Below are positions 1-64,000 of a stretch of DNA of 64,000 bases, piece after piece. This stretch comes from Macrostomum lignano. Lineage: Eukaryota. The DNA lies in NCBI GenBank assembly GCA_002269645.1, contig NIVC01001211.1:1-64000 (forward strand), in the 5' to 3' direction. The notes under the pieces are model-generated. The model did not search any database and was not told the DNA's origin. It saw only the letters and a list, made by a program, of their open reading frames with translations. Numbering within the stretch: position 1 is the first letter of the stretch; the number at the start of each line of letters is the position of its first letter. The position numbers and the translations under genes were made by a program.

Positions 1-756
1 GTTGACTCCTTCGACACCTGCGCTACGATGTAAGTCCAGCGATGATTGCTTTGGCTTGTAGTTTTGGATTTGATGCGTCAATTCAAGCGTAGCGTTTTTT
101 CAAATTTGAACAAAGAGTGTTTGCTTGCGAAAATGCGAATCCAATTTTAAAAATAGTCTTCGTATTCCTCGAATCGCGCAGCTGGTGACCATCAAGGACC
201 CATACCTGGTGTGCATTTCGGATCTGATTGTTAGTCTGCACTACGCCAACGAGCTGTGCGAAGACATCTACAACGCCGACAACTACTTCAACCCGTACTT
301 TATGGCCATGGCCTTCCTCAGGACGCTTACTACCTGCCCGCGGTTGACTTCCTGTGAGTTGGCCTGAATGGCTGACGGCTTGGAGCTCAGAAGTTCTGTA
401 GTTAGTCTCAGGTTGTCAGCGAATGCATGATGGATGGAATTTTAGGAAGAGAATTTTTGAAATGTTTTTACTCTCAAACAGTTCTGAATGGAGCAGTTTT
501 TTTCTTTTAGGATTCAGAGAAGCAAAGCGAACGGCGTCATGAGCATGATCACTGGCAAGTACATCCCCAGACTGCCGAGTGCGGCTCCGCCGTCAGCGCG
601 GCTGCTGAGGCTGCGGCCATCCCCCTGGAGGGCGTTGGCGGTGCCTACATCGTCAGTCTAGCATTCTACGTGTGCGGCGCGCGCGTCATCCTGCTCGTGG
701 AGCTTTTCTGGGTGTTCAAACTAAGGAACGAGCCGCTGGATTTTCCGGGTTTTTAA
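1..756 (+). CDS. iGluR/IR-like receptor copy 0, 3' part only (S2 lobe, M4, short tail); three apparent -1 frameshifts
   Basis: Exon pieces (VDSFDTCAT | LVTIKDPYLVCISDL...LCEDIYNADNYFNPYFMAMAF | IQRSKANGVMSMITGKY...PLEGVGGAYIV...PLDFPGF*) align with copy 1. One base is missing relative to the paralogs at ~28, ~317 and ~568. Confidence 0.88.
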
Positions 757-800
757 ACTCGACCATGGTACTTGTTGTCTTGAAGACTTTTGCAGCTGTC

Positions 801-933
801 TGACATTGGAGCAAGTGACTCAGTTGCTGACATTGGAGCAAGTGACTCAGTTGCTGACATTGGAGCAAGTGACTCAGTTGCTGACATTGGAGCAAGTGAC
901 TCAGTTGCTGACATTGGAGCAAGTGACTCAGTT
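801..933. repeat. 27-bp tandem repeat x5 just downstream of the copy 0 stop
   Basis: Unit ctgacattggagcaagtgactcagttg. Confidence 0.95.
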
Positions 934-1656
934 TTAAAAAATACGAGTAAAATACTCAGTTGAACTGCAACGATGCTCCTACCAAACTACTCCTACCGAA
1001 ATATCAATGAATTTGCTGAGCTCTTTTTATTTGATAGCAAAATCCGGTCTGACTTGATGACGGGTGCGATATGCTATTTTATCCCACGCCCCGTAGCTTT
1101 CTACATCAAATACATCAAGTGAGGGTCATCGCAAGTTTTCGTTGCTACCAAGACCGATGTTTACGAACATTTGGCAATCAACATCTGCTAATTGATAATT
1201 GGTAATTGATTTTAAAGTTCCAAGTAAACGTCCGTCCAAAGCGTGGTTTCTCAGCAGTGTAAGGTTTCAATCGGATTCAAGCATTCGATTGGTGCATTGA
1301 TTAATTATAGAATGGTCAGGCATGAAGTCTCAAATTTGAAACATGCACTGAGAGATAAAGATGCGGCGGCTGCGCATTCTCCATGCTGCAGCAGAGCTGT
1401 ACTGCTTTACCGGTATGGCATGAAGGCTGTCTTTATAGCCGATACTCGACAGCAAGCTCTGGATGCGTTCGCACAGGCTGTTACGGTATACCATGGGCGT
1501 GCGCTCACGACGCTAACTGTCCTGAGCTGATGTCGGCCAGAGACCCGGGCTGGCATATCGGCATTTGGCTGCATCTTGCGCCGACCACACCAGAAGCGCT
1601 GGAGACTCTCCTATGTGTAAGGGGCGTAGCAAGATGATCCTTCTTGCGATAACTGT

Positions 1657-2294
1657 CCTGCATCAGGTAACCGAGTGTTTGAGTGCTTGAGGCAACCCTG
1701 CATCAGGTAACCGAGTGTTTGAGTGCTTGAGGCAACCCTGCATCAGGTAACCGAGTGTTTGAGTGCTTGAGGCAACCCTGCATCCGGTAACCGAGTGTTT
1801 GAGTGCTTGAGGCAACCCTGCATCCGGTAACCGAGTGTTTGAGTGCTTGAGGCAACCCTTCATCAGGTAACCGAGCGTTTGAGTGCTTGAGGCAACCTGC
1901 ATCAGGTAACCGAGTGTTTGAGTGCTTGAGGCAACCCTGCATCAGGTAACCGAGTGTTTGAGTGCTTGAGGCAACCCTGCATCAGGTAACTGAGTGTTTG
2001 AGTGCTTGAGGCAACCCTGCATCAGGTAGCCGAGTGTTTGAGTGCTTGAGGCAACCCTGAATCAGTTAACCGAGTGTTTGAGTGCTTGAGGCAACCCTGC
2101 ATCAGGTAGCCGAGTGTTTGAGTGCTTGAGGCAACCCTGCATCCGTTAACCGAGTGTTTGAGTGCTTGAGGCAACCCTGCATCCGGTAACCGAGTGTTTG
2201 AGTGCTTGAGGCAACCTGCATCAGGTAGCCGAGTGTTTGAGTGCTTGAGGCAACCCTGCATCAGGTAGCCGAGTGTTTGAGTGCTTGAGGCAAA
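1657..2294. repeat. 40-bp minisatellite, ~16 copies
   Basis: Unit ccctgcatcaggtaaccgagtgtttgagtgcttgaggcaa. Confidence 0.97.
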
Positions 2295-3086
2295 CGGTAA
2301 ATTTTCTGGAGGACAAATTTGACGAATAAATCAAAGTTTTAATTCTAAACTGTAGGCCGTTAGATTCTGTCCCCAAGCTGCTGTAATCTCTCCTTCGTGC
2401 TCTGCTGGGGAGAATGAGCCGTCTACAGTACCTTGCTTATACTTGAATTGTTCGAGCAACCGGGCCAATCCAAGCCATTCAGTTTTGTCTGAATTTGCTT
2501 TAAAAATGCCAAGTTTTCTACAACTGCGTTGGACTTAGCTACTTTGAAGCTGTGTTGAAAAACAACAGCCTATGACTCAAATGTTAAAAATAGTTCTTTG
2601 TTTGCGATGCGAACTCCTAATAATTATAAAGCAGAAGCGTTTTCTTCTTCGATTTAGATTTTTTAGGTTAATCCCCCAGAGAAGAATTTTGACCATTGAA
2701 CGAACCGCTCAGCACTCACTGAAGTCCATCCAAGAAAATTTTCATTGTCAAACGATTTCGCTTTTGTTCGATGTATCTACATTAATTGGCGCATCGCAAA
2801 AATAACTTTTTAATGGTATTTCTTTTGGCCTTCATTTACCAGGCAGAATTCTTAGCCACACCATGACGAAACAAATCAAGAAATTTCGTTAGCAAAAGAA
2901 GCTGCTGAACAAGTCAAGATTAAAAACACAGACTGCAGGGCAGAATGGATGCGCACTATTATACCTTTTTGCTATTGAATTCGCCACTTTAGCGTTTGAT
3001 TTTGTCCATTGATCGAACATACTAATACATGGAATAAGATCGTGTGCCACTAAAAAGGGGCACTGCGTTTAATTTCAGCAGCAGTA

Positions 3087-3450
3087 GCCATGAATAGTTC
3101 CTTAGATAGCACATGAGCCATGGATAGTTCCTTAGATAGCACATGAGCCATGAATAGTTCCTTAGATAGCACATGAGCCATGAATAGTTCCTTAGATAGC
3201 ACATGAGCCATGAATAGTTCCTTAGATAGCACATGAGCCATGAATAGTTCCTTAGATAGCACATGAGCCATGAATAGTTCCTTAGATAGCACATGAGCCA
3301 TGGATAGTTCCTTAGATAGCACATGAGCCATGAATAGTTCCTTAGATAGCACATGAGCCATGGATAGTTCCTTAGATAGCACATGAGCCATGAATAGTTC
3401 CTTAGATAGCACATGAGCCATGAATAGTTCCTTAGATAGCACATGAGTCA
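3087..3450. repeat. 30-bp minisatellite x12
   Basis: Unit gccatgaatagttccttagatagcacatga. Confidence 0.97.
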
Positions 3451-4548
3451 TAGGCGAAAGTTAAGGCAGTTTTGCCGAAATCCATTTCTAGTCTCTTCAT
3501 TTCTCACATTGGTTTGCCCATAGAGAAGCCTATTTTGTTTCCCCCAAAAGCCCCATTTGAAGTTACACCCCCAGATTTGTTTCTTTGGCTTGTTCGCCTC
3601 GGCCTAGAAACGCATCCTCAGCCATTCTTTACGCCATAGACAGCAAATCTGGGGGGGGGGGGGTTTATTATATTTGAACCAAGTGTGGCTCACACTGCGG
3701 TTTAAATGAATGGCTTGACGAAGTTAGTCGCAAACGCTGATGTGACTAATTGAATCGAAAAGGGTGCATCAAAAATCTGTAATTAACCTGTAATTAAAGT
3801 AAACCTAGGTAGAAATCCGGCTTCAATAAGAATTATTCTCAACTTTAAAAGCAAAAACAGCCACAGATGAGCAATGAAGCACAATCTAGCCAAAGAATGG
3901 ATAGATTTATTTATAACCGAGCTTTATTGACGTGCGAAGGGAAAGCTGAGAAAATATTGACTTCCGGCCATTAGAAAGCTGGAGGTAGAGTCAGAAAACT
4001 TTTATAACTGATTGAGTAAAGCAAACAAGTACCTCATCATAAAAAACGGGCTAGGGCTGTGGGAGATCAATAACTATCCATCGGAAGTCTTCTTCGATTG
4101 CTATTCAACTCTCGAAGCCTCATTATCTTCACGGAAATCAGATATGAAGGTGAGCTGTGAGCAGATTATTGATCCATAGACGGAGCAGCGGCGCTAATGA
4201 CCTGCTGAATTCAATAGAAAAGCTGAGCCCAGCAGCTCGGCGTTGCGAAGCGATGTGACTTCGAGACAGGGAATATTGACTGACAGCTCAGGTTCTATGG
4301 GGCTTAGCAAAGTCTAAGTGACGAATCAATGTAAGCTTGCACCAATCCGATAATCGGGTCATTTTGATTCTCGCAAATAAGAAGCAATCAAATTTGGAAT
4401 TATCACAAACGCTTGACTCAACCGGCCACAGCTTCGCCAATCACGGATAAACATTGGCGCATATTTAAGCGAGAGGATTTTGCGGGGAGGCTGACCAAGT
4501 TTTGTTTTCCGGCTACAGAGTCCCCCGTCCTTCAGTCCAGCCAGTGAG

Positions 4549-7500
4549 ATGACCGCTTGGCACGCCAGCTTCCGAGCTGTCGCCGCGCCGCTCTGCGCTC
4601 TCCTCGCGCTGTCCACCTGCGCAGGAGCCGTCAAACTGGCGGTGGTCGCTCAGAACGGCAGCATTGGAGACTTGGCCGTGGGCCGAGCCATCGACCTGCT
4701 CATCAACAACTACTGGAAGCTGACGGCATTCAAGACAAACCCCATGACGCACGTCTTTGTTCAGGCCAGCGATGCTGTCGAGGCTATGCGAACTGGTTGG
4801 TCTTATTACTAATAAGCTTTTCAGATGAGGCGTTGTGGTTCTGTCGCTCGGATAAGGAGATAACCTTGTAGCTTATCTCCTTAATCGCTCAAATCTACAA
4901 ATCTAAATATTTACTGAGCGATTAAACTAGGCCATCAGAATATTGCTAATATCATTTCCGCTTTAAAGTCAGAGACTCCTGAGGAGAGTCAGATTTCGAT
5001 ACACATTAGAAACTAAGATGCACTACACTACCAGTTGTTTTGCACCTGCCTCGGTTTTATATCTTCAACGCATTCTTTTTCGATTCAAAACTTAACAATA
5101 CAGACAGTTTAGCTACAAGCGTAATTCAAGACACATAAGTCTAGACACTTCCATAAATGCCAGTTTAAAACATAATCCAAACCGAGCAAAACGATTTGTC
5201 ACACTACAAGTAGCATGTCTAGCAACGTACGAGTATGGTCAATAAATCTGTCACTGTCACCAAGCCACAGGCAAACAAAATTTGCATAGGTGCAGTTTTC
5301 TATGAAGACTGAAAAACAAATTCCAGTGTGCAACACACCCGGCCTGCACGGAGTAGTCGCCGTGGGCTCCTGCGCCTTCGTGACCGACGTTCTGGCCGTC
5401 TCCACCTCAATCAGCGTGCGGCAGTCGCTGTCTTTCGCGACCTCTGCTTCATCAACAATACCAATCGTAATGATATTTATCAATCTTTGTCTTTATGACA
5501 TGTGCTCCATGAAACAGTCAGTTAAAGAGTTTGCATTCCTCACAATTTTGCAGCCGTGACTCTAATCTCGAACCCGGACGTCGGAAGTTTCCTGGAAGCT
5601 GCTGCGACAATCGTGAGTCGGCTCGAGCAAAAGGCCGTCGTTGTCTTTTACGATAAGTATCAAGGTAAGTCACAAAGGTGCACGTACAGCTTTGCAGTGT
5701 GAGTCTCACAAGCTCTCTAATCTGATTGCAGATCACCGTCTTCTGGAGAAGCTGCAGCAATTGCTATCGGATAAAAGCATCCCCAGCCTGACTTTCCAAA
5801 TCGATGACTGCAAGCAACCTGACCAGCATACTGAGAAACGTCGTTTGGAAGCGTTATCGCAACACATTGGTTCTGTGCACGCCTGAAAATGTCGACGCCG
5901 TTTTACGAGAGGTGCGAATTCATAATTGTTTTTGGCACACTTTATACCTATCCTGGCATTCACTAAGAGCATGTTAATTCATTAGAGCCTTTCTCAACAC
6001 AGGCTCGGAACACGGGCACACTGAAACTCAACTACTTCTGGACAGTGATCGACACGGGAGTTCGACTTGTGTCCATCGAGGACCTGCTCCCTACAAACGA
6101 GTCTGCAAACATTCTTGTGATCCGAGAGTCGCCCATAGACTTGAAAACGGCCTCAGCCGGTTGCACCTCACAGCTCAAGGCCGTGTTTCCGGACTGCCAA
6201 ATGAGCAAATACTCGTAAGCTTTTATTTACACACTTCTGCAATAGATTCTAGGCGCTGTCACCAGCCCCAGACTCTGATCATGACTGTAGATGCTGGAGA
6301 TGAAGGCAGTAGAGGCCGTGCTGTCGTTCGCCAGCGCTACGCAGAGCCTACTGGACAGTTCCGGTCTTCCTGCCAGCAACGCGTCGTGTCGGCCGTTGCA
6401 GCCGTGGTCGGCGGGTCCCGCACTGGCTGCGCAGCTGAAGCAGGTACGGATCGTACCGAAACAGGTGCTCATGGATGATGTCCTCTTTCTCAGTCTGCTC
6501 AGTCGAAACCGTTCACCTTTGTAGCTGCGACAGCCGCTGTCAGCTGGGAGCAGCTGGACACCCAGCGACTACTTTCTGGAGGTGCAGGCGACGTTCCACG
6601 ACGAGTTCTCCGACCCGGTCCGGTTCGTCAACAGCGGCCGTTTCTTTGTAGGGAACGGCTCTTTAGAGGTCAGCTTCCGCTACAGAGGTCGGAGCCTAAT
6701 CTTCCCCAACACGTTTATCGACTTTAAGAACAAGACTATTCGGATTTGCGCTGTCGCGGTAGGTGGAAGAGCAAAGAAATGAAAAATTTCGGTTATCTCT
6801 TTAGTCCTAAAATAGTTTTTCATTTTCAGTCGAAGCCCTACACCATGTACTCCGGCGGGTTAGTGGGCAATGCTTCTGGCATTACAGCCGATTTGGCTGC
6901 GTTCTTTTCGAAGCATCTCAACTTTACGTACGATTGATTTACTTTAAATAAATGCTGGGGCTTTTGTCTAGACATCAAATAATTTAGTTAGAGAGTTAAA
7001 CATTAATTTTTCAGCTACTCGATCTTTACGCCACCGGACAACCAGTTTGGCGCCCCGTCTCCTGGCTCTCCGTACTTTACAGGCTGCATCGGTATGGTGC
7101 AGAAAGGCGTGAGTAGCCCAGACTAACCAATTATTTCGACAAGCTTGTCATTCTGAAATGTTCCTCAAATCACATTTAGGAGGCCGACTTCGCCACACCA
7201 TTCGCCATCACGACAATCCGATCGAAGGTGATCGACTATTCAGAAGAATTCCTTTTCTCCTCAAACACCATCCTGGTGAAAAGGCCTATGGCCGAGTCCA
7301 AGCTGTGGAATGTGTTTGCGCCGCTCTCCTGGGACTCCTGGACTCTCATTGTGGCCATGTTCCTGGCCGTACCGCTCCTTATCTACGGGTTAGCTCGGCT
7401 GAGTCCATTCACTGGCTGGAACTTGAACTTGCCCTTCGCTTTTGCTGACGAGGTCTGGCTCAAGGAGTACATCTGGTCGACAGTGGGCAGCTTCCTGCAG

Positions 7501-8882
7501 CAGGGCCAGGACTTTTATCCGTTTGCCATGAGCCCTCGGACAGTATTGGCTTTCTGGTGGATGCTCACCGTTATCATTTTTGCTACCTACACTGGTGAGT
7601 CGGCCTTCCGGTCACTGTCTCTACACTTTTGAGATGTTTTATAGACTTTCAAAATCGGAGTTTGACAATTTTTACAAGCAAGTGTGTTTTATGGCGTAGA
7701 TTAACTGCTCGAGTCAAAACTCAGGCAAAATATAATAGAACTTGCTTAGCTATTTTTTTATTGTTTCTGATTGCTTGTAACTTGCGTTTTTTGCGATCAT
7801 AAGAACCGCTCTTCGGCACTGCTCAGGGGACCTCACGGCCAAGCTGGCAGTGACTGTAGCCAAGTACCCAATCCAGAGCTTGGACGATCTCATCTCCAAA
7901 CCGCACTACAAGGCCATGCTGCCCAGAGGCACCAACATTTACGCTGCTGTGCTGAGCGCCACAGAGGGGCCGCTGCTGCAACTGCGCAAGCAATGGATGG
8001 TGGTTGACTCCTTCGACACCTGCGCTACCAATGTAATTACATATAACTGATGAGGATTAAGAGTTAGACTTAGGCAAGGAAGGTACTTGTACTCAATTTT
8101 TTCTGATCTACATTTGCAAAATATACCAACCCAACTTCAGTTGGTGAGGATGCCGGACCCATACCTGGTGTGCATATCGGACCTCAGCATCAGTTTGTTC
8201 TACGCTAACGAGCTCTGCAGTGAGATCTACAACGCAGAGAACTACTTTAACACATATTACCTGGCTATGGCCTTCCCGCAGGATGCATACTACCTGCCTG
8301 CCTTTGACTTTCTGTGAGTGGGAACGAGGGATCAGTAATGTGTGGATGCGAGCTGTGAACAAGTATCCCCATGCACTCGAAAATTACTGCAATTATTCTT
8401 TTACTCTAAATTAATAGGTCTCTTGCAAACTTTAAACCTCAAACCTCGAATTTTTAAATCATTATTTGTATCATTTAAAAATTTGAACGTACTTTATGTA
8501 CCATAAAATTGACAGTTTTGCCTGAAACAGAAGTTCTGCCTTCTAGTGAGACTGCATCTGCAAGTGCTTCGTACTGTAAATTCTACAATAATTCGTATTC
8601 GTTTTTTGCCAAGTCTCCTTTCAAACTATTCTTCTCAGGATTCAGAGAAGCAAAGCGAACGGCGTCATGAGCATGATCACTGGCAAGTACATCCCACAGA
8701 CTGCCGAGTGCGGCTCCGCCGTCAGCGCAGCTGCTGAGGCTGCGGCCATCCCCCTGGAGGGCGTTGGTGGTGCCTACATCGTCAGTCTGAGCCTCTACGT
8801 GTGCGGCGGCCTCATCCTGTTGATTGAGCTGCTCTGGGTGTTGCTGTTGAAGAAGGAGTCGCTGGATTTTCCGGGTTTTTGA
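4549..8882 (+). CDS. iGluR/IR-like receptor copy 1 (signal peptide, ATD, S1, M1-pore-M3, S2, M4), multi-exon; apparent frameshifts in the ATD
   Basis: Signal peptide MTAWHASFRAVAAPLCALLALSTCAG. S1: PPDNQFGAP...GCIGMVQKG/EADFATPFAITTIRSKVIDYS. Pore: WSTVGSFLQQG. M3: FWWMLTVIIFATYTGDLTAKL. M4: PLEGVGGAYIV. Introns are GT-AG and phase-matched to copies 2/3. Frame breaks at ~5419, ~5809 and ~6215. Confidence 0.92.
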
Positions 8883-9784
8883 TAGCTACCGTTCTATCTG
8901 CAACTCACAATAATAATAAAACAGGCTATTCATTATTGCACCTGTACCACACCTGCTTGGTAGCTTGGTAGCCATAGTAAGCAACACCCAGAACCTTAGA
9001 AGTGCCACTTTTCTCTCACAAACAACTGAAGCTTACATTTCCTTCAGAAGAATGATTTTTCAGACACAGTGAATTACAGGCATATAATACACCCGAGCAG
9101 GCATAGAAGGCAAGCAGCTATAAGAATTCTTATTAAAAGTTTTTTTGCTTCTGCTTTTTAACAGTGAAAATCAACTGCAAAATAAAAATGGGAAAAGTCT
9201 TGATTCAAGAACCTATTTTTCCTGTTGTCAATAACTTTCTTCGTCTAAATTACTTTTTGCATTCTATATTGCAAAGATACTCGCAATCACTTTCGCCGCA
9301 GGAGTTGGTACGTGTACACCCAGAAAGTTACGAAAAAGCTTCCAAAAAATCACAAAACAGTCAGAGGAAAATCTTTTTTTGACCAAGTAGCTACTTCCGC
9401 TTTATCCTGAAGGTGCTCAAACCTTGGTGAACTCTGCTTCACAATAATACATGGAAGGAAGTGCGTACAATCGAAAGATAAAAGGAAAGCCGTGGCTATG
9501 AACAATTTTCTTTACATTCTTATGAAATCCTTTGCAGCAGGCTCTGACTAATCAGAGGCTGTCGCTCGTCTGAAGAAAAATCTTCCAAGTTCAAAGAGAG
9601 CGTGAATGAGATCAAAGAGATCGCAGCGGAGAACACATTCAGCAGATACTTTGACGCTAATGCGCTCACATTAACTGCGTGGCGTCAAACTCTTGTATCA
9701 ATTCTTGCGTTGGTTTGTTACTGATTCTGAGTAGAAACTCCACTACTCTGCCCTGCGTGCGTGCGTGCTCTCTCGAGCGGAGTC

Positions 9785-10067
9785 GCTTGTCTCTGCGTGC
9801 TTGTCTCTGCGTGCTTGTCTCTGCGTGCTTGTCTCTGCGTGCTTGTCTCTGCGTGCTTGTCTCTGCGTGCTTGTCTCTGCGTGCTTGTCTCTGCGTGCTT
9901 GTCTCTGCGTGCTTGTCTCTGCGTGCTTGTCTCTGCGTGCTTGTCTCTGCGTGCTTGTCTCTGCGTGCTTGTCTCTGCGTGCTTGTCTCTGCGTGCTTGT
10001 CTCTGCGTGCTTGTCTCTGCGTGCTTGTCTCTGCGTGCTTGTCTCTGCGTGCTTGTCTCTGCGTGCT
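9785..10067. repeat. 14-bp tandem repeat x20
   Basis: Unit gcttgtctctgcgt. Confidence 0.97.
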
Positions 10068-10747
10068 ATATGATGCTTAAAACGTTATTAAACTTAAAAA
10101 GTAAAAGCCACATGATCTAGGATAATCTTTTTTTACCTTTTTATAACTGTACTACAAGTATTTTGGCAAAAGTCGTGGCGCCGTCGCCCCTTTCTTTGCG
10201 TCTCGCCTGCGTGAGCTTAAAAATATTTTCTACTTAAAGAGTTTTTCCAATTTCTAGCATCCCTGTTTGCATTCGATGCGCCAAATGTAGCTTTAATTTG
10301 AGCTGTTGCTTTTTACGGGGTTGTTTCAGGAAATCCCCTTTCGTACCAATAGTGACCTTGGATGTTACTACTAAATAAAAAACCAGCGTTCTTTAGGTTT
10401 GATGAAGGAAAAGTCCCGCGTGGACAATGAGAAACCCGATCGCTGAAGCGAACCTCATTAAATAAGATATCGAAGGTGAAGCCAGGCAATTTGAAGGTTG
10501 CCAAGCCCTGCGGTAGATTCTATTTCATAGAGATGCGGAACTCAGCTGTCCTGAGCCCCTGCTACCGCGGGTGTTTTGCCACCGGACCAACAGCACCGCG
10601 ACTAAATAGCTGTAACTGGAAACCCAATCGACTCAAGCTTGTTATCCGAAAAAGGTGAGATCTTTCTGGCTGCAAAGACAGACATCAGGATGTAGTACAG
10701 AACACATCCCATCTTATGCTGCCTTGAAAATCGCCTGATCTCGTTAG

Positions 10748-12840
10748 AACCTTTCCATTTTTACTTAATGAGACTGCAGTTGAATAACCAGCCTCTGATC
10801 GATCGGAAACATCTGATACCAAAACCGGCTCCAGTTCAGCAAGATCTCAATAAATAGCTCCAGTGTCCCACTCCGGCAGCGGCTCGCGGCTCTCACACAC
10901 GCGATCTTTAAGTCAGTCATGTGGCACGAGCTGCGAACGCTGCTGCTCCTGCTGGCCCTGCACGCCTGCAGCGGGTCATCCGTGCGCCTGGCTGTTGTGA
11001 GCGAAGCCGGAAGTCTCGCGGACAGTTCGGTCATCACCACAGCGGTGGACAAGCTGGTCAACGGAAACTGGAGGTATCCGGCATTCAAGACCAGTCCGAT
11101 GTCGCTGGAGCTGCTGCCGACTGCGGACTCAGTGGAGGCTGCGCAGAGAGGTAAAAACAGCTTGCGATACAAATGTATTGTAGAATTCTAAGAAAGAAAA
11201 TTATGTACTCGTACTTTGGTGACAATCAATAGCTAGCTGATTAGGTTCAACGACGACTTGCTTGCTTACCCGGAAAATCTCTTCTGAAACTTCAGTGTGT
11301 CGATCGACAGGTCTCAACGGCTTGGTCGTCGTCGGCTCTTGTCAGTTCGTCTCGGATGTGCTCAAAATCTCTGGCTCCCTACAATTACCGACAGTCGCAG
11401 TTCTCAGAGGCCTTTGTCGGCTACCCAGTGTGCCAGGTAAAACCCTTATTACCACAACCTATCTACTGACGCACACTTGCTTACATCACAGACAAGAATG
11501 AATCGCATGTCTTTACAGACTCAGCGATCGTGTCGAGTCCACTGGCGACCGACTTCTTGAGGGCGACCGCAGAAGCAATGGACCGAGTCTCCGCTAATCT
11601 GGTCGCTGTCCTTCACGACAGACAACAGGGTGCGCATGGCTTCCTCAAGACTACTGCTCCATCTGTAAGTTGACAGCAATGCCTTCCTCAACCATGGTGG
11701 CCAACACTCGTCATTGCAGACCACTTGCTGCTTGAGCAGCTTCAGCAACTGCTCTCGGAGAAGAGAATCGCCAGCGTGATGTTTCAGTTCGACGAATCGG
11801 CCACCAATTTGACACAAATCCTGCAAAACAGCGTCAAGGCTCAGATTCGATACTGTGTGGTCGTCTGCGAGCCCGACAAGATCCCACTCGTCTTCGAGCA
11901 GGTGAGCTCAGGTACAAATTCTTTCGCGCAATCGATTAGGGCTTAATATCATTTGGTTGTCATTCCAGGCTCGGAACACAGCCACACTGCAGATCAACTA
12001 CTTCTGGACTGTGATTGACACAGGAATTTCGCCAAGAACTATCGAGACTCTGATCCCCGCGAATGAGTCTGCGAACATCCTCTTGATCCGTGAGTCGGCA
12101 GTTCTTCTCAAAGAAATGGACTGCTCTGTAGATCTCGGAGTCGTGTATCCGGACTGCCAGTTCAGCAAGCGTTCGGTGAGGAACTCGTTCCCTGCAAACT
12201 TCTTCTGCGATGGAGCTTAGGCGCTGGCGATCTATCTGCAGTAGACCCTGAATATCCCTCAGATGCTGGAGCTGAAGGCGTTGGAGGCCGTGCTGTCATT
12301 CGCCAGAGCTACACAGAGCCTGCTGGACAGCTCCGACCTCGGCCTGACCGCCAGCAACGCGTCGTGTCGGCCGCTGCAGCCGTGGTCGGCGGGTCCCGCA
12401 GTGGCTGCGCAGCTGAAGCAGGTTGGAGTTCAGTTGCCTGTCTGACTCAGATTCTTAGCGACATGTGCGATTTGTGGTTGAGTTTGCTTTACACCGGCAT
12501 ACTTAATAGCTGAATCAGAGAACAGAAAGCAAAGCTTAATTGCCCTAATAGAAGCACGGCTTCTTGTAATTAATGCTTAACCCCATATTTCCTGGCATGC
12601 CTCATAGCAGCGGCTCAGCCCAGCCAACGGAAGTGCGGGGCACCGGAGCGACTACTTCCTGGAGATGCTGGGCCTGCTCAGCAACCCGGACGCAGTCGCG
12701 GAACTCGTGCCAAGCGGCCGGTTTATCGTCGAGAACGGCAGCCTTGTAGTGACCTTCGAGTACAAGGAGCGCGAGCTGCTGTTTCCCAACACCTTCGTGG
12801 ACTTCAAGGGAGCTCGACTGCGGGTCTGCGCGCCGCCGGT
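10748..12840 (+). other. ~2.1 kb duplicated block (upstream flank plus ATD exons and introns), near-identical to 24126-26208
   Basis: Shared sequence from aacctttccatttttac to gcgccgccg|gt, with only scattered SNPs and small indels. Confidence 0.95.
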
Positions 12841-15362
12841 AAGGGCTTTCTTTTCAGCGAAATATGTAACTTTTGCCTCGTTTCTCGAATTTACTTGCAA
12901 TCAAATATCTCTTTTGGTGCAGATCTTAAATAATAATAATTGATTACCCATGCCCCAATGGTCAAGCGACAGCTCAGCCGCAGCTATTGCGCGGCGCCTC
13001 TGAATGCTGCGTACGGCTGTTCAGTCCAAGGACTCTCAATCGCTACTCACCCTCAATTATCCCAGCTAATGTTGGTACCCATTTTTCAGCTTTGTGAACT
13101 GAAGCAATGCAGAGTTATGTTTTATTGTTCATGCTCAAAGACAAATTGTTTCGAGCGGGTCGAGAATCGAATTCCCGACCTTTCAGTCATGAGTCAGACG
13201 CTCTCCCAATGGGCTACAACCCCCCTGAAGACGCTGAGGTTGTCTGATGAAGCTTAATTTTGTTTTAAATTGTGCTTGGAGTAATGAAGTAGTGTTCGAT
13301 TCATACAGTTGTGCAAACAGTAAAACGCTGGAAATGACTTAATTCATATAATGAAGCAAAACTGGCATGATTTAATTATCTTGTCTGCATGCTAAGCTGA
13401 TACTCTGCATGAACCAATCCAGTTTCCACCTTACACGGTCTACGAGAACTACACATTTGGCAGAGCTTCTGGACACTCGGTCGAAATGCTTAGCTACTTT
13501 ACCAGGCACCTCAATTTTACGTAAGCCATATTATTTTTCATCAGTCATCTCTACATGAAAATATGCTTCATTTTTTATGCCTCAATTTGAAGGTACGACC
13601 TGTTCTCTCCGCCGGATAACCAGTTCGGGGCACCTGTGGAGGGCTCACCCTACTTTACTGGCTGCATCGGCATGCTGCAGAAAAGAGTGAGCGCAGTGAA
13701 CATACGAGCGTATGTTCACTTCCAAATGAATTCAACACACTGAATGACTGAATCTGTTTCTGTCTTTCAGCAAGCGGATTTCGCGATGCTGTTCGCTACT
13801 ACTACTTTCCGCCATAAAGTAGTCGACTACTCGGATGAGTACCAGTTCTCGTCTAACACCATCCTAGTGAAAATGCCTCCACCAGAGTCCAAGCTGTGGA
13901 ATGTGTTCACGCCGCTCTCCTGGGACTCTTGGCTGCTCATTATTGCTATGTTCGTCATTGTTCCAGTCGTTATCTTCATTTTCGCCAAGCTCAGTCCCTT
14001 TAGCGCCTGGACTTTGGGCTTGCCTTATGCGTTTTCTGACGAAGTCTGGCTAAAGGAATACGTCTGGTCGGTCATTGGCAGCTTCTTGCAGCAGGGCCAG
14101 GACTTTTACCCGTTCTCGATGAGTCCTCGAACTGTCATGGCGTTCTGGTGGATGCTCACAGTAGTCATTTTTGGAGCATATACAGGTGGTTAAGCTAGGT
14201 TGTTTTATCAAATCTAATGCTTATGACTGCAGTTGATCAAATGTTAGTGCGTTTTCTATCCCTTTCCTTCAGGGGACCTCACGGCCAAGCTTGCTGTGAC
14301 GGTGGCCAAGTACCCGATCGAGAGCTTGGAGGATCTGATCGCCAGGCCGCACTACAAGGCCATGGTTGCCCAGGGCACCAACATCTACGGCTCAATCATG
14401 CTGGCGACGGAAGGTCCCTTGACTATGCTACGCAAACAGATGGAGCTTGTTGACACAATGGCCACCTGCGCCGAGACTGTGAGTTTGAGTGTCATGGTTT
14501 TAGATTGATTTACATTCGATGAAGTCAACAAAGCCTGAGGCTCTCAGTCAGGTCTGAAAAAGCACTTCACCGAACTTTCCCTCAGCTCCTCAAGCCGGAC
14601 GCGAGCCCGTACCTGGTGTGCGTCTCAGACCAGAGCAGCAATTCTTATTACGCCAGCGCATTCTGCAAGCAGGTTTACCAAGCCAAAAATTTCTTCAACT
14701 TTTACTACTTGGCTATGACGTTTCCACAGGATGTCTACTACCTTCCAGCATTTGACTTTCTGTAAGTTTCATATTCTTCATTATCCTTTAATGTTCTTGA
14801 ATATAGCTACCTTCAGCTGTTAAATTGAATTGAAGCCATCTCTACTAGACTTTGGTTATATTACATTTGGTTATATTTTATTTATTTTATATTTTGGTTA
14901 TATTTTATTACACGTATAGTGCCAGGTGAAAAAAAACTAACTGAGCTTTGCAGCCATAATAATTTTACGTTTTTTTCGGCTTCAAATCCCCACCAGCGAC
15001 AACCAAACTTCAAAACCCAGCACGACATTCCACAACCAAACCTCGAACAACAGAATAACACTCCACAACCGAACCTCGAACCAGAACATGTAAAGTCACA
15101 GCAAAAACTCGAACCCTACAGACTGCAGCGCGGCAAGGAGAGCGGCTTCGTCGATGTGGTGACTCGCAAGTTCATTCCTTCGACAAGCGATTGCAACGTC
15201 AACACGGCCGCCGCTGAGGCCGCAGCCATCCCACTGGAGGGTGTGGGTGGCGCCTACATCGTCAGTCTGTCGCTCTACCTGTGCGGCGGTGTCATCCTGC
15301 TGATCGAGCTGTTCTGGGTGGTCAGGCTGCAGAGGGACCCGCTCGATATGCCCGGATACTGA
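10919..15362 (+). CDS. iGluR/IR-like receptor copy 2, apparently intact, multi-exon
   Basis: MWHELRTLLLLLALHACSGS signal, then ATD exons. QADFAMLFATTTFRHKVVDYS; WSVIGSFLQQG; AYTGDLTAKL; ends ...DPLDMPGY*. Splice phases are consistent throughout. Confidence 0.93.
12931..13225 (-). mobile_element. tRNA-derived CORE-like SINE, copy 1 (intron of receptor copy 2)
   Basis: Homologous to 17832, 27246 and 46744. The minus strand starts with a tRNA-like head (A-box-like and B-box-like attcgattc) and ends in a taatcaatta(tta)n tail. Confidence 0.8.
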
Positions 15363-16396
15363 TGGCATCGGCCAGCCGGGCGAACCATGTACTATTGGAA
15401 TAACTGCAGTCTAAATATAACTTTGAGCCGTTCTTGCTAGGACCAAACCAATTACTGTTGTTTCACGGTGTATCACTCGCCTTCTATTAAATTTTATTTT
15501 AGGGCTTAATTCTGCTGGAATGTCATTGGAGAGACAGAAGAACTACAATTTAATCATTCAATCGGATGATTTGCTGCCTTTATGCAATTACGACGTTCGC
15601 ATGAAGCTATCCTGTGTTTGATCGGAGGTCCTATCTCTCCAATGTACTTTTTCTGTACGGAGATTTTTAGTCCGGATTTTTTTAAAATCAAGACTTTCCG
15701 TGGTAGACCCAAATTTGATGCAGACAAAGAAAAAAATTATTTAGAGAATAGTGCTTGGAGCTAAGAGCCTTTTCCGGGTTGCACTTTTATAGCTGTGGAT
15801 TTTCTTTTATTATGTACGAAAGTACCTAAAATTGATGGAGCACGTGAAGAAAAGTTATATTGTACGCTAGTATACTGAAACAACTTTTATTTTCAATCGC
15901 ACTTGAGAAACATTTTTGAAGCACCGGTTTGTTGCCATGCCTTGCTAGCTAAGCCTGAGAAGGCAGCAGTGCTTCTTTTAGGTCGTAGCCGCTGCAACCT
16001 AAGACCTATAGTTGTTGTTTCCTATCTATAACTTTATGGACTTTATGATTCTCCAATCCCTAACACAAAGATCAGTAGCTATTAGAACACTAATCCTATC
16101 CAAGTACACAATAGAAATATACATTTCTGCAAATATTTTCTGCAACTTCCATTATGCAGCAAGTGAACCAAATTGATCTGGAGGCATCTTTCAACTCATT
16201 TCTTCCTCACTGAATCAGGCAAAACCAAATTGACCCGTCTATTTTGCTGTTAATTGGAGTTAAACCTAAAGAAGATTCGAGTAGCGTTGGAGAAGGGAAG
16301 CGCGGTAGCAACCCCAAACCCAAAAAGAACAAGAAAAAACATGAAGCATGAAAGGTGACAGGCAGAAGAAAATCACCGCGCCTCACAGAGCACCGT

Positions 16397-16760
16397 TCAC
16401 GCACCGCCGAAGTTGCACTTCCAGTTGATCAGCGACGCGGTCGCTAAGGCAACGCTAACGCAGCTTTCCACAGGCCAAGGCTGGATGCCCGTAGAACCGC
16501 AGCAGGAAGAGTAGCAGATGCCGATGCAGCTTCCAGGCGCAAGGCATGTGAAAGGCTCGGAAGCTGATGTTGTGCTTGAGTGCTGCCAGAGTGGCAGTTC
16601 GCAGCAGGGCCATGATGGCCGCGTTGCCAGTTGCACCGTTGTTGAGGCAGTCCACCGCCGCTCTGTTGTCAATGTAGAGGGCGACCCGGCTGTTCTCGAG
16701 CTGCTCCTTGAACATGATGATGGGCATCAGCGGCAGCGCTGCTTCCTTCGAGTTACCATT
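16397..16760 (-). mobile_element. DIRS/Ngaro-type (tyrosine-recombinase) retrotransposon relic, RNase H fragment
   Basis: KEAALPLMPIIMFKEQLENSRVALYIDNRAAVDCLNNGATGNAAIMALLRTATLAALKHNISFRAFHMP matches the DIRS1 RNase H pattern (DN-AV...N.G...M.LLR......NI..RA.H.P) from recall. Confidence 0.7.
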
Positions 16761-16894
16761 TTAGAAAGAACGCACGCAACGCGACACATGGCGGGGCAGA
16801 GGAGGGGGTTTAAAACTGGTTAATTAGTGACTAGGCAAGACCAGTCACGAACCAAAACATTTTCGGTTCTGAAACGGTACTCAGACAGTTTGAG

Positions 16895-17030
16895 TCTGTA
16901 CTCAAATGAGTACAGACAGCAGGATGTGCAATGAAACTAAAATTGTTCATGAGTACAGACAGCAGAATGAGCAATGGAACTGGAATTGTTCATGAGTAGA
17001 GACAGCAGAATGAGCAATGGAGTTAGAATT
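16895..17030. repeat. Short imperfect ~42-bp tandem repeat
   Basis: atgagta(c/g)agacagcagaatgagcaatgga recurs about three times. Confidence 0.7.
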
Positions 17031-17831
17031 TTTCTGTCTATACAAATTTTCTTTGCTTTGAAGCAGTCTGCTGACGGAAGAGATTTGCAGACAGGCTGAT
17101 GCGCGATCTGCAGCTGCAGAAACTGCAGCCTGACTTCCAGCAAGCCGCCGAACAGCTTCAGGAAGTAGTTCAGACCCACTGGGAGCTGGGCTGGCCACCA
17201 GTGCTGAACCGGCAGCTACGGGAGGTCCTGTAAGCAGGTTTCCGCCAACAACAATAACCCCTATACCTACAGCCACTTCCTCTCGATAGGAAAAGGGCAG
17301 TCCAGTCGCAGACCAGTGGCTTGTGGACTTGGCCTTGGCTTTTCGGTGAAGGTGGTTTTTGAGAAATCAAAATATCATCAATTGTAGCTGGAGCTAAGAG
17401 GAAGAGATCGCAAACAACATGAAGGTCGGGCATGGCTCTGGGAAGACATTCTTCTTATAAAGCAGCAGGCGGTGCTGGAGACATGTAACCAGTTGAGCTT
17501 GCAATTGACTCAGTTATAGTACTTCTAAGGCCTCAGGCATTTTGGGCATTAAATGTTGAAGACTTGTGTATGAGGGTGGTGAGCAACACAAAAATAAGCA
17601 AATACAGACGCATTCGAATGACGCGAAAACCTATTACGACTAGATTTTGAACAGGTCATCGGTGTCCTACCTCGTCACAGTTTGGCAATCTCGTGTTTTG
17701 TAAAGCGCCTGATGCGATTTAAAACCCTTATGCTTAGGTACAGCATAAATTAATGATAACTAACTAATTGCCAAAGTGCAACCGACTCTAGGTAGTAACC
17801 GATCTAATAACCTCTAGTAACCGACTCTAGT

Positions 17832-18082
17832 AATGGGCAGATGTGCAACCGACAGCTCAGCCGCAGCTATTGCGTGGCGCATCTGAAGGCTGCGTACGGC
17901 TGTTCAGTCCAAGGACTGGGGATCGCCAAACACATTGTCAATTACCCCAGCTGGGCAAAATGGAAGCAATGCAGAGTGAAGTGTCTTGCTCAAGAACACA
18001 AATTGTTCCAAGTGAGATCAGGAATCGAACCCCGACCTTCAAGTCGTGAGTCCGACGCTCTGACCACTGGGCCACTCCCCTT
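17832..18082 (-). mobile_element. tRNA-derived CORE-like SINE, copy 2
   Basis: Minus strand: ggcccagtggtcagagcgtcggactcacgacttgaaggtcggggttcgattcc (A and B boxes), followed by the shared body. Confidence 0.85.
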
Positions 18083-18748
18083 ACAGCATGAAGAGCACGT
18101 TAAAATTTCACATCTTCGAATTCGTTCAAGTTGTGAGCCAGCAAAAGTGGCTAACAAGATTCGAAAAAGTGAAATGAAGTTCGAAACAAATGAAGTTTCA
18201 GGCTTGTCAAAGTGACTGACATTGCGAAGTTTCGAGTTTAGAAAGTTTATTTAGAAGTTTTGAGCATCTTTAATTTTGAGCTTCTGAAACTCCTCTCTTT
18301 ATTTAGCATGGCTTGCCTGCTCCTGGCGAGACTGTTGCTATGCCGCTGAGTGAAGAGCAACTTCAGCTACAGAAGTCAGTGCAAGCCACTCAGATATTAA
18401 GACATTGAAATCCACAGACCAAGTCTAATTAAAAGTTTAGTGAAAGCATTTTGAGCGAATGGCTTCAGGCTAAGCTGCTGGGCCATCTGTGTATTTAAGT
18501 AATGTAGAGAATGCTTAATTAAAATTTAATCACCACCACCATATCTGCACATGAGTTTCATATAAACGTATGCTTCTTCAAAACTAAGATATGCATTTTG
18601 GATCATGCGATTGAAACAAGCTGCACTTTTAATAAAACAATATTTTTATCTGAAATAAACATTTTCGGCTATAAAAATGACTGTTAGTTTCAACCAGTCC
18701 TGTGCATTAATAACCGGAGTGCATCGCTGAGTTTTCAAACCAGAGTAG

Positions 18749-21325
18749 TCAAATCTGCAGCAGCATTCGCACTTCACGGAGATACAGCCAAGTCTCGCAC
18801 CACCAGGTCATATAGCTGGTATTTGCCGTCTCCCGCACAGGAAAAATCCCGTTCGGGTTGGAGTGGTTGCAGTCTCGAAACCACCAGCCTCCTTTTCCAT
18901 ACCTGTTTGTGCATGACCCTGGGTTGCTTTCGTCATTGTCCCTGTCTATTGTGGAAAACCGCATTCCTGAGTTTTTCTGCAGTTCATCATAGTTCAAACT
19001 GGACCTGCTCTTCAGCATCTCTCGGTACGTCATCCGATACCCAGTGCTGGCATCTCCCACCTGGAATCCCGCGTACTCCGCATGCAGCTCAGAGCCGTTC
19101 CAGAGCTTCATCTCCAATCTGAAAGTGACGCCGCCCTGGCTCAGCAAGTGGATGGTGGAGAGGCCTGTGGGAAGAAATTAAGCGGCAGAGGCTGGGTCAC
19201 TTCTGCTTGGTCAGGCATTTTAGTGACACACCTGTAAAACAGACGAAAACGAACATAAATTGTATGGCTACTGTCCTTCGAATCGGAGCTTTCACTGGAT
19301 CACAGGAGAATGTAAATTGCCTTGGTTGGTTTAAGTTCGTGATCGTATTTACATGTTGAATAGGGTAGTAAACCTTGCTGCATTCTCAGCGGCTGGCTGC
19401 AACGAGGCGGGATGGGAAAGAGAGGAAGGGAGAAGGATCAGGTTGCCAGGCGCCAGTGCAGCCAAATTTATCAGCTTTGTTATGAAGCAGACGCTTTATC
19501 TCTGTTAGCAGAGCTGCGAACGCGAAGCGGCCGCTCACCGATCCAGAAGTCAGTGCCGTCACCGAAGCCAGTCTCGTACTCAGTCCAGCCTCGTTGGAAA
19601 CTCACTCTGCCGGTGAGTCGCTGCTGAATCTTTACGAAGCAGCGGCCGTCTCGCTGAACTTGAAGCGCGTAAGAAGAGTCAGCGGCGGCGCATGACTGCG
19701 GACTCGAGCAGCTCGCACTTGCCGACGCCTTCATTCTCCATGATAAAGTTGTCTGGACCGACTCGGATCGGCACTGGTCAGCAACCAGAGACGTCACCCG
19801 CCACCTCAGGTGTCGCCACAAATCCGCGGGCTCATTCAGCACCGCCGATCTGAAACTCAGCGGAGTTTTTAGATTGCAATACAACACGAAAATACGCGTA
19901 ACCTCTGAAAAAAATAATTAAAGCAATTCTTGAGGGCCACAAAAAAGGTCAACCATTTCAGTTTTCTTAAGACGAATGCTTTTCACTGTTATATTCCAAA
20001 AAAAATTCATTTGAAATGAAATGAACTGGTTGACATGAATTTTGAATTTGAAAAGACCCATTGAAACGGGGTCCTTAGGGTCTGTGAGACATCAGGGCAA
20101 CTGGGCAAATAAAACACTCAGAATTTTAAAGAACTGTCGTGAGGTAAAGTGAATTCTGTTTCTGTTTCTCCAAGCAATTATCAAACCTGAGTTCGTCGCA
20201 CAGCCCCGAGCTTCCGCAGAGCAGCCGCAGCTGAGCGGACTTCCAGTCTGTCGACACCATCAGCGGACCGACCTCGAACCGAGAACTCAACGAGCTCACC
20301 GATCTCTCAGCAGTCCACAGCCGCATAAAATCGACCGATCGAGGCGACAGGTCGGCCAGCTGAGTCCTCACAGCATCGCGTGTGGCCTCATCTTGCAGCA
20401 CCACATCCAGCTTCAGGTAGTGCATGTCTCGGCTATAGTCATACCTGACTGACTCGCTGCTCAAGCTGGAGATGTTGTGGCACAGCAGAGGCTCGATGAG
20501 GAAGTGGCCCTTCATGTCGAGTCTCTGGTGCACTCGGACTGAGCAGTTCTCGAGATTGACGGAGCGGATGAACCGAAGCTGTCGGCAATTCGACACATTT
20601 GCAAATCTTTGTCTGCCGAATTCCAAGTCGAAGAAGCTGCTGTTTTGCAGCAGGACGTGTCTCTGAACTTCATAGCAAGAGCCGTTCGAAATGATAGAAG
20701 CTGACAGCCTAACTTTTTCAAGGGCCTCGCCGGGCGAACTTCTAAAGTTGGCATTCTGCTCTGGCTGGATTTCTAATGAACTCAGACTTTGCATTCGAGG
20801 CACATTTGCCAGTCTCAAGTTGCTTGCAGCTTGGCACACACTGCTGCGGGCCCTCTTCTCAATTCGCAGTCTCAGGGTGGCGATTGGTTCATCTGGAGTC
20901 CACAGGATGTCAGAAACCCGGATTAATGAGCTGAAGTCGGCTGAGACGCTGATGTTGGTGACCGTGGCGAAGCTCACAGACCTCGGTGACAGATGCCGCA
21001 GTTGACGCTGAGCATCTGCGAGCATCCCAGCATCCCTCATCAATACAGGAACGCTGAAGTACAGCTGCTGGGTGATGAAGTCGAATCGGGGAACAATGCC
21101 TCTCAGGCTGTCCGTCACGCACATGAGCGGCTCGACTGCCAAGTGCGGACCGTCGCTCGCTCCCGTGTCGTGCACGAACAGCGCGCAGCCGTTCACGCTG
21201 AGCTGCGCCACGAAGCGGAGCCGCGGAGAGTCAGCGGGAGCGCACTGGGAGACCTGGCCGGCTGCCAGCGAGCAGAGCAGCAAAGCAACAAAAATGAAGC
21301 CCTTTTTCCAATTCCAGTCACGCAT
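18749..21325 (-). CDS. Secreted fibrinogen-related protein (FReD) with a large unrecognised N-terminal region; exons 21325-20187, 19849-19539, 19164-18749 (~620 aa)
   Basis: Signal peptide FIFVALLLCSLAAG. Fibrinogen C motifs: IQQR..G.VSFQRGWTEYETGFG..DFWIGL..IH, FSTIDRDND, C.....GGWWF..C..SNPNG. Phase-matched junctions: CTC AG|gt..ag|A TCG and ATC G|gt..ag|GC CTC. Confidence 0.85.
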
Positions 21326-21859
21326 TTTTCTTAAGCTTTATTTAACATTAGCAAGGCGGTGACAAGCAGGCAAAGCCAGTGCACTAATATATATAGCACT
21401 AATCTATACAAAATCTACCTCGCATTATTCTGATACTTGTACAGACAGAATAAGCCAGGTTAGGCAGAATAACAACTATTTACAAGCCCAAATTAAAATA
21501 AGATAATCTGTTTAGATGTCAACTCTGTTTTATGCACCTGGTCTATTCAATATGCCTATTCATATTTCTTTTTATTTAAAATCTTCACGAAACAAGAAGC
21601 AGTGCAGTGTCGAGATTCTGACCGTCGGAAACTGCATGGTGTTGTGTTGAGATAGTCAGACTGATTTTTGTGGGTACACACGAACTTAGACCAAGTTGGC
21701 CTTTCGACTGGTATATTTATACTTATATATTTATCTAGTTGCGACAGATTAACATCGGCAAACAGATGTACATAGCAGATGTACATATCTGCAAAACAGC
21801 TACACAACATTCACTCTCCCTCACGAACGAGTTGCCTTGTCGACGAAATATTCGAAAAT

Positions 21860-22020
21860 CGATTACTGGGGGAATGGCTTACTGGGGGAATTGCTGAGAT
21901 CTCAAGTCTTGGGGGGAATTGCTAAGATGTTAAGGCTAAGGTTAGAAGCTACATGTAGTTTATTTAAAAAATTTTAGTACATTCTTTGTTTGCTCCCCAA
22001 CGGGGGGCGTAAATTGCTAG
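21860..22020. repeat. Degenerate interspersed repeat (ggggaattgctgagatgtcaagg motif), related to 23200-23750
   Basis: Recurrent gaattgct(g/a)agat and taggg/ttagg motifs. Confidence 0.55.
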
Positions 22021-22539
22021 TGGCTACTAAATCTTGACCCGAGCGGTATTCAGAGAGGCTGAATAGTCAAACCCAGATAAACAAGATCTTGTTGCCAATT
22101 CTTTTGATCAACAGAAACTTTCACGCCAGATTCAGCTTTGAACTCGCAGATGATCCAGGGGCCTATTTAGCATTTTGTTGCTTGTCTATAAGCCATGTCG
22201 ATCCTGAAATCGATCCGGCATCCTACTTGCTGTTGCAGGCGAGAGTTAAAAAACTTGATACGAGCCTGACAATTGTCAATTCAGGACTCACAAGATGCAG
22301 ATTGTGCCCAAGATAAGAGACAAAGAGAGAAAGAAAAAGAAAAGGAAGGGAAAAGCTGCCAATATCCATTGCATAGATCTTCAGGAATTGGACAATCCGC
22401 AGACGAATTGAACTTTGTTTTTGCAGCTCCTGGTGTCGATCGTCACGAGTAACTTCCTCCAAGCCCCTCTACGGAGACTTACAACCTGCCTTTACGCTGA
22501 CGACACGAGGGCGACACACCAATATGAACCAGTGCCGCT

Positions 22540-23200
22540 CTATGTCGGTATTGAGACGGTGCTGATGAGGTGGCACTTCAAGCAGGTCCAAAGCAGGGGA
22601 TCAGAAAACAATCGTGCAGTAGCAAGACAGGAATCTGGATCCTGTCTGAACCAGGCCCTAACTTCTGTCGGCCTTCTGCCTGAGCAGGAAGCCGATTCCC
22701 TTAGGACGCGATGCATCTGTGTGCGAGGCTGTGTGTACTGATCATGGTAGATTAGTTTAGGCGTGTTTGCAAGGCGATTTAGGGCCTTCTCAAAGGAGTC
22801 TAGCTGTTCTTGGCCCCATTTAAACATTCTCTCTGATGGCCTGTTACTCCGGCTATTTCTGGAGTAAAAGTTCCAACTTGGATCACAAGACCAACTATTA
22901 CTCAAAGATCCGTGATATTTCTAGGCTTTGGAAAGCCGCTGATTGTTTCACAATCTCTGGATCAATGCAGTCAGTATCCATCGGCCGACAAATAAAGTCC
23001 AAAATACTGCGTACACTGTGTGCAGATTGCGTGCTACGGAAATCAAATTATTGTATTTAAGCAATTCTGCTGTCCTCCCACCGTCGAAGAAGTTTTCGAA
23101 CTGCTTGGACATGCGATCCTCTTTCTGGGCTCAAAATCAAATAGGCATCAACCATGTGCCTAACGTACTGCAACTGCTCAGGTCTTGAAAAGTATCATCC
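22540..23200 (-). mobile_element. Degenerate Ty3/gypsy pol fragment (RT C-terminus, linker, RNase H start)
   Basis: Across frameshifts and stops: KPRNITDL*VIVGLVIQVGTFTPEIA, FKWGQEQLDSFEKALNRLANTPKLIYHD, TDASRPKGIGFLLRQ, LVQTGSRFL. Confidence 0.85.
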
Positions 23201-23750
23201 ACCTGGAGATTGTGGAATGCGGCATTTCGAACATGGAGGGAATCGCTAAGGTGTCAAACGTTCATAGTCGAATTGCTGAATTCTTGGGGGCTCAGAGGGA
23301 ATTCATGAAATGTCAAGGTTCATTGAGAATTGCCGAAATGCTGTGACTCGGCAGGGTTAGTCATAGGTTTACGCTAGGGTTCAACCATAAAAGAATCATA
23401 TGAAATTGCCAACATGCCCGAGCTCATAGGGGTTGGGAGTGAAATGCTGAGTTGTTAAGGCTCATGTGTGGAATCGCTAAGATTTCAAAAGCTCAAGGGC
23501 AAATTGGTGAAATTCTTAGGCTCAGGGGAATTGTTGAAACTCGGCAGGGTTAGGGCTAGGATTATTGGTTCAATTATGAAATAATCGCCCCTGTCAACCA
23601 TAAAAGATTCATGGGGGTTTGCTTAGATGTCAAAGCTCTTACAGGGGAGTGCTTAAGATTAAAGGCTCGTGGGTGATTGCTGAATGCTGTGGCTCATTGG
23701 AGAATTGCTGAGATGTCAAGGCGAGAATCGCTGAAATTGTGACTTGTGTT
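23200..23750. repeat. Degenerate tandem-like repeat (gaattgctgagatgtcaaggctc units)
   Basis: Imperfect recurring units; the same motif occurs at 21860-22020. Confidence 0.6.
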
Positions 23751-24296
23751 GCTCAGATTATATGAACCAAAGCTCACAAAGGATCTGATATCTTAGGCTA
23801 GATAGCTGGTGCTTTTTGCATTCAAAATCGTTTGCCCCTTGGTAGCTCGTACTTAACACTGGTTAATCAACAAGGTCATATCCTACTTGAAGTTCTTTCA
23901 AACATTTTATTTCTGTTTTTGTTGACTCCCCAATGATTAATAGGTTAACTATTACTTTGCGATGGATATCTAATTTCATTAGTGCATCGGCAGATATTGC
24001 AAAAAAAGGCAAAGCGCAAAGCCCATTATCGATAATTGGACAGCTCAGGTGGCAAACTGGCTGAAATTCCAGCCGGGCGCTGCCCCATCGCCAAGTCAAT
24101 GCAGCATCACATTCTGATTGAAGGTAACCTTTCCATTTTTACTTAATGAGACTGCAGTTGAATAACCAGCCTCTGATCGATCGGAAACATCTGATACCAA
24201 AACCGGATTCAGTTCAGTAAGATCTCAATAAATAGCTCCAGTGTCCCACTCCGGCAGCGGCTCGCGGCTCTCACACACGCGATCTTTAAGTCAGTC

Positions 24297-27200
24297 ATGT
24301 GGCACGAGCTGCGAACGCTGCTGCTCCTGCTGGCCCTGCACGCCTGCAGCGGGTCATCCGTGCGCCTGGCTGTTGTAAGCGAAGCCGGAAGTCTCGCGGA
24401 CAGTTCGATCATCACCACAGCGGTGGACAAGCTGGTCAACGGAAACTGGAGGTATCCGGCATTCAAGACCAGTCCGATGTCGCTGGAGCTGCTGCCGACT
24501 GCGGACTCAGTGGAGGCTGCGCAGAGAGGTAAAAACAGCTTGAGATACAAATTTATTGTAGAATTCTAAGAAAGAAAATTATGTACTTTGGTGACAATCA
24601 ATAGCTGATTAGGTTCAACGACGACTTGCTTGCTTACCCGGAAAATCTCTTCTGAAACTTCAGTGTGTCGATCGACAGGTCTCAACGGCTTGGTCGTCGT
24701 CGGCTCTTGTCAGTTCGTCTCGGATGTGCTCAAAATCTCTGGCTCCCTACAATTACCGACAGTCGCAGTTCTCAGAGGCCTTTGTCGGCTACCCAGTGTG
24801 CCAGGTAAAACCCTTATTACCACAACCTATCTACTGACGCACACTTGCTTACATCACAGACAAGAATGAATCGCATATCTTTACAGACTCAGCGATCGTG
24901 TCGAGTCCACTGGCGACCGACTTCTTGAGGGCGACCGCAGAAGCAATGGACCGAGTCTCCGCTAATCTGGTCGCTGTCCTTCACGACAGACAACAGGGTG
25001 CGCATGGCTTCCTAAAGACTACTGCTCCATCTGTAAGTTGACAGCAATGCCTTCCTCAACCATGGTGGCTAACACTCGTCATTGCAGACCACTTGCTGCT
25101 TGAGCAGCTTCAGCAACTGCTCTCGGAGAAGAGAATCGCCAGCGTGATGTTTCAGTTCGACGAATGGGCCACCAATTTGACCCAAATCCTGCAAAACAGC
25201 GTCAAGGCTCAGATTCGATACTGTGTGGTCGTCTGCGAGCCCGACAAGATCCCACTCGTCTTCGAGCAGGTGAGCTCAGGTACAAATTCTTTCGCGCAAT
25301 CGATTAGGGCTTAATATCATTTGGTTGTCATTCCAGGCTCGGAACACAGCCACACTGCAGATCAACTACTTCTGGACTGTGATTGACACAGGAATTTCGC
25401 CAAGAACTATCGAGACTCTGATCCCCGCGAATGAGTCTGCGAACATCCTCTTGATCCGTGAGTCGACAGTTCTTCTCAAAGAAATGGACTGCTCTGTAGA
25501 TCTCGGAGTCGTGTATCCGGACTGCCAGTTCAGCAAGCGTTCGGTGAGGAACTCGTTCCCTGCAAACTTCTTCTGCGATGGAGCTTAGGCGCTGGCGATC
25601 TATCTGCAGTAGACCCTGAACATCCCTCAGATGCTGGAGCTGAAGGCGTTGGAGGCCGTGCTGTCATTCGCCAGAGCTACACAGAGCCTGCTGGACAGCT
25701 CCGACCTCGGCCTGACCGCCAGCAACGCGTCGTGTCGGCCGCTGCAGCCGTGGTCGGCGGGTCCCGCAGTGGCTGCGCAGCTGAAGCAGGTTGGAGTTCA
25801 GTTGCCTGTCTGACTCAGATTCTTAGCGACATGTGCAATTTGTGGTTGAGTTTGCTTTACACCGGCATACTTAATAGCTGAATCAGAGAACAGAAAGCAA
25901 AGCTTAATTGCCCTAATAGAAGCACGGCTTCTTGTAATTAATGCTTAACCCCATATTTCCTGGCATGCCTCATAGCAGCGGCTCAGCCCAGCCAACGGAA
26001 GTGCGGGGCACCGGAGCGACTACTTCCTGGAGATGCTGGGCCTGCTCAGCAACCCGGACGCAGTCGCGGAACTCGTGCCAAGCGGCCGGTTTATCGTCGA
26101 GAACGGCAGCCTTGTAGTGACCTTCGAGTACAAGGAGCGCGAGCTGCTGTTTCCCAACACCTTCGTGGACTTCAAGGGAGCTCGACTGCGGGTCTGCGCG
26201 CCGCCGGTTAGTCACGAATAGCTGAAGACTTGATGTTTTACTTCATAATAAGAAATTGGGATTACGCTCGTAAAATGGTATGAAGGGCATTGCTTGTTTC
26301 TTCAGATAAGAAAAAGTAACAAATAATTATTTCGGGACGTTATTTATGTTAGTGATAAAGTAGTTGTAACATTTTAATAATAAACCTTATCTAATAACGA
26401 GTCCCATTTTCCCAACCAGTTCCCGCCTTTCACCAGGTACAGCAACTACACCTTTGGCACGGCTTCTGGCCACTCGGTGGATATGGTCAACTATTATGCC
26501 TCGCATCTGAATTTTTCGTATGTCTGAATCAGATTTGCATTGAGCCTCAACTCATTCTCCGTTGCATTATAGAGTACAGAAACTTATTGACCTTCATTGC
26601 GGCAGGTATGACATTTTCTCCCCACCGGATATCCAGTTCGGAGCGCCGGTCGAAGGATCGCCCTACTTCAGCGGTTGCATCGGCATGCTGCAGAGAGGAG
26701 TGAGGACAGCGCCTGCTTAATGATAATTTATGTTATAAAGTACAGTTTGCTCGAATTGACAGTCTGAAACTCTGTTCTCGTTGCCTTCTTCCCAGGAAGC
26801 CGAGTTTGCCATGCCGTTTGCCATCACCAACATTCGCTACCAAGTGATCGACTACTCAGAGGACTACATGTTCTCCGCCAACACCATTCTGGTGAAGCGG
26901 CCGCCATCAGAGTCCAAGCTGTGGAATGTGTTCACGCCGCTGGCCTGGGACTCCTGGCTGCTCATTCTCGGCATGCTCGTCTTCGTTCCCATCATCGTGT
27001 TTGTGCTCGCCAGCTGCAATCCGTTCTCCGGGTGGAATCTACGCATCTCGTACGCGTTTGCCGATGAGGTGTGGCTGAAGGAGTACATCTGGTCAGTGAT
27101 TGGCAGCTTCCTGCAGCAGGGCCAGGACTTCTATCCCTTCGCTATGAGCCCCCGCACTGTTCTGGCCTTCTGGTGGATGCTCACCGTTATTCTCTATGGC

Positions 27201-28570
27201 GCATACACAGGTGAGGCTGACGTCTGCATTGTCTTTTCAATACGTAATATTAATTGATTACACCTGCCTGGGCAGGTGTGCAACCGACAGCTCAGCCGCA
27301 GCTATTGCGCGGCGCATCTGAAGGCTGAGTACAGCTGTTCAGTTCAAGGACTGAGGGATTGCCACACACTTTCAATTACCCCAGCTAATGCTGGCACCCA
27401 TTTTACAGCTGGGTGAACTGAAGCATTGCAGAGTTAAGCGTCTAGCTCAAGGACACAAATTGTTCCGGGTGGATCGAGAATCGAACCCCTGACCTTTCGG
27501 TCGTGAGTCCGATGTTCTAGCCATTAGACTATAACCCCCTAGTAGGCTACAACCCAAAGTTTTGTCTTGATAGCCGTGAGTTATCGGCGTCATTTTACTG
27601 TTGTTTTTCTCTTACCGGACAGGGGACCTCACGGCCAAGCTGGCTGTGACGGTGGCCGAGTACCCGATCCAAAGCTTGGAAGACCTGGTCTCCATGCCGC
27701 ACTACAAGGCCATGGTTGCCCGGGGCACCAACATCTACGCGACTATCATGCTGGCAACTGACGGACCCATGGCTTTGCTGCGCAGGCAGATGGTTGTCGT
27801 AGACACAATGACTACCTGCGCTGAAACCGTGAGCTGATGCCCTGGTTCTTTGTTGGCTGTTCTGTTGTATAAAATGCATGGGGTCCTAATTAGCTATAGA
27901 TATCATTGATGCCGACCATTCCAGCTGCTGATTAAGGACGCCGACCCGTACATGGTGTGCATCTCGGACAAGAGCAGCAACTCGTTCTATGCCAGCGCAT
28001 TCTGCAGCCAGGTGTACCAGGCCACCAGCCTTTTTAACTATTACTACCAGGCGATGACGTTTCCCAGAGATGCCTATTACCTGCCGGCGTTCGACTTGCT
28101 GTACGTTTTCTTCATTCCGCATTCCTTCTGGTTTTTATGCAATGCAAACAAACTGTACACATTCTGTGCGAAGTGTGTCGTTGCAGAGAATGATACGCCG
28201 AAATTAAAACTTTGATCTGAAGTGCAAAGCGGGGGTTTATTGGGGCTGATACCTCCAAGAAGGCCAGAAAAGCGAAAACCTGTGAATTCTCAAAACCATT
28301 AAAGTAGCTGACTCCTCCCAACTCTGCAGTCTTCAGCGCGGCAAGGAGAGCGGCGTCGTGGATGTTGTGACTCGGAAGTACGTCCCGCAGAGCAACGACT
28401 GCGGCGGCAGCAACGCGGCTGCTCAGGCGGCGGCCATATCGCTGGAGGGTGTCGGAGGCGCCTACATCATCTGCCTGGGCCTGTACGTGTGCGGTGGGCT
28501 CGTCCTGCTGGTGGAGCTGCTCTGGGTGATGTGGCTCGGGAAGCAGCCACTGGACATGCCAGGATACTGA
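24297..28570 (+). CDS. iGluR/IR-like receptor copy 3, apparently intact, multi-exon
   Basis: ATD near-identical to copy 2. Distinct LBD (EAEFAMPFAITNIRYQVIDYS); WSVIGSFLQQG; AYTGDLTAKL; ends ...QPLDMPGY*. Confidence 0.93.
27246..27540 (-). mobile_element. tRNA-derived CORE-like SINE, copy 3 (intron of receptor copy 3)
   Basis: cccattttacagctgggtgaactgaagcattgcagagttaagcgtctagctcaaggacaca followed by gagaatcgaacccctgacc. Confidence 0.85.
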
Positions 28571-30214
28571 TGAGGGGCGCCGGAATCAATTAAGCTCAGG
28601 CTGGATTAATTCGTTTCAATCCAGTTTGCGATAAATAAACATTTGCGATGCTAATAGCTTGCACATTAGACTTACACAATGAAAATTCACAATTCGCAAT
28701 CAATAATTCGTTCACGTTGCAGTCGCAGCAACTCACTTTTAGAAGCTGAAATGTAAAAGTGGGCACCACGCTTTTTCGCTTACCTTAAGCTTCATTCTTT
28801 ACATGCAGTTTCCCCAGCCTTGCAGAATTCGGACTCGTTTCCGGCTTAGTAACTGCAGCGCTCGCATCCCCAAACGGACGTTGCTAGCTTTTGCTCAGAG
28901 CAGAATTCCAGTAAATAATATTAGTCCTCGTACACCGCACTCGTTCCACATCCGTGTCTCTCTCAAATGTATTGAATGCATTATAGCAATGTGGGAATGA
29001 TGAAGCCGAGAAAAACTCACCAAGGCGAAATGCTTTGCTTAGGCCGAACGCGACCCGAAATTTGATGCCATGTCAAAGATTTTCGATAAAAAATGAAAAC
29101 TCGCAAAAGCATTTGATCTGCACTGGCTGCATTTTACATCAGAAATGATTAATAAATAAAACATTCGCAACAGAGCTGTTGGTACAGGCGGAGAATGTAT
29201 TTGACCGCCAGTGCGGTGACATGGAAGACGCAACGAGTTCCAAAATGAAAAGCTAAAACAGGAGAGCAGCAAAGCTTTGTACAGAGTTCGGCAGCCCCAC
29301 AGCTCGCCAGCAATTTTGTTCGATTGGAGGTCGCGCACAGAGGAGCGCCAGAGATCGGAGCACAAAGGGACCGGCATGAGGAACTGCTCAGCACAGGTAC
29401 TACAGGTAGCAAACAATATTAGTGAGCGAAACTAAATAAAAAGTGTAATGATGCATAGCAGTGAGTACTGAGATCTACAAGCAGTAGCACGGATAGAGCA
29501 GAGCTTAGTTGCATAAAAATTGATTAGTAAAATGGTTAAAAAGTGTCAAATAAAAAACACAAAGGAAGCACATTGGACAAAAAGGACACAAACGAATGAT
29601 TTGATTTGGCCTAAAAAACTGGCCTGGAAGATGGAGTGCGGCCTGCGCACAGCAAACCCTTGAGATCTGCGGTGCCCGAGCTTGAGGCTGCTCAGGTCTC
29701 AGGTCAGCGATTTGCGGGGAAGTGCGGCAGGCCATGGCATCAGCCGCTGCCAGCTGCAAGGAGGTCAAAGGAGATTCGCAGCAGCAGGCTTGGCAGCGCG
29801 GACGACACGCCACAAGACGGCGACAAAAGTTCGCCGCAGGACAGAATGACAAGTAAAATGTAAAACAAGCCTTCAGTAGAATAGAAACAGCATTCAGCAG
29901 GTCTTTCAACGTAGTGAAAAGATTCTACGAGCTATTATGAAGTGAAGTGAGAGTAAAAATTTGTAAAACCACTCTGGCTTCGAGAATCAGTGAATAAGCC
30001 TATCATTGAATTTCTATTCAGACAGCGCGTCAGTAAGTTAATTCACTAATGAATTACAGCAGAGTAGCACCAGATTCGCCCTACAGTTTACAGCTGTTGT
30101 CCACATGAAACAGCTCCACATTCACCCCGGAGTCACCCAATAGTCACCACAGAGCTACCCCACAGTCCCACAGAGTCACTTGAAAGTCACATTTGAGCTG
30201 GCTTAGGGTCCCCG

Positions 30215-30636
30215 CACAGTCACTCCATAGTCCCCATAGAGTCACTCTATAGTCCCCATAGAGTCACTCTATAGTCCCCATAGAGTCACTCTATAGTCCC
30301 CATAGAGTCACTCTATAGTCCCCATAGAGTCACTCCAAGAGTCACTCCATAGTCCCCGTAGAGTCACTCCTTAGTCCCCGTAGAGTCACTCCTTAGTCCC
30401 CGTAGAGTCACTCCTTAGTCCCGTAGAGTCACTCCTTAGTCCCCATAGAGTCACTCTATAGTCCCCGTAGAGTCACTCCTTAGTCCCCGTAGAGTCACTC
30501 CTTAGTCCCCATAGAGTCACTCTATAGTCCCCGTAGAGTCACTCCATAGTCCCCGTAGAGTCACTCCATAGTCCCCGTAGAGTCACTCCATAGTCCCCGT
30601 AGAGTCACTTCATAGTCCCCGTAGAGTCACTTCATA
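30215..30636. repeat. 22-bp minisatellite directly 3' of the claudin stop
   Basis: Unit tagagtcactc(t/c)atagtcccc(a/g). Confidence 0.95.
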
Positions 30637-30672
30637 AGTCACCCAAGCCAGCCGCAGCGCAGATCCCTGAGG

Positions 30673-31455
30673 CTACACCAGGCTGTCCTCGGGCGGGGCC
30701 GGCCGCCGGGCCGCGGTGAACTTCTTGTCGATGCCGGAGGCCCCGGCCGCAAATTTGTCCGCAGTCTCGGCGTCGTCCTCGCCAATGAGCTGCTGCTGCT
30801 CGGCGAACAGCAGCTCCTCCTCGGACTTTCCAACAAAGCGGATGACGGTGAAGGCCAGCGCGAAGAAGCTGGCGAAGTTGGCGAAGCAGGCGCAGGCGTA
30901 GGAGAAGCCGAGCCGGTTGTAGTCCGGCCGCGGCATCCACCGCCGGTCGAGGCTGTTCAGGCCCACGAAGATGATCTGGACGAGGATGGCGCAGCTGGCC
31001 AGCAGGTGCATGGCGCCGCACAGCTTGAGCTGCTTGAGATTGGCCGGCAGCTCCTCGATGCGCCGCTTGGAGACGTAGCGGTGGCAGGCGAGGCGGCTGA
31101 CGATCACTGTGGCGATGATGAGGAAGATGAGGGTGAGGATGGACAGCATCTGCACAGCGTAGAACCAGGGCGGGTTCAGCCAGCTGCGGATGTAGTAGTA
31201 CTCGGGGTAGTAGATGTACCAGCAGCCGTAGTAGGCCTTGGACACATAGTCCTCGGGGTGCAGGTAGCCTTTGAAGCAGGCGGTCCACAGGCCGAGGCGG
31301 AGGAAGGTGCTCTCCATCTCCGGCTTCAGCTCGATCCAGTTGGGCGTCACGAAGGCCACAAAGTACAGGATGCAGGCCAGCACAGTGCAGACAAGCACGC
31401 AACGGAAGGCGAGGTCCCGAGGCAGGCGGGCCCCAAAGTTTGGTGCTGGTTGCAT
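30673..31455 (-). CDS. Invertebrate claudin-like tetraspan protein (PMP22/claudin family, Sinuous/Kune-like), single coding exon, 260 aa
   Basis: Four hydrophobic segments. ECL1 signature W...LGLW..C...C (TPNWI...LGLWTACFKG...YYGCW). NPPWFYAVQ motif. GC3-rich codons. C-terminus SLV. Confidence 0.9.
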   Translation of the reverse strand: MQPAPNFGARLPRDLAFRCVLVCTVLACILYFVAFVTPNWIELKPEMESTFLRLGLWTACFKGYLHPEDYVSKAYYGCWYIYYPEYYYIRSWLNPPWFYAVQMLSILTLIFLIIATVIVSRLACHRYVSKRRIEELPANLKQLKLCGAMHLLASCAILVQIIFVGLNSLDRRWMPRPDYNRLGFSYACACFANFASFFALAFTVIRFVGKSEEELLFAEQQQLIGEDDAETADKFAAGASGIDKKFTAARRPAPPEDSLV

Positions 31456-33993
31456 GTTGTTGGTGCTATTCAGTCAGAGCAGCAAGATGTGATGCGGTGG
31501 ACTATTTGGCGTGAGATGAAAATTTGATTTACTGGAAACTAAATAAATATAAATAATAAATACTCTAGATATGATGTCTCCCAATCAAAACAATTAAATA
31601 ATTTGTCTTTTCAGTTCTTTCGTGGTGGTTTTATTCTTATAGATACTATTTTTGGTTAAATACACGCCAAGCAATGCACTGGTATCTGCACTGATTTTGA
31701 TCCAAATTTGACCTGTCTGGTCAATATAAATTTTCAATAAGTTGATAGCTTAAGCTTTAGTCTTGCTTAGGTTTTTATTTCCCATTTATTGTTCAGTCCA
31801 TTTGAGCTTCAAGGCAAATTAATAAATAAGTTTATGGTTAGTCAACCTATAGTTCATTTTTAGCTATAAAAATTAGACAAAATTTTTAGACAAAATTAGA
31901 CAAAACAAAAAATATCACACTTAGTTTAGTTTGAGTTATTATTGGCATATTATATATTAGACCCTTATGATCTCCATAGAAAATTTTACTAGGAAACAAA
32001 AAAATGCCCATTCAGAGTTTATCAAAGAAAAAAGGCTCCAACCTCAATAAAATCTGCCAGTGGCTTTGGCTTAATATGGTAAACTATGAGCAGATCTGCA
32101 GATGTACGAGTATGAACAATGAACATACATCAAACAACAACACATTCAAAGCAGGAAAACCCAGGAGTATGCAGGGAAATCCAATTTTATAAACCATTAT
32201 GGAACGCTAATACTGATCATGAGCCATGAGTAAATATAGGTCAAGTTTCTATAAATCTGACCCTTTTTTCTCTGTTGACTGTAGTTATATATATGAAGAA
32301 GACTATAGATTGTTTTAACTAATATATTGTTATAGTATTCTTTAAAATATGGCTACCCTAATGCAACTAATGCAAGCAGTTATTATTGAAGAAGGCTAAT
32401 AAAACAATTATATCAAAATTGCCATTTTTTACTCTCAGATTTATTTTCTCAGAAAGCAGTGCACAGACATGGAAGCCGTGTTTATCTGAAGAAAATTATA
32501 GCGAAAATAACTTAGACTAAACAAAATGCTTAAGATACTCAAAATCAAGTAATATTTTATAGGTTTCGTTCGGTTATTTTGACTAGACTATCGAATACAA
32601 GAGGCAGAGCTTATCATATTCCTTCCTTCGCTTAAAAATATCTACTTCCTGTCAAAGTCAAAAACAAAAACATCAACTATGCTTCAATTTTACTAATACA
32701 TCAAAGTATACCCTGTAGTTTATATACAAACTATAGATAAAATAAAAAACAGTGAGACATACATTTTTTTGGATATCTATTCAAGAGTTTTATAATCGTT
32801 ATACTTATTCTAATGATATGCATTTAAAAATCCGACAAACTGCACGTGGCCCGCGCGCGCGTAGCCGCGTAGGCCCGTAGGCATAGCTGGCTAAATGTTC
32901 AGACAGCGAATCACAATTACGTTGTTATATAGCTATAGTCATAGAAACGCCATTCAAAATTAGAATTTCAAAGCCTAAGCCACCAATTTTTTTCCTGCTG
33001 GCTAGGTGCATCCATACAGTCAATCTTTTGTCCAATAACAAAGCTTGTCTCATTATCCTCAAGACCTCAGCTTTGATTTCACTTTCGTCTTTGTCATATA
33101 GTTGCAGCATTCCAATGCATCGATTAATCAATATTATAGTAGGCCTACTTCATGTAAATATAATTAAAATTAAACATCTAGGCTGTACTATAACTAGGGA
33201 CTGTAGTCTGTACACTGTGGCAGTGTAGGTAGTGAGATTTTTAAAGTTATTTTTTGTTTTTGTTTTTCTTTTGATAAGTCTTATTTATTTCCATAATGAT
33301 GATTGATGAGTAGGCTAATATGACACCTTTATAAAATTTTTAAAAATTGTTCAAATATAATAAAAAAGTTACAATTTTTTTGTTCTCTAAGACTAAATTT
33401 TCATTTTTGTAATACATTTTGCCTATTAGCACAGTGACAATTTTTGCTCAAAAACTAATGAGCAAAAGCCTGAAGCTGAACCTGATATTTCTATTTCTAT
33501 TTGATGATATTTATGTTTGGATTACACATTGAAATGATTATATATTGAAGCTGATATATAAGTATCATCCAACAAATGCACTTTCAACTTTGCATATTTT
33601 TTGTTTTTATTTAATTTTTTAGTTTTAAACATGCACGCCATTTTCACTCTGTACAATTGAGCAAAATATAAAATGATCATAAACCAAAATTGGTTAAATA
33701 GAAGGTGATCATAAACCAAAGGAATGCCAAAATTTCAGTTATGTTATATTAATTGTTAATCATACATGTGCAACCAACCCCTTTTGATTTACACTAGGCC
33801 TAGCTATGCAGTTTACCTTGTTGACTAAAAAATGATTTATCTAAGAAAGAAACTTTAAAGCAAAAATTAATGCAATTTTAGGTTAATAACAAGAGTAACT
33901 TTGATTGTCTTATTAAGGTTAAATGCCTTATCATCTAATTAGTTATATCTTTTTTTTGAATAAGCATTTTTGTTATCCGCTAGAAGTATACAT

Positions 33994-34151
33994 GCGCAAC
34001 CTTGGGAATCACTCGGCCATTTCTATTGGCAACACACACATGTAAGTTGCTATTGGCTGAGAGCAGTCACGTGACTACTATTCCATCCAATAGCAACTTA
34101 CATATGTGTGTGTTGCCAATAGAAATGGCCGGGTGAATCCCTAGGTTGCGC
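33994..34151. other. ~158-nt near-perfect inverted repeat (foldback/MITE-like or hairpin RNA)
   Basis: gcgcaacc..cggccatttctattggcaacacacacat..gtaagttgctattgg pairs with ccaatagcaacttac..atgtgtgtgttgccaatagaaatggccg..ggttgcgc. The centre contains agtcacgtgact. Confidence 0.9.
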
Positions 34152-37100
34152 CCAAGCATGACTAGAAGCAATCATCATAATCAGTATATTAATAATAAAT
34201 TTATTTTATTTTTTACTTTAACCACTTCTCATTATTTGTATTGCAAGTTTGTTATTTAATTTAGATAGTATTTGTATGTGTTGACTATAAAATAACCATC
34301 TTGCTTTTTATTTAATCACTATAACAATAAAACTACCTTAAATTTTGTCAAAATTTCAAGTCTATCTACAAAGATTGATTGAAAAGAAAAGGTATTATAT
34401 TAGCTTAGACTTTTATAATGACTTTTTCTATGTTAAACTTATTAATTTTTTGTTATCCCAAATGCTCTGTGTGAAGATCTGCACTGACTCTGTTGGCTTA
34501 TAGTGCATTATATGAATTTTAATCATTCAGCAATGACTAGCTTCTTCTTTGGGAAAGTCTTCTAAATTATTAATTTTCTAATATTTGCAAGTCTATTTCC
34601 TCTAGCTCCTTAGGCATAACACTGACAATCTGCACTATATTCATTTTGGCTTTGCTAAAAGAGTGTCAATGACCTGCCAATTTTTAGCCATGTCTGTGAG
34701 ATTATTGATGCAACTAAGAGCAGCAAAGCTTTGTAGCTAAGTTTCCATCATTGTGGGGTCATTTAGCTGCAGATTGTCTGCTCGCAATGCTATTGTTGTG
34801 CCATAGCAATAAGGAATACTCTTTGTTATCAGAGAGAACTTAGGCTGAGCCACAAGAAAAATATACAACTTTAAGTTATGGCCAAACTGGCCTTTATACT
34901 ATCAAGAAACCATTGACAGTGATAGCATATGCTGCCTACAATATAGTGCAATCAAACATTTCAACTCTAGCCTATGCACAATATGCTGCGTGTATGCTAT
35001 GTATATTGGCAATGAATAAATATTATATATACAAAATCAGTGAAAGTCAATTAGCTGAGCCCAGGCAGTGCTATATATATAATTTTATAGATTACATTTT
35101 ACAAAAAAGCCATCTTTTTTAAAGAGATAGGGGACTAATATAGTTTAATAAATTGTCCTAGTAAAAGCCAAATAAAAAAATTGTAAAAGTATTTTCTTTA
35201 TAAAAAAGTATTTTTCTTCTTTAAGGTTTTTAGATATAATTGCATTACAAATGCAAAGTTATTTATGCTCAAATAATTTTTACTAAATTTGCCTTCTATA
35301 TGCATATTGGTAAGCCATAAGACTTACTAGTTAGCAATGGGATAAATATTTGGAATATTAGGAATTGAATTGAATTAACCAAATATTAAGTTTGAACTAT
35401 AAATTACAAAATTACTAATCTGTTTACAATGCCAAATTGTCACTATGATATAAGATAAAGATTTGGAAGAAGAGTTGAATAATAGTGTTGTGGCTCAAAA
35501 TGAAAGGAAAAATTAGGATAAATAGGAATTAGGGAATTAAATACTAAGAAGTTTGTTTGAAGAATTAAGTGTTGAAGGTTATAAGCTTGTTGCTTATAAA
35601 TCACTGAAAGAATTAAGGATAAGAAAACATGTGGCATATATTAAGTAAAGTTAGATGCTTAAGCAATTATAAGCATGTTTTGCTCAGATTGAGCACTAAG
35701 ACTTTAGGAGGCTTTGAGGCTTTAGGAAAAGTGGAGCATTAAGAACAAGTTTATGGAACATAGATACTAGGGCTCTGATTCCATAAACTTGAAGAATGGA
35801 GTTGGGATTTGGTCTAGATATATTTCTTTAGACAAAAAGATGCATTCCAAAGTCAAGAGCTGCTAAAAAGAATAGGGCTTATAGTCAAGATCATGTTATG
35901 AGTGTGCCAAGGTATACAAGGCAAAATGCATTAGTGCACCAAGTTGTGCCTGTGGTAAGTCTAAAATCTCCTAGCCCTTAGCTTACTTTAGCATAGACAA
36001 ACATTCATCTGAATTAAAAAAAATTGAAAATATTTTTGATAAAGCTTTTATCCTTTATATATACTTGCAAAATAATTATTAAGCTTTATACTTCAAACTT
36101 TAACCTACATAAATTTTCTATAAAAATTTAATAAAAAATACTAAAGCTGAAGACTGGGATTTAATATAGCTAGTTATAGCTAGTCAAATGATCTAGCACT
36201 TGCAAAATAGTGCACTTGTGCTATATACCAATTATATATAAATGACTATATTTAGCAAGGCTAGAAGCATAATAAATATATTATGGCCAGAGGTATAGTA
36301 TTGCCATAACAATGTCAAGGCTAAATGGCTATCCATTGCCAAGGCTATGAGGTGGGAGCAGGTTTTGATATTTGTTAGTTGTTTCTTGTTGTTTGACACC
36401 AATAAGGTAGATGGTTTAGTATTTTGAACTTGTCTACATAGAGTTTGCATAATTCAAATTGGAAAATCTCATACAGTAGAATTTAGCTCTAGTGATTATG
36501 CTTGGTTATTCTATTTACCAGGTCCTCAATTCTTGGGAGAGAGTAGTTAAAATTGTGGTGAAGCATAAATCTGGTGCAGTTGTTTATGACTCCTAATACC
36601 AAATTTAATATATAGTTATTTCTTTTAATGCTTATTATAAATAGCATAGTGCTGCCTCCATTACAATTAACATTATTAGTTAATGGAGTACCATAATTAA
36701 GTACCATAGCTAAGTAGGCTAAGAGCTCAATATTTTATATAGGCCCAACTGGCCACCTTGTTGCTATATAGACCATTGAAAAGTACCAAAAGCTATAAAG
36801 GAGTATGAGCCATAAGAAAATGCTCATAAGTTTAGGAATGGTGATAGGCTAAGTACCTAGATGTGTCACCTGGTTGAGGCTAGGTAGCAACAAGAGGCCC
36901 AATATGAGCCTGTAATGAGGGGACCAAAGTTATGAAGTAGGCCGCAACATTATGGACACTAGCTTATGTCTAAGGCACCCAACGTAGCTTGGCTCGCACC
37001 ATCAGCACCATTAGATTATATTATAAATCATATATTTCAACATTTGGCTATCTTAGTGTTTGAAAGGCTCAGGGGCCAATAACATAAGAAAAAAAGTAAA

Positions 37101-38082
37101 AAAGAAGTAAAAAAACTATAGTTGTGTCATGTCCATCTGAACAGACAATTTTTTTGATTGATCATGATGAAAACCTCAATCTCACCCCAATCATTGCAAT
37201 TCCCTCATCCCAAAACCTGTTTTGTTCCTTCTCACCCCAATCCCAATAAACAGCCCCTTTAGAAACATTCAGACCTGCAGCCCATCAACTTTCTAATGAA
37301 GGCCTGTGAAGGCCAACAAAGAATAGAGATGAGAAAGATAAAAGCAGGAAAAAATGGAGTAAAAGCTCAGGGGGCCAGATGCAATGCTAGATCATCAAGA
37401 GCCTTGGGGGCCAGATTGGAAGGCTTTCGGGGCTGGATCTGGTCCTAGGCTAGAGGTTTCCAACCCTTGGACTATTTGAAATGGGGCTGGCCAATGGCCA
37501 TGATCTATATATATTATTTATTGAATTTATTTGAATATATTTATTACTTAATAATTAATTTAGAACAGCCTATAATTTATTTAGACCTTTGAATAATTAA
37601 TTCAAATAACAAACAAAATACATTGCTATACTGGCAATGAAAATTTTTAGCTCAATTATTTTTTTATTAATTAATTTAATAACTAGGAATTTACCTGTAT
37701 TTTATGTTTACAATTTTTTTCCTTTCTATTTTTGGTTGATTAGGTATCAGTAACTGTAGTGAAATTGTGGTTGAGCTGACTGAGGATAGATCTGTCACCT
37801 GCTTTGCCCAATAGCAGCTTGCCAGCCAAGGTGGATGTTAGGCGCAATTTTCACATATTGGCTGATATTGCAAATTTGCAACCAGGATAAGGTGTTAGTG
37901 TGTAATTCTAATGCTAATATTTGTGCTAATTTAGCACCTTAGCTTTGGATGAATAACCCTGGAGACAGGCACTATTGGCATGTTCTGGCCATGGGTAACA
38001 ATGCAGTGGCGGTGGCTGAGCTGAGCTCATTGAATTGCATGCCATGGCCAGTGCCAGTCTGTGCGCTGACGCCCCGGTGCTG

Positions 38083-41000
38083 ATGGCCACCCAGCGGGCC
38101 AACAAGCACATTCTGCTGCGTCTGGACCGCGGCCGCCGCGTCCGTCTGGTCCGCGAGGTGTACCTCCGGTCTGACGTGCCCTGCTGCTCCGAGCTGTGCC
38201 GGCGGGGATGCCAGGCGCCTGCGGACGGCTGCGCCAGCCTGCCCGCCGCCCTGACTCACTACGTCCTGCCCGACTGCGCCGCTGCCCGCGCCTACTGGGA
38301 GCTGTTCGAGCTGCCCGAGGTGGAGGGCGTCCTGCTGACCCTCACCAGCCTGCACCACATCCAGGGCGCCGGCGGCAGGCGGCTGTACAACCGGGTCAAG
38401 TCGCAGCTGCGCGATCCCAGGCAGAGCACCGCCCTGTTCGACAACGAGTTCCAGGCCGAGTGCTGGCGCGACAGGCGGCCCGGCGAGTCCGAGGACCAGC
38501 ACGCTGCCGGCCTGAACTGGAGCGCCGCCCGCTGGTACGCCCAGCACCTGGACTATGCGGTGAGACTGCTGCTTGCTGATGTCCGGCCCTGACCTTCAGC
38601 TGACAGAAATCCCCATGGACCTCAATCCCAGATCTTTCCTCTCTCCCAGGCCCCTTTCACTCACAGATCCCTTCCATTCACAGATCCCTTCCATTCACAG
38701 ATCCCTTCCATTCACAGATCTTTTCCACTCACAGATCCCTTCCATTCACAGATCCTTTCCACTCACAGATCCCTTCCATTCACAGATCTTTTCCACTCAC
38801 AGATCCCTTCCATTCACAGATCTTTTCCACTCACAGATCCCTTCCATTCACAGATCTTTTCCACTCACAGATCCCTTCTATTCACAGATCCTTTCCATTT
38901 ACAGATCCCTTCTATTCACAGATCCCTTCCATTTACAGATCCCTTCCATTCACAGATCTTTTCCACTCGCAGATCCCTTCCATTCACAGATCCCTTCCAT
39001 TCACAGATCTTTTCCACTCACAGATCCCTTCCACTCACAGATCCTTCCATTCACAGATCTTTTCCACTCACAGATCCCTTCCGTTCACAGATCCCTTCCA
39101 TTCACAGATCCCTTCCACTCACAGATCCCCTCCGCTCACAGATACCTTCCATTCACAGATCCCTTCCACTCACAGATCCCTTCCGTTCACAGATCCCTTC
39201 CATTCACAGATCCCTTCCACTCACAGATCCCCTCCGCTCACAGATGCCTTCCACTCACAGATCCCCTCCGCCCACAGATGCCTTCCACTCACAGATCCCC
39301 TCCGCTCACAGATACCTTCCATTCACAGATCCCTTCAGCTGCAGACTCCCACACCAACAGATCCCCTCCGCATACAAATCCTTTCACCCACGGATATTTT
39401 CCGTTCACTGATCCCTTCCAGTCACAAAACCCCTCACTCACGGATTCCCAGGCCTAGGCCCTCAGAAGAAATCCCGTTTAATCCTCACGTGCCAGATCCC
39501 CATCGTGCTGGTGACGGACGGGACGGTGGAGCCCTGCCAGCCCGAAGACAAGGGCGGTGTGGACGTGCTCAGCGTGGCGGACTACGTAGCCCGTTTCCAT
39601 GGCGACAAGCCGCAGGTGACGCAGATCTTTGAGTCGCTGCGCGCCTCACTGGCAGCGGCAGAGGCCGCCAGCAGCGCGGAGGGCAGCGCCGGGGAATCGA
39701 CGCGCGGTGACTACCCGGAGCACCTGTCTGCCGAGAGCCTGAAGGCCGGCGTGAAGTCCGGCCAGTTTCTGCAGGGCTGCCTGCACGTCAGCCGCAAGTC
39801 CGGCCAGGACACCGCTGTGGTTTCGCTGAGCGGCGGCGCGCAGATGCTTGAGTTGAAGGCCTCCAGGTCTGTGCTTCCCCTGTTCGTCTCCGGGGAACTC
39901 GGAGAGAACTCCCCATTCAGCTGGTTGGATTCCCTGATTTTCACTCGGATATCCTTTGGTCTCTATTCGATCTTAGTGAGCAGTAACCCTGATCCCTGAC
40001 CGGCAACCAGAAATCCCTGACCAGCAACCAGAATCCCTGACCAGCAACCAGAATTCCCTAACAGCAACCAGAAATCCCTGACCGGCAACCAGAAATCCCT
40101 GACCAGCAACCAGAATCCCTGACCAGCAACCAGAAATCCCTGACCAGCAACCAGAAATCTCTGACCAGCAACCAGGAATCCCTGACCAGCAACCAGAAAT
40201 CCCTGACCAGCAACCAGAAATCCCTGATCGGCAACCAGGAATCCCTAACCAGCAACCAGCAACCAGAAATCCCTGACCAGCAGCCAGAAATCCCTGACCA
40301 GCAACCAGGAATCTCTGACCAGCAGCCAGAAATCCCTGACCAGCAACCAGGAATCTCTGACCAGCAACCAGAAATCTCTGATCGGCACCCAGAAATCCCT
40401 GACCAGAAACCAGGAATCCCTGACCAGCAACCAGAAATCCCTGACCAGCAACCAGAAATCCCTGACCAGCAACCAGGAATCCCTAACCAGCAACCAGCAA
40501 CCAGAAATCTCTGACCAGCAACCAGGAATCTCTGACCAGCAACCAGAATCCCTGACCAGCAACCAGAAATCTCTGATCGGCACCCAGGAATCCCTGACCA
40601 GCAACCAGAAATCCCTGACCAGAAACCAGGAATCCCTGACCAGCAACCAGAAATCTCTGATCGGCACCCAGGAATCCCTGACCAGCAACCAGGAATCCCT
40701 AACCAGCAACCAGAAATCCCTGATCGATTCCCAATCCCAGAGGCGAGATCCTGATCGTCGGGCAGCGCGACCGGAACCGGGCGGTGCACGGCGACATCGT
40801 GTGCGTCCAGCTGCTGCCCAAGGCCTCCTGGGCCCAGCCAGTCGAAGGCGAGCAGCAGACGGCGGACTCGGCCGCCGCCCCCACCGGCCGCGTGGTGGGC
40901 ATCGCGCAGCGCAACTGGCGCGACTACGTGTGCTCGGTGGAGCCCGCCGCTGACGGCTCCAGCAAGGACTCCGGCGCGTCCAAACGAATCCTCGCTGTGC

Positions 41001-44000
41001 CCTGGGACCGCCGCGTGCCCAAGATCCGCATAGCAACCAGCCAGGCTGCCGCTCTGGCCAGCCAGAGGTTCGTGGTTCGAATCGACGCCTGGCCGGCGGA
41101 CAGCCAATACCCGAACGGCCACTTCGTGCGGCCGCTGGGCGCCGTGGGCCACCTGGAGACGGAGACTCAGGCGCTGCTGATTGAGCACGGCCTGGCTGTC
41201 CGGGAGTTCTCGGCCAAGCAGCTGGCCGAGCTGCCTGCGGTCACTGAGGACCAGCCGTGGCAGGTGGACCCGCAGGAGGTGGCCAAGCGGCGGGACCTGC
41301 GCCAGTCTCACCTGGTGTTCAGCATCGACCCGGTCGGCTGCGTTGATGTGGACGACACGCTGTCGGTCAGGTGATTTATGGCAGGGGGTTCTGGTCTTGT
41401 TTCACCGTGTTAGTGACGGCGTGCGCATCAGCTTGTTTCACTTGGCGGGCAGCCATGGTCAGCTGGTCATCTTTCACTCTCAGGTCTATCTCTTTCACTC
41501 TCAGGTCTATCTCTTCCACTCTTAGGTATATCTCTCCCACTCTCAGGTCTATCTCTCACTCATATCTATCTCTCTCACTCAGTTCTATCTCTCCCACTCT
41601 CTGGTCCACCTCTCCCACTCTCAGTTCTATCTCTCCCACTCTCTGGTCCATCTCTCTCACTCTGGTCCACGTCTCCCACTCTCAGGTCTATCTCTCTCAC
41701 TCTCTGGTCTATCTCACTCACGCTCTGGTCTATCTCCTACTCTCTGGTCTATCTCTCACACTCATGTCTATCTCTCTTACTCAGGTCTATCTCCCCCTCT
41801 CTCTGGTCCACCTCTCCCACTCTCAGGTCTATCTCTCCCACTCTCTGGTCTATCTCTCTCACTCTGGTCCACCTCACCCACCCTCAGGTATATCTCTCCC
41901 ACTCTCAGGTCTATCTCTCTCACTCTGGTCCACCTCACCCACCCTCAGGTATATCTCTCCCACTCTCAGGTCTATCTATCCCACTCTCAGGTCTATCTCT
42001 CCCACTCTCAGGTCTATCTCTCCCACTCTCAGGTCTATCTCTCTCACTCTCAGGTCTATCTCTCCCACTCTCAGGTCTATCTATCCCACTCTCAGGTCTA
42101 TCTCTCCCACTCTCAGGTCTATCTCTCTCACTCTCAGGTCTATCTCTCCCACTCTCAGGTCTATCTCTCCCACTCTCAGGTCTATCTCTCTCACTCTCAG
42201 GTCTATCTCTCCCACTCTCAGGTCTATCTCTCCCACTCTCAGGTCTATCTCTCCCACTCTCAGGTCTATCTCTCCCACTCTCAGGTCTATCTCTCTCACT
42301 CTCAGGTCTATCTATCCCACTCTCTGGTCTTATCTCCCATGCAGCAACTGTGTATAATATTCTTTCCTTTGCCCTCTTCTATATACGTGTCTTTCTTTTG
42401 TCCTTTTACCTTCGCTAAAGCATTAAGTGATTTTATTGCAAGCCCCTTGGCCAGTGTTTCCACTTCGAAATCAGTTTCATTTCTACCACAAACGTGGTTT
42501 CCAGCATAGCCGCTGCGGGACTGTCTGAATGTCTGTTTATTTTATTCAAAGGTCACAGTATTGGGTACTATCATGCAGTGCTTAACATTCAAATCCCAAC
42601 TCCAGTAGCTACTGGTTTGTAGCGAGTGAGCCCGTTATGAGTTCAGTTAGCTATGGGACTGCTCAGCCCAGCGCCACCACGGCCACGCCCAGCCGATCGA
42701 GGCTCTGTCCCACCAGCTCGCGTGACTCTTCGTAGGCCTGCGTCAGCTGCGCTTTGTCTATGTACTGCCGGCCTGTGGTGCGACGGTTACAGTGGGGTCT
42801 TTAGTTGTGAATCTTACAGTTCCATAGTCCAGAGTCCTAGACACCCCTGCTCCCCGAAGTTACTGAGCTCTATTTTATAGTACCAGAATTCCTTCAGTTC
42901 TAGGCCACGTAGCGTCCTAAAGTCTCATGAGAGCATCAGGAGTGGGTCCTGTTTCCGAAAATTATAGCCTAGGGTTTTCTGATAATCCTAGGTGCGAGTG
43001 TCCGAATGTCCTAGACTCTATGTGCCAGTGTCCGAATGTCCTAGACTCTATGTGCCAGTGTCCGAATGTCCTAGACTCTGTGTGCCAGTGTCCGAATGTC
43101 CTAGACTCTATGTGCCAGTGTCCGAATGTCCTAGACTCTGTGTGCCAGTGTCCGATTATCCTAGAGTCTGTGTGGCAGTGTCCGAATATCCTAGAGTCTG
43201 TGTGCCAGTGTCCGAGTATCCTAGAGTCTGTGTGCCAGTGTCCGAGTATCCTAGACTCTGTGTGCCAGTGTCCGAGTATCCTAGAGTCTGTGTGCCAGTG
43301 TCCGAATGTCCTAGACTCTGTGTGCCAGTGTCCGAGTATCCTAGAGTCTGTGTGTCAGTGTCCGAATATCCTAGAGTCTGTGTGCCAGTGTCCGAGTATC
43401 CTAGAGTCTGTGTGCCAGTGTCCGAATATCCTAGACTCTGTATGCCAGTGTCCGAGTATCCTAGAGTCTGTGTGCTGGTGTCCGAATATCCTAGAGCCTA
43501 TGTTCCTGTGTCCGAATATTCTAGAGTCTATGTGCCTGTGTCCGAATATCCTAGAGTCTGTGTATCAGTTTCCGAATATCCTATGGTCTGGTGCCAGTGT
43601 CCGAATATCCTATAGTCTGTGTGCCAGTATCAGAATGTCTTAGAGTCTGTGTGCCAGTGTCCGAATGTCCTAGAGTCTGTGTGCCAGTGTCCGAATATCC
43701 TAGAGTCTATGTGTCAGTGTCCGAGTACCCTAGAGTCTGTGTGCCAGTGTCCGAATATCCTAGAGTCTATGTGTCAGTGTCCGAGTATCCTAGAGTCTGT
43801 GTGCCAGTTTTCGAATATCCTAGAGCTTACACTGTAGGTGCCAGTGTCCGATTATCCTAGAGTCTGTGTTCCAGTCAGTGTCCGAATATCCTAGAGCTTA
43901 CACTGTAGGTGCCAGTGTCCGAGTATCCTAGAGTCTGTGTGCCAGTGTCCGAATATCCTAGACTCTGTATGCCAGTGTCCGAGTATCCTAGAGTCTGTGT

Positions 44001-47000
44001 GCCGGTGTCCGAATATCCTAGAGCCTATGTTCCTGTGTCCGAATATTCTAGAGTCTATGTGCCTGTGTCCGAATATCCTAGAGTCTGTGTATCAGTGTCC
44101 GAATATCCTATGGTCTGGTGCCAGTGTCCGAATATCCTATAGTCTGTGTGCCAGTATCAGAATGTCCTAGAGTCTGTGTGCCAGTGTCCGAATGTCCTAG
44201 AGTCTGTGTGCCAGTGTCCGAATATCCTAGAGTCTATGTGTCAGTGTCCGAGTATCCTAGAGTCTGTGTGCCAGTGTCCGAATATCCTAGAGTCTATGTG
44301 TCAGTGTCCGAATATCCTAGACTCTGTATGCCAGTGTCCGAGTATCCTAGAGTCTGTGTGCCGGTGTCCGAATATCCTAGAGCCTATGTTCCTGTGTCCG
44401 AATATTCTAGAGTCTATGTGCCTGTGTCCGAATATCCTAGAGTCTGTGTATCAGTGTCCGAATATCCTATGGTCTGGTGCCAGTGTCCGAATATCCTATA
44501 GTCTGTGTGCCAGTATCAGAATGTCCTAGAGTCTGTGTGCCAGTGTCCGAATGTCCTAGAGTCTGTGTGCCAGTGTCCGAATATCCTAGAGTCTATGTGT
44601 CAGTGTCCGAGTATCCTAGAGTCTGTGTGCCAGTGTCCGAATATCCTAGAGTCTATGTGTCAGTGTCCGAGTATCCTAGAGTCTGTGTGCCAGTTTTCGA
44701 ATATCCTAGAGCTTACACTGTAGGTGCCAGTGTCCGATTATCCTAGAGTCTGTGTTCCAGTGTCCGAATATCCTAGAGCTTACACTGTAGGTGCCAGTGT
44801 ACGAATATCCTAGACTCTGTGTGTGAGTGTCCGAATATCCTAGACTCTGTGTGCTAGTGTCCGAATATCCTATAGTCTGTGTGCCAGTGTCCGAAAGCCC
44901 AGAGCCTAGGGTTTCAGAGTCCTAGAGCTGATCAGCGCCTGCACTCACCGCACTTGGCGTGCAGTCCAACTTTCAGGCTGCCGTCAATGGTGGTGGCCGG
45001 GTAGTTGGCGCTGAGTCGCACGCGAGGCCGCCCTCTTGTGCAGTAGTTGGCCAGGGCCGACTGCATGTCTCTGAGGAATCCGCGCTCCGCCGCATTCCAC
45101 TGCAGGCAGATTAAGACACGTGATTTGCTTTTCCCGAGGCAAGAGAGACTTAAGACAGCCTAGAACTCACAATGGCCTTGTCCACGGGGTAGTAGCTTGA
45201 GTACCTCTTGGCGCCGCCGATGTACAACTCCAAGGTGTTGGCGTCTTCCTCTAAGTCAACTGCGGGTTATTTAGTTGGCAGAGGTGCCGCAGTTGATAGT
45301 GCAGCATTTGGCAGGCAATTAGCATGCCATCCCGCTGACATCCGGTGTACACCTGCCCCAGCTTTCTCATTGTCAGTGTATTGAAGTATATCGCCAGGCC
45401 GCTCACCCTCGCAGTATTCTCCCGTGAACCCGTCCCGGCAGATGCATTCGCAGCTGTCATCAGTTGCTATCGGTGTTGCCCCGTTCAGGCACCGGATGTT
45501 TTCCTGCTGACACTTGTTGCAGGACTGGACAAATGCTCTGGGCAGCGCGCTCTGAATTCGCTCTGTAGTATTGGAATGATATAAAATCTCAGTATTTTAG
45601 TGCCGACAAACCTTAAATCGGTTTGCTAACTCACTTTCGCACACGTCGCCGTAGAAGTTGTCTTCGCACATGCAGAAATCGTACGGTCCGTAGTATTGCA
45701 TCTGGCCGCAGTTCAGGCACCGCCGCTGCACCGCAGATCCTGGTAGGATTGTATTGAGGTTCCATGGTTGCACTTACGCTGTTGGATCGGTGGTTTTGTC
45801 TGTCTACGAGTAAGTGGACATTGAACCGGGGTCTGTAGGCTGTCTATCTATGCTTGTTTGAGATAAAGCCGCACTTATCTTGGAGGTCTAAAATAAGTCG
45901 TAAATGGTTGAAGCCTGCTATGTCAGTATTGACAGGATACTCACTAACGGGACTCTCCGAGTCCAGCACGGTGCACATGCCGTCCTCACAGGCCGTGGCG
46001 TAGCCGTCGTAGCCGCACAGCTCGCACGGATCTTCGCCAGGCTTTTTAGCCCTGTACGGCGGCTCCTTGTACATGCTGTTTGAAGTGGGGAGTGGCTGGT
46101 GTCAGACTAGTGATTGCATAAACTGCTGAGTGGTTTCAGCTTCAACGCATTGAAATTTCGACAAGGAAAATGAATGGCACTTTTTAAGTATCAAGTATTT
46201 TTATCCCATCGCTTACCTTTCGTACTCGCACACGGCCAGGTTGTTGACAGCTCCATCAGCTCCTCGGCAGCTGTTGATGCTGCAGCCCACCTGGGTCATG
46301 TCGGCCCGCACAATCTGCAGGTAGTGGCCGCATGTGCGAAAAAATCCGTAGGTGCCTTGGTACTCTCCTGTACCAACTAGACAGCGGCTGTTCTCGAAGT
46401 CGTACAGCTCCCTCTCCAGGAACATCAATGTGAGGATCTCGGTGAAGTTGTCCTTGCCGCCCAGGTACATGTTCTCACCTTTGCCGGCGTAGTCCCCGCC
46501 TGTGTTGTGCTCGAACACGCAGGTCTGGGCGGCCCTTTCTGCCAGGGCTTCCAGTGCTGGGGACCATTCCTGCAGTGCGCGCGTAGCGTGGATGAGCTGC
46601 GTAAATTAATGTTACATATCCACCGAGTAATATCTAAGTTTTGATCAGCCAAAAACATTGAACAAAACAATTTTCAATTAAATTTATTAATATTCTATTC
46701 TTTATTTTGACTTGATGGAATGACTGCAAACAAAACGGTGTCTAATAATATAATTAATATAATTGATTACACCTGCCCCAATTGGGCCAGATGTGCAATC
46801 GACAGCTCAGCCGCAGCTATGCGCGGCGCATCTGCAGGCTGCGTACGGCTGTTCAGTCCAAGGACTGGGGGGGGGGGGGGGGTCGCCACACACACCCTCA
46901 TTTACCCCAGCTAATGCTGGCACCCATTTTACAGCTGGGTGAACTGAAGCAATGCAGAGTTAAGTGTCTTGCTCAAGGACACATTGTTCCAGTGGGATCG

Positions 47001-50000
47001 GGAATCGAACCCCCGATCTTCAAGTCGTGAGTCCGACGCTCTAATCACTAGGCTGCAACCTCCTTAATAGGATTGCCAGTGCATAAATATCCGTGCTAAG
47101 ATCATCTTAAAAGTATCTGGAAGTAAAAATTGTGCGAAGTTGAGAGGTGTGCAAGAACCAAAAGAAAGGTGCCGTCTCGAGAATTCATGAATGGCCCAGC
47201 CCAGTTACAGCTTCAGTGGGTGAAACGGTGTACAAGAGCTCCGAGTGTAAAGTCAGATCGAGTTAAGCAACTGTTATCGCGCACAAAAGTCGAAACTATA
47301 ATGTGCTGGAGAAAATATCTTGTTACCGGCCTTGAAACTTTTCTTTTTAGTTATGAACTTAAAAGTGAAAGAGACTGATACGGTCTGATCCTGTCTTACC
47401 AATCTGGCCATGCCCACTGCCTCCGGATAGACATTCCTCCTGAGGTAGTTGTGCGCCTCTAGCGCCTCGCGTCGCAGTGCGTCCGTCATGCCGCAGCTGC
47501 CGGGCTCAGCCACAGACAGCAGGAGCAGAATTGGCAGCGCCAAGCTCATTCCGCTGGTTCGACTTTGCATGCTTTCTAGCCGGGCCAAAGCCTTAGCAAC
47601 TGCGATGAGTTGCTGCTTTTTTATCATCGCAGGCGTCAGCTCATAATTGGCCTCGTAAATTCATTCTGTTGAGTTTGCTCTGCTGTCAGCAACTGGATTT
47701 TCATGCCAGTAGTATCTGGGTTGACTCTTCACTCTCCTCGCCCTGCTGCCACTGTTAAGCTAGGCTCCGATCCACCAATTATTATGGCATCCATTGCCAC
47801 TTCCGGTAGAGGCTGGACCCTTGATTATTTGTCCTTAATTGGCCTAGTGAACTTTAACATTTCTCTGTGAGTTTGTAGGGCAACTATTTCGTTATATGAA
47901 GAGCCAGTGTGACTTATTTGATCCACTGCCGACTCTTATAAACTAAAAAACCCAGCTGGATGTTGATCGTTTTGATAAAATCCGGTCTTAAATTTATCTG
48001 AATTACCGATACTTTATTTCAAACGGCAGTAAATCATCTGTTTTTAATAAGACAGCTTCATAGTTTACTAGCGCGTATCTAGCTCTTATAACAGAAAGGA
48101 GGTTAAAGTTGCTATTCGAAATTTCACTTGCTGTGGGGTCATTTCAGCTCTTTTTATTTAAACTCTGAGAATATGCCATCACCCAGAAAAAGAAAAAAGT
48201 AAAACAGGTGTTTATTTCATTCAGAGATCCGCTGATGTGCCACTCGGTCTTATGATCACTCGTATCTGATTGTGGTCACTCCCATGTACGTCAGGAAAGT
48301 CTTGATGCTGCTATTTGCTTTCGCAGCTGCCGTCAGAACTGCATTGCGGTTCACGTAGGGAGTTGAAGGTCCTGTTAAATTAGCGGTCCATGGAAGAAAG
48401 TTAAAGCTAAGCATGTGCGGATTTATATCTATCGTCAGCAGTCATGTCCTTATATTTCTGCTAAAAGCAATGCTAAAAAAGTTAAAAAGCGAATAGGTTT
48501 CCTTCATAAATCAATAAGGCGAGTCCGGCCTACCTCCGCAGGTGCTCGCCGTAGCGTCCTGCATGCGGTAGTGCACTCCAATCTTGAGCGATCCGTCCAG
48601 CGCATTTTGCGGGTAATTGTCCGTGAGCAGCAGGTCTCCGTAGCCACAATGTCGTTGCTGCTTGTAGCGCTGCCTCCGTTCGGGCAGCAGGCTGCGTAGT
48701 TGGCCTTGCAGTATTTGTTCAGCTCCGTGGTCAGGTAGTACTGCAGGGTTTTCTGCACGTACTTTTTGGTCCACTGAAATGATCGGCAATCAGTTTGAGC
48801 ACTCCATTGTTACCTAGTCCGGCTGGCTGGCGCTGAGGCAACTTACGATTTGCGGATCCACCGGGTAGTAGCTCGAGTACAGCATTGTCTCCCCGAAGTA
48901 CCAGAACACGCTGTTGTCAGCTTGAGCGATATTCTCTGCAGGTTGCAGCATTTTTAAGAAATGGCTGGTTTTTAATTGTAGGGTTCAAATTTCACTGTTA
49001 TGCTTCTGGCTTGCATTCTCTGCAGCCTCATAAATGCATCTTGCATTCTCTGGCAAGCTTTATAAGCAGTCAGCTAGTTTTCAACAAGAAGGCACTTTGT
49101 ATACGAGTATCCTGGATACAGTCCGTCTTCTAGATCCCAAATCTCACCTTCGCAGGTGTCGCCGCGATAGTTAGCTAGACAGACGCATTTGCACACGTCT
49201 CCGTTCATTGTGGGGGTGCCGCCATTCTTACACTGGACTAGCTGAGCCGTACAGTCGTTTGGCACGTTCGGCGTTGCGCCCGTCTTCACTGCGGTGTAAT
49301 AAATATTTTAGAGCAATAATAAATATTTGCTGTTGCAAATTTGGTTTAGAAAATGCGCAACTTACACTCGCATCGCATTCCGTAGAAGCCAAGCGGACAA
49401 GTACACTTGCACTGAATCCCGTCGTCCGTTCTGTTGCCGTAGTTCAGGCAGGTGATCTTGCAGTCTGCAATGTTTAGTGCAGTCAGATTATCAAGTGTCT
49501 GAGTGAAGCAGCCATTGTACTTAAGTTGATGCGAGCTCACCCAGCTGCCCGCTGATAGGGGCTGGTTCTCCGATACCCTTGTAGTAACAAAGTCCGTTCT
49601 GCGAGTAGGACGCCATCAGGTGGCGGCACTTGGTGCCAGGTTCCCCGGCTTCGTAGGGCGGGTTCATCACTCCCCTGTTACCGATTTGGAGGGTTTGTGA
49701 AGTCTGCCCTGCTGATGCAATGGAAGCTGGAAAAATCATTAGTCAAGAGGCTTACTTGTTATACTCGCAGAAGACGAGGTTGTTGCCGTCGGGGCACTGC
49801 TTCAGCCCGCAGCCCATGCGCATTACATTGGCCGACACCAGCTGCAGGTAGTGGCCGCAGGTTGTAAACATCGAGTACTTGCTGCCGCTGTTGATATTGC
49901 ACGAGGAAGTCTTGAAGTTGAAGTTCTCCCTCTCCAGGAACATGAACATGAAGATCTCGGACAGGTTGCGCCGGGCGCCTTTGTAGACATTCTCGCCTAA

Positions 50001-53000
50001 GCCGGCGTATGGCCCGTCGTAGTTGTGCTGGAAGATGCACTTGTCAGCAGCGCTCTGGGCCAGCTGGGCCAGGTTGTCGTCCCATAGCTGTGTACGAGGA
50101 TAAAATTAACTGCAATGATTCTTTCGTGTCTGGAATTTACGCGTCTTGGTTAGAAAGAATTTTCGCGTCTTGGAAAGACGCTTTCTAGCAGCAACTTTTC
50201 CCGGTGCTGGAGTCCTGGTCTCGTAGTCTCGAAGCCAGTGCATATTACTGTCTACATATTAAAGACTCACCACGCCGTTCATGTCACCAGCTCTGGGCAC
50301 CACATTGCGCCTGAGGTGATTGGTAAACTGCAAGCCCTCCTGCTTCTCAGCATCGGTGAGCTGGCCCCAGCAACAGGAAGGCAGCAGCAGTATCAGCAAT
50401 GACAGCCAGTTCATCATGCTGTCACAAACTAAATGACAAATCTGTTAAAGTACTTCAGACCTTCCTGTATGACGAAGCTTCCTGTATCACCGCAATCCGA
50501 TTAGACATTTTCTTTGTCTTTTTATAGCTTTACGCAGGCCGAGCAATTAAATAACTTCTTTTGTCGAGCGCTTCTTTGACTTCCTCTACCTGCAGAATGC
50601 GAGCTCTAGTTTTTCATTAGCTTCCAACGGGTAGAAGCCGTGTCCGTGCATGCCTTAAGACTGCCGATCGGGTCTGAAAACTGCTTCCGCTCTGGAAACT
50701 CCACTGATTTGGCCTCCCGCAGCAGTCTGATTCCGGAAATGAAAAAAGCCGCCCAGAAGCAGATAATTGGCTAGTTTTGGGGGGGGGGGTTACGGGGAAG
50801 ATTGGCGCAGGTGGAGGGCGAACCAATTTCCTCAGAGTTAACTTGTCGGCATTTTTCTTTCTTTGAAGCTGTTTGATTTAGCAGCTAAGATCGTGACTCT
50901 ACTTGAAGCTCACTTGTCAGTTTTACCCTGTCTTGATACCTATTCATTAGTTTGACTTGTAAATCAATCCCGATGCCACTCATATTTTCGGATACTTGGC
51001 AGGCGGCTTGACAACGGCAACATCGAATTGGGGGTGCACATCGCCGATGTGACCCACTTTGTGAAGGCCAACTCGCTGTGCGACATTGAGGCCAGGCAGC
51101 GCTGCACCAGCATCTACTTGGCTGACAGGCGGTACGACATGCTACCACTGCTGCTGTCCGGCAACCTCTGCTCTCTGTGGAGTCAGGTGAGTGCTGCGGA
51201 TCTGACACCTGACTCAGATCTCAGCCGGATTTCAGGTATGTCTAACTCGTCACGCCCGCAGGTGGACAGGTACGCCGTGTCGGTGATTTGGGAGCTGACC
51301 CCGGACACGGAGGTGGTCAGTGTGTGGTACGGCCGCACCGTGATCCGCTCCGCCTACAAGCTGTTCTACGAGATGGCCCAGCGGATCCACGACGGCGAAG
51401 CCATGGAGACAGCCGTGCCGGACATCCCGGAGCTCGCGCCGCTGCTCAAGCGAGACCGCGACCTGCTACGCCGCCGCTTCGCCCAGCTGCGGGAGGCCGT
51501 CAGCCTATTGGTGGGCGTGGCCAACACCATCAAGGCCAGGCGGATGGCCTGCGGCGGGCTCGAGCTCGAGGGTGTCGAGGTTCAGGCCAAGTTCGCCGAC
51601 CCGGAGCGAACCCAGCTGGAGGACCTGGTGCCTAAGGCGCCTCTGCAGATGCACGAGGTGGGTCTGGACTGCCTTGTTGCTTGGGCTTGACCTGTCTCAT
51701 CTTCATCACACCTGTCTGACCCCATCTCACCTGTATCATCTTCATCACACCTGTCTCACCCCATCTCACCTGTCTCATCTTCATCGCACCTGTCTCATCA
51801 CATCTCACCTGTCTTATCTTCATCTTACCTGTCTCATCTTCATCGCACCTGTCTCACCCCATCTCACCTGTCTCATCTTCATCTCACCTGTCTCATCACA
51901 TCTCACCTGTCTCACCCCATCTTACCTGTCTCATCACATCTCACCTTAGTTCATCTTCATCATCTTCATTTCACCTGTGCCATCCCGGCACACCTGTCGC
52001 GTCCCATTTAATCCCGAGCCGCCCCACCCACAGGTGATCGCAGAGTGCATGATATTCGCCAACCACTGGGTGGCCCGCAAGATCGTGGCCTACTACCCCA
52101 GTCAGTCCTGTCTGCGGCGCCACCCTCCGCCGCGCCAGGAGTTCTTCGACTCCCTGATCCGCTGCGCTCAGGCCCGCGGCTTCACCATTAAGGCAGACAG
52201 CAACCGGCAGCTGGCCGAGTCGCTGGACAGTTGCGTGGACCCGGCCGACCCCGAGGTGAACCGCATCCTGCGCACCCTGGCCACACAGGCCATGTCCAAC
52301 GCGCTATACTTCAGCACCGGTGCCCTGCCCAGGGACCAGTTCGCGCACTACGGCCTGGCGCTGGACCTGTACACCCACTTCACCTCCCCCATCCGGCGCT
52401 ACGCCGACATCCTGGTGCACCGCTGCCTGCTGGCCGCGTTGGGCGACTCCGAGGCCGAGGACTCGCTGCTGCCCAACCAGGAGCTGGAGGCGCAGTGCTG
52501 CCTCATGAACGAGCGGCACCGGGCCGCCCAGCACGCGCAGATGGCCAGCATGCAGCTGTTCCAGTGCCTGTTCTTCAGGGCCAGGCCGCCCACCGACCCG
52601 CTCCGGCTGGTGGAGGCTGTGGTCTGCCAGGTGCGCGACTCCAGCATCGGCGTCTTCGTGCCCAGGTGAGAGGCTCAGAGCATTGCGTCCGGGTGCGGCT
52701 TACTGTACCCTCCACAGCTCTCCATGTATGCTAACACCGATGCGCTTGCTGCTCCCGAAACTCGCGAGATATTGCCTTCCTGACACATCAGAATTCTCTC
52801 TCCTACCTCTCCTCACCTGTCCCCCATCCACGCCTCCCTCTCTTCCCTCTGTCTCCCCATCCACGCCTCCCTCTCTTCCCTCTGTCTCCCCATCCACGCC
52901 TACCTCTCTCCCCTCTGTCTCCCCATCCCCGCCTCCCTCTCTCCCCTCTGTCTCCCCATTCCCGCCTCCCTCTCTCCCCTCTGTCTCCCCATCCCCGCCT

Positions 53001-54020
53001 CCCTCTCTCCCCTCTGTCTCCTCATCCCCGCCTCCCTCTCTCCCCTCTGTCTCCCCATCCCCGCCTTTCTCTCTCCCCTCTGTCTCCCCATCCCCGCCTC
53101 CCTCTCTCCCCTCTGTCTCCTCATCCCCGCCTCCCTCTCTCCCCTCTGTCTCCCCATCCCCGCCTTTCTCTCTCCCCTCTGTCTCCCTCATCTCTGCCTC
53201 TCTCTCTGTTTCCCTCTCTCCCCCCGTTTCGCTTTCACTCTCTACCTCTCTTTTTGTCTCGCTCACCTATCTGTCTAATGCCACTGACTGATGATCCCTG
53301 ATAAAGGTGAAAGCGATCTGACGCTGACAATGGTTGGTTGGAGTCTCAAGCCTCAATTGCGGTGTTTTACAAAGTGGTTTATAAAGTTGTTTACGATACA
53401 TATCGACGATCGACCCCAGTCCTTGGCAATTGGCAACCACCGCGCCCGCCCGCAGGTACGGCATCAAGGGCTCCGTGCGGCTGGCTCGCAGCGACGGCTC
53501 CGTGCTGGACGCCGGGCCGCCGGCTCGCGACCTCCGCTCAGTGCAGGCGGCGCCCCCTCCGGCCGAGGCCGCACCGGACGGCTGCGGGCCCCGCTGGATT
53601 CCGGCCGGCAGCGGTGCGAGCGTCTCCAGAGACCCCAGTGGCGGCAGCCTGCGGGTGAGCACCGGGCCTGAGCAGAAGCAGCAGGTGTACAGCCTGTTCG
53701 ACCACCTGGTTGTGCGCGTTTCCGTGGCCGAGTCACACTCGCACGGGCCCGCCCTGCAGCTGGACCTGGTTGCCAGGCTGGTTTCCAAGGACGCGGGCGC
53801 AGCCGACGCGGGCGGCGGGGGCAAGGCGGACCTGGTCAGGCAGGTGCGCGAGCGAGAGGAGCAGCAGGAGGAGGAGCGGCGCTGGGACCTGAAGCGGCGC
53901 CAGGGAGAGGAGGAGGGCGGGCAGCAGCACCTGCTGCAGAGCACGGGCACGCTGTACCACTTCCTGCTGGACACTGCGCGGCGGGACGCCAAGAGAAGGC
54001 GCGGCAGCGGCCAGGACTGA
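38083..54020 (+). CDS. DIS3L: DIS3-like exonuclease 1; exons 38083(or 38044)-38559, 39496-39866, 40741-41370, 51003-51186, 51262-51657, 52034-52665, 53456-54020
   Basis: N-terminus RVRLVREVYLRSDVPC. Degenerate PIN (YVLPD...FDNEFQ; the later acidic positions appear lost, as in DIS3L). CSD: RNRAVHGDIV, WPADSQYPNGHFVR. RNB: FSIDPVGCVDVDDTLS, GVHIADV, ECMIFAN, HYGLALDLYTHFTSPIRRYAD. All splice phases are compatible. Confidence 0.93.
38655..39430. repeat. 17-18 bp minisatellite in DIS3L intron 1
   Basis: Unit tcacagatcccttcca(t/c). Confidence 0.95.
39990..40725. repeat. 20-21 bp minisatellite in DIS3L intron 2
   Basis: Unit ccctgaccagcaaccagaaat. Confidence 0.95.
41470..42330. repeat. 21-bp minisatellite at the 5' end of DIS3L intron 3
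   Basis: Unit actctcaggtctatctctccc. Confidence 0.95.
42663..47570 (-). CDS. CAP/SCP (venom-allergen-like) - EGF x2 - unrecognised C-terminal domain, gene A, nested antisense in DIS3L intron 3
   Basis: Signal MSLALPILLLLSVAEPGSCG. CAP motifs: HNYLRR, WSPALEALA, CVFEHN, GENMY, CGHYLQIV, VGC, AVCEY. EGF-like exons (CMCEDNFYGDVCE; CICRDGFTGEYCE). Terminal exon 42772-42663 (GRQYIDKAQL...LG*) is joined in phase across a satellite-filled intron. Start codon at 47570 or 47549. Confidence 0.85.
42985..44900. repeat. 30-bp satellite with higher-order block duplications, in the last intron of CAP gene A
   Basis: Unit ccagtgtccgaatatcctagagtctgtgtg. Diagnostic variants recur at ~527 and ~359 nt spacing. 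Confidence 0.97.
46744..47063 (-). mobile_element. tRNA-derived CORE-like SINE, copy 4 (intron 1 of CAP gene A)
   Basis: cccattttacagctgggtgaactgaagcaatgcagagttaagtgtcttgctcaaggacaca...ggaatcgaacccccgatcttcaagtcgtgagtccgacgctctaatcactaggct. Confidence 0.88.
48256..50417 (-). CDS. CAP/SCP - EGF x2 - unrecognised C-terminal domain, gene B, nested antisense in DIS3L intron 3; one apparent -1 frameshift
   Basis: MMNWLSLLILLLPSCCWG signal. NHLRRNV, WDDNLAQLAQ, CIFQHN, GENVY, CGHYLQLV, MGC, VFCEY. EGF exons (CTCPLGFYGMRCE; CVCLANYRGDTCE). Frame shift at ~48644 inferred from gene A homology. Ends ...GVTTIRYE*. Confidence 0.87.
50519..50526 (-). promoter_or_regulatory. Candidate TATA box of CAP gene B
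   Basis: TATAAAAA on the minus strand ~100 nt upstream of the ATG. Confidence 0.4.
51685..51975. repeat. Imperfect minisatellite in DIS3L intron 5
   Basis: Recurrent tcacctgtctcatcttca. Confidence 0.9.
52815..53200. repeat. 33-bp CT-rich minisatellite in DIS3L intron 6
   Basis: Unit cccctctgtctccccatccccgcctccctctct. Confidence 0.93.
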
Positions 54021-54610
54021 CCCGAGACCGAGTTGCTGCCGGATATTTAGGGCATTCTACTTGCATTGCTACTGCCAGTAGGCTGATTCGAACTCGCATC
54101 GCATGCGACTAATAGAATCCTGATGATCCTGCCTGCTTCACAGCGCATTTACATCGGCCCTCTGTTTGTTTAAATAAACTTTGTTCACTACTGTGTACAG
54201 TAGTGTGCGTGGATTGCGGCCCTGACTTTGCCGCATCGATTCTGAAAACAAATCCGAGGCACTGCCACCGGCACCGGGCAATTGGTTCTTTAGAGCAGCT
54301 CAGCCTGCGCCGGCTTGCTGTTTGTTTAATCCGTGGGACGGCTTGCATGCAGCTCGCACACGGGGTGTTTTTTGTCCGATCAGCGGGGCTCATAGCGCCG
54401 TGATGAGCCGCCACTCAGCCACTTGAGCCGCCATCTATTTAACAAGCAGCGAGAGCAAACAGTGCCTGTGCTGGCCTGCCTGTGTCGCTTGTCAAAGATT
54501 ATCCCCCCGGTTCGGGAATGAGGCTGTCTGCCTCCAAGTGCCTGGCCTGGCTGCGGGCGGAGCTCAGATTTCATGGCCTGGCCAGCCTCTGCTCAGTGGC
54601 TTGCTGGATA

Positions 54611-54787
54611 ATCTCAGCCGTGCAGTTATGCAGCAGACATCTCAGCCGTGCAGTTATGCAGCAGATATCTCAGCTGTGCAGTTATGCAGCAGATATCTCA
54701 GCTGTGCAGTTATGCAGCAGATATCTCAGCCGTGCAGTTATGCAGCAGATATCTCAGCTGTGCAGTTATGCAGCAGATATCTCAGCA
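54611..54787. repeat. 28-bp tandem repeat x6
   Basis: Unit atctcagc(c/t)gtgcagttatgcagcagat. Confidence 0.95.
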
Positions 54788-56711
54788 GTCAGTCTGGCCC
54801 ATTGTGCCGTTCCAGTAGACCAGCTGGCCATAAAGCTCATCATCACCTTTACCTGTCCAGAATCTGGGCCCAGCTCCCAGCCCGCTAAGTGCGGCACGCG
54901 TTTCCCCAGAAATATATGCGCTTCATCTTAAGACGCCGGGACCGAAGCGGAGCAAAAAAGCAGTTCTCAAGAGTTGCTGTTGAAGTGCCGGTGTTGCAAT
55001 GATTTCCCGACAGTCGCTGGCAGCAGCTGACAGCGCGAGAGCCGCAAGTTTTGTCACCTGAGCCTCGTGGCGCGCTGCCGCCCCGGCCACTTGATCGCCC
55101 GTTGTTTATTGGGTCTCCCGCCCCCTCCGGGCGGTTTACTGCGCCTTGAGAGACTCGCTGACCCCCTGGGCGGTGCCACGTGGCCCCTGCCCGTCTCAGG
55201 CCGACTGGCGGTCGCCTCTTCAAATTAGCATATTCTTGCCGGGGATTTCTTGAGGACTTCGTCACGGGAATTCAACCGCAATGGCTTTCTTTCTGGGTGT
55301 CAGTTGATGTATTGTTTTATTTATGTGCGCGGCTGGCGCCTGCGAGTCTGGGGTGGCGCTCCATCGCTGGCTCTTCACGCCGAGCTCGATTCATCCGCGT
55401 CTGAGTGTCTGCTCTGATCTGTTTTTGGAGAGCCGGGGCAGCTTGAGCAGCAGTTTGCGGCAGTGCTCAGGCATGAAACGCCAGGCAGCCCTACTCAATT
55501 GAAAGCATCACTATGCCTATACCAGATAAGTCATGCCTTCTCTGAAAGTAGAGCCTATCTGTATTTATTTCAAGTTCTCCGAGTGTAAATAGAGCTCAGA
55601 ATGCGGTGTCATTGCAATGTCATCGAGGTCGGCAGCTTGAGCATCAGCCACTCTCACTGACGCCCGCACCTCACAGAGCCCTGTGCTCAGCCTCAGTTCC
55701 TTCTGTTTGTTTCCAATCGCGACCGCCCCGTGTCACAACAAACAACTTGTAGCCACCGACTCGCCTCCTACCCTAAGCCCACCTGCCCCACCTGGCCGCA
55801 CGCCAGCTACTCCGCTGTTGCACTCGCGTGACACCGCGGAACTGCTTAAGGAGGCCACGGCCGGGGTCAGGGGGGTCAGCAAACATCTTGCACAGCAGGC
55901 GGCTTTAACTTCGCTGCAGTTTGCTCAGCGGGCTCAACAACAACAACAGGTCTCTGCTCTGCAGCTCCCACCTGTCTGCCTCATCGTAATCTGCCGTCAG
56001 CCAGCCAGCTCAACTGTTTTTATCTGTCGATTCTGGCCGATCGCTCACGGGGCTCAGAGGCTGCTCAAGCTGTAATTTGAGGCCGCTCCGAAGAGCCCTC
56101 ATGCCATCACTAGGGCGAGAGCGACTCGGGCCCGCATCGTCAGCCTCCCGCGGCTTTCGCTCCGCCAAGAAGGCAAAATTGGTGTGAAGGGGCTGCGGCC
56201 GTCTACCGCACGCTGTGGGATTCTGCGAGCGCAGAAAAGCTGAGAAGGCAAAAAACGATGAAGCCATCGGGGCCGTGCATGACACCTGACCCCAGGTCTG
56301 TTGGCACCTGGGCGGGGCACCAACCATGTGGGCTGATAGTGCAGGGCCCGCAAGTCTCTTTTTAGCCACTCGAGTCTCTCGTGCCGGCAAACAGCGGAGA
56401 GCTGCGGGTTCCAAAAAGTGGCGGCCGCAAAACAGACCGCCTGCAGAGAGGCTGGGCGGAGCGGCCCGCCATGGGGGCGCTGGGGACTGCCGGAGTCAGA
56501 CGGACTTTCAAGTAGTTTTTCAACTTTGACGGAGAGACTGCAAATAGATCGGGGATTGAGCTGGGCCCGTGATTCAGCCGTTCTGTGAGGGAATCGAGAG
56601 TGGGAGAGTCGGGGGTGCAGGGAAGTGGCATGAAGAGGCTGCATGGGAAACTGTGAGCAGCTTATACTGATTTCGGTGCTCATATTTCCAGACTCGAACT
56701 GGGCGCAAATA

Positions 56712-57493
56712 GCATCTAACTGCCAAACCTAGCATGCAAACTGCCGCTCATGGCATCTAACTGCCAAACCTAGCATGCAAACTGCCGCTCATGGTATCTA
56801 ACTGCCAAACCTAGCATGCAAACTGCCGCTCATGGCATCTAACTGCCAAACCTAGCATGCAAACTGCCGCTCATGGCATCTAACTGCCAAACCTAGCATG
56901 CAAACTGCCGCTCATGGCATCTAACTGCCAAACCTAGCATGCAAACTGCCGCTCATGGCATCTAACTGCCAAACCTAGCATGCAAACTGCCGCTCATGGC
57001 ATCTAACTGCCAAACCTAGCATGCAAACTGCCGCTCATGGCATCTAACTGCCAAACCTAGCATGCAAACTGCCGCTCATGGCATCTAACTGCCAAACCTA
57101 GCATGCAAACTGCCGCTCATGGCATCTAACTGCCAAACCTAGCATGCAAACTGCCGCTCATGGCATCTAACTGCCAAACCTAGCATGCAAACTGCCGCTC
57201 ATGGCACCTAACTGCCAAACCTAGCATGCAAACTGCCGCTCATGGCATCTAACTGCCAAACCTAGCATGCAAACTGCCGCTCATGGCATCTAACTGCCAA
57301 ACCTAGCATGCAAACTGCCGCTCATGGCATCTAACTGCCAAACCTAGCATGCAAACTGCCGCTCATGGCATCTAACTGCCAAACCTAGCATGCAAACTGC
57401 CGCTCATGGCATCTAACTGCCAAACCTAGCATGCAAACTGCCGCTCATGGCATCTAACTGCCAAACCTAGCATGCAAACTGCCGCTCATGGCA
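56712..57493. repeat. 41-bp minisatellite x19, highly homogeneous
   Basis: Unit gcatctaactgccaaacctagcatgcaaactgccgctcatg. Confidence 0.98.
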
Positions 57494-57589
57494 CCGAAAT
57501 CATATGATAGCATAATATCACATGATAATTGGCGGCGCGCGTTTGCCCAGAATTATAAGCTCAAGACAGGCGCGAGCAACGCTGACAGC

Positions 57590-60500
57590 AGTGTGTCACT
57601 GGGGACCGTGAACTCCACATACAGTGTGTCACTGGGAACCGTGAACTCCACATACAGTGTGTCACTGGGAACCGTGAACTCCACATACAGTGTGTCACTG
57701 GGAACCGTGAACTCCACATACAGTGTGTCACTGGGAACCGTGAACTCCACATACAGTGTGTCACTGGGGCCGTGAACTCCACATACAGTGTGTCACTGGG
57801 AACCGTGAACTCCACATACAGTGTGTCACTGGGGCCGTGAACTCCACATACAGTGTGTCACTGGGAACCGTGAACTCCACATACAGTGTGTCACTGGGGC
57901 CGTGAACTCCACATACAGTGTGTCACTGGGGACCGTGAACTCCACATACAGTGTGTCACTGGGGACCGTGAACTCCACATACAGTGTGTCACTGGGGACC
58001 GTGAACTCCACATACAGTGTGTCACTGGGGACCGTGAACTCCACATACAGTGTGTCACTGGGGACCGTGAACTCCACATACAGTGTGTCACTGGGGACCG
58101 TGAACTCCACATACAGTGTGTCACTGGGGCCGTGAACTCCACATACAGTGTGTCACTGGGAACCGTGAACTCCACATACAGTGTGTCACTGGGACCGTGA
58201 ACTCCACATACAGTGTGTCACTGGGAACCGTGAACTCCACATACAGTGTGTCACTGGGAACCGTGAACTCCACATACAGTGTGTCACTGGGAACCGTGAA
58301 CTCCACATACAGTGTGTCACTGGGGCCGTGAACTCCACATACAGTGTGTCACTGGGAACCGTGAACTCCACATACAGTGTGTCACTGGGGCCGTGAACTC
58401 CACATACAGTGTGTCACTGGGAACCGTGAACTCCACATACAGTGTGTCACTGGGGCCGTGAACTCCACATACAGTGTGTCACTGGGAACCGTGAACTCCA
58501 CATACAGTGTGTCACTGGGGACCGTGAACTCCACATACAGTGTGTCACTGGGGACCGTGAACTCCACATACAGTGTGTCACTGGGGACCGTGAACTCCAC
58601 ATACAGTGTGTCACTGGGGACCGTGAACTCCACATACAGTGTGTCACTGGGGACCGTGAACTCCACATACAGTGTGTCACTGGGGACCGTGAACTCCACA
58701 TACAGTGTGTCACTGGGAACCGTGAACTCCACATACAGTGTGTCACTGGGAACCGTGAACTCCACATACAGTGTGTCACTGGGGCCGTGAACTCCACATA
58801 CAGTGTGTCACTGGGAACCGTGAACTCCACATACAGTGTGTCACTGGGGCCGTGAACTCCATATACAGTGTGTCACTGGGGACCGTGAACTCCACATACA
58901 GTGTGTCACTGGGAACCGTGAACTCCACATACAGTGTGTCACTGGGAACCGTGAACTCCACATACAGTGTGTCACTGGGGCCGTGAACTCCATATACAGT
59001 GTGTCACTGGGGACCGTGAACTCCACATACAGTGTGTCACTGGGAACCGTGAACTCCACATACAGTGTGTCACTGGGGCCGTGAACTCCATATACAGTGT
59101 GTCACTGGGGACCGTGAACTCCACATACAGTGTGTCACTGGGGACCGTGAACTCCACATACAGTGTGTCACTGGGGACCGTGAACTCCACATACAGTGTG
59201 TCACTGGGGACCGTGAACTCCACATACAGTGTGTCACTGGGGACCGTGAACTCCACATACAGTGTGTCACTGGGGACCGTGAACTCCACTTACAGTGTGT
59301 CACTGGGAACCGTGAACTCCACATACAGTGTGTCACTGGGGACCGTGAACTCCACATACAGTGTGTCACTGGGGACCGTGAACTCCACATACAGTGTGTC
59401 ACTGGGGACCGTGAACTCCACATACAGTGTGTCACTGGGGACCGTGAACTCCACATACAGTGTGTCACTGGGGACCGTGAACTCCACATACAGTGTGTCA
59501 CTGGGGACCGTGAACTCCACATACAGTGTGTCACTGGGAACCGTGAACTCCACATACAGTGTGTCACTGGGAACCGTGAACTCCACATACAGTGTGTCAC
59601 TGGGAACCGTGAACTCCACATACAGTGTGTCACTGGGGACCGTGAACTCCACATACAGTGTGTCACTGGGGACCGTGAACTCCACATACAGTGTGTCACT
59701 GGGAACCGTGAACTCCACATACAGTGTGTCACTGGGAACCGTGAACTCCACATACAGTGTGTCACTGGGGACCGTGAACTCCACATACAGTGTGTCACTG
59801 GGGACCGTGAACTCCACATACAGTGTGTCACTGGGAACCGTGAACTCCACATACAGTGTGTCACTGGGGACCGTGAACTCCACATACAGTGTGTCACTGG
59901 GGACCGTGAACTCCACATACAGTGTGTCACTGGGAACCGTGAACTCCACATACAGTGTGTCACTGGGAACCGTGAACTCCACATACAGTGTGTCACTGGG
60001 AACCGTGAACTCCACATACAGTGTGTCACTGGGAACCGTGAACTCCACATACAGTGTGTCACTGGGGACCGTGAACTCCGCACAGTGTGTCACTGGGGCC
60101 GTGAACTCCGCACAGTGTGTCACTGGGGCCATGAACTCCGCACAGTGTGTCACTGGGGACCGTGAACTCCACATACAGTGTGTCACTGGAAACCGTGAAC
60201 TCCACATACAGTGTGTCACTGGGGACCGTGAACTCCACATACAGTGTGTCACTGGGGACCGTGAACTCCACATACAGTGTGTCACTGGGGACCGTGAACT
60301 CCACATACAGTGTGTCACTGGGACCGTGAACTCCACATACAGTGTGTCACTGGGAACCGTGAACTCCACATACAGTGTGTCACTGGGAACCGTGAACTCC
60401 ACATACAGTGTGTCACTGGGAACCGTGAACTCCACATACAGTGTGTCACTGGGGCCGTGAACTCCGCACAGTGTGTCACTGGGGCCGTGAACTCCGCACA

Positions 60501-60890
60501 GTGTGTCACTGGGGCCGTGAACTCCGCACAGTGTGTCACTGGGGCCGTGAACTCCGCACAGTGTGTCACTGGGAACCGTGAACTCCACATACAGTGTGTC
60601 ACTGGGAACCGTGAACTCCACATACAGTGTGTCACTGGGGCCGTGAACTCCGCACAGTGTGTCACTGGGGCCGTGAACTCCGCACAGTGTGTCACTGGGG
60701 CCATGAACTCCGCACAGTGTGTCACTGGGGCCGTGAACTCCGCACAGTGTGTCACTGGGGCCATGAACTCCGCACAGTGTGTCACTGGGGCCGTGAACTC
60801 CGCACAGTGTGTCACTGGGGCCGTGAACTCCGCACAGTGTGTCACTGGGGCCGTGAACTCCGCACAGTGTGTCACTGGGGCCGTGAACTC
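57590..60890. repeat. 33-bp satellite (~100 copies) with 32- and 30-bp variants
   Basis: Unit cagtgtgtcactggg(a/g)accgtgaactccacata. Confidence 0.98.
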
Positions 60891-62327
60891 CCGCAGAGCT
60901 GCAGGCCGCTGCGGAGCATCATAAAATATGCAATAAAAGTTTTCATGCCAGACGAATTTCCGCTACTGCCAGTCAGCCCGAGCGCTCAAAACCGGGACAG
61001 AAAAAGATCGAAGATTGCGGCAGTAAATCAGGCCCAGCTACTCGCTCTCCGCTCCCTCTTGAGCTGGAGAAGAAAAGAAACTTTCCCGCTGTGTGCAGTG
61101 CAGCAGCCCCGGGCCGCTGCGGCCCCCGCCCAGCTGTCCAGGTGTTCCAATCCAGCCACCAGCCCCGCTCCCCACTCCGGAAGCGCTGTTGATTCAGTGG
61201 CCTCCGCTCAATGGGCTCGGGAGAAAATCCCCTTAATTCTGTCTCCCCAGACACCACTGAGCAAATAGCTGCAGCAGGGGATCTCAGTTGTTGTCTCCCA
61301 TTTCTGCCTGTTTTCCCTTGAGCTCCTCTTCTCGGATTCCTCCCAGCCCGTGCAGCGGTGCGGCAACGCAGGTCTGCCTCAGTTTGCAGTGCATATTGAT
61401 ATGTATATGTATGCATGTAGATATGTATATGTGTGCATGTAGATATGTATATGCAGAGCTATTAGAGATGATCATGCCGGTGAGTCTGGTCACTGAGTGG
61501 CCCTTGGTTCGCACACCTGTCAATCAGTGCCTGTCTGTCTGTCTGTCTGACTGTCACTGGCGGCCAAGAGGCCCGCATGAGCCCAGTAGGCCTCTTAAAT
61601 CTTAATTAATCCGATCGGAGTGGCCTGCAGAGTCAGAGCTCATCCGCGGCCACCCCGGAGCGCGATATCTTGGAATTAATTGGACCTCCCGGACCCGGCA
61701 GCTGGCTGTCTGGGGTACAATAAAGGTCATTGCAGAGTCTTTCTCAGAAGACACCAGAAAAGTAAGGACTCATTTTCAAAAATTGATACACCTCTGAACT
61801 GACAGCTTCGTCTCCTTGGTGGATTTGGAATTGTTCGGCCTCCAGCTGCTGCAGTTGTCCGTGAGAATCAAATACCTGCGGCACCCAAACTCAGAGCAGC
61901 TCAAAACCGTCTGTAAACTGAAGCCTGCACCCCCAAGAGTTTCCAATCCCGGTCTTCATAAAGGCCTGCCAGGCGGGAACTCTGGAGAGCCCGATTGCCC
62001 CCCCCCCAGCCGGGAGCGGCGGCGCGGATCGGCATGCGGGAGGGCGGGGCCGCAGCGGCTGAATGAAATCGCCGCTCTCGGCTGCGAGGCCCCGCCCTCC
62101 GCTCCGCTTGGCCGCTGAGAGCCCCGAATTGCCGGGGAGCCGCCACCTGCAGGAGCGAATTGAACTGCAGCTCTCAGCACTGCCTGATCCACCACACTCC
62201 ATCATTAGCGGTTTATTAATGCGCTCATAATATGATAAGGGCCGGCTGTCTGTGCTGACGGATTCATGCCCTGACGCTGCTGCTGCCTTTTATAGGCATT
62301 GCTGATTCCAGATTGAGCTGCGTGTCA

Positions 62328-63155
62328 TGACCCTGCACAGATTGCCTGCACAGACCCTGCACAGATTGCCTGCACAGACCCTGCACAGATTGCCTGCACA
62401 GACCCTGCACAGATTGCCTGCACAGACCCTGCACAGATTGCCTGCACAGACCCTGCACAGATTCCCTGCACAACTTCCCTGCACAGATTCCCTGCACAAC
62501 TTCCCTGCACAACTTCCCTGCACAACTTCCCTGCACAACTTCCCTGCACAGATTCCCTGCGCAGATTCCCTGCACAGATTCCCTGCACAGATTCCCTGCA
62601 CAGATTCCCTGCACAGATTCCCTGCACAACTTCCCTGCACAGCTTCCCTGCACAAATTCCCTGCACAGCTTCCCTGCACAGCTTCCCTGCACAACTTCCC
62701 TGCACAACTTCCCTGCACAGCTTCCCTGCGCAGATTCCCTGCACAGATTCCATGCACAGCTTCCCTGCGCAGATTCCCTGCACAGATTCCCTGCACAGAT
62801 TCCCTGCGCAAATTCCCTGCACAGATTCCCTGCACAACTTCCCTGCACAACTTCCCTGCACAGATTCCCTGCACAAATTCCCTGCACAGCTTCCCTGCAC
62901 AGCTTCCCTGCACAGATTCCCTGCACAGATTCCCTGCACAGATTCCCTGCACAGATTCCCTGCACGGATTCCCTGCACAGATTCCCTGCACAGATTCCCT
63001 GCACGGATTCCCTGCACAGATTCCCTGCACAGATTCCCTACACAACTTCCCTGCACAGATTCCCTGCACGGATTCCCTGCACAGATTCCCTGCACAGATT
63101 CCCTGCACAGATTCCCTGCACAGATTCCCTGCACGGATTCCCTGCACGGATTGCC
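62328..63155. repeat. 12/13-bp minisatellite
   Basis: Unit ttccctgcacaga, with a 24-bp dimer at the 5' end. Confidence 0.96.
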
Positions 63156-63481
63156 TGCAGGCTGGGAATCGCAGTGGTTCCATGGGGATGCCAGGCGCAG
63201 GGACGCACAGGGGCAGCTGCATTCTGCTGCTGCCCAGAATTGGTCACTCGCAGAACTCAAGCTCGGCAGTAGCGGTGTTTTGCCCCTCTCGGACCGCGGG
63301 CTCGGGGGCTCTTCGCGGTCCAGCTGGGGCCGCGCCGCTCTCAGCTCCGCACGGCTATCGGATTTCCCGGCCGTCTCCGCGCCCGCAGTGCAGCTGCCGC
63401 GCCCGGCGATCGATGGCCGCCCCTGCTGAGCTGCCACAGCTGCCCGACACGTCTGCTTTCTACTGCTGCCTGCATTGGATA

Positions 63482-64000
63482 ACCTCTCATCTCACTGCAT
63501 CTCATGCTCTCATCTCACTGCATCTCATGCTCTCATCTCACTGCATCTCAAGCTCTCATCTCACTGCATCTCAAGCTCTCATCTCACTGCATCTCAAGCT
63601 CTCATCTCACTTCATCTCATGCTCTCATCTCACTGCATCTCATGCTCTCATCCCACTGCATCTCATGCTCTCATCTCACTGCATCTCATGCTTTCATCTC
63701 ACTGCATCTCATGCTCTCATCTCACTGCATCTCAAGCTCTCATCTCACTTCATCTCATGCTCTCATCTCACTGCATCTCATGCTCTCATCCCACTGCATC
63801 TCATGCTCTCATCTCACTGCATCTCATGCTCTCATCTCACTTCATCTCATGCTCTCATCTCACTTCATCTCATGCTCTCATCTCACTGCATCTCATGCTC
63901 TCATCCCACTGCATCTCATGCTCTCATCTCACTGCATCTCATGCTCTCATCTCACTGCATCTCATCTCACTTGCATCTAATGCTCTAATCTCAATGCATC
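63482..64000. repeat. 23-bp minisatellite running off the window
   Basis: Unit gctctcatctcactgcatctcat. Confidence 0.96.

Follow-up and report, generated by a model that had tools for sequence, protein, structure and literature searches.

Four iGluR paralogues, all on the + strand and arranged head to tail, lie within positions 1-28570 of the window from Macrostomum lignano (the whole stretch of DNA analysed, 64,000 nt). The array probably encodes subunits of a divergent, ATD-bearing, non-NMDA-type iGluR of M. lignano. Judged from their sequences, the products are most likely subunits of amino-acid-type ligand-gated cation channels.

Organization of the tandem array

The iGluR paralogues of the array follow a 13-exon gene plan (Table 1), and a tblastn search of the 64,000-nt window found no iGluR paralogues beyond 1-28570. 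The assembled g3 and g4 are intact, and g1 and g2 are frameshifted. The window edge cuts g1, in which spliced alignment to g3 revealed at least two frameshifts (at ~311-312 and ~569-570) and a one-base deletion ahead of the exon 11 donor; blastn also detected single-base deletions relative to g2. This copy is probably a pseudogene. The ATD of g2 required three frameshift corrections (at 5419-20, 5809 and 6210-11) and as assembled meets a stop at codon 130, although its LBD/TMD half is intact. Half of the array thereby resembles pseudogenes, although the frameshifts could instead be assembly errors.

No frameshifts were found in the g3 and g4 coding sequence (~5 kb). Both genes have ORFs of 829 codons and canonical GT-AG introns with conserved phases. 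The g4 product corresponds to the M. lignano UniProt entries A0A1I8JJF5 and A0A1I8FU98, and a UniProt fragment (P0177) is 99.5% identical to g3 across residues 292-483. The two genes share a tract of ~2.1 kb that includes 171 bp upstream of the ATG and exons 1-7 with their introns, i.e. the whole ATD, and stops where exon 7 meets intron 7. Since dS between g3 and g4 is 0.006 in the tract and 0.97 over the remainder, the tract points to recent gene conversion or replacement of the 5' half. Among the paralogues, dN/dS is 0.17-0.30, with a value of 0.17 at dS ~1 for the LBD/TMD half; by these ratios, g3 and g4 are under purifying selection.

The frameshifts in g1 and g2 would fit a cluster that is decaying as a whole, in which the copies are non-functional or unexpressed relics and the unusual motifs reflect relaxed constraint. 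This explanation is hardly credible given the intact reading frames, introns and phases of g3 and g4 and the low LBD/TMD dN/dS at such a dS.

Table 1. Positions of genes, exons, motifs and the shared tract in the window.
Feature	Positions	Strand	Basis
g1, 3' fragment of paralogue	1-756	+	spliced alignment to g3; blastn against g2
g1 exon 11 (last 29 nt), exon 12, exon 13	1-29, 182-353, 511-756	+	spliced alignment to g3
g2, 13-exon paralogue, signal peptide MTAWHASFRAVAAPLCALLALSTCAGA	4549-8882	+	spliced gene model
g2 exons 1-7	4549-4795, 5327-5466, 5554-5664, 5732-5911, 6003-6214, 6291-6443, 6534-6758	+	
g2 exons 8-13	6830-6927, 7015-7108, 7180-7594, 7827-8032, 8141-8313, 8639-8882	+	
g3, intact, 829 aa	10919-15362	+	spliced gene model; Pfam and PDB matches
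g3 exons 1-7	10919-11150, 11296-11436, 11519-11629, 11720-11901, 11969-12175, 12263-12421, 12611-12838	+	
g3 exons 8-13	13423-13520, 13593-13686, 13771-14185, 14273-14478, 14586-14761, 15122-15362	+	
g4, intact, 829 aa	24297-28570	+	spliced gene model; UniProt match
g4 exons 1-7	24297-24528, 24664-24804, 24887-24997, 25088-25269, 25337-25543, 25631-25789, 25979-26206	+	
g4 exons 8-13	26420-26517, 26606-26699, 26796-27210, 27623-27828, 27925-28100, 28330-28570	+	
S1 Arg (R485), FA[IT]T[TN][FI]R	7201-7221 (g2), 13792-13812 (g3), 26817-26837 (g4)		MAFFT alignment
Pore motif GSFLQQG	7486-7506 (g2), 14077-14097 (g3), 27102-27122 (g4)		
Phase-1 intron within M3	7595-7826 (g2), 14186-14272 (g3), 27211-27622 (g4)		
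G-T-N (GluA2 G653-S654-T655)	7928-7936 (g2), 14374-14382 (g3), 27724-27732 (g4)		MAFFT alignment
C[IV]SD (GluA2 E705)	212-223 (g1, CISD), 8171-8182 (g2), 14619-14630 (g3, CVSD), 27958-27969 (g4, CISD)		MAFFT alignment
Putative conversion tract, g3	10748-12840	+	98.8% identical to 24126-26208
Partner copy of the tract, g4	24126-26208	+	pairwise identity

Domain architecture, pore and gate

Pfam matches were obtained for Lig_chan (PF00060; M1, pore loop, M3 and M4) at 6.7e-23 (81.6 bits; cut-off 30.8) and for Lig_chan-Glu_bd (PF10613; the S1/S2 clamshell LBD) at 4.1e-12 (46.7 bits; cut-off 30). As a single sequence, the ATD (ANF_receptor/LIVBP fold, PF01094) scored 20.8 bits (E 2e-4), under the 25.4-bit cut-off. 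Retention of the ATD, proposed in an earlier note on this DNA, is supported by the family profile, which matched GluK1/2 at ~290 bits over the full length from residue 4 (in the signal peptide) through M4. It is also supported by an AF2 model (pLDDT 85.8, pTM 0.68; LBD pLDDT >90) with a confidently folded ATD and by full-length Foldseek matches to GluD1, GluD2, GluA2 and GluK2 (~850 columns, E ~1e-37). The predicted architecture is the three-layer ATD-LBD-TMD one.

In architecture and topology, the M. lignano genes resemble the AKDF kainate, AMPA and delta receptors (Ramos-Vicente et al., 2018; PMC6307864), which are also their best PDB matches by sequence and structure. The best 60 PDB matches are all kainate, AMPA or delta receptors, and NMDA receptors are absent among them. 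Alignment to GluA, GluK and GluD covers the pore loop and M3. The likeness extends to a Q at the Q/R site, the +4 Asp, R485, an acidic residue at 705 and an M3-S2 linker of equal length (PIESLEDL vs PIESAEDL). In contrast, LBD/TMD identity to these receptors is only ~21-24%, and the M. lignano genes are set apart by YTGDLTAK, T480A, Y450H/I, T655N and a tail of ~12 residues.

The top single-sequence PDB match is GluD1 (1e-32, 116 bits), and GluD1 and GluD2 lead the Foldseek matches. It is nevertheless very unlikely that the genes encode delta-like orphan subunits with adhesion, scaffolding or modulatory roles via the ATD and at most a small ligand-gated current of their own. Such a role would fit a D at 705 as in GluD and GluN1, the Thr beside the Lurcher alanine, and the homogenization of the ATD in g3 and g4, as would be expected under a constraint of its own. 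However, GluD1 is barely ahead of GluA4 (3e-32, 115 bits), kainate receptors win by family profile and the pore loop is well conserved.

The earlier note had described at least four paralogues sharing the M3 and pore motifs. Four paralogues are indeed present, but pore and M3 occur in only three copies in the window, g2, g3 and g4. These three have the Q-type pore GSFLQQG that had been noticed, together with a WW motif. After splicing, they also have the reported [TA]YTGDLTAK in place of SYTANLAAF, as ATYTGDLTAK in g2 and GAYTGDLTAK in g3 and g4. A phase-1 intron falls after YT, so the M3 motif is readable only post-splicing. Only Y2, T3, L6 and A8, the last being the Lurcher alanine, are retained of the nine canonical residues, with substitutions to G (position 4), D (5), T (7) and K (9). 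Ramos-Vicente and colleagues required at least four SYTANLAAF residues for inclusion (PMC6307864), a threshold that the gate only just reaches, and because it keeps so few, a conducting channel is not guaranteed. The substitutions should shift gating and upper-pore electrostatics. The gate YTGDLTA[KH] and the pore QQGQDFYPFA are nonetheless conserved among paralogues just 40-50% identical, and also on a metagenome scaffold, which again argues against decay. As described earlier, the tail is very short in all four copies, with a stop after FPGF (g1 and g2) or MPGY (g3 and g4), ~12 residues past M4.

The ligand pocket

Residues were assigned relative to GluA2 in a MAFFT alignment of 88 sequences, which bore out the pocket described in the earlier note. 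The S1 Arg (R485) is kept; T480 is replaced by A, after a one-residue deletion directly before the Pro (Leu in g3); G653-S654-T655 align to G-T-N; and E705 is D. In addition, Y450 is replaced by H or I. The GTN motif and D705 are not peculiar to the M. lignano genes, since scallop and abalone relatives carry GTN or GSN with D, and R485 and D705 are conserved throughout the whole clade. T480A and the YTGD...K/H gate are confined to one subfamily, including one relative on a metagenome scaffold.

As regards the earlier proposal that these receptors are probably not glutamate-gated, R485 together with an acidic residue at 705 has been taken to indicate an amino-acid ligand (PMC8437780), although the GST and LE motifs are an unreliable guide to ligand selectivity (PMC13648236). 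The g3 and g4 products would assemble as tetrameric cation channels gated by a small ligand from outside the cell. This ligand is probably an alpha-amino acid, because the residues that bind the alpha-carboxylate (R485) and the alpha-amino group (D705) are kept. The side-chain selectivity of the pocket is probably unlike that of AMPA and kainate receptors, given T480→A, Y450→H/I and T655→N.

The genes could also be conventional excitatory transmitter receptors for glutamate or another classical amino acid that have drifted in a fast-evolving lineage. The best family-profile match (kainate receptors), the conserved Q/R-site Q, +4 Asp, WW motif and linker length, and the retention of G653, R485 and acidic 705 are in line with this, and Asn 655 could still hydrogen-bond the gamma-carboxylate. 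It is unlikely, however, in view of three changed pocket positions, a gate altered at four positions, a cytoplasmic tail with scant room for synaptic scaffolding motifs, and the position of the genes outside the AMPA, kainate and delta clades described below.

Phylogenetic position and relation to IRs

An exon-10 profile search across 1.84 billion representatives returned only 12 matches below 1e-30, eleven from M. lignano and one (P0014) an ENA metagenome protein; the next matches were from other flatworms. A neighbour-joining (NJ) tree (424 columns, plant GLR outgroup) nested the M. lignano expansion within a flatworm clade and this within a spiralian clade, with bootstraps of 95 for g2-g4, 94 for the YTGD subfamily, 94 for the flatworm clade and 97 for the spiralian clade. 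The search and the flatworm clade substantiate the earlier proposal of a lineage-specific family. The phylogenetic check suggested at the same time places the spiralian clade among, and separate from, AMPA/kainate, delta/phi-like and IR25a/8a receptors, the reference classes of the tree. Kainate/AMPA orthology was not supported in this tree, as the genes fall in the spiralian clade (97%) outside AMPA+kainate (82%). Delta orthology was likewise not supported, with just 4% bootstrap for a grouping of the spiralian and delta/phi-like clades. The IR25a/8a clade (99%) is sister to the spiralian clade at only 48% bootstrap.

Three relatives within the flatworm clade, Mlig020788 of M. lignano (PAA64923.1), Cichlidogyrus casuarinus KAL3310748.1 and Spirometra VZI22347.1, are just 26-28% identical to g3. 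Like the genes of the array, they have a pore of the QG[QN][DE]FYP type, D705 and a short tail, and the fifth residue of their gate is acidic. GTN is found in Mlig020788 only (GSY in Spirometra, GTI in Cichlidogyrus). Unlike g2-g4, these relatives retain T480 (PFT, PIT, PMT), and their gates read YTADMIGY, YQADMTAF and YQAELVAF. Molluscan, annelid and nemertean proteins of the spiralian clade, auto-annotated as "delta-1-like" or "glutamate receptor 1-like" (e.g. Pecten XP_033737179.1 and Haliotis XP_067672970.1), resemble g2-g4 in having G-[TS]-N where GluA2 has GST, and D705, but differ in a canonical gate, a kept T480 and N or E at the Q/R site. These spiralian proteins may be members of the Phi or Zeta class described by Zeng et al. 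(2021; PMC8437780).

IRs are reportedly marked, following Benton in 2009 and Croset in 2010, by loss of at least one of the S1 R, T655 and the S2 D/E705. In the M. lignano genes one of these three canonical glutamate-contacting residues is lost (T655 is N), and R and D are kept. The gate had also been called IR-like; it is non-canonical, but its likeness to IRs is only loose, consisting in the G at position 4 that recurs in several top-150 matches with Y[ST]GNL gates (P0061, P0108 and P0141). Protostome IRs are likewise a lineage-specific, tandemly duplicating offshoot of iGluRs, with species-specific members in molluscs and annelids (Croset et al., 2010; PMC2924276).

It is possible, though doubtful, that the genes are flatworm counterparts of chemosensory IRs, a fast-diversifying tandem repertoire of environmental sensors in sensory neurons, possibly partnered with an IR25a-like co-receptor; a candidate chemo-/environmental sensor family had been suggested in the earlier note. 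Besides the loss of T655 and the G at gate position 4, this would account for the lineage-specific expansion with its many M. lignano clusters, the tandem layout with signs of birth and death (two disrupted copies), and a fused model (P0158), which suggests that a further tandem pair lies at a different genomic site. However, the ATD is fully retained, whereas it is absent or unrecognizable in all IRs except IR25a and IR8a (PMC2924276). The clade-wide conservation of R485 and D705, the low bootstrap of the IR25a/8a grouping and a dN/dS range that indicates ordinary constraint also stand against it. A divergent ATD-bearing iGluR of non-NMDA type is the preferred reading, and the array belongs to a flatworm-specific receptor branch whose gate and ligand pocket depart from those of textbook receptors.

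A tandem cluster of receptor genes

Four paralogous iGluR-type genes (g1 to g4) lie head to tail on the forward strand of the Macrostomum lignano window. Open segments of the + strand, compared all against all, resolved into 13 conserved blocks repeated in three full units, with a C-terminal fragment at the start of the window, and tblastn with g3 found no further family copies elsewhere in the window on either strand. In a six-frame motif search, the pore motif GSFLQQG was found three times (7486, 14077 and 27102), and C[IV]SD and the terminal FPGF or MPGY with its stop four times each, all on the + strand. DLTAK occurred three times (7829, 14275 and 27625), each time directly 3' of a stop-containing stretch; the M3 motif is therefore present only after splicing. 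The earlier note had described at least four paralogs sharing the M3 and pore motifs. Four copies do exist, but GSFLQQG and DLTAK occur only three times, g1 being a C-terminal fragment.

The g3 model was assembled manually from GT-AG junctions. A purpose-written protein-to-genome aligner, which handles phased introns and frameshifts, recovered this model exactly and was then run on the other copies. All 12 intron positions and phases are identical in all copies. At the exon 11/12 junction, all four copies share a conserved phase-0 donor (GTGAGT/GTAATT) with a YAG acceptor; as modelled, this junction is consistent with the UniProt model of g4.

Features of the window and of a related scaffold
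Feature	Coordinates	Strand	Remarks
g1	1-756	+	end of exon 11 and exons 12-13
g2	4549-8882	+	spliced alignment model
g3	10919-15362	+	manual and aligner model
g4	24297-28570	+	spliced alignment model
g3/g4 near-identical tract	10748-12840; 24126-26208		2093 bp
399-aa single-exon ORF	20126-21325	-	between g3 and g4
260-aa ORF	30673-31455	-	Pfam Claudin_2, 3e-18
~300 bp repeat	12931-13224; 17834-18055; 27245-27546; 46755-47071		4 copies, 78-82% identity
Minisatellites	1657-2293; 3086-3451; 9785-10067; 30208-30645; 38652-44895; 51690-53207; 56712-60891; 62331-64000
40-bp minisatellite	1657-2293		16 copies
30-bp minisatellite	42992-44895		62 copies
41-bp minisatellite	56712-57493		19 copies
33-bp minisatellite	57589-60891		102 copies
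AT-rich block	32-38 kb		~31% GC
Relative	L001:1-2689		2.7-kb ENA metagenome scaffold (ERZ23498939 scaffold_9940); ~50% identity to g3

The reading frames of g3 and g4 run for 829 codons without interruption. In g2, three frameshift corrections were needed, all within the ATD (5419-20, 5809 and 6210-11), and the gene spliced as assembled reaches a stop at codon 130. Compared with g2, g1 shows single-base deletions in exons 12 and 13 and directly before the exon 11 donor. Such frameshifts could arise from assembly error, but five or six indels fall in ~3 kb of g1 and g2 coding sequence against none in ~5 kb of g3 and g4, and none of the g2 sites is a homopolymer. For these reasons assembly error is the less likely explanation, and g1 and g2 are probable pseudogenes. 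Among the copies, dN/dS is 0.17-0.30 at dS ~1, and the family has therefore been under purifying selection during its evolution.

The two intact genes are 98.8% identical, introns included, across a tract that runs from 171 bp upstream of the ATG to the boundary of exon 7 and intron 7, where the ATD/LBD boundary also lies; the whole ATD is covered. Outside the tract identity is ~76%. The corresponding dS values, 0.006 within and 0.97 outside, indicate that gene conversion, or a replacement of the 5' half, took place recently and was restricted to the ATD module. Both composites are matched by independent UniProt fragments, P0177 corresponding to g3 across the junction and P0004 and P0005 to g4.

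Other features accompany the cluster. The 399-aa ORF carries a signal peptide at its N-terminus and seems to contain a two-fold internal repeat, with …LSPRSV[SD]F… present twice, and the 260-aa ORF, a claudin/PMP22-like four-pass membrane protein gene, lies directly downstream of the receptors. Pfam matched neither the 399-aa ORF nor the long ORFs of the GC-rich repeats. The minisatellite load of the window is very high; several arrays lie within intergenic spacers of the receptor cluster, and in the GC-rich second half minisatellites give rise to long spurious ORFs. Two copies of the ~300 bp repeat are intronic (g3 intron 7 and g4 intron 10). One end of this repeat resembles an antisense tRNA-derived segment (…GGGTCGAGAATCGAACCCCCGACC…), which suggests a SINE-like element; ARAGORN called no tRNA genes, in the repeat or otherwise.

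Architecture, relatives and phylogeny

By every architectural test, the cluster is of the iGluR type. The Pfam domains Lig_chan (6.7e-23) and Lig_chan-Glu_bd (4.1e-12) were both over threshold; ANF_receptor scored slightly under its cut-off and was not used as evidence for an ATD. The top solved structures by sequence were GluD1 (1e-32) and GluA4 (3e-32). With a 14-member family profile, the alignment to GluK1 and GluK2 was full-length (signal peptide through M4) and scored ~290 bits, and AMPA receptors and GluD1 scored ~260 bits. An AlphaFold2 model of the UniProt sequence of g4, computed from a 58-row alignment, had a mean pLDDT of 85.8 and a pTM of 0.68. Its main low-confidence segment (160-174) coincides with one of the stretches mis-spliced in the UniProt model relative to the g4 model presented here. 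Foldseek matched this structure to full-length GluD1, GluD2, GluA2 and GluK2 over ~850 columns (E ~1e-37). Together, the model confidence and the full-length matches establish the predicted three-layer architecture, including a real ATD. The earlier note had claimed that the ATD was kept and had named structure prediction as a check; the predicted ATD-LBD-TMD iGluR fold and the full-length profile alignment to GluK1 and GluK2 both bear this out.

UniProt already lists the proteins, though only as uncharacterised models. A0A1I8FU98 is 99.6% identical to g4. A0A1I8JJF5 (P0004), also from M. lignano, shows full-length identity of 95% to g4 and differs in three mis-spliced ATD stretches; its public gene model also carries a spurious N-terminal extension of ~349 aa. 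An exhaustive search for relatives with a profile of three exon-10 translations yielded 1122 proteins at E ≤ 1e-3 and just 12 at E ≤ 1e-30, of which 11 are M. lignano entries with domain-only names and one (P0014) is an ENA metagenome protein. The next tier consists of proteins from a monogenean (Cichlidogyrus) and cestodes (Spirometra and Sparganum). Beyond the flatworms come mollusc, annelid, nemertean and hemichordate proteins, automatically named 'delta-like'. Two neighbouring paralogs are fused in one public M. lignano model (P0158), which suggests other tandem arrays elsewhere in the genome.

A neighbour-joining (NJ) tree was built from 424 LBD and TMD columns using Kimura distances, a plant GLR outgroup and 100 bootstraps. 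In this tree, which covers AMPA, kainate, delta/phi-like and IR25a/8a but no NMDA, Epsilon or Lambda references and in which long-branch effects are possible, g2-g4 grouped at 95%, the subfamily with YTGD-type gates at 94% and the flatworm clade at 94%. The flatworm clade joined a clade of unidentified transcriptome proteins (88%), and these two joined a mollusc/annelid/nemertean group (97%). IR25a/8a were recovered at 99%, and AMPA with kainate receptors at 82%. The M. lignano cluster is not an ortholog of any AMPA, kainate or delta receptor in the NJ tree, in keeping with the lineage-specific class proposed earlier. The 'IR-like' part of that proposal fared less well, as the spiralian clade (the flatworm genes and their mollusc, annelid and nemertean relatives) fell with IR25a/8a in only 48% of replicates. 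It grouped with delta/phi-like receptors in 4%. The cluster resembles IRs in the loss of T655 but differs from them in retaining the ATD. Flatworms were not sampled in two class-defining iGluR surveys, whose texts contain no flatworm terms (PMC6307864; PMC12226733), and a paper on IRs in S. mansoni has a single IR25a-derived hit only (PMC5080760). No published description of a flatworm iGluR/IR clade of this type was found in the searchable literature.

Pore, gate and pocket residues

Residues were called from a MAFFT alignment of 88 sequences and are numbered according to GluA2. The pore reads FLQQGQDFYPFA in the family and FMQQGCDISPRS in AMPA receptors, with Q at the Q/R site and Asp at +4. 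M3 reads [AT]YTGDLTAKLAVTVAKYPIESLEDL, with YTGDLTAK in place of SYTANLAAF. Y2, T3 and L6 are kept, as is the Lurcher alanine, A8, and four gate positions are substituted (A4→G, N5→D, A7→T and F9→K). There is no change of length in the M3-S2 linker. Position A7, which is Thr in the family, is a bundle-crossing position in GluA2, and positions 5 and 9 hold an Asp-Lys pair one helical turn apart (Lys or His at 9 in the family). The tail extends ~12 residues past M4 and ends in PLD[FM]PG[FY].

In S1, ADFA-PFAITTIR is found against AVAPLTITLVR. R485 is kept and T480 is replaced by Ala, with a one-residue deletion immediately before the Pro (Leu in g3). A HMMER pairwise alignment to GluD1 had placed Thr at 480; it was overruled by the multiple alignment, in which PFA of g2 and g4 is set against PFT or PLT and the deletion precedes the Pro. 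Y450 is His in g3 and g4 and Ile in g2. S2 contains G653-T654-N655 and Asp at 705. The alignment thus agrees with the earlier reading of a Q-type pore, a non-canonical gate, a retained S1 Arg, Ala at 480 (where PFA of g2 and g4 aligns with PFT of the wider family), GTN with D705, and a very short tail ending in FPGF or MPGY.

R485, G-[TS]-N and D705 are common to the cluster genes and to scallop and abalone relatives in the alignment table, and are ancestral for the wider clade. Gate position 5 is generally acidic in flatworms (YTADMIGY, YQADMTAF and YQAELVAF). T480A, the deletion, Gly4 and Lys/His9 occur in one subfamily only, with gates of YTGDLTAK, YTGDLTAH or YTGDMTAH. The relative encoded on the metagenome scaffold L001 has the intron positions of g3, including the phase-1 intron after YT, and a YTGDLTAH gate; it retains T480 (STFT) and reads S-S-N at the GST site. 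The source of this scaffold may be another organism that also has the YTGD gate type, or the gene may be a divergent M. lignano paralog.

Proposed function and significance

From sequence and model, g3 and g4 would form tetrameric cation channels opened by a small ligand in the clamshell. The Q and the +4 Asp suggest that they are probably Ca2+-permeable and polyamine-sensitive. In amino-acid agonists, the alpha-carboxylate is fixed by R485 and the alpha-amino group by an acidic residue at 705 (PMC8437780); since both residues are kept, an amino-acid-like agonist is the best guess. Three side-chain contacts, T480A, Y450H/I and T655N, are unlike those of glutamate-selective receptors. In recent functional work, channels gated by glutamate, glycine, GABA or aspartate were found dispersed within clades, and these motifs proved poor predictors of selectivity (PMC13648236), so the earlier suggestion that the family is not glutamate-gated is treated here as a hypothesis.

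It is conceivable, if rather unlikely, that an IR-like set of sensory receptors arose independently in flatworms from a spiralian iGluR with an ATD, and that it has a rebuilt gate that could give unusual gating. Asp5, Lys/His9 and the Thr beside the Lurcher alanine could then make gating tonic or leak-prone, pH- or ion-sensitive, or responsive to a non-amino-acid ligand. On this reading, the ATD may also be swapped between paralogs as a module via gene conversion, and this could set assembly partners.

Arthropods, molluscs, amphioxus and ctenophores are already known to have lineage-specific iGluR expansions with unusual pockets, and the cluster is therefore interesting rather than surprising. 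M. lignano is a model organism amenable to transgenesis, which makes expression and knock-down tests feasible. The gate is a natural, conserved change of four SYTANLAAF positions with the pore loop, Lurcher alanine and ATD kept, and offers a ready-made experiment on the tolerance of the M3 bundle crossing to charge. In the pocket, the backbone-binding Arg and Asp are kept and three side-chain contacts are changed, and the cluster joins the increasing number of iGluRs for which sequence does not reveal the agonist (PMC13648236). As a natural variant of both gate and pocket it is useful, and the flatworm that carries it is a tractable model.

Follow-up and report, generated by a model that had tools for sequence, protein, structure and literature searches.

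Interlocus gene conversion between tandem paralogs has been described in globin and opsin genes, in MHC/KIR genes and in chemoreceptor arrays. In constant/variable clusters (protocadherin, UGT1A and insect Gr39a/Gr28b), one shared exon set is spliced to alternatives. Among iGluRs, the ATDs guide subunit assembly. In the Drosophila Ir75c/b/a array, exon sharing arises from read-through transcripts (3′ extensions) and not from common coding modules; Ir75a/b/c was therefore set aside as a parallel for shared 5′ modules. Searching the literature for gene conversion confined to a domain of IRs or iGluRs gave no hits.

The DNA analyzed here (the window) comprises 64,000 nucleotides of contig NIVC01001211.1 from the Macrostomum lignano assembly Mlig_3_7. 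An earlier note on this DNA had proposed that two of its iGluR-like receptor genes, copies 2 and 3, combine one homogenized ATD with different ligand-binding cores in a mix-and-match system. Copies 2 and 3 have the same 13-exon structure and the same intron phases, and both ORFs are intact. In copy 1, exon 4 contains a frameshift of the 2-nt-deletion type near 5808. The genes and the near-identical blocks lie as follows.

1..756, + strand: copy 0, a further paralog; last exons only (end of 11, 12 and 13), truncated by the contig start
4549..8882, + strand: copy 1, an older paralog; ATD 57% and LBD/TM 66-67% identical to copies 2 and 3
10919..15362, + strand: copy 2 gene, ATG to stop; 13 exons, intact 824-aa iGluR-like ORF
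10919-11150, 11311-11436, 11519-11629, 11720-11901, 11969-12175, 12263-12421, 12611-12838, + strand: copy 2 exons 1-7
13423-13520, 13593-13686, 13771-14185, 14273-14478, 14586-14761, 15122-15362, + strand: copy 2 exons 8-13
24297..28570, + strand: copy 3 gene, ATG to stop; 13 exons, intact 824-aa ORF
24297-24528, 24679-24804, 24887-24997, 25088-25269, 25337-25543, 25631-25789, 25979-26206, + strand: copy 3 exons 1-7
26420-26517, 26606-26699, 26796-27210, 27623-27828, 27925-28100, 28330-28570, + strand: copy 3 exons 8-13
10748..12840, + strand: near-identical block of copy 2, running from 171 nt before the ATG through exons 1-7 and introns 1-6 to the intron 7 GT
24126..26208, + strand: near-identical block of copy 3 (self-BLAST and alignment), with the same edges in the homeolog
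12839..13422, + strand: copy 2 intron 7; length 584 nt, phase 0; first stretch beyond the block that lacks homology
26207..26419, + strand: copy 3 intron 7; length 213 nt, weakly like intron 7 of copy 1 (71% over 59 nt)

Self-BLAST of the window showed that the two blocks are 98.806% identical over 2093 nt, and base-level alignment of copies 2 and 3 showed identity stepping from ~35-45% to ~100% at both edges. On the left, the block begins 171 nt ahead of the start codon (10919 in copy 2, 24297 in copy 3). The right edge is the intron 7 donor GT (CCG/GTAAGG in copy 2, CCG/GTTAGT in copy 3), no more than ~3 nt away from the splice donor of exon 7; a uniform model gives a chance of only ~1-2% for a breakpoint this close to a donor. 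The earlier note had thus correctly described ~2.1 kb of near-identity with introns included, coverage of ~170 nt upstream plus the ATD, and loss of identity at the donor after ...RVCAPP. It had also placed the breakpoint at an ATD/LBD splice donor. The donor position holds, but the site is ~10 residues inside S1 and off the exact domain border: exon 7 encodes ATD sequence, the linker and the first LBD beta-strand, and its ARLRVCAPP aligns with RTVVVTTIM of GluA4. Inside the block, the copies differ by 15 substitutions (9 transitions and 6 transversions) and by a 6-nt and a 4-nt indel, both in intron 1; three of the five exonic differences are non-synonymous.

Outside the block the two genes are far more diverged. 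Their dS rises from 0.006 in exons 1-7 to 0.97 in exons 8-13; of the fourfold-degenerate sites, 2/229 and 78/153 differ, respectively. The downstream exons retain 73-84% nucleotide and 72% amino acid identity. Introns 7-12 are unalignable and the S1/S2 residues read LFATTTFR versus PFAITNIR, both as previously claimed. No flank homology outside the block was detectable between copies 2 and 3, and no intergenic homology was found in the window either. Copies 2 and 3 are true mosaic genes. The back halves (exons 8-13) of both are under purifying selection, with an omega of 0.17, and this LBD divergence (dS ~1) predates the block exchange, which does not support the suggestion that the LBDs diversified once the ATD was shared. 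In trees, copies 2 and 3 were sisters in the ATD and LBD/TM partitions alike and only the depth differed (tree distance 0.00 versus 0.27). The earlier note had expected incongruent topologies under mix-and-match and had taken congruence as a refutation. The topologies were congruent; however, since the copies are sisters in both partitions and depth alone differs, congruent trees are no valid ground for refuting it.

The encoded proteins are divergent iGluR-like receptors. Pfam Lig_chan (PF00060; M1-M3 and M4) matched them above cut-off with E values of 7e-23 and 2e-21 and aligned with GluA4 M1-M4, and Lig_chan-Glu_bd (PF10613; S1/S2) matched with 4e-12 and 1e-12. ANF_receptor (LIVBP-like ATD) reached 19.1 and 17.9 bits, under its cut-off of 25.4, and phmmer aligned residues 130-400 with the GluA4 ATD. 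The ligand-binding Arg (GluA2 R485) is kept (TTTFR / ITNIR) and the E705 position is acidic, being Asp (VSDQSS / ISDKSS). In the ligand pocket, Ala stands at the T480 position and Lys/Arg at the Y450 position. The pore QQG is kept, and the gating motif in all copies is AYTGDLTAKLAVT and not SYTANLAAF, a divergent variant. Among close relatives, the gene family is confined to M. lignano.

Copies 2 and 3 are also present, with identical block edges, on the homeologous contig NIVC01003610.1 (c2B and c3B; those of the window are c2A and c3A). In the block, the A/B divergence is 0.6-1.1%, which fits the published subgenome divergence and an event before the duplication. At least 10 substitutions (10829, 10831, 10840, 11165, 11175, 11509, 11702, 12098, 12253 and 12469) and one 6-nt indel follow the orthology pattern (c2A=c2B, c3A=c3B), against only 1-2 sites of concerted pattern (11928, plus one in a messy indel). 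Because the differences between copies 2 and 3 are common to orthologs, the exchange occurred once, ahead of the genome duplication, and was never renewed; from then on the blocks merely diverged. These counts speak against the ongoing homogenization of the assembly module that had been proposed.

Protein records bear on the same genes. UniProt M. lignano proteins that differ from the window carry both junction types. P0006, of copy-2 type, matches the exon 6-9 junctions of copy 2 and has a D->E change in common with c2B; P0001 and P0002, of copy-3 type, have exon 7-13 junctions identical to those of copy 3. The RNA-seq-based NCBI annotation of Mlig_3_7 calls no gene at copies 3A, 2B and 3B. 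We therefore dropped the idea that P0001/P0002 are RNA-derived Mlig_3_7 models, and the lack of a gene at copy 3 indicates that the UniProt A0A1I8 models come from another annotation, presumably that of the 2015 ML2 assembly. At their N and C termini, P0001/P0002 are extended by translated sequence antisense to two genes, one fibrinogen-related and one claudin-like. The ORFs across the two junctions, 12665-12943 and 26033-26221, were looked up together with P0001/P0002, and no match came back.

The family holds other candidate exchange tracts, two of which lie in the window.

6291..6443, + strand: exon 6 of copy 1, a patch shared with copies 2 and 3 (12263-12421 / 25631-25789) at 90% nucleotide identity
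14273..14478, + strand: exon 11 of copy 2, a low-dS patch with exon 11 of copy 3 (27623-27828)

Between copy 1 and copies 2/3, dS is 0.30 in the exon 6 patch versus 1-2.6 in neighboring exons (p=5e-5), and identity collapses at the donor GT; we take exon 6 of copy 1 to be an older, exon-limited exchange patch. Exon 11 may be another older patch between copies 2 and 3, with a dS of 0.48 versus ~1-1.8 in neighboring exons (p=0.004). Such exon-limited low-dS patches, in which identity falls off at the exon ends, favor conversion, as a sign that the family exchanges sequence by homology. The paralog P0008 forms a patchwork with copy 1, having only exons 5-7 in common with it, and this tract stops ~8 codons before the exon end, so that ending at an exon edge is no general rule. 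The ATD of copy 1 is, moreover, the faster-evolving half relative to copies 2/3 (dN 0.38 versus 0.23). Given its low identity and the differing patchworks of the paralogs, the ATD is not the constant region that it had been taken for. A tblastn search for leftover ATD exons elsewhere in the window found none, nor does the window contain orphan LBD cassettes or extra ATD blocks. The tandemly arrayed iGluR-like genes form a family private to M. lignano, and exchange tracts run all through it, which matters for annotating these genes and for their phylogenies.

Several origins for the block edges were considered and discarded. Two SINEs of one family lie downstream of the blocks.

12927..13236, - strand: tRNA-derived SINE in intron 7 of copy 2, with an (ATT)n tail on the left and a reverse-complemented tRNA-like head on the right
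27245..27546, - strand: SINE of the same family in intron 10 of copy 3

The earlier note had reported a SINE in copy 2 only, ~90 nt beyond the boundary. The position is right, and "copy 2 only" holds for intron 7 alone. ARAGORN and Rfam made no calls over the window, SINE included. The copy 2 SINE begins ~87 nt past the block edge, and the family copies are 78-82% alike, so the SINEs are older; we rejected a SINE as the cause of the breakpoint. Helitron- or TIR-type capture was ruled out, as the block ends bear no terminal signatures of these types. A reverse-transcribed splicing intermediate is a far-fetched source, with introns 1-6 still present. The P0001 model joins a GAAG/GT donor at 24123/24124 to an acceptor located 2 nt ahead of the ATG, which would let the block begin at +3 of a 5′ intron, but this prediction is doubtful and copy 2 has AG, not GT, there.

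The mosaic probably arose by one ectopic gene conversion between copies 2 and 3, and we infer that homology guided it. In this model, copies 2 and 3 would be old tandem duplicates (dS ~1) that go back to a divergent iGluR-like gene specific to Macrostomum. Not long before M. lignano underwent its recent genome duplication, one non-reciprocal exchange would have overwritten 2.09 kb at the 5′ end of one copy with the sequence of the other, by ectopic gene conversion or by gap repair with the neighboring paralog as template. The replacement would have been in perfect register, and the overwritten ATD would have gone without remnant. The tract may end at the exon 7/intron 7 junction because alignable paralog sequence ended there, as heteroduplex or branch migration would stall at heterology. 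After the event, the blocks would simply have diverged, with no homogenization and no family-wide constant ATD. A patch with two sharp edges and old divergence on both sides fits gene conversion, so that this part of the earlier "gene conversion or unequal crossover" stands; simple unequal crossover was rejected, since identity ends 171 nt upstream of the ATG and does not run through a flank. The right end of the tract lies where exon homology stops, and at the left end no homology between the flanks could be detected. The non-coding left end, lacking such homology, speaks against homology guidance there. If the two ATD halves were once as diverged as the LBD halves, six heterologous introns had to be crossed, which makes for inefficient recombination.

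These features give some weight to a non-homologous copy-paste of the 2.09 kb by template switching or end joining (MMBIR/FoSTeS/NHEJ type), which would have replaced or supplied the 5′ half of the neighbor and would amount to DNA-level exon shuffling, kept since the junction happened to spare the intron 7 donor. It would account for two razor-sharp edges without flanking homology, for introns inside the tract, for a left edge in non-coding DNA and for the short junctional identities (GGT flanking the block on both sides in copy 3, AA in copy 2). However, a microhomology of 2-3 nt is not significant, exact register and total loss of the recipient exons 1-7 without remnants would be needed, and the other family tracts are exon-limited, as homology-dependent conversion predicts. 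We regard this route as unlikely, though not negligible. An assembly artefact, in which misjoining, polishing or a chimera of haplotypes or subgenomes produced the second block copy, deserves hardly any credence. Both contigs come from one assembly project known to have errors; errors have been reported for Mlig_3_7, in which 93% of read pairs multi-map, and in copy 3B two single-nucleotide deletions in exon 4 fall precisely on positions diagnostic for copies 2 and 3, resembling consensus noise from cross-mapped paralog reads. Against this, block-to-flank junctions need reads containing them and cannot be invented by an assembler, the 15 substitutions do not resemble homopolymer noise, and both junction types occur in the differing protein records. 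All four junctions recur on the second contig, with 0.6-1.8% divergence in the block and orthology-consistent diagnostic sites; the structure is therefore not a misassembly, which the earlier note had named as a possible refutation. The mosaic and its presence on two contigs are real.

The earlier reading, in which recurrent conversion or selection holds the ATD identical as a constant assembly module for variable LBDs, is very improbable, and its ongoing form is largely refuted. Two intact genes with one ATD and different LBD/pore halves, the retention of both mosaics on both homeologous contigs and the established role of the ATD in assembly do accord with it. However, the blocks were not re-homogenized after the homeologs split, most exonic differences in them change the protein, and the ATD of copy 1 is dissimilar and faster evolving than the LBD half. 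Other paralogs have different pieces in common, no further cassettes or blocks exist in the window, and the RNA-seq-based annotation lacks a gene at three of the copies. A useful domain swap that was fixed and kept on both homeologs, together with a family rule of exon-bounded tracts, is a long shot. If the swap were useful, co-assembly of two subunits that share their ATD but not their LBD/pore half could yield a minimal two-member constant/variable design; if the tracts were exon-bounded, heterology-blocked conversion or a splicing-linked intermediate could swap modules cleanly.

Returning to the single gene conversion that we favor, the case is an ordinary process and no new kind of genetic system. 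Its value lies in a clean, datable partial conversion that leaves two intact receptor genes differing only behind the ATD, a natural chimera pair for asking what part the ATD plays in divergent-iGluR assembly. Copies 2 and 3 appear to have the same full ATD-S1-M1-M3-S2-M4 layout as AMPA/kainate/delta iGluRs (GluA4, GluD1, GluA2) but are only ~25-30% identical to them (E ~1e-33). Like the protostome chemosensory IRs, they belong to a lineage-specific, tandem, fast-evolving iGluR-derived family with altered ligand-pocket residues; in contrast to the tuning IRs, which are mostly ATD-less, they appear to have a full ATD, and they keep the Arg and the acidic residue. With constant/variable exon clusters the locus has in common the idea of one shared module joined to alternative modules, but here each gene has a physical block of its own, and the sharing is limited to one pair. 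The closest likeness is to arrays with interlocus conversion: a near-identical patch, synonymous and intronic sites included, lies amid old divergence with both genes intact in place, and one array holds several tracts of different ages. The locus departs from textbook conversion in its 2.09-kb tract, which crosses six introns and has its 3′ end ~3 nt from a donor near a domain border, and in having stayed static since before the genome duplication instead of being recurrently renewed.

Four iGluR-like genes are arranged head to tail in the window:

1-756, plus strand, copy 0, last exons only
4549-8882, plus strand, copy 1
10919-15362, plus strand, copy 2
24297-28570, plus strand, copy 3

For copies 2 and 3, a 13-exon model with GT-AG introns fits cleanly, and each has an uninterrupted ORF of 824 aa. 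Both matched Lig_chan and Lig_chan-Glu_bd above threshold and ANF_receptor weakly (Pfam), and their closest solved relatives are GluA4, GluD1 and GluA2 (E ~1e-33), with the alignment spanning the ATD to M4. Copy 1 shows a frame shift at ~5808 in exon 4 (5731-5914), a 2-nt-deletion-type difference relative to copy 2, which means that copy 1 is a pseudogene or that the assembly has an indel here. Intron 12 of copy 2 (14762-15121) contains a tandem repeat with units read as ITLHNQTSNNR; the intron is 360 nt long in the window and 885 nt on the homeologous contig NIVC01003610.1, where the repeat is expanded.

Self-BLAST aligned 10748-12840 with 24126-26208 at 98.8% identity over 2093 nt. At both edges of this block, identity rises from ~35-45% to ~100% in 50-nt windows, and base-level alignment placed the left edge 171 nt 5′ of the ATG and the right edge at the GT of the intron 7 donor (CCG/GTAAGG versus CCG/GTTAGT). 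The two blocks differ by 15 substitutions (9 transitions and 6 transversions; 5 in 1245 nt of exon, 10 in 848 nt of non-coding sequence) and by two indels, both in intron 1. Nei-Gojobori estimates gave dS 0.006 and dN 0.003 for exons 1-7, compared with dS 0.97, dN 0.16 and omega 0.17 for exons 8-13, indicating purifying selection on the back halves of both genes. Fourfold-degenerate differences step from 2/229 to 78/153, and no alignable sequence was found between introns 7-12 of the two copies. The near-identical blocks with differing back halves are therefore real and were well described in the earlier note, which placed the breakpoint at the ATD/LBD splice donor. The edge does lie at the intron 7 donor, but the end of exon 7 (ARLRVCAPP) aligns with the first beta-strand of the GluA4 LBD; therefore, the switch from front to back falls ~10 residues inside S1.

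Misassembly could in principle create such a block. However, the fibrinogen-related gene lying between copies 2 and 3 gave access to the contig NIVC01003610.1, which matches window 9866-30536 at 96-99% identity. It has a copy 2 (c2B) and a copy 3 (c3B) of its own, with exactly the same block edges. Moreover, both junctions recur in M. lignano proteins from UniProt whose sequences depart a little from that of the window: in P0006, which has a D-to-E change in common with c2B, block exons 6-7 lead into copy 2 exons 8-9, and in P0001 and P0002 (A0A1I8JJF5 and A0A1I8FU98), exon 7 leads into copy 3 exons 8-13. An assembly artefact is therefore very unlikely. Within the block, the contigs diverge by 0.6-1.1%, which matches the published subgenome divergence of M. 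lignano (1.1-2.2%). c2B is intact. The only exonic differences between c3B and the window copy (c3A) are two 1-nt deletions in exon 4, at sites homologous to window 25166 and 25181; because these are exactly the two exon 4 positions separating copies 2 and 3, the deletions look like consensus-polishing noise from cross-mapped paralog reads.

In a four-way alignment of the blocks, 10 substitutions and a 6-nt indel separating copy 2 from copy 3 are common to the orthologs on both contigs, whereas the sites uniting both genes of one contig are limited to a clean one (11928) and one in a messy indel. The exchange is therefore older than the duplication that gave the two contigs, and the blocks have since accumulated differences with no re-homogenisation, contrary to a view of ongoing homogenisation. 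Pairwise substitution levels are 0.72% (c2A-c3A, the window copies), 0.63% (c3A-c3B), 1.06% (c2A-c2B) and 1.79% (c2B-c3B). Separate ATD and LBD/TM trees had been proposed as a check in which congruence would count against a mosaic. With family members as outgroups, the ATD (exons 5-7) and LBD/TM trees both pair copy 2 with copy 3, and differ only in depth (0.00 and 0.27). Such congruent topologies do not refute a mosaic; they show that the pair arose by an old duplication and that the front half was overwritten later.

Other exchange tracts were also detected. The protein P0008 is 100% identical to copy 1 across a 68-residue stretch of exon 7, and the match is 94% in exon 6 and 86% in exon 5, but identity is no more than 35-58% for exons 1-4 and 43% for exon 8; the right edge of this tract stops ~8 codons short of the exon end, a patchwork unlike the copy 2/3 block. 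Between copy 1 (6291-6443) and copies 2/3 (12263-12421 / 25631-25789), exon 6 has a dS of 0.30, compared with 1-2.6 in adjoining exons (fourfold sites 6/28 versus 57/85, p=5e-5). Exon 11 of copies 2 (14273-14478) and 3 (27623-27828) has a dS of 0.48 (p=0.004). In both patches, identity drops away at the exon ends, indicating older, exon-sized exchange events. Together with the P0008 patchwork, they show that the array swaps pieces repeatedly in differing registers, the ATD-wide tract being the largest and youngest. Copy 1 is 57% identical to copies 2/3 in the ATD and 66-67% in the LBD/TM half, with a higher dN in the former (0.38 versus 0.23). The ATD is therefore not a constant region, and the constant/variable receptor system that had been proposed is an over-reach. 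An exhaustive search found ~10 further family clusters at 42-52% identity; all 10 members looked up by name are M. lignano proteins.

The earlier note suggested gene conversion or unequal crossover. The former agrees with our data, but a single unequal crossover is ruled out, as the patch has two sharp ends. The replaced segment fits exactly in register, and no leftover ATD exons were found within the window; together with the exon-limited tracts in the family, this makes it probable that homology-guided ectopic gene conversion or gap repair replaced the front half of one copy. The right end would then mark the point where homology between the paralogs runs out. As judged from copy 1, paralogs normally differ already inside the final 7 nt of exon 7, so the true endpoint lies no more than ~3 nt from the donor, a coincidence of 1-2% under a uniform model. 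The weak points are a left end without detectable flank homology and a tract that would have had to cross six introns. Both keep non-homologous replacement, by template-switch or end-joining, a serious rival, albeit an unlikely one.

The repeat in copy 2 intron 7 is a SINE, as had been seen; it is tRNA-derived and in antisense orientation. Its family is not confined to copy 2, since copy 3 intron 10 holds a member. The ~300-nt family has an (ATT)n tail, and its four copies, 78-82% alike, were not recognised by ARAGORN or Rfam. Repeats and neighbouring genes are as follows:

12927-13236, SINE (copy 2 intron 7)
17834-18072, SINE
27245-27546, SINE (copy 3 intron 10)
46755-47071, SINE
9785-10067, minisatellite, 14-nt x 20, perfect, just upstream of copy 2
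42992-44895, minisatellite, 30-nt x 62
57589-60891, minisatellite, 33-nt x 102
18752-21325, minus strand, gene
30673-31455, minus strand, gene
45270-50105, minus strand, gene(s)
38044-52666+, plus strand, gene

Minisatellites are very dense (38652-44895, 56712-64000 and elsewhere), further examples being 41-nt x 19, 13-nt x 64, 21-nt x 34-42 and 17-nt x 40. The neighbouring genes encode fibrinogen-related (621 aa in NCBI), claudin/PMP22-like, two CAP/SCP-domain and RNB-domain (DIS3-like) exoribonuclease proteins, and tandem arrays sit in introns of the last. P0001 and P0002, which are copy 3 models, carry long N- or C-terminal extensions that are translations antisense to the fibrinogen-related and claudin-like genes (20204-21314, 29303-31206) and are therefore annotation artefacts. 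A 6.4-kb AT-rich island (31400-37800; GC 25-39% against ~48% around) is without long ORFs, contains one 48-nt inverted repeat (33994-34041 / 34104-34151) and may belong to a large intron. In the intergenic region separating copy 2 from copy 3, minus-strand ORF fragments at 16458-16760 and 22543-22920 resemble retrotransposon RNase H/pol by eye; a Pfam search of them gave no match.

Copies 2 and 3 retain the ligand-binding Arg and carry Asp at position E705. In the ligand pocket the two differ: at Y450, copy 2 has K and copy 3 has R, and at P478 they have L and P, respectively. Co-assembly via a shared ATD is a general idea from iGluR biology, and the shared ATD might conceivably let copy 2 and copy 3 subunits co-assemble; a chemosensory role would be a guess, and the chemoreceptor function proposed earlier goes too far. 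The RNA-seq-based Mlig_3_7 annotation lists no genes at 3A, 2B and 3B, so their expression may be low or restricted. Overall, gene-conversion-like exchange is a known process, and this array is a new instance of it in an unstudied gene family.
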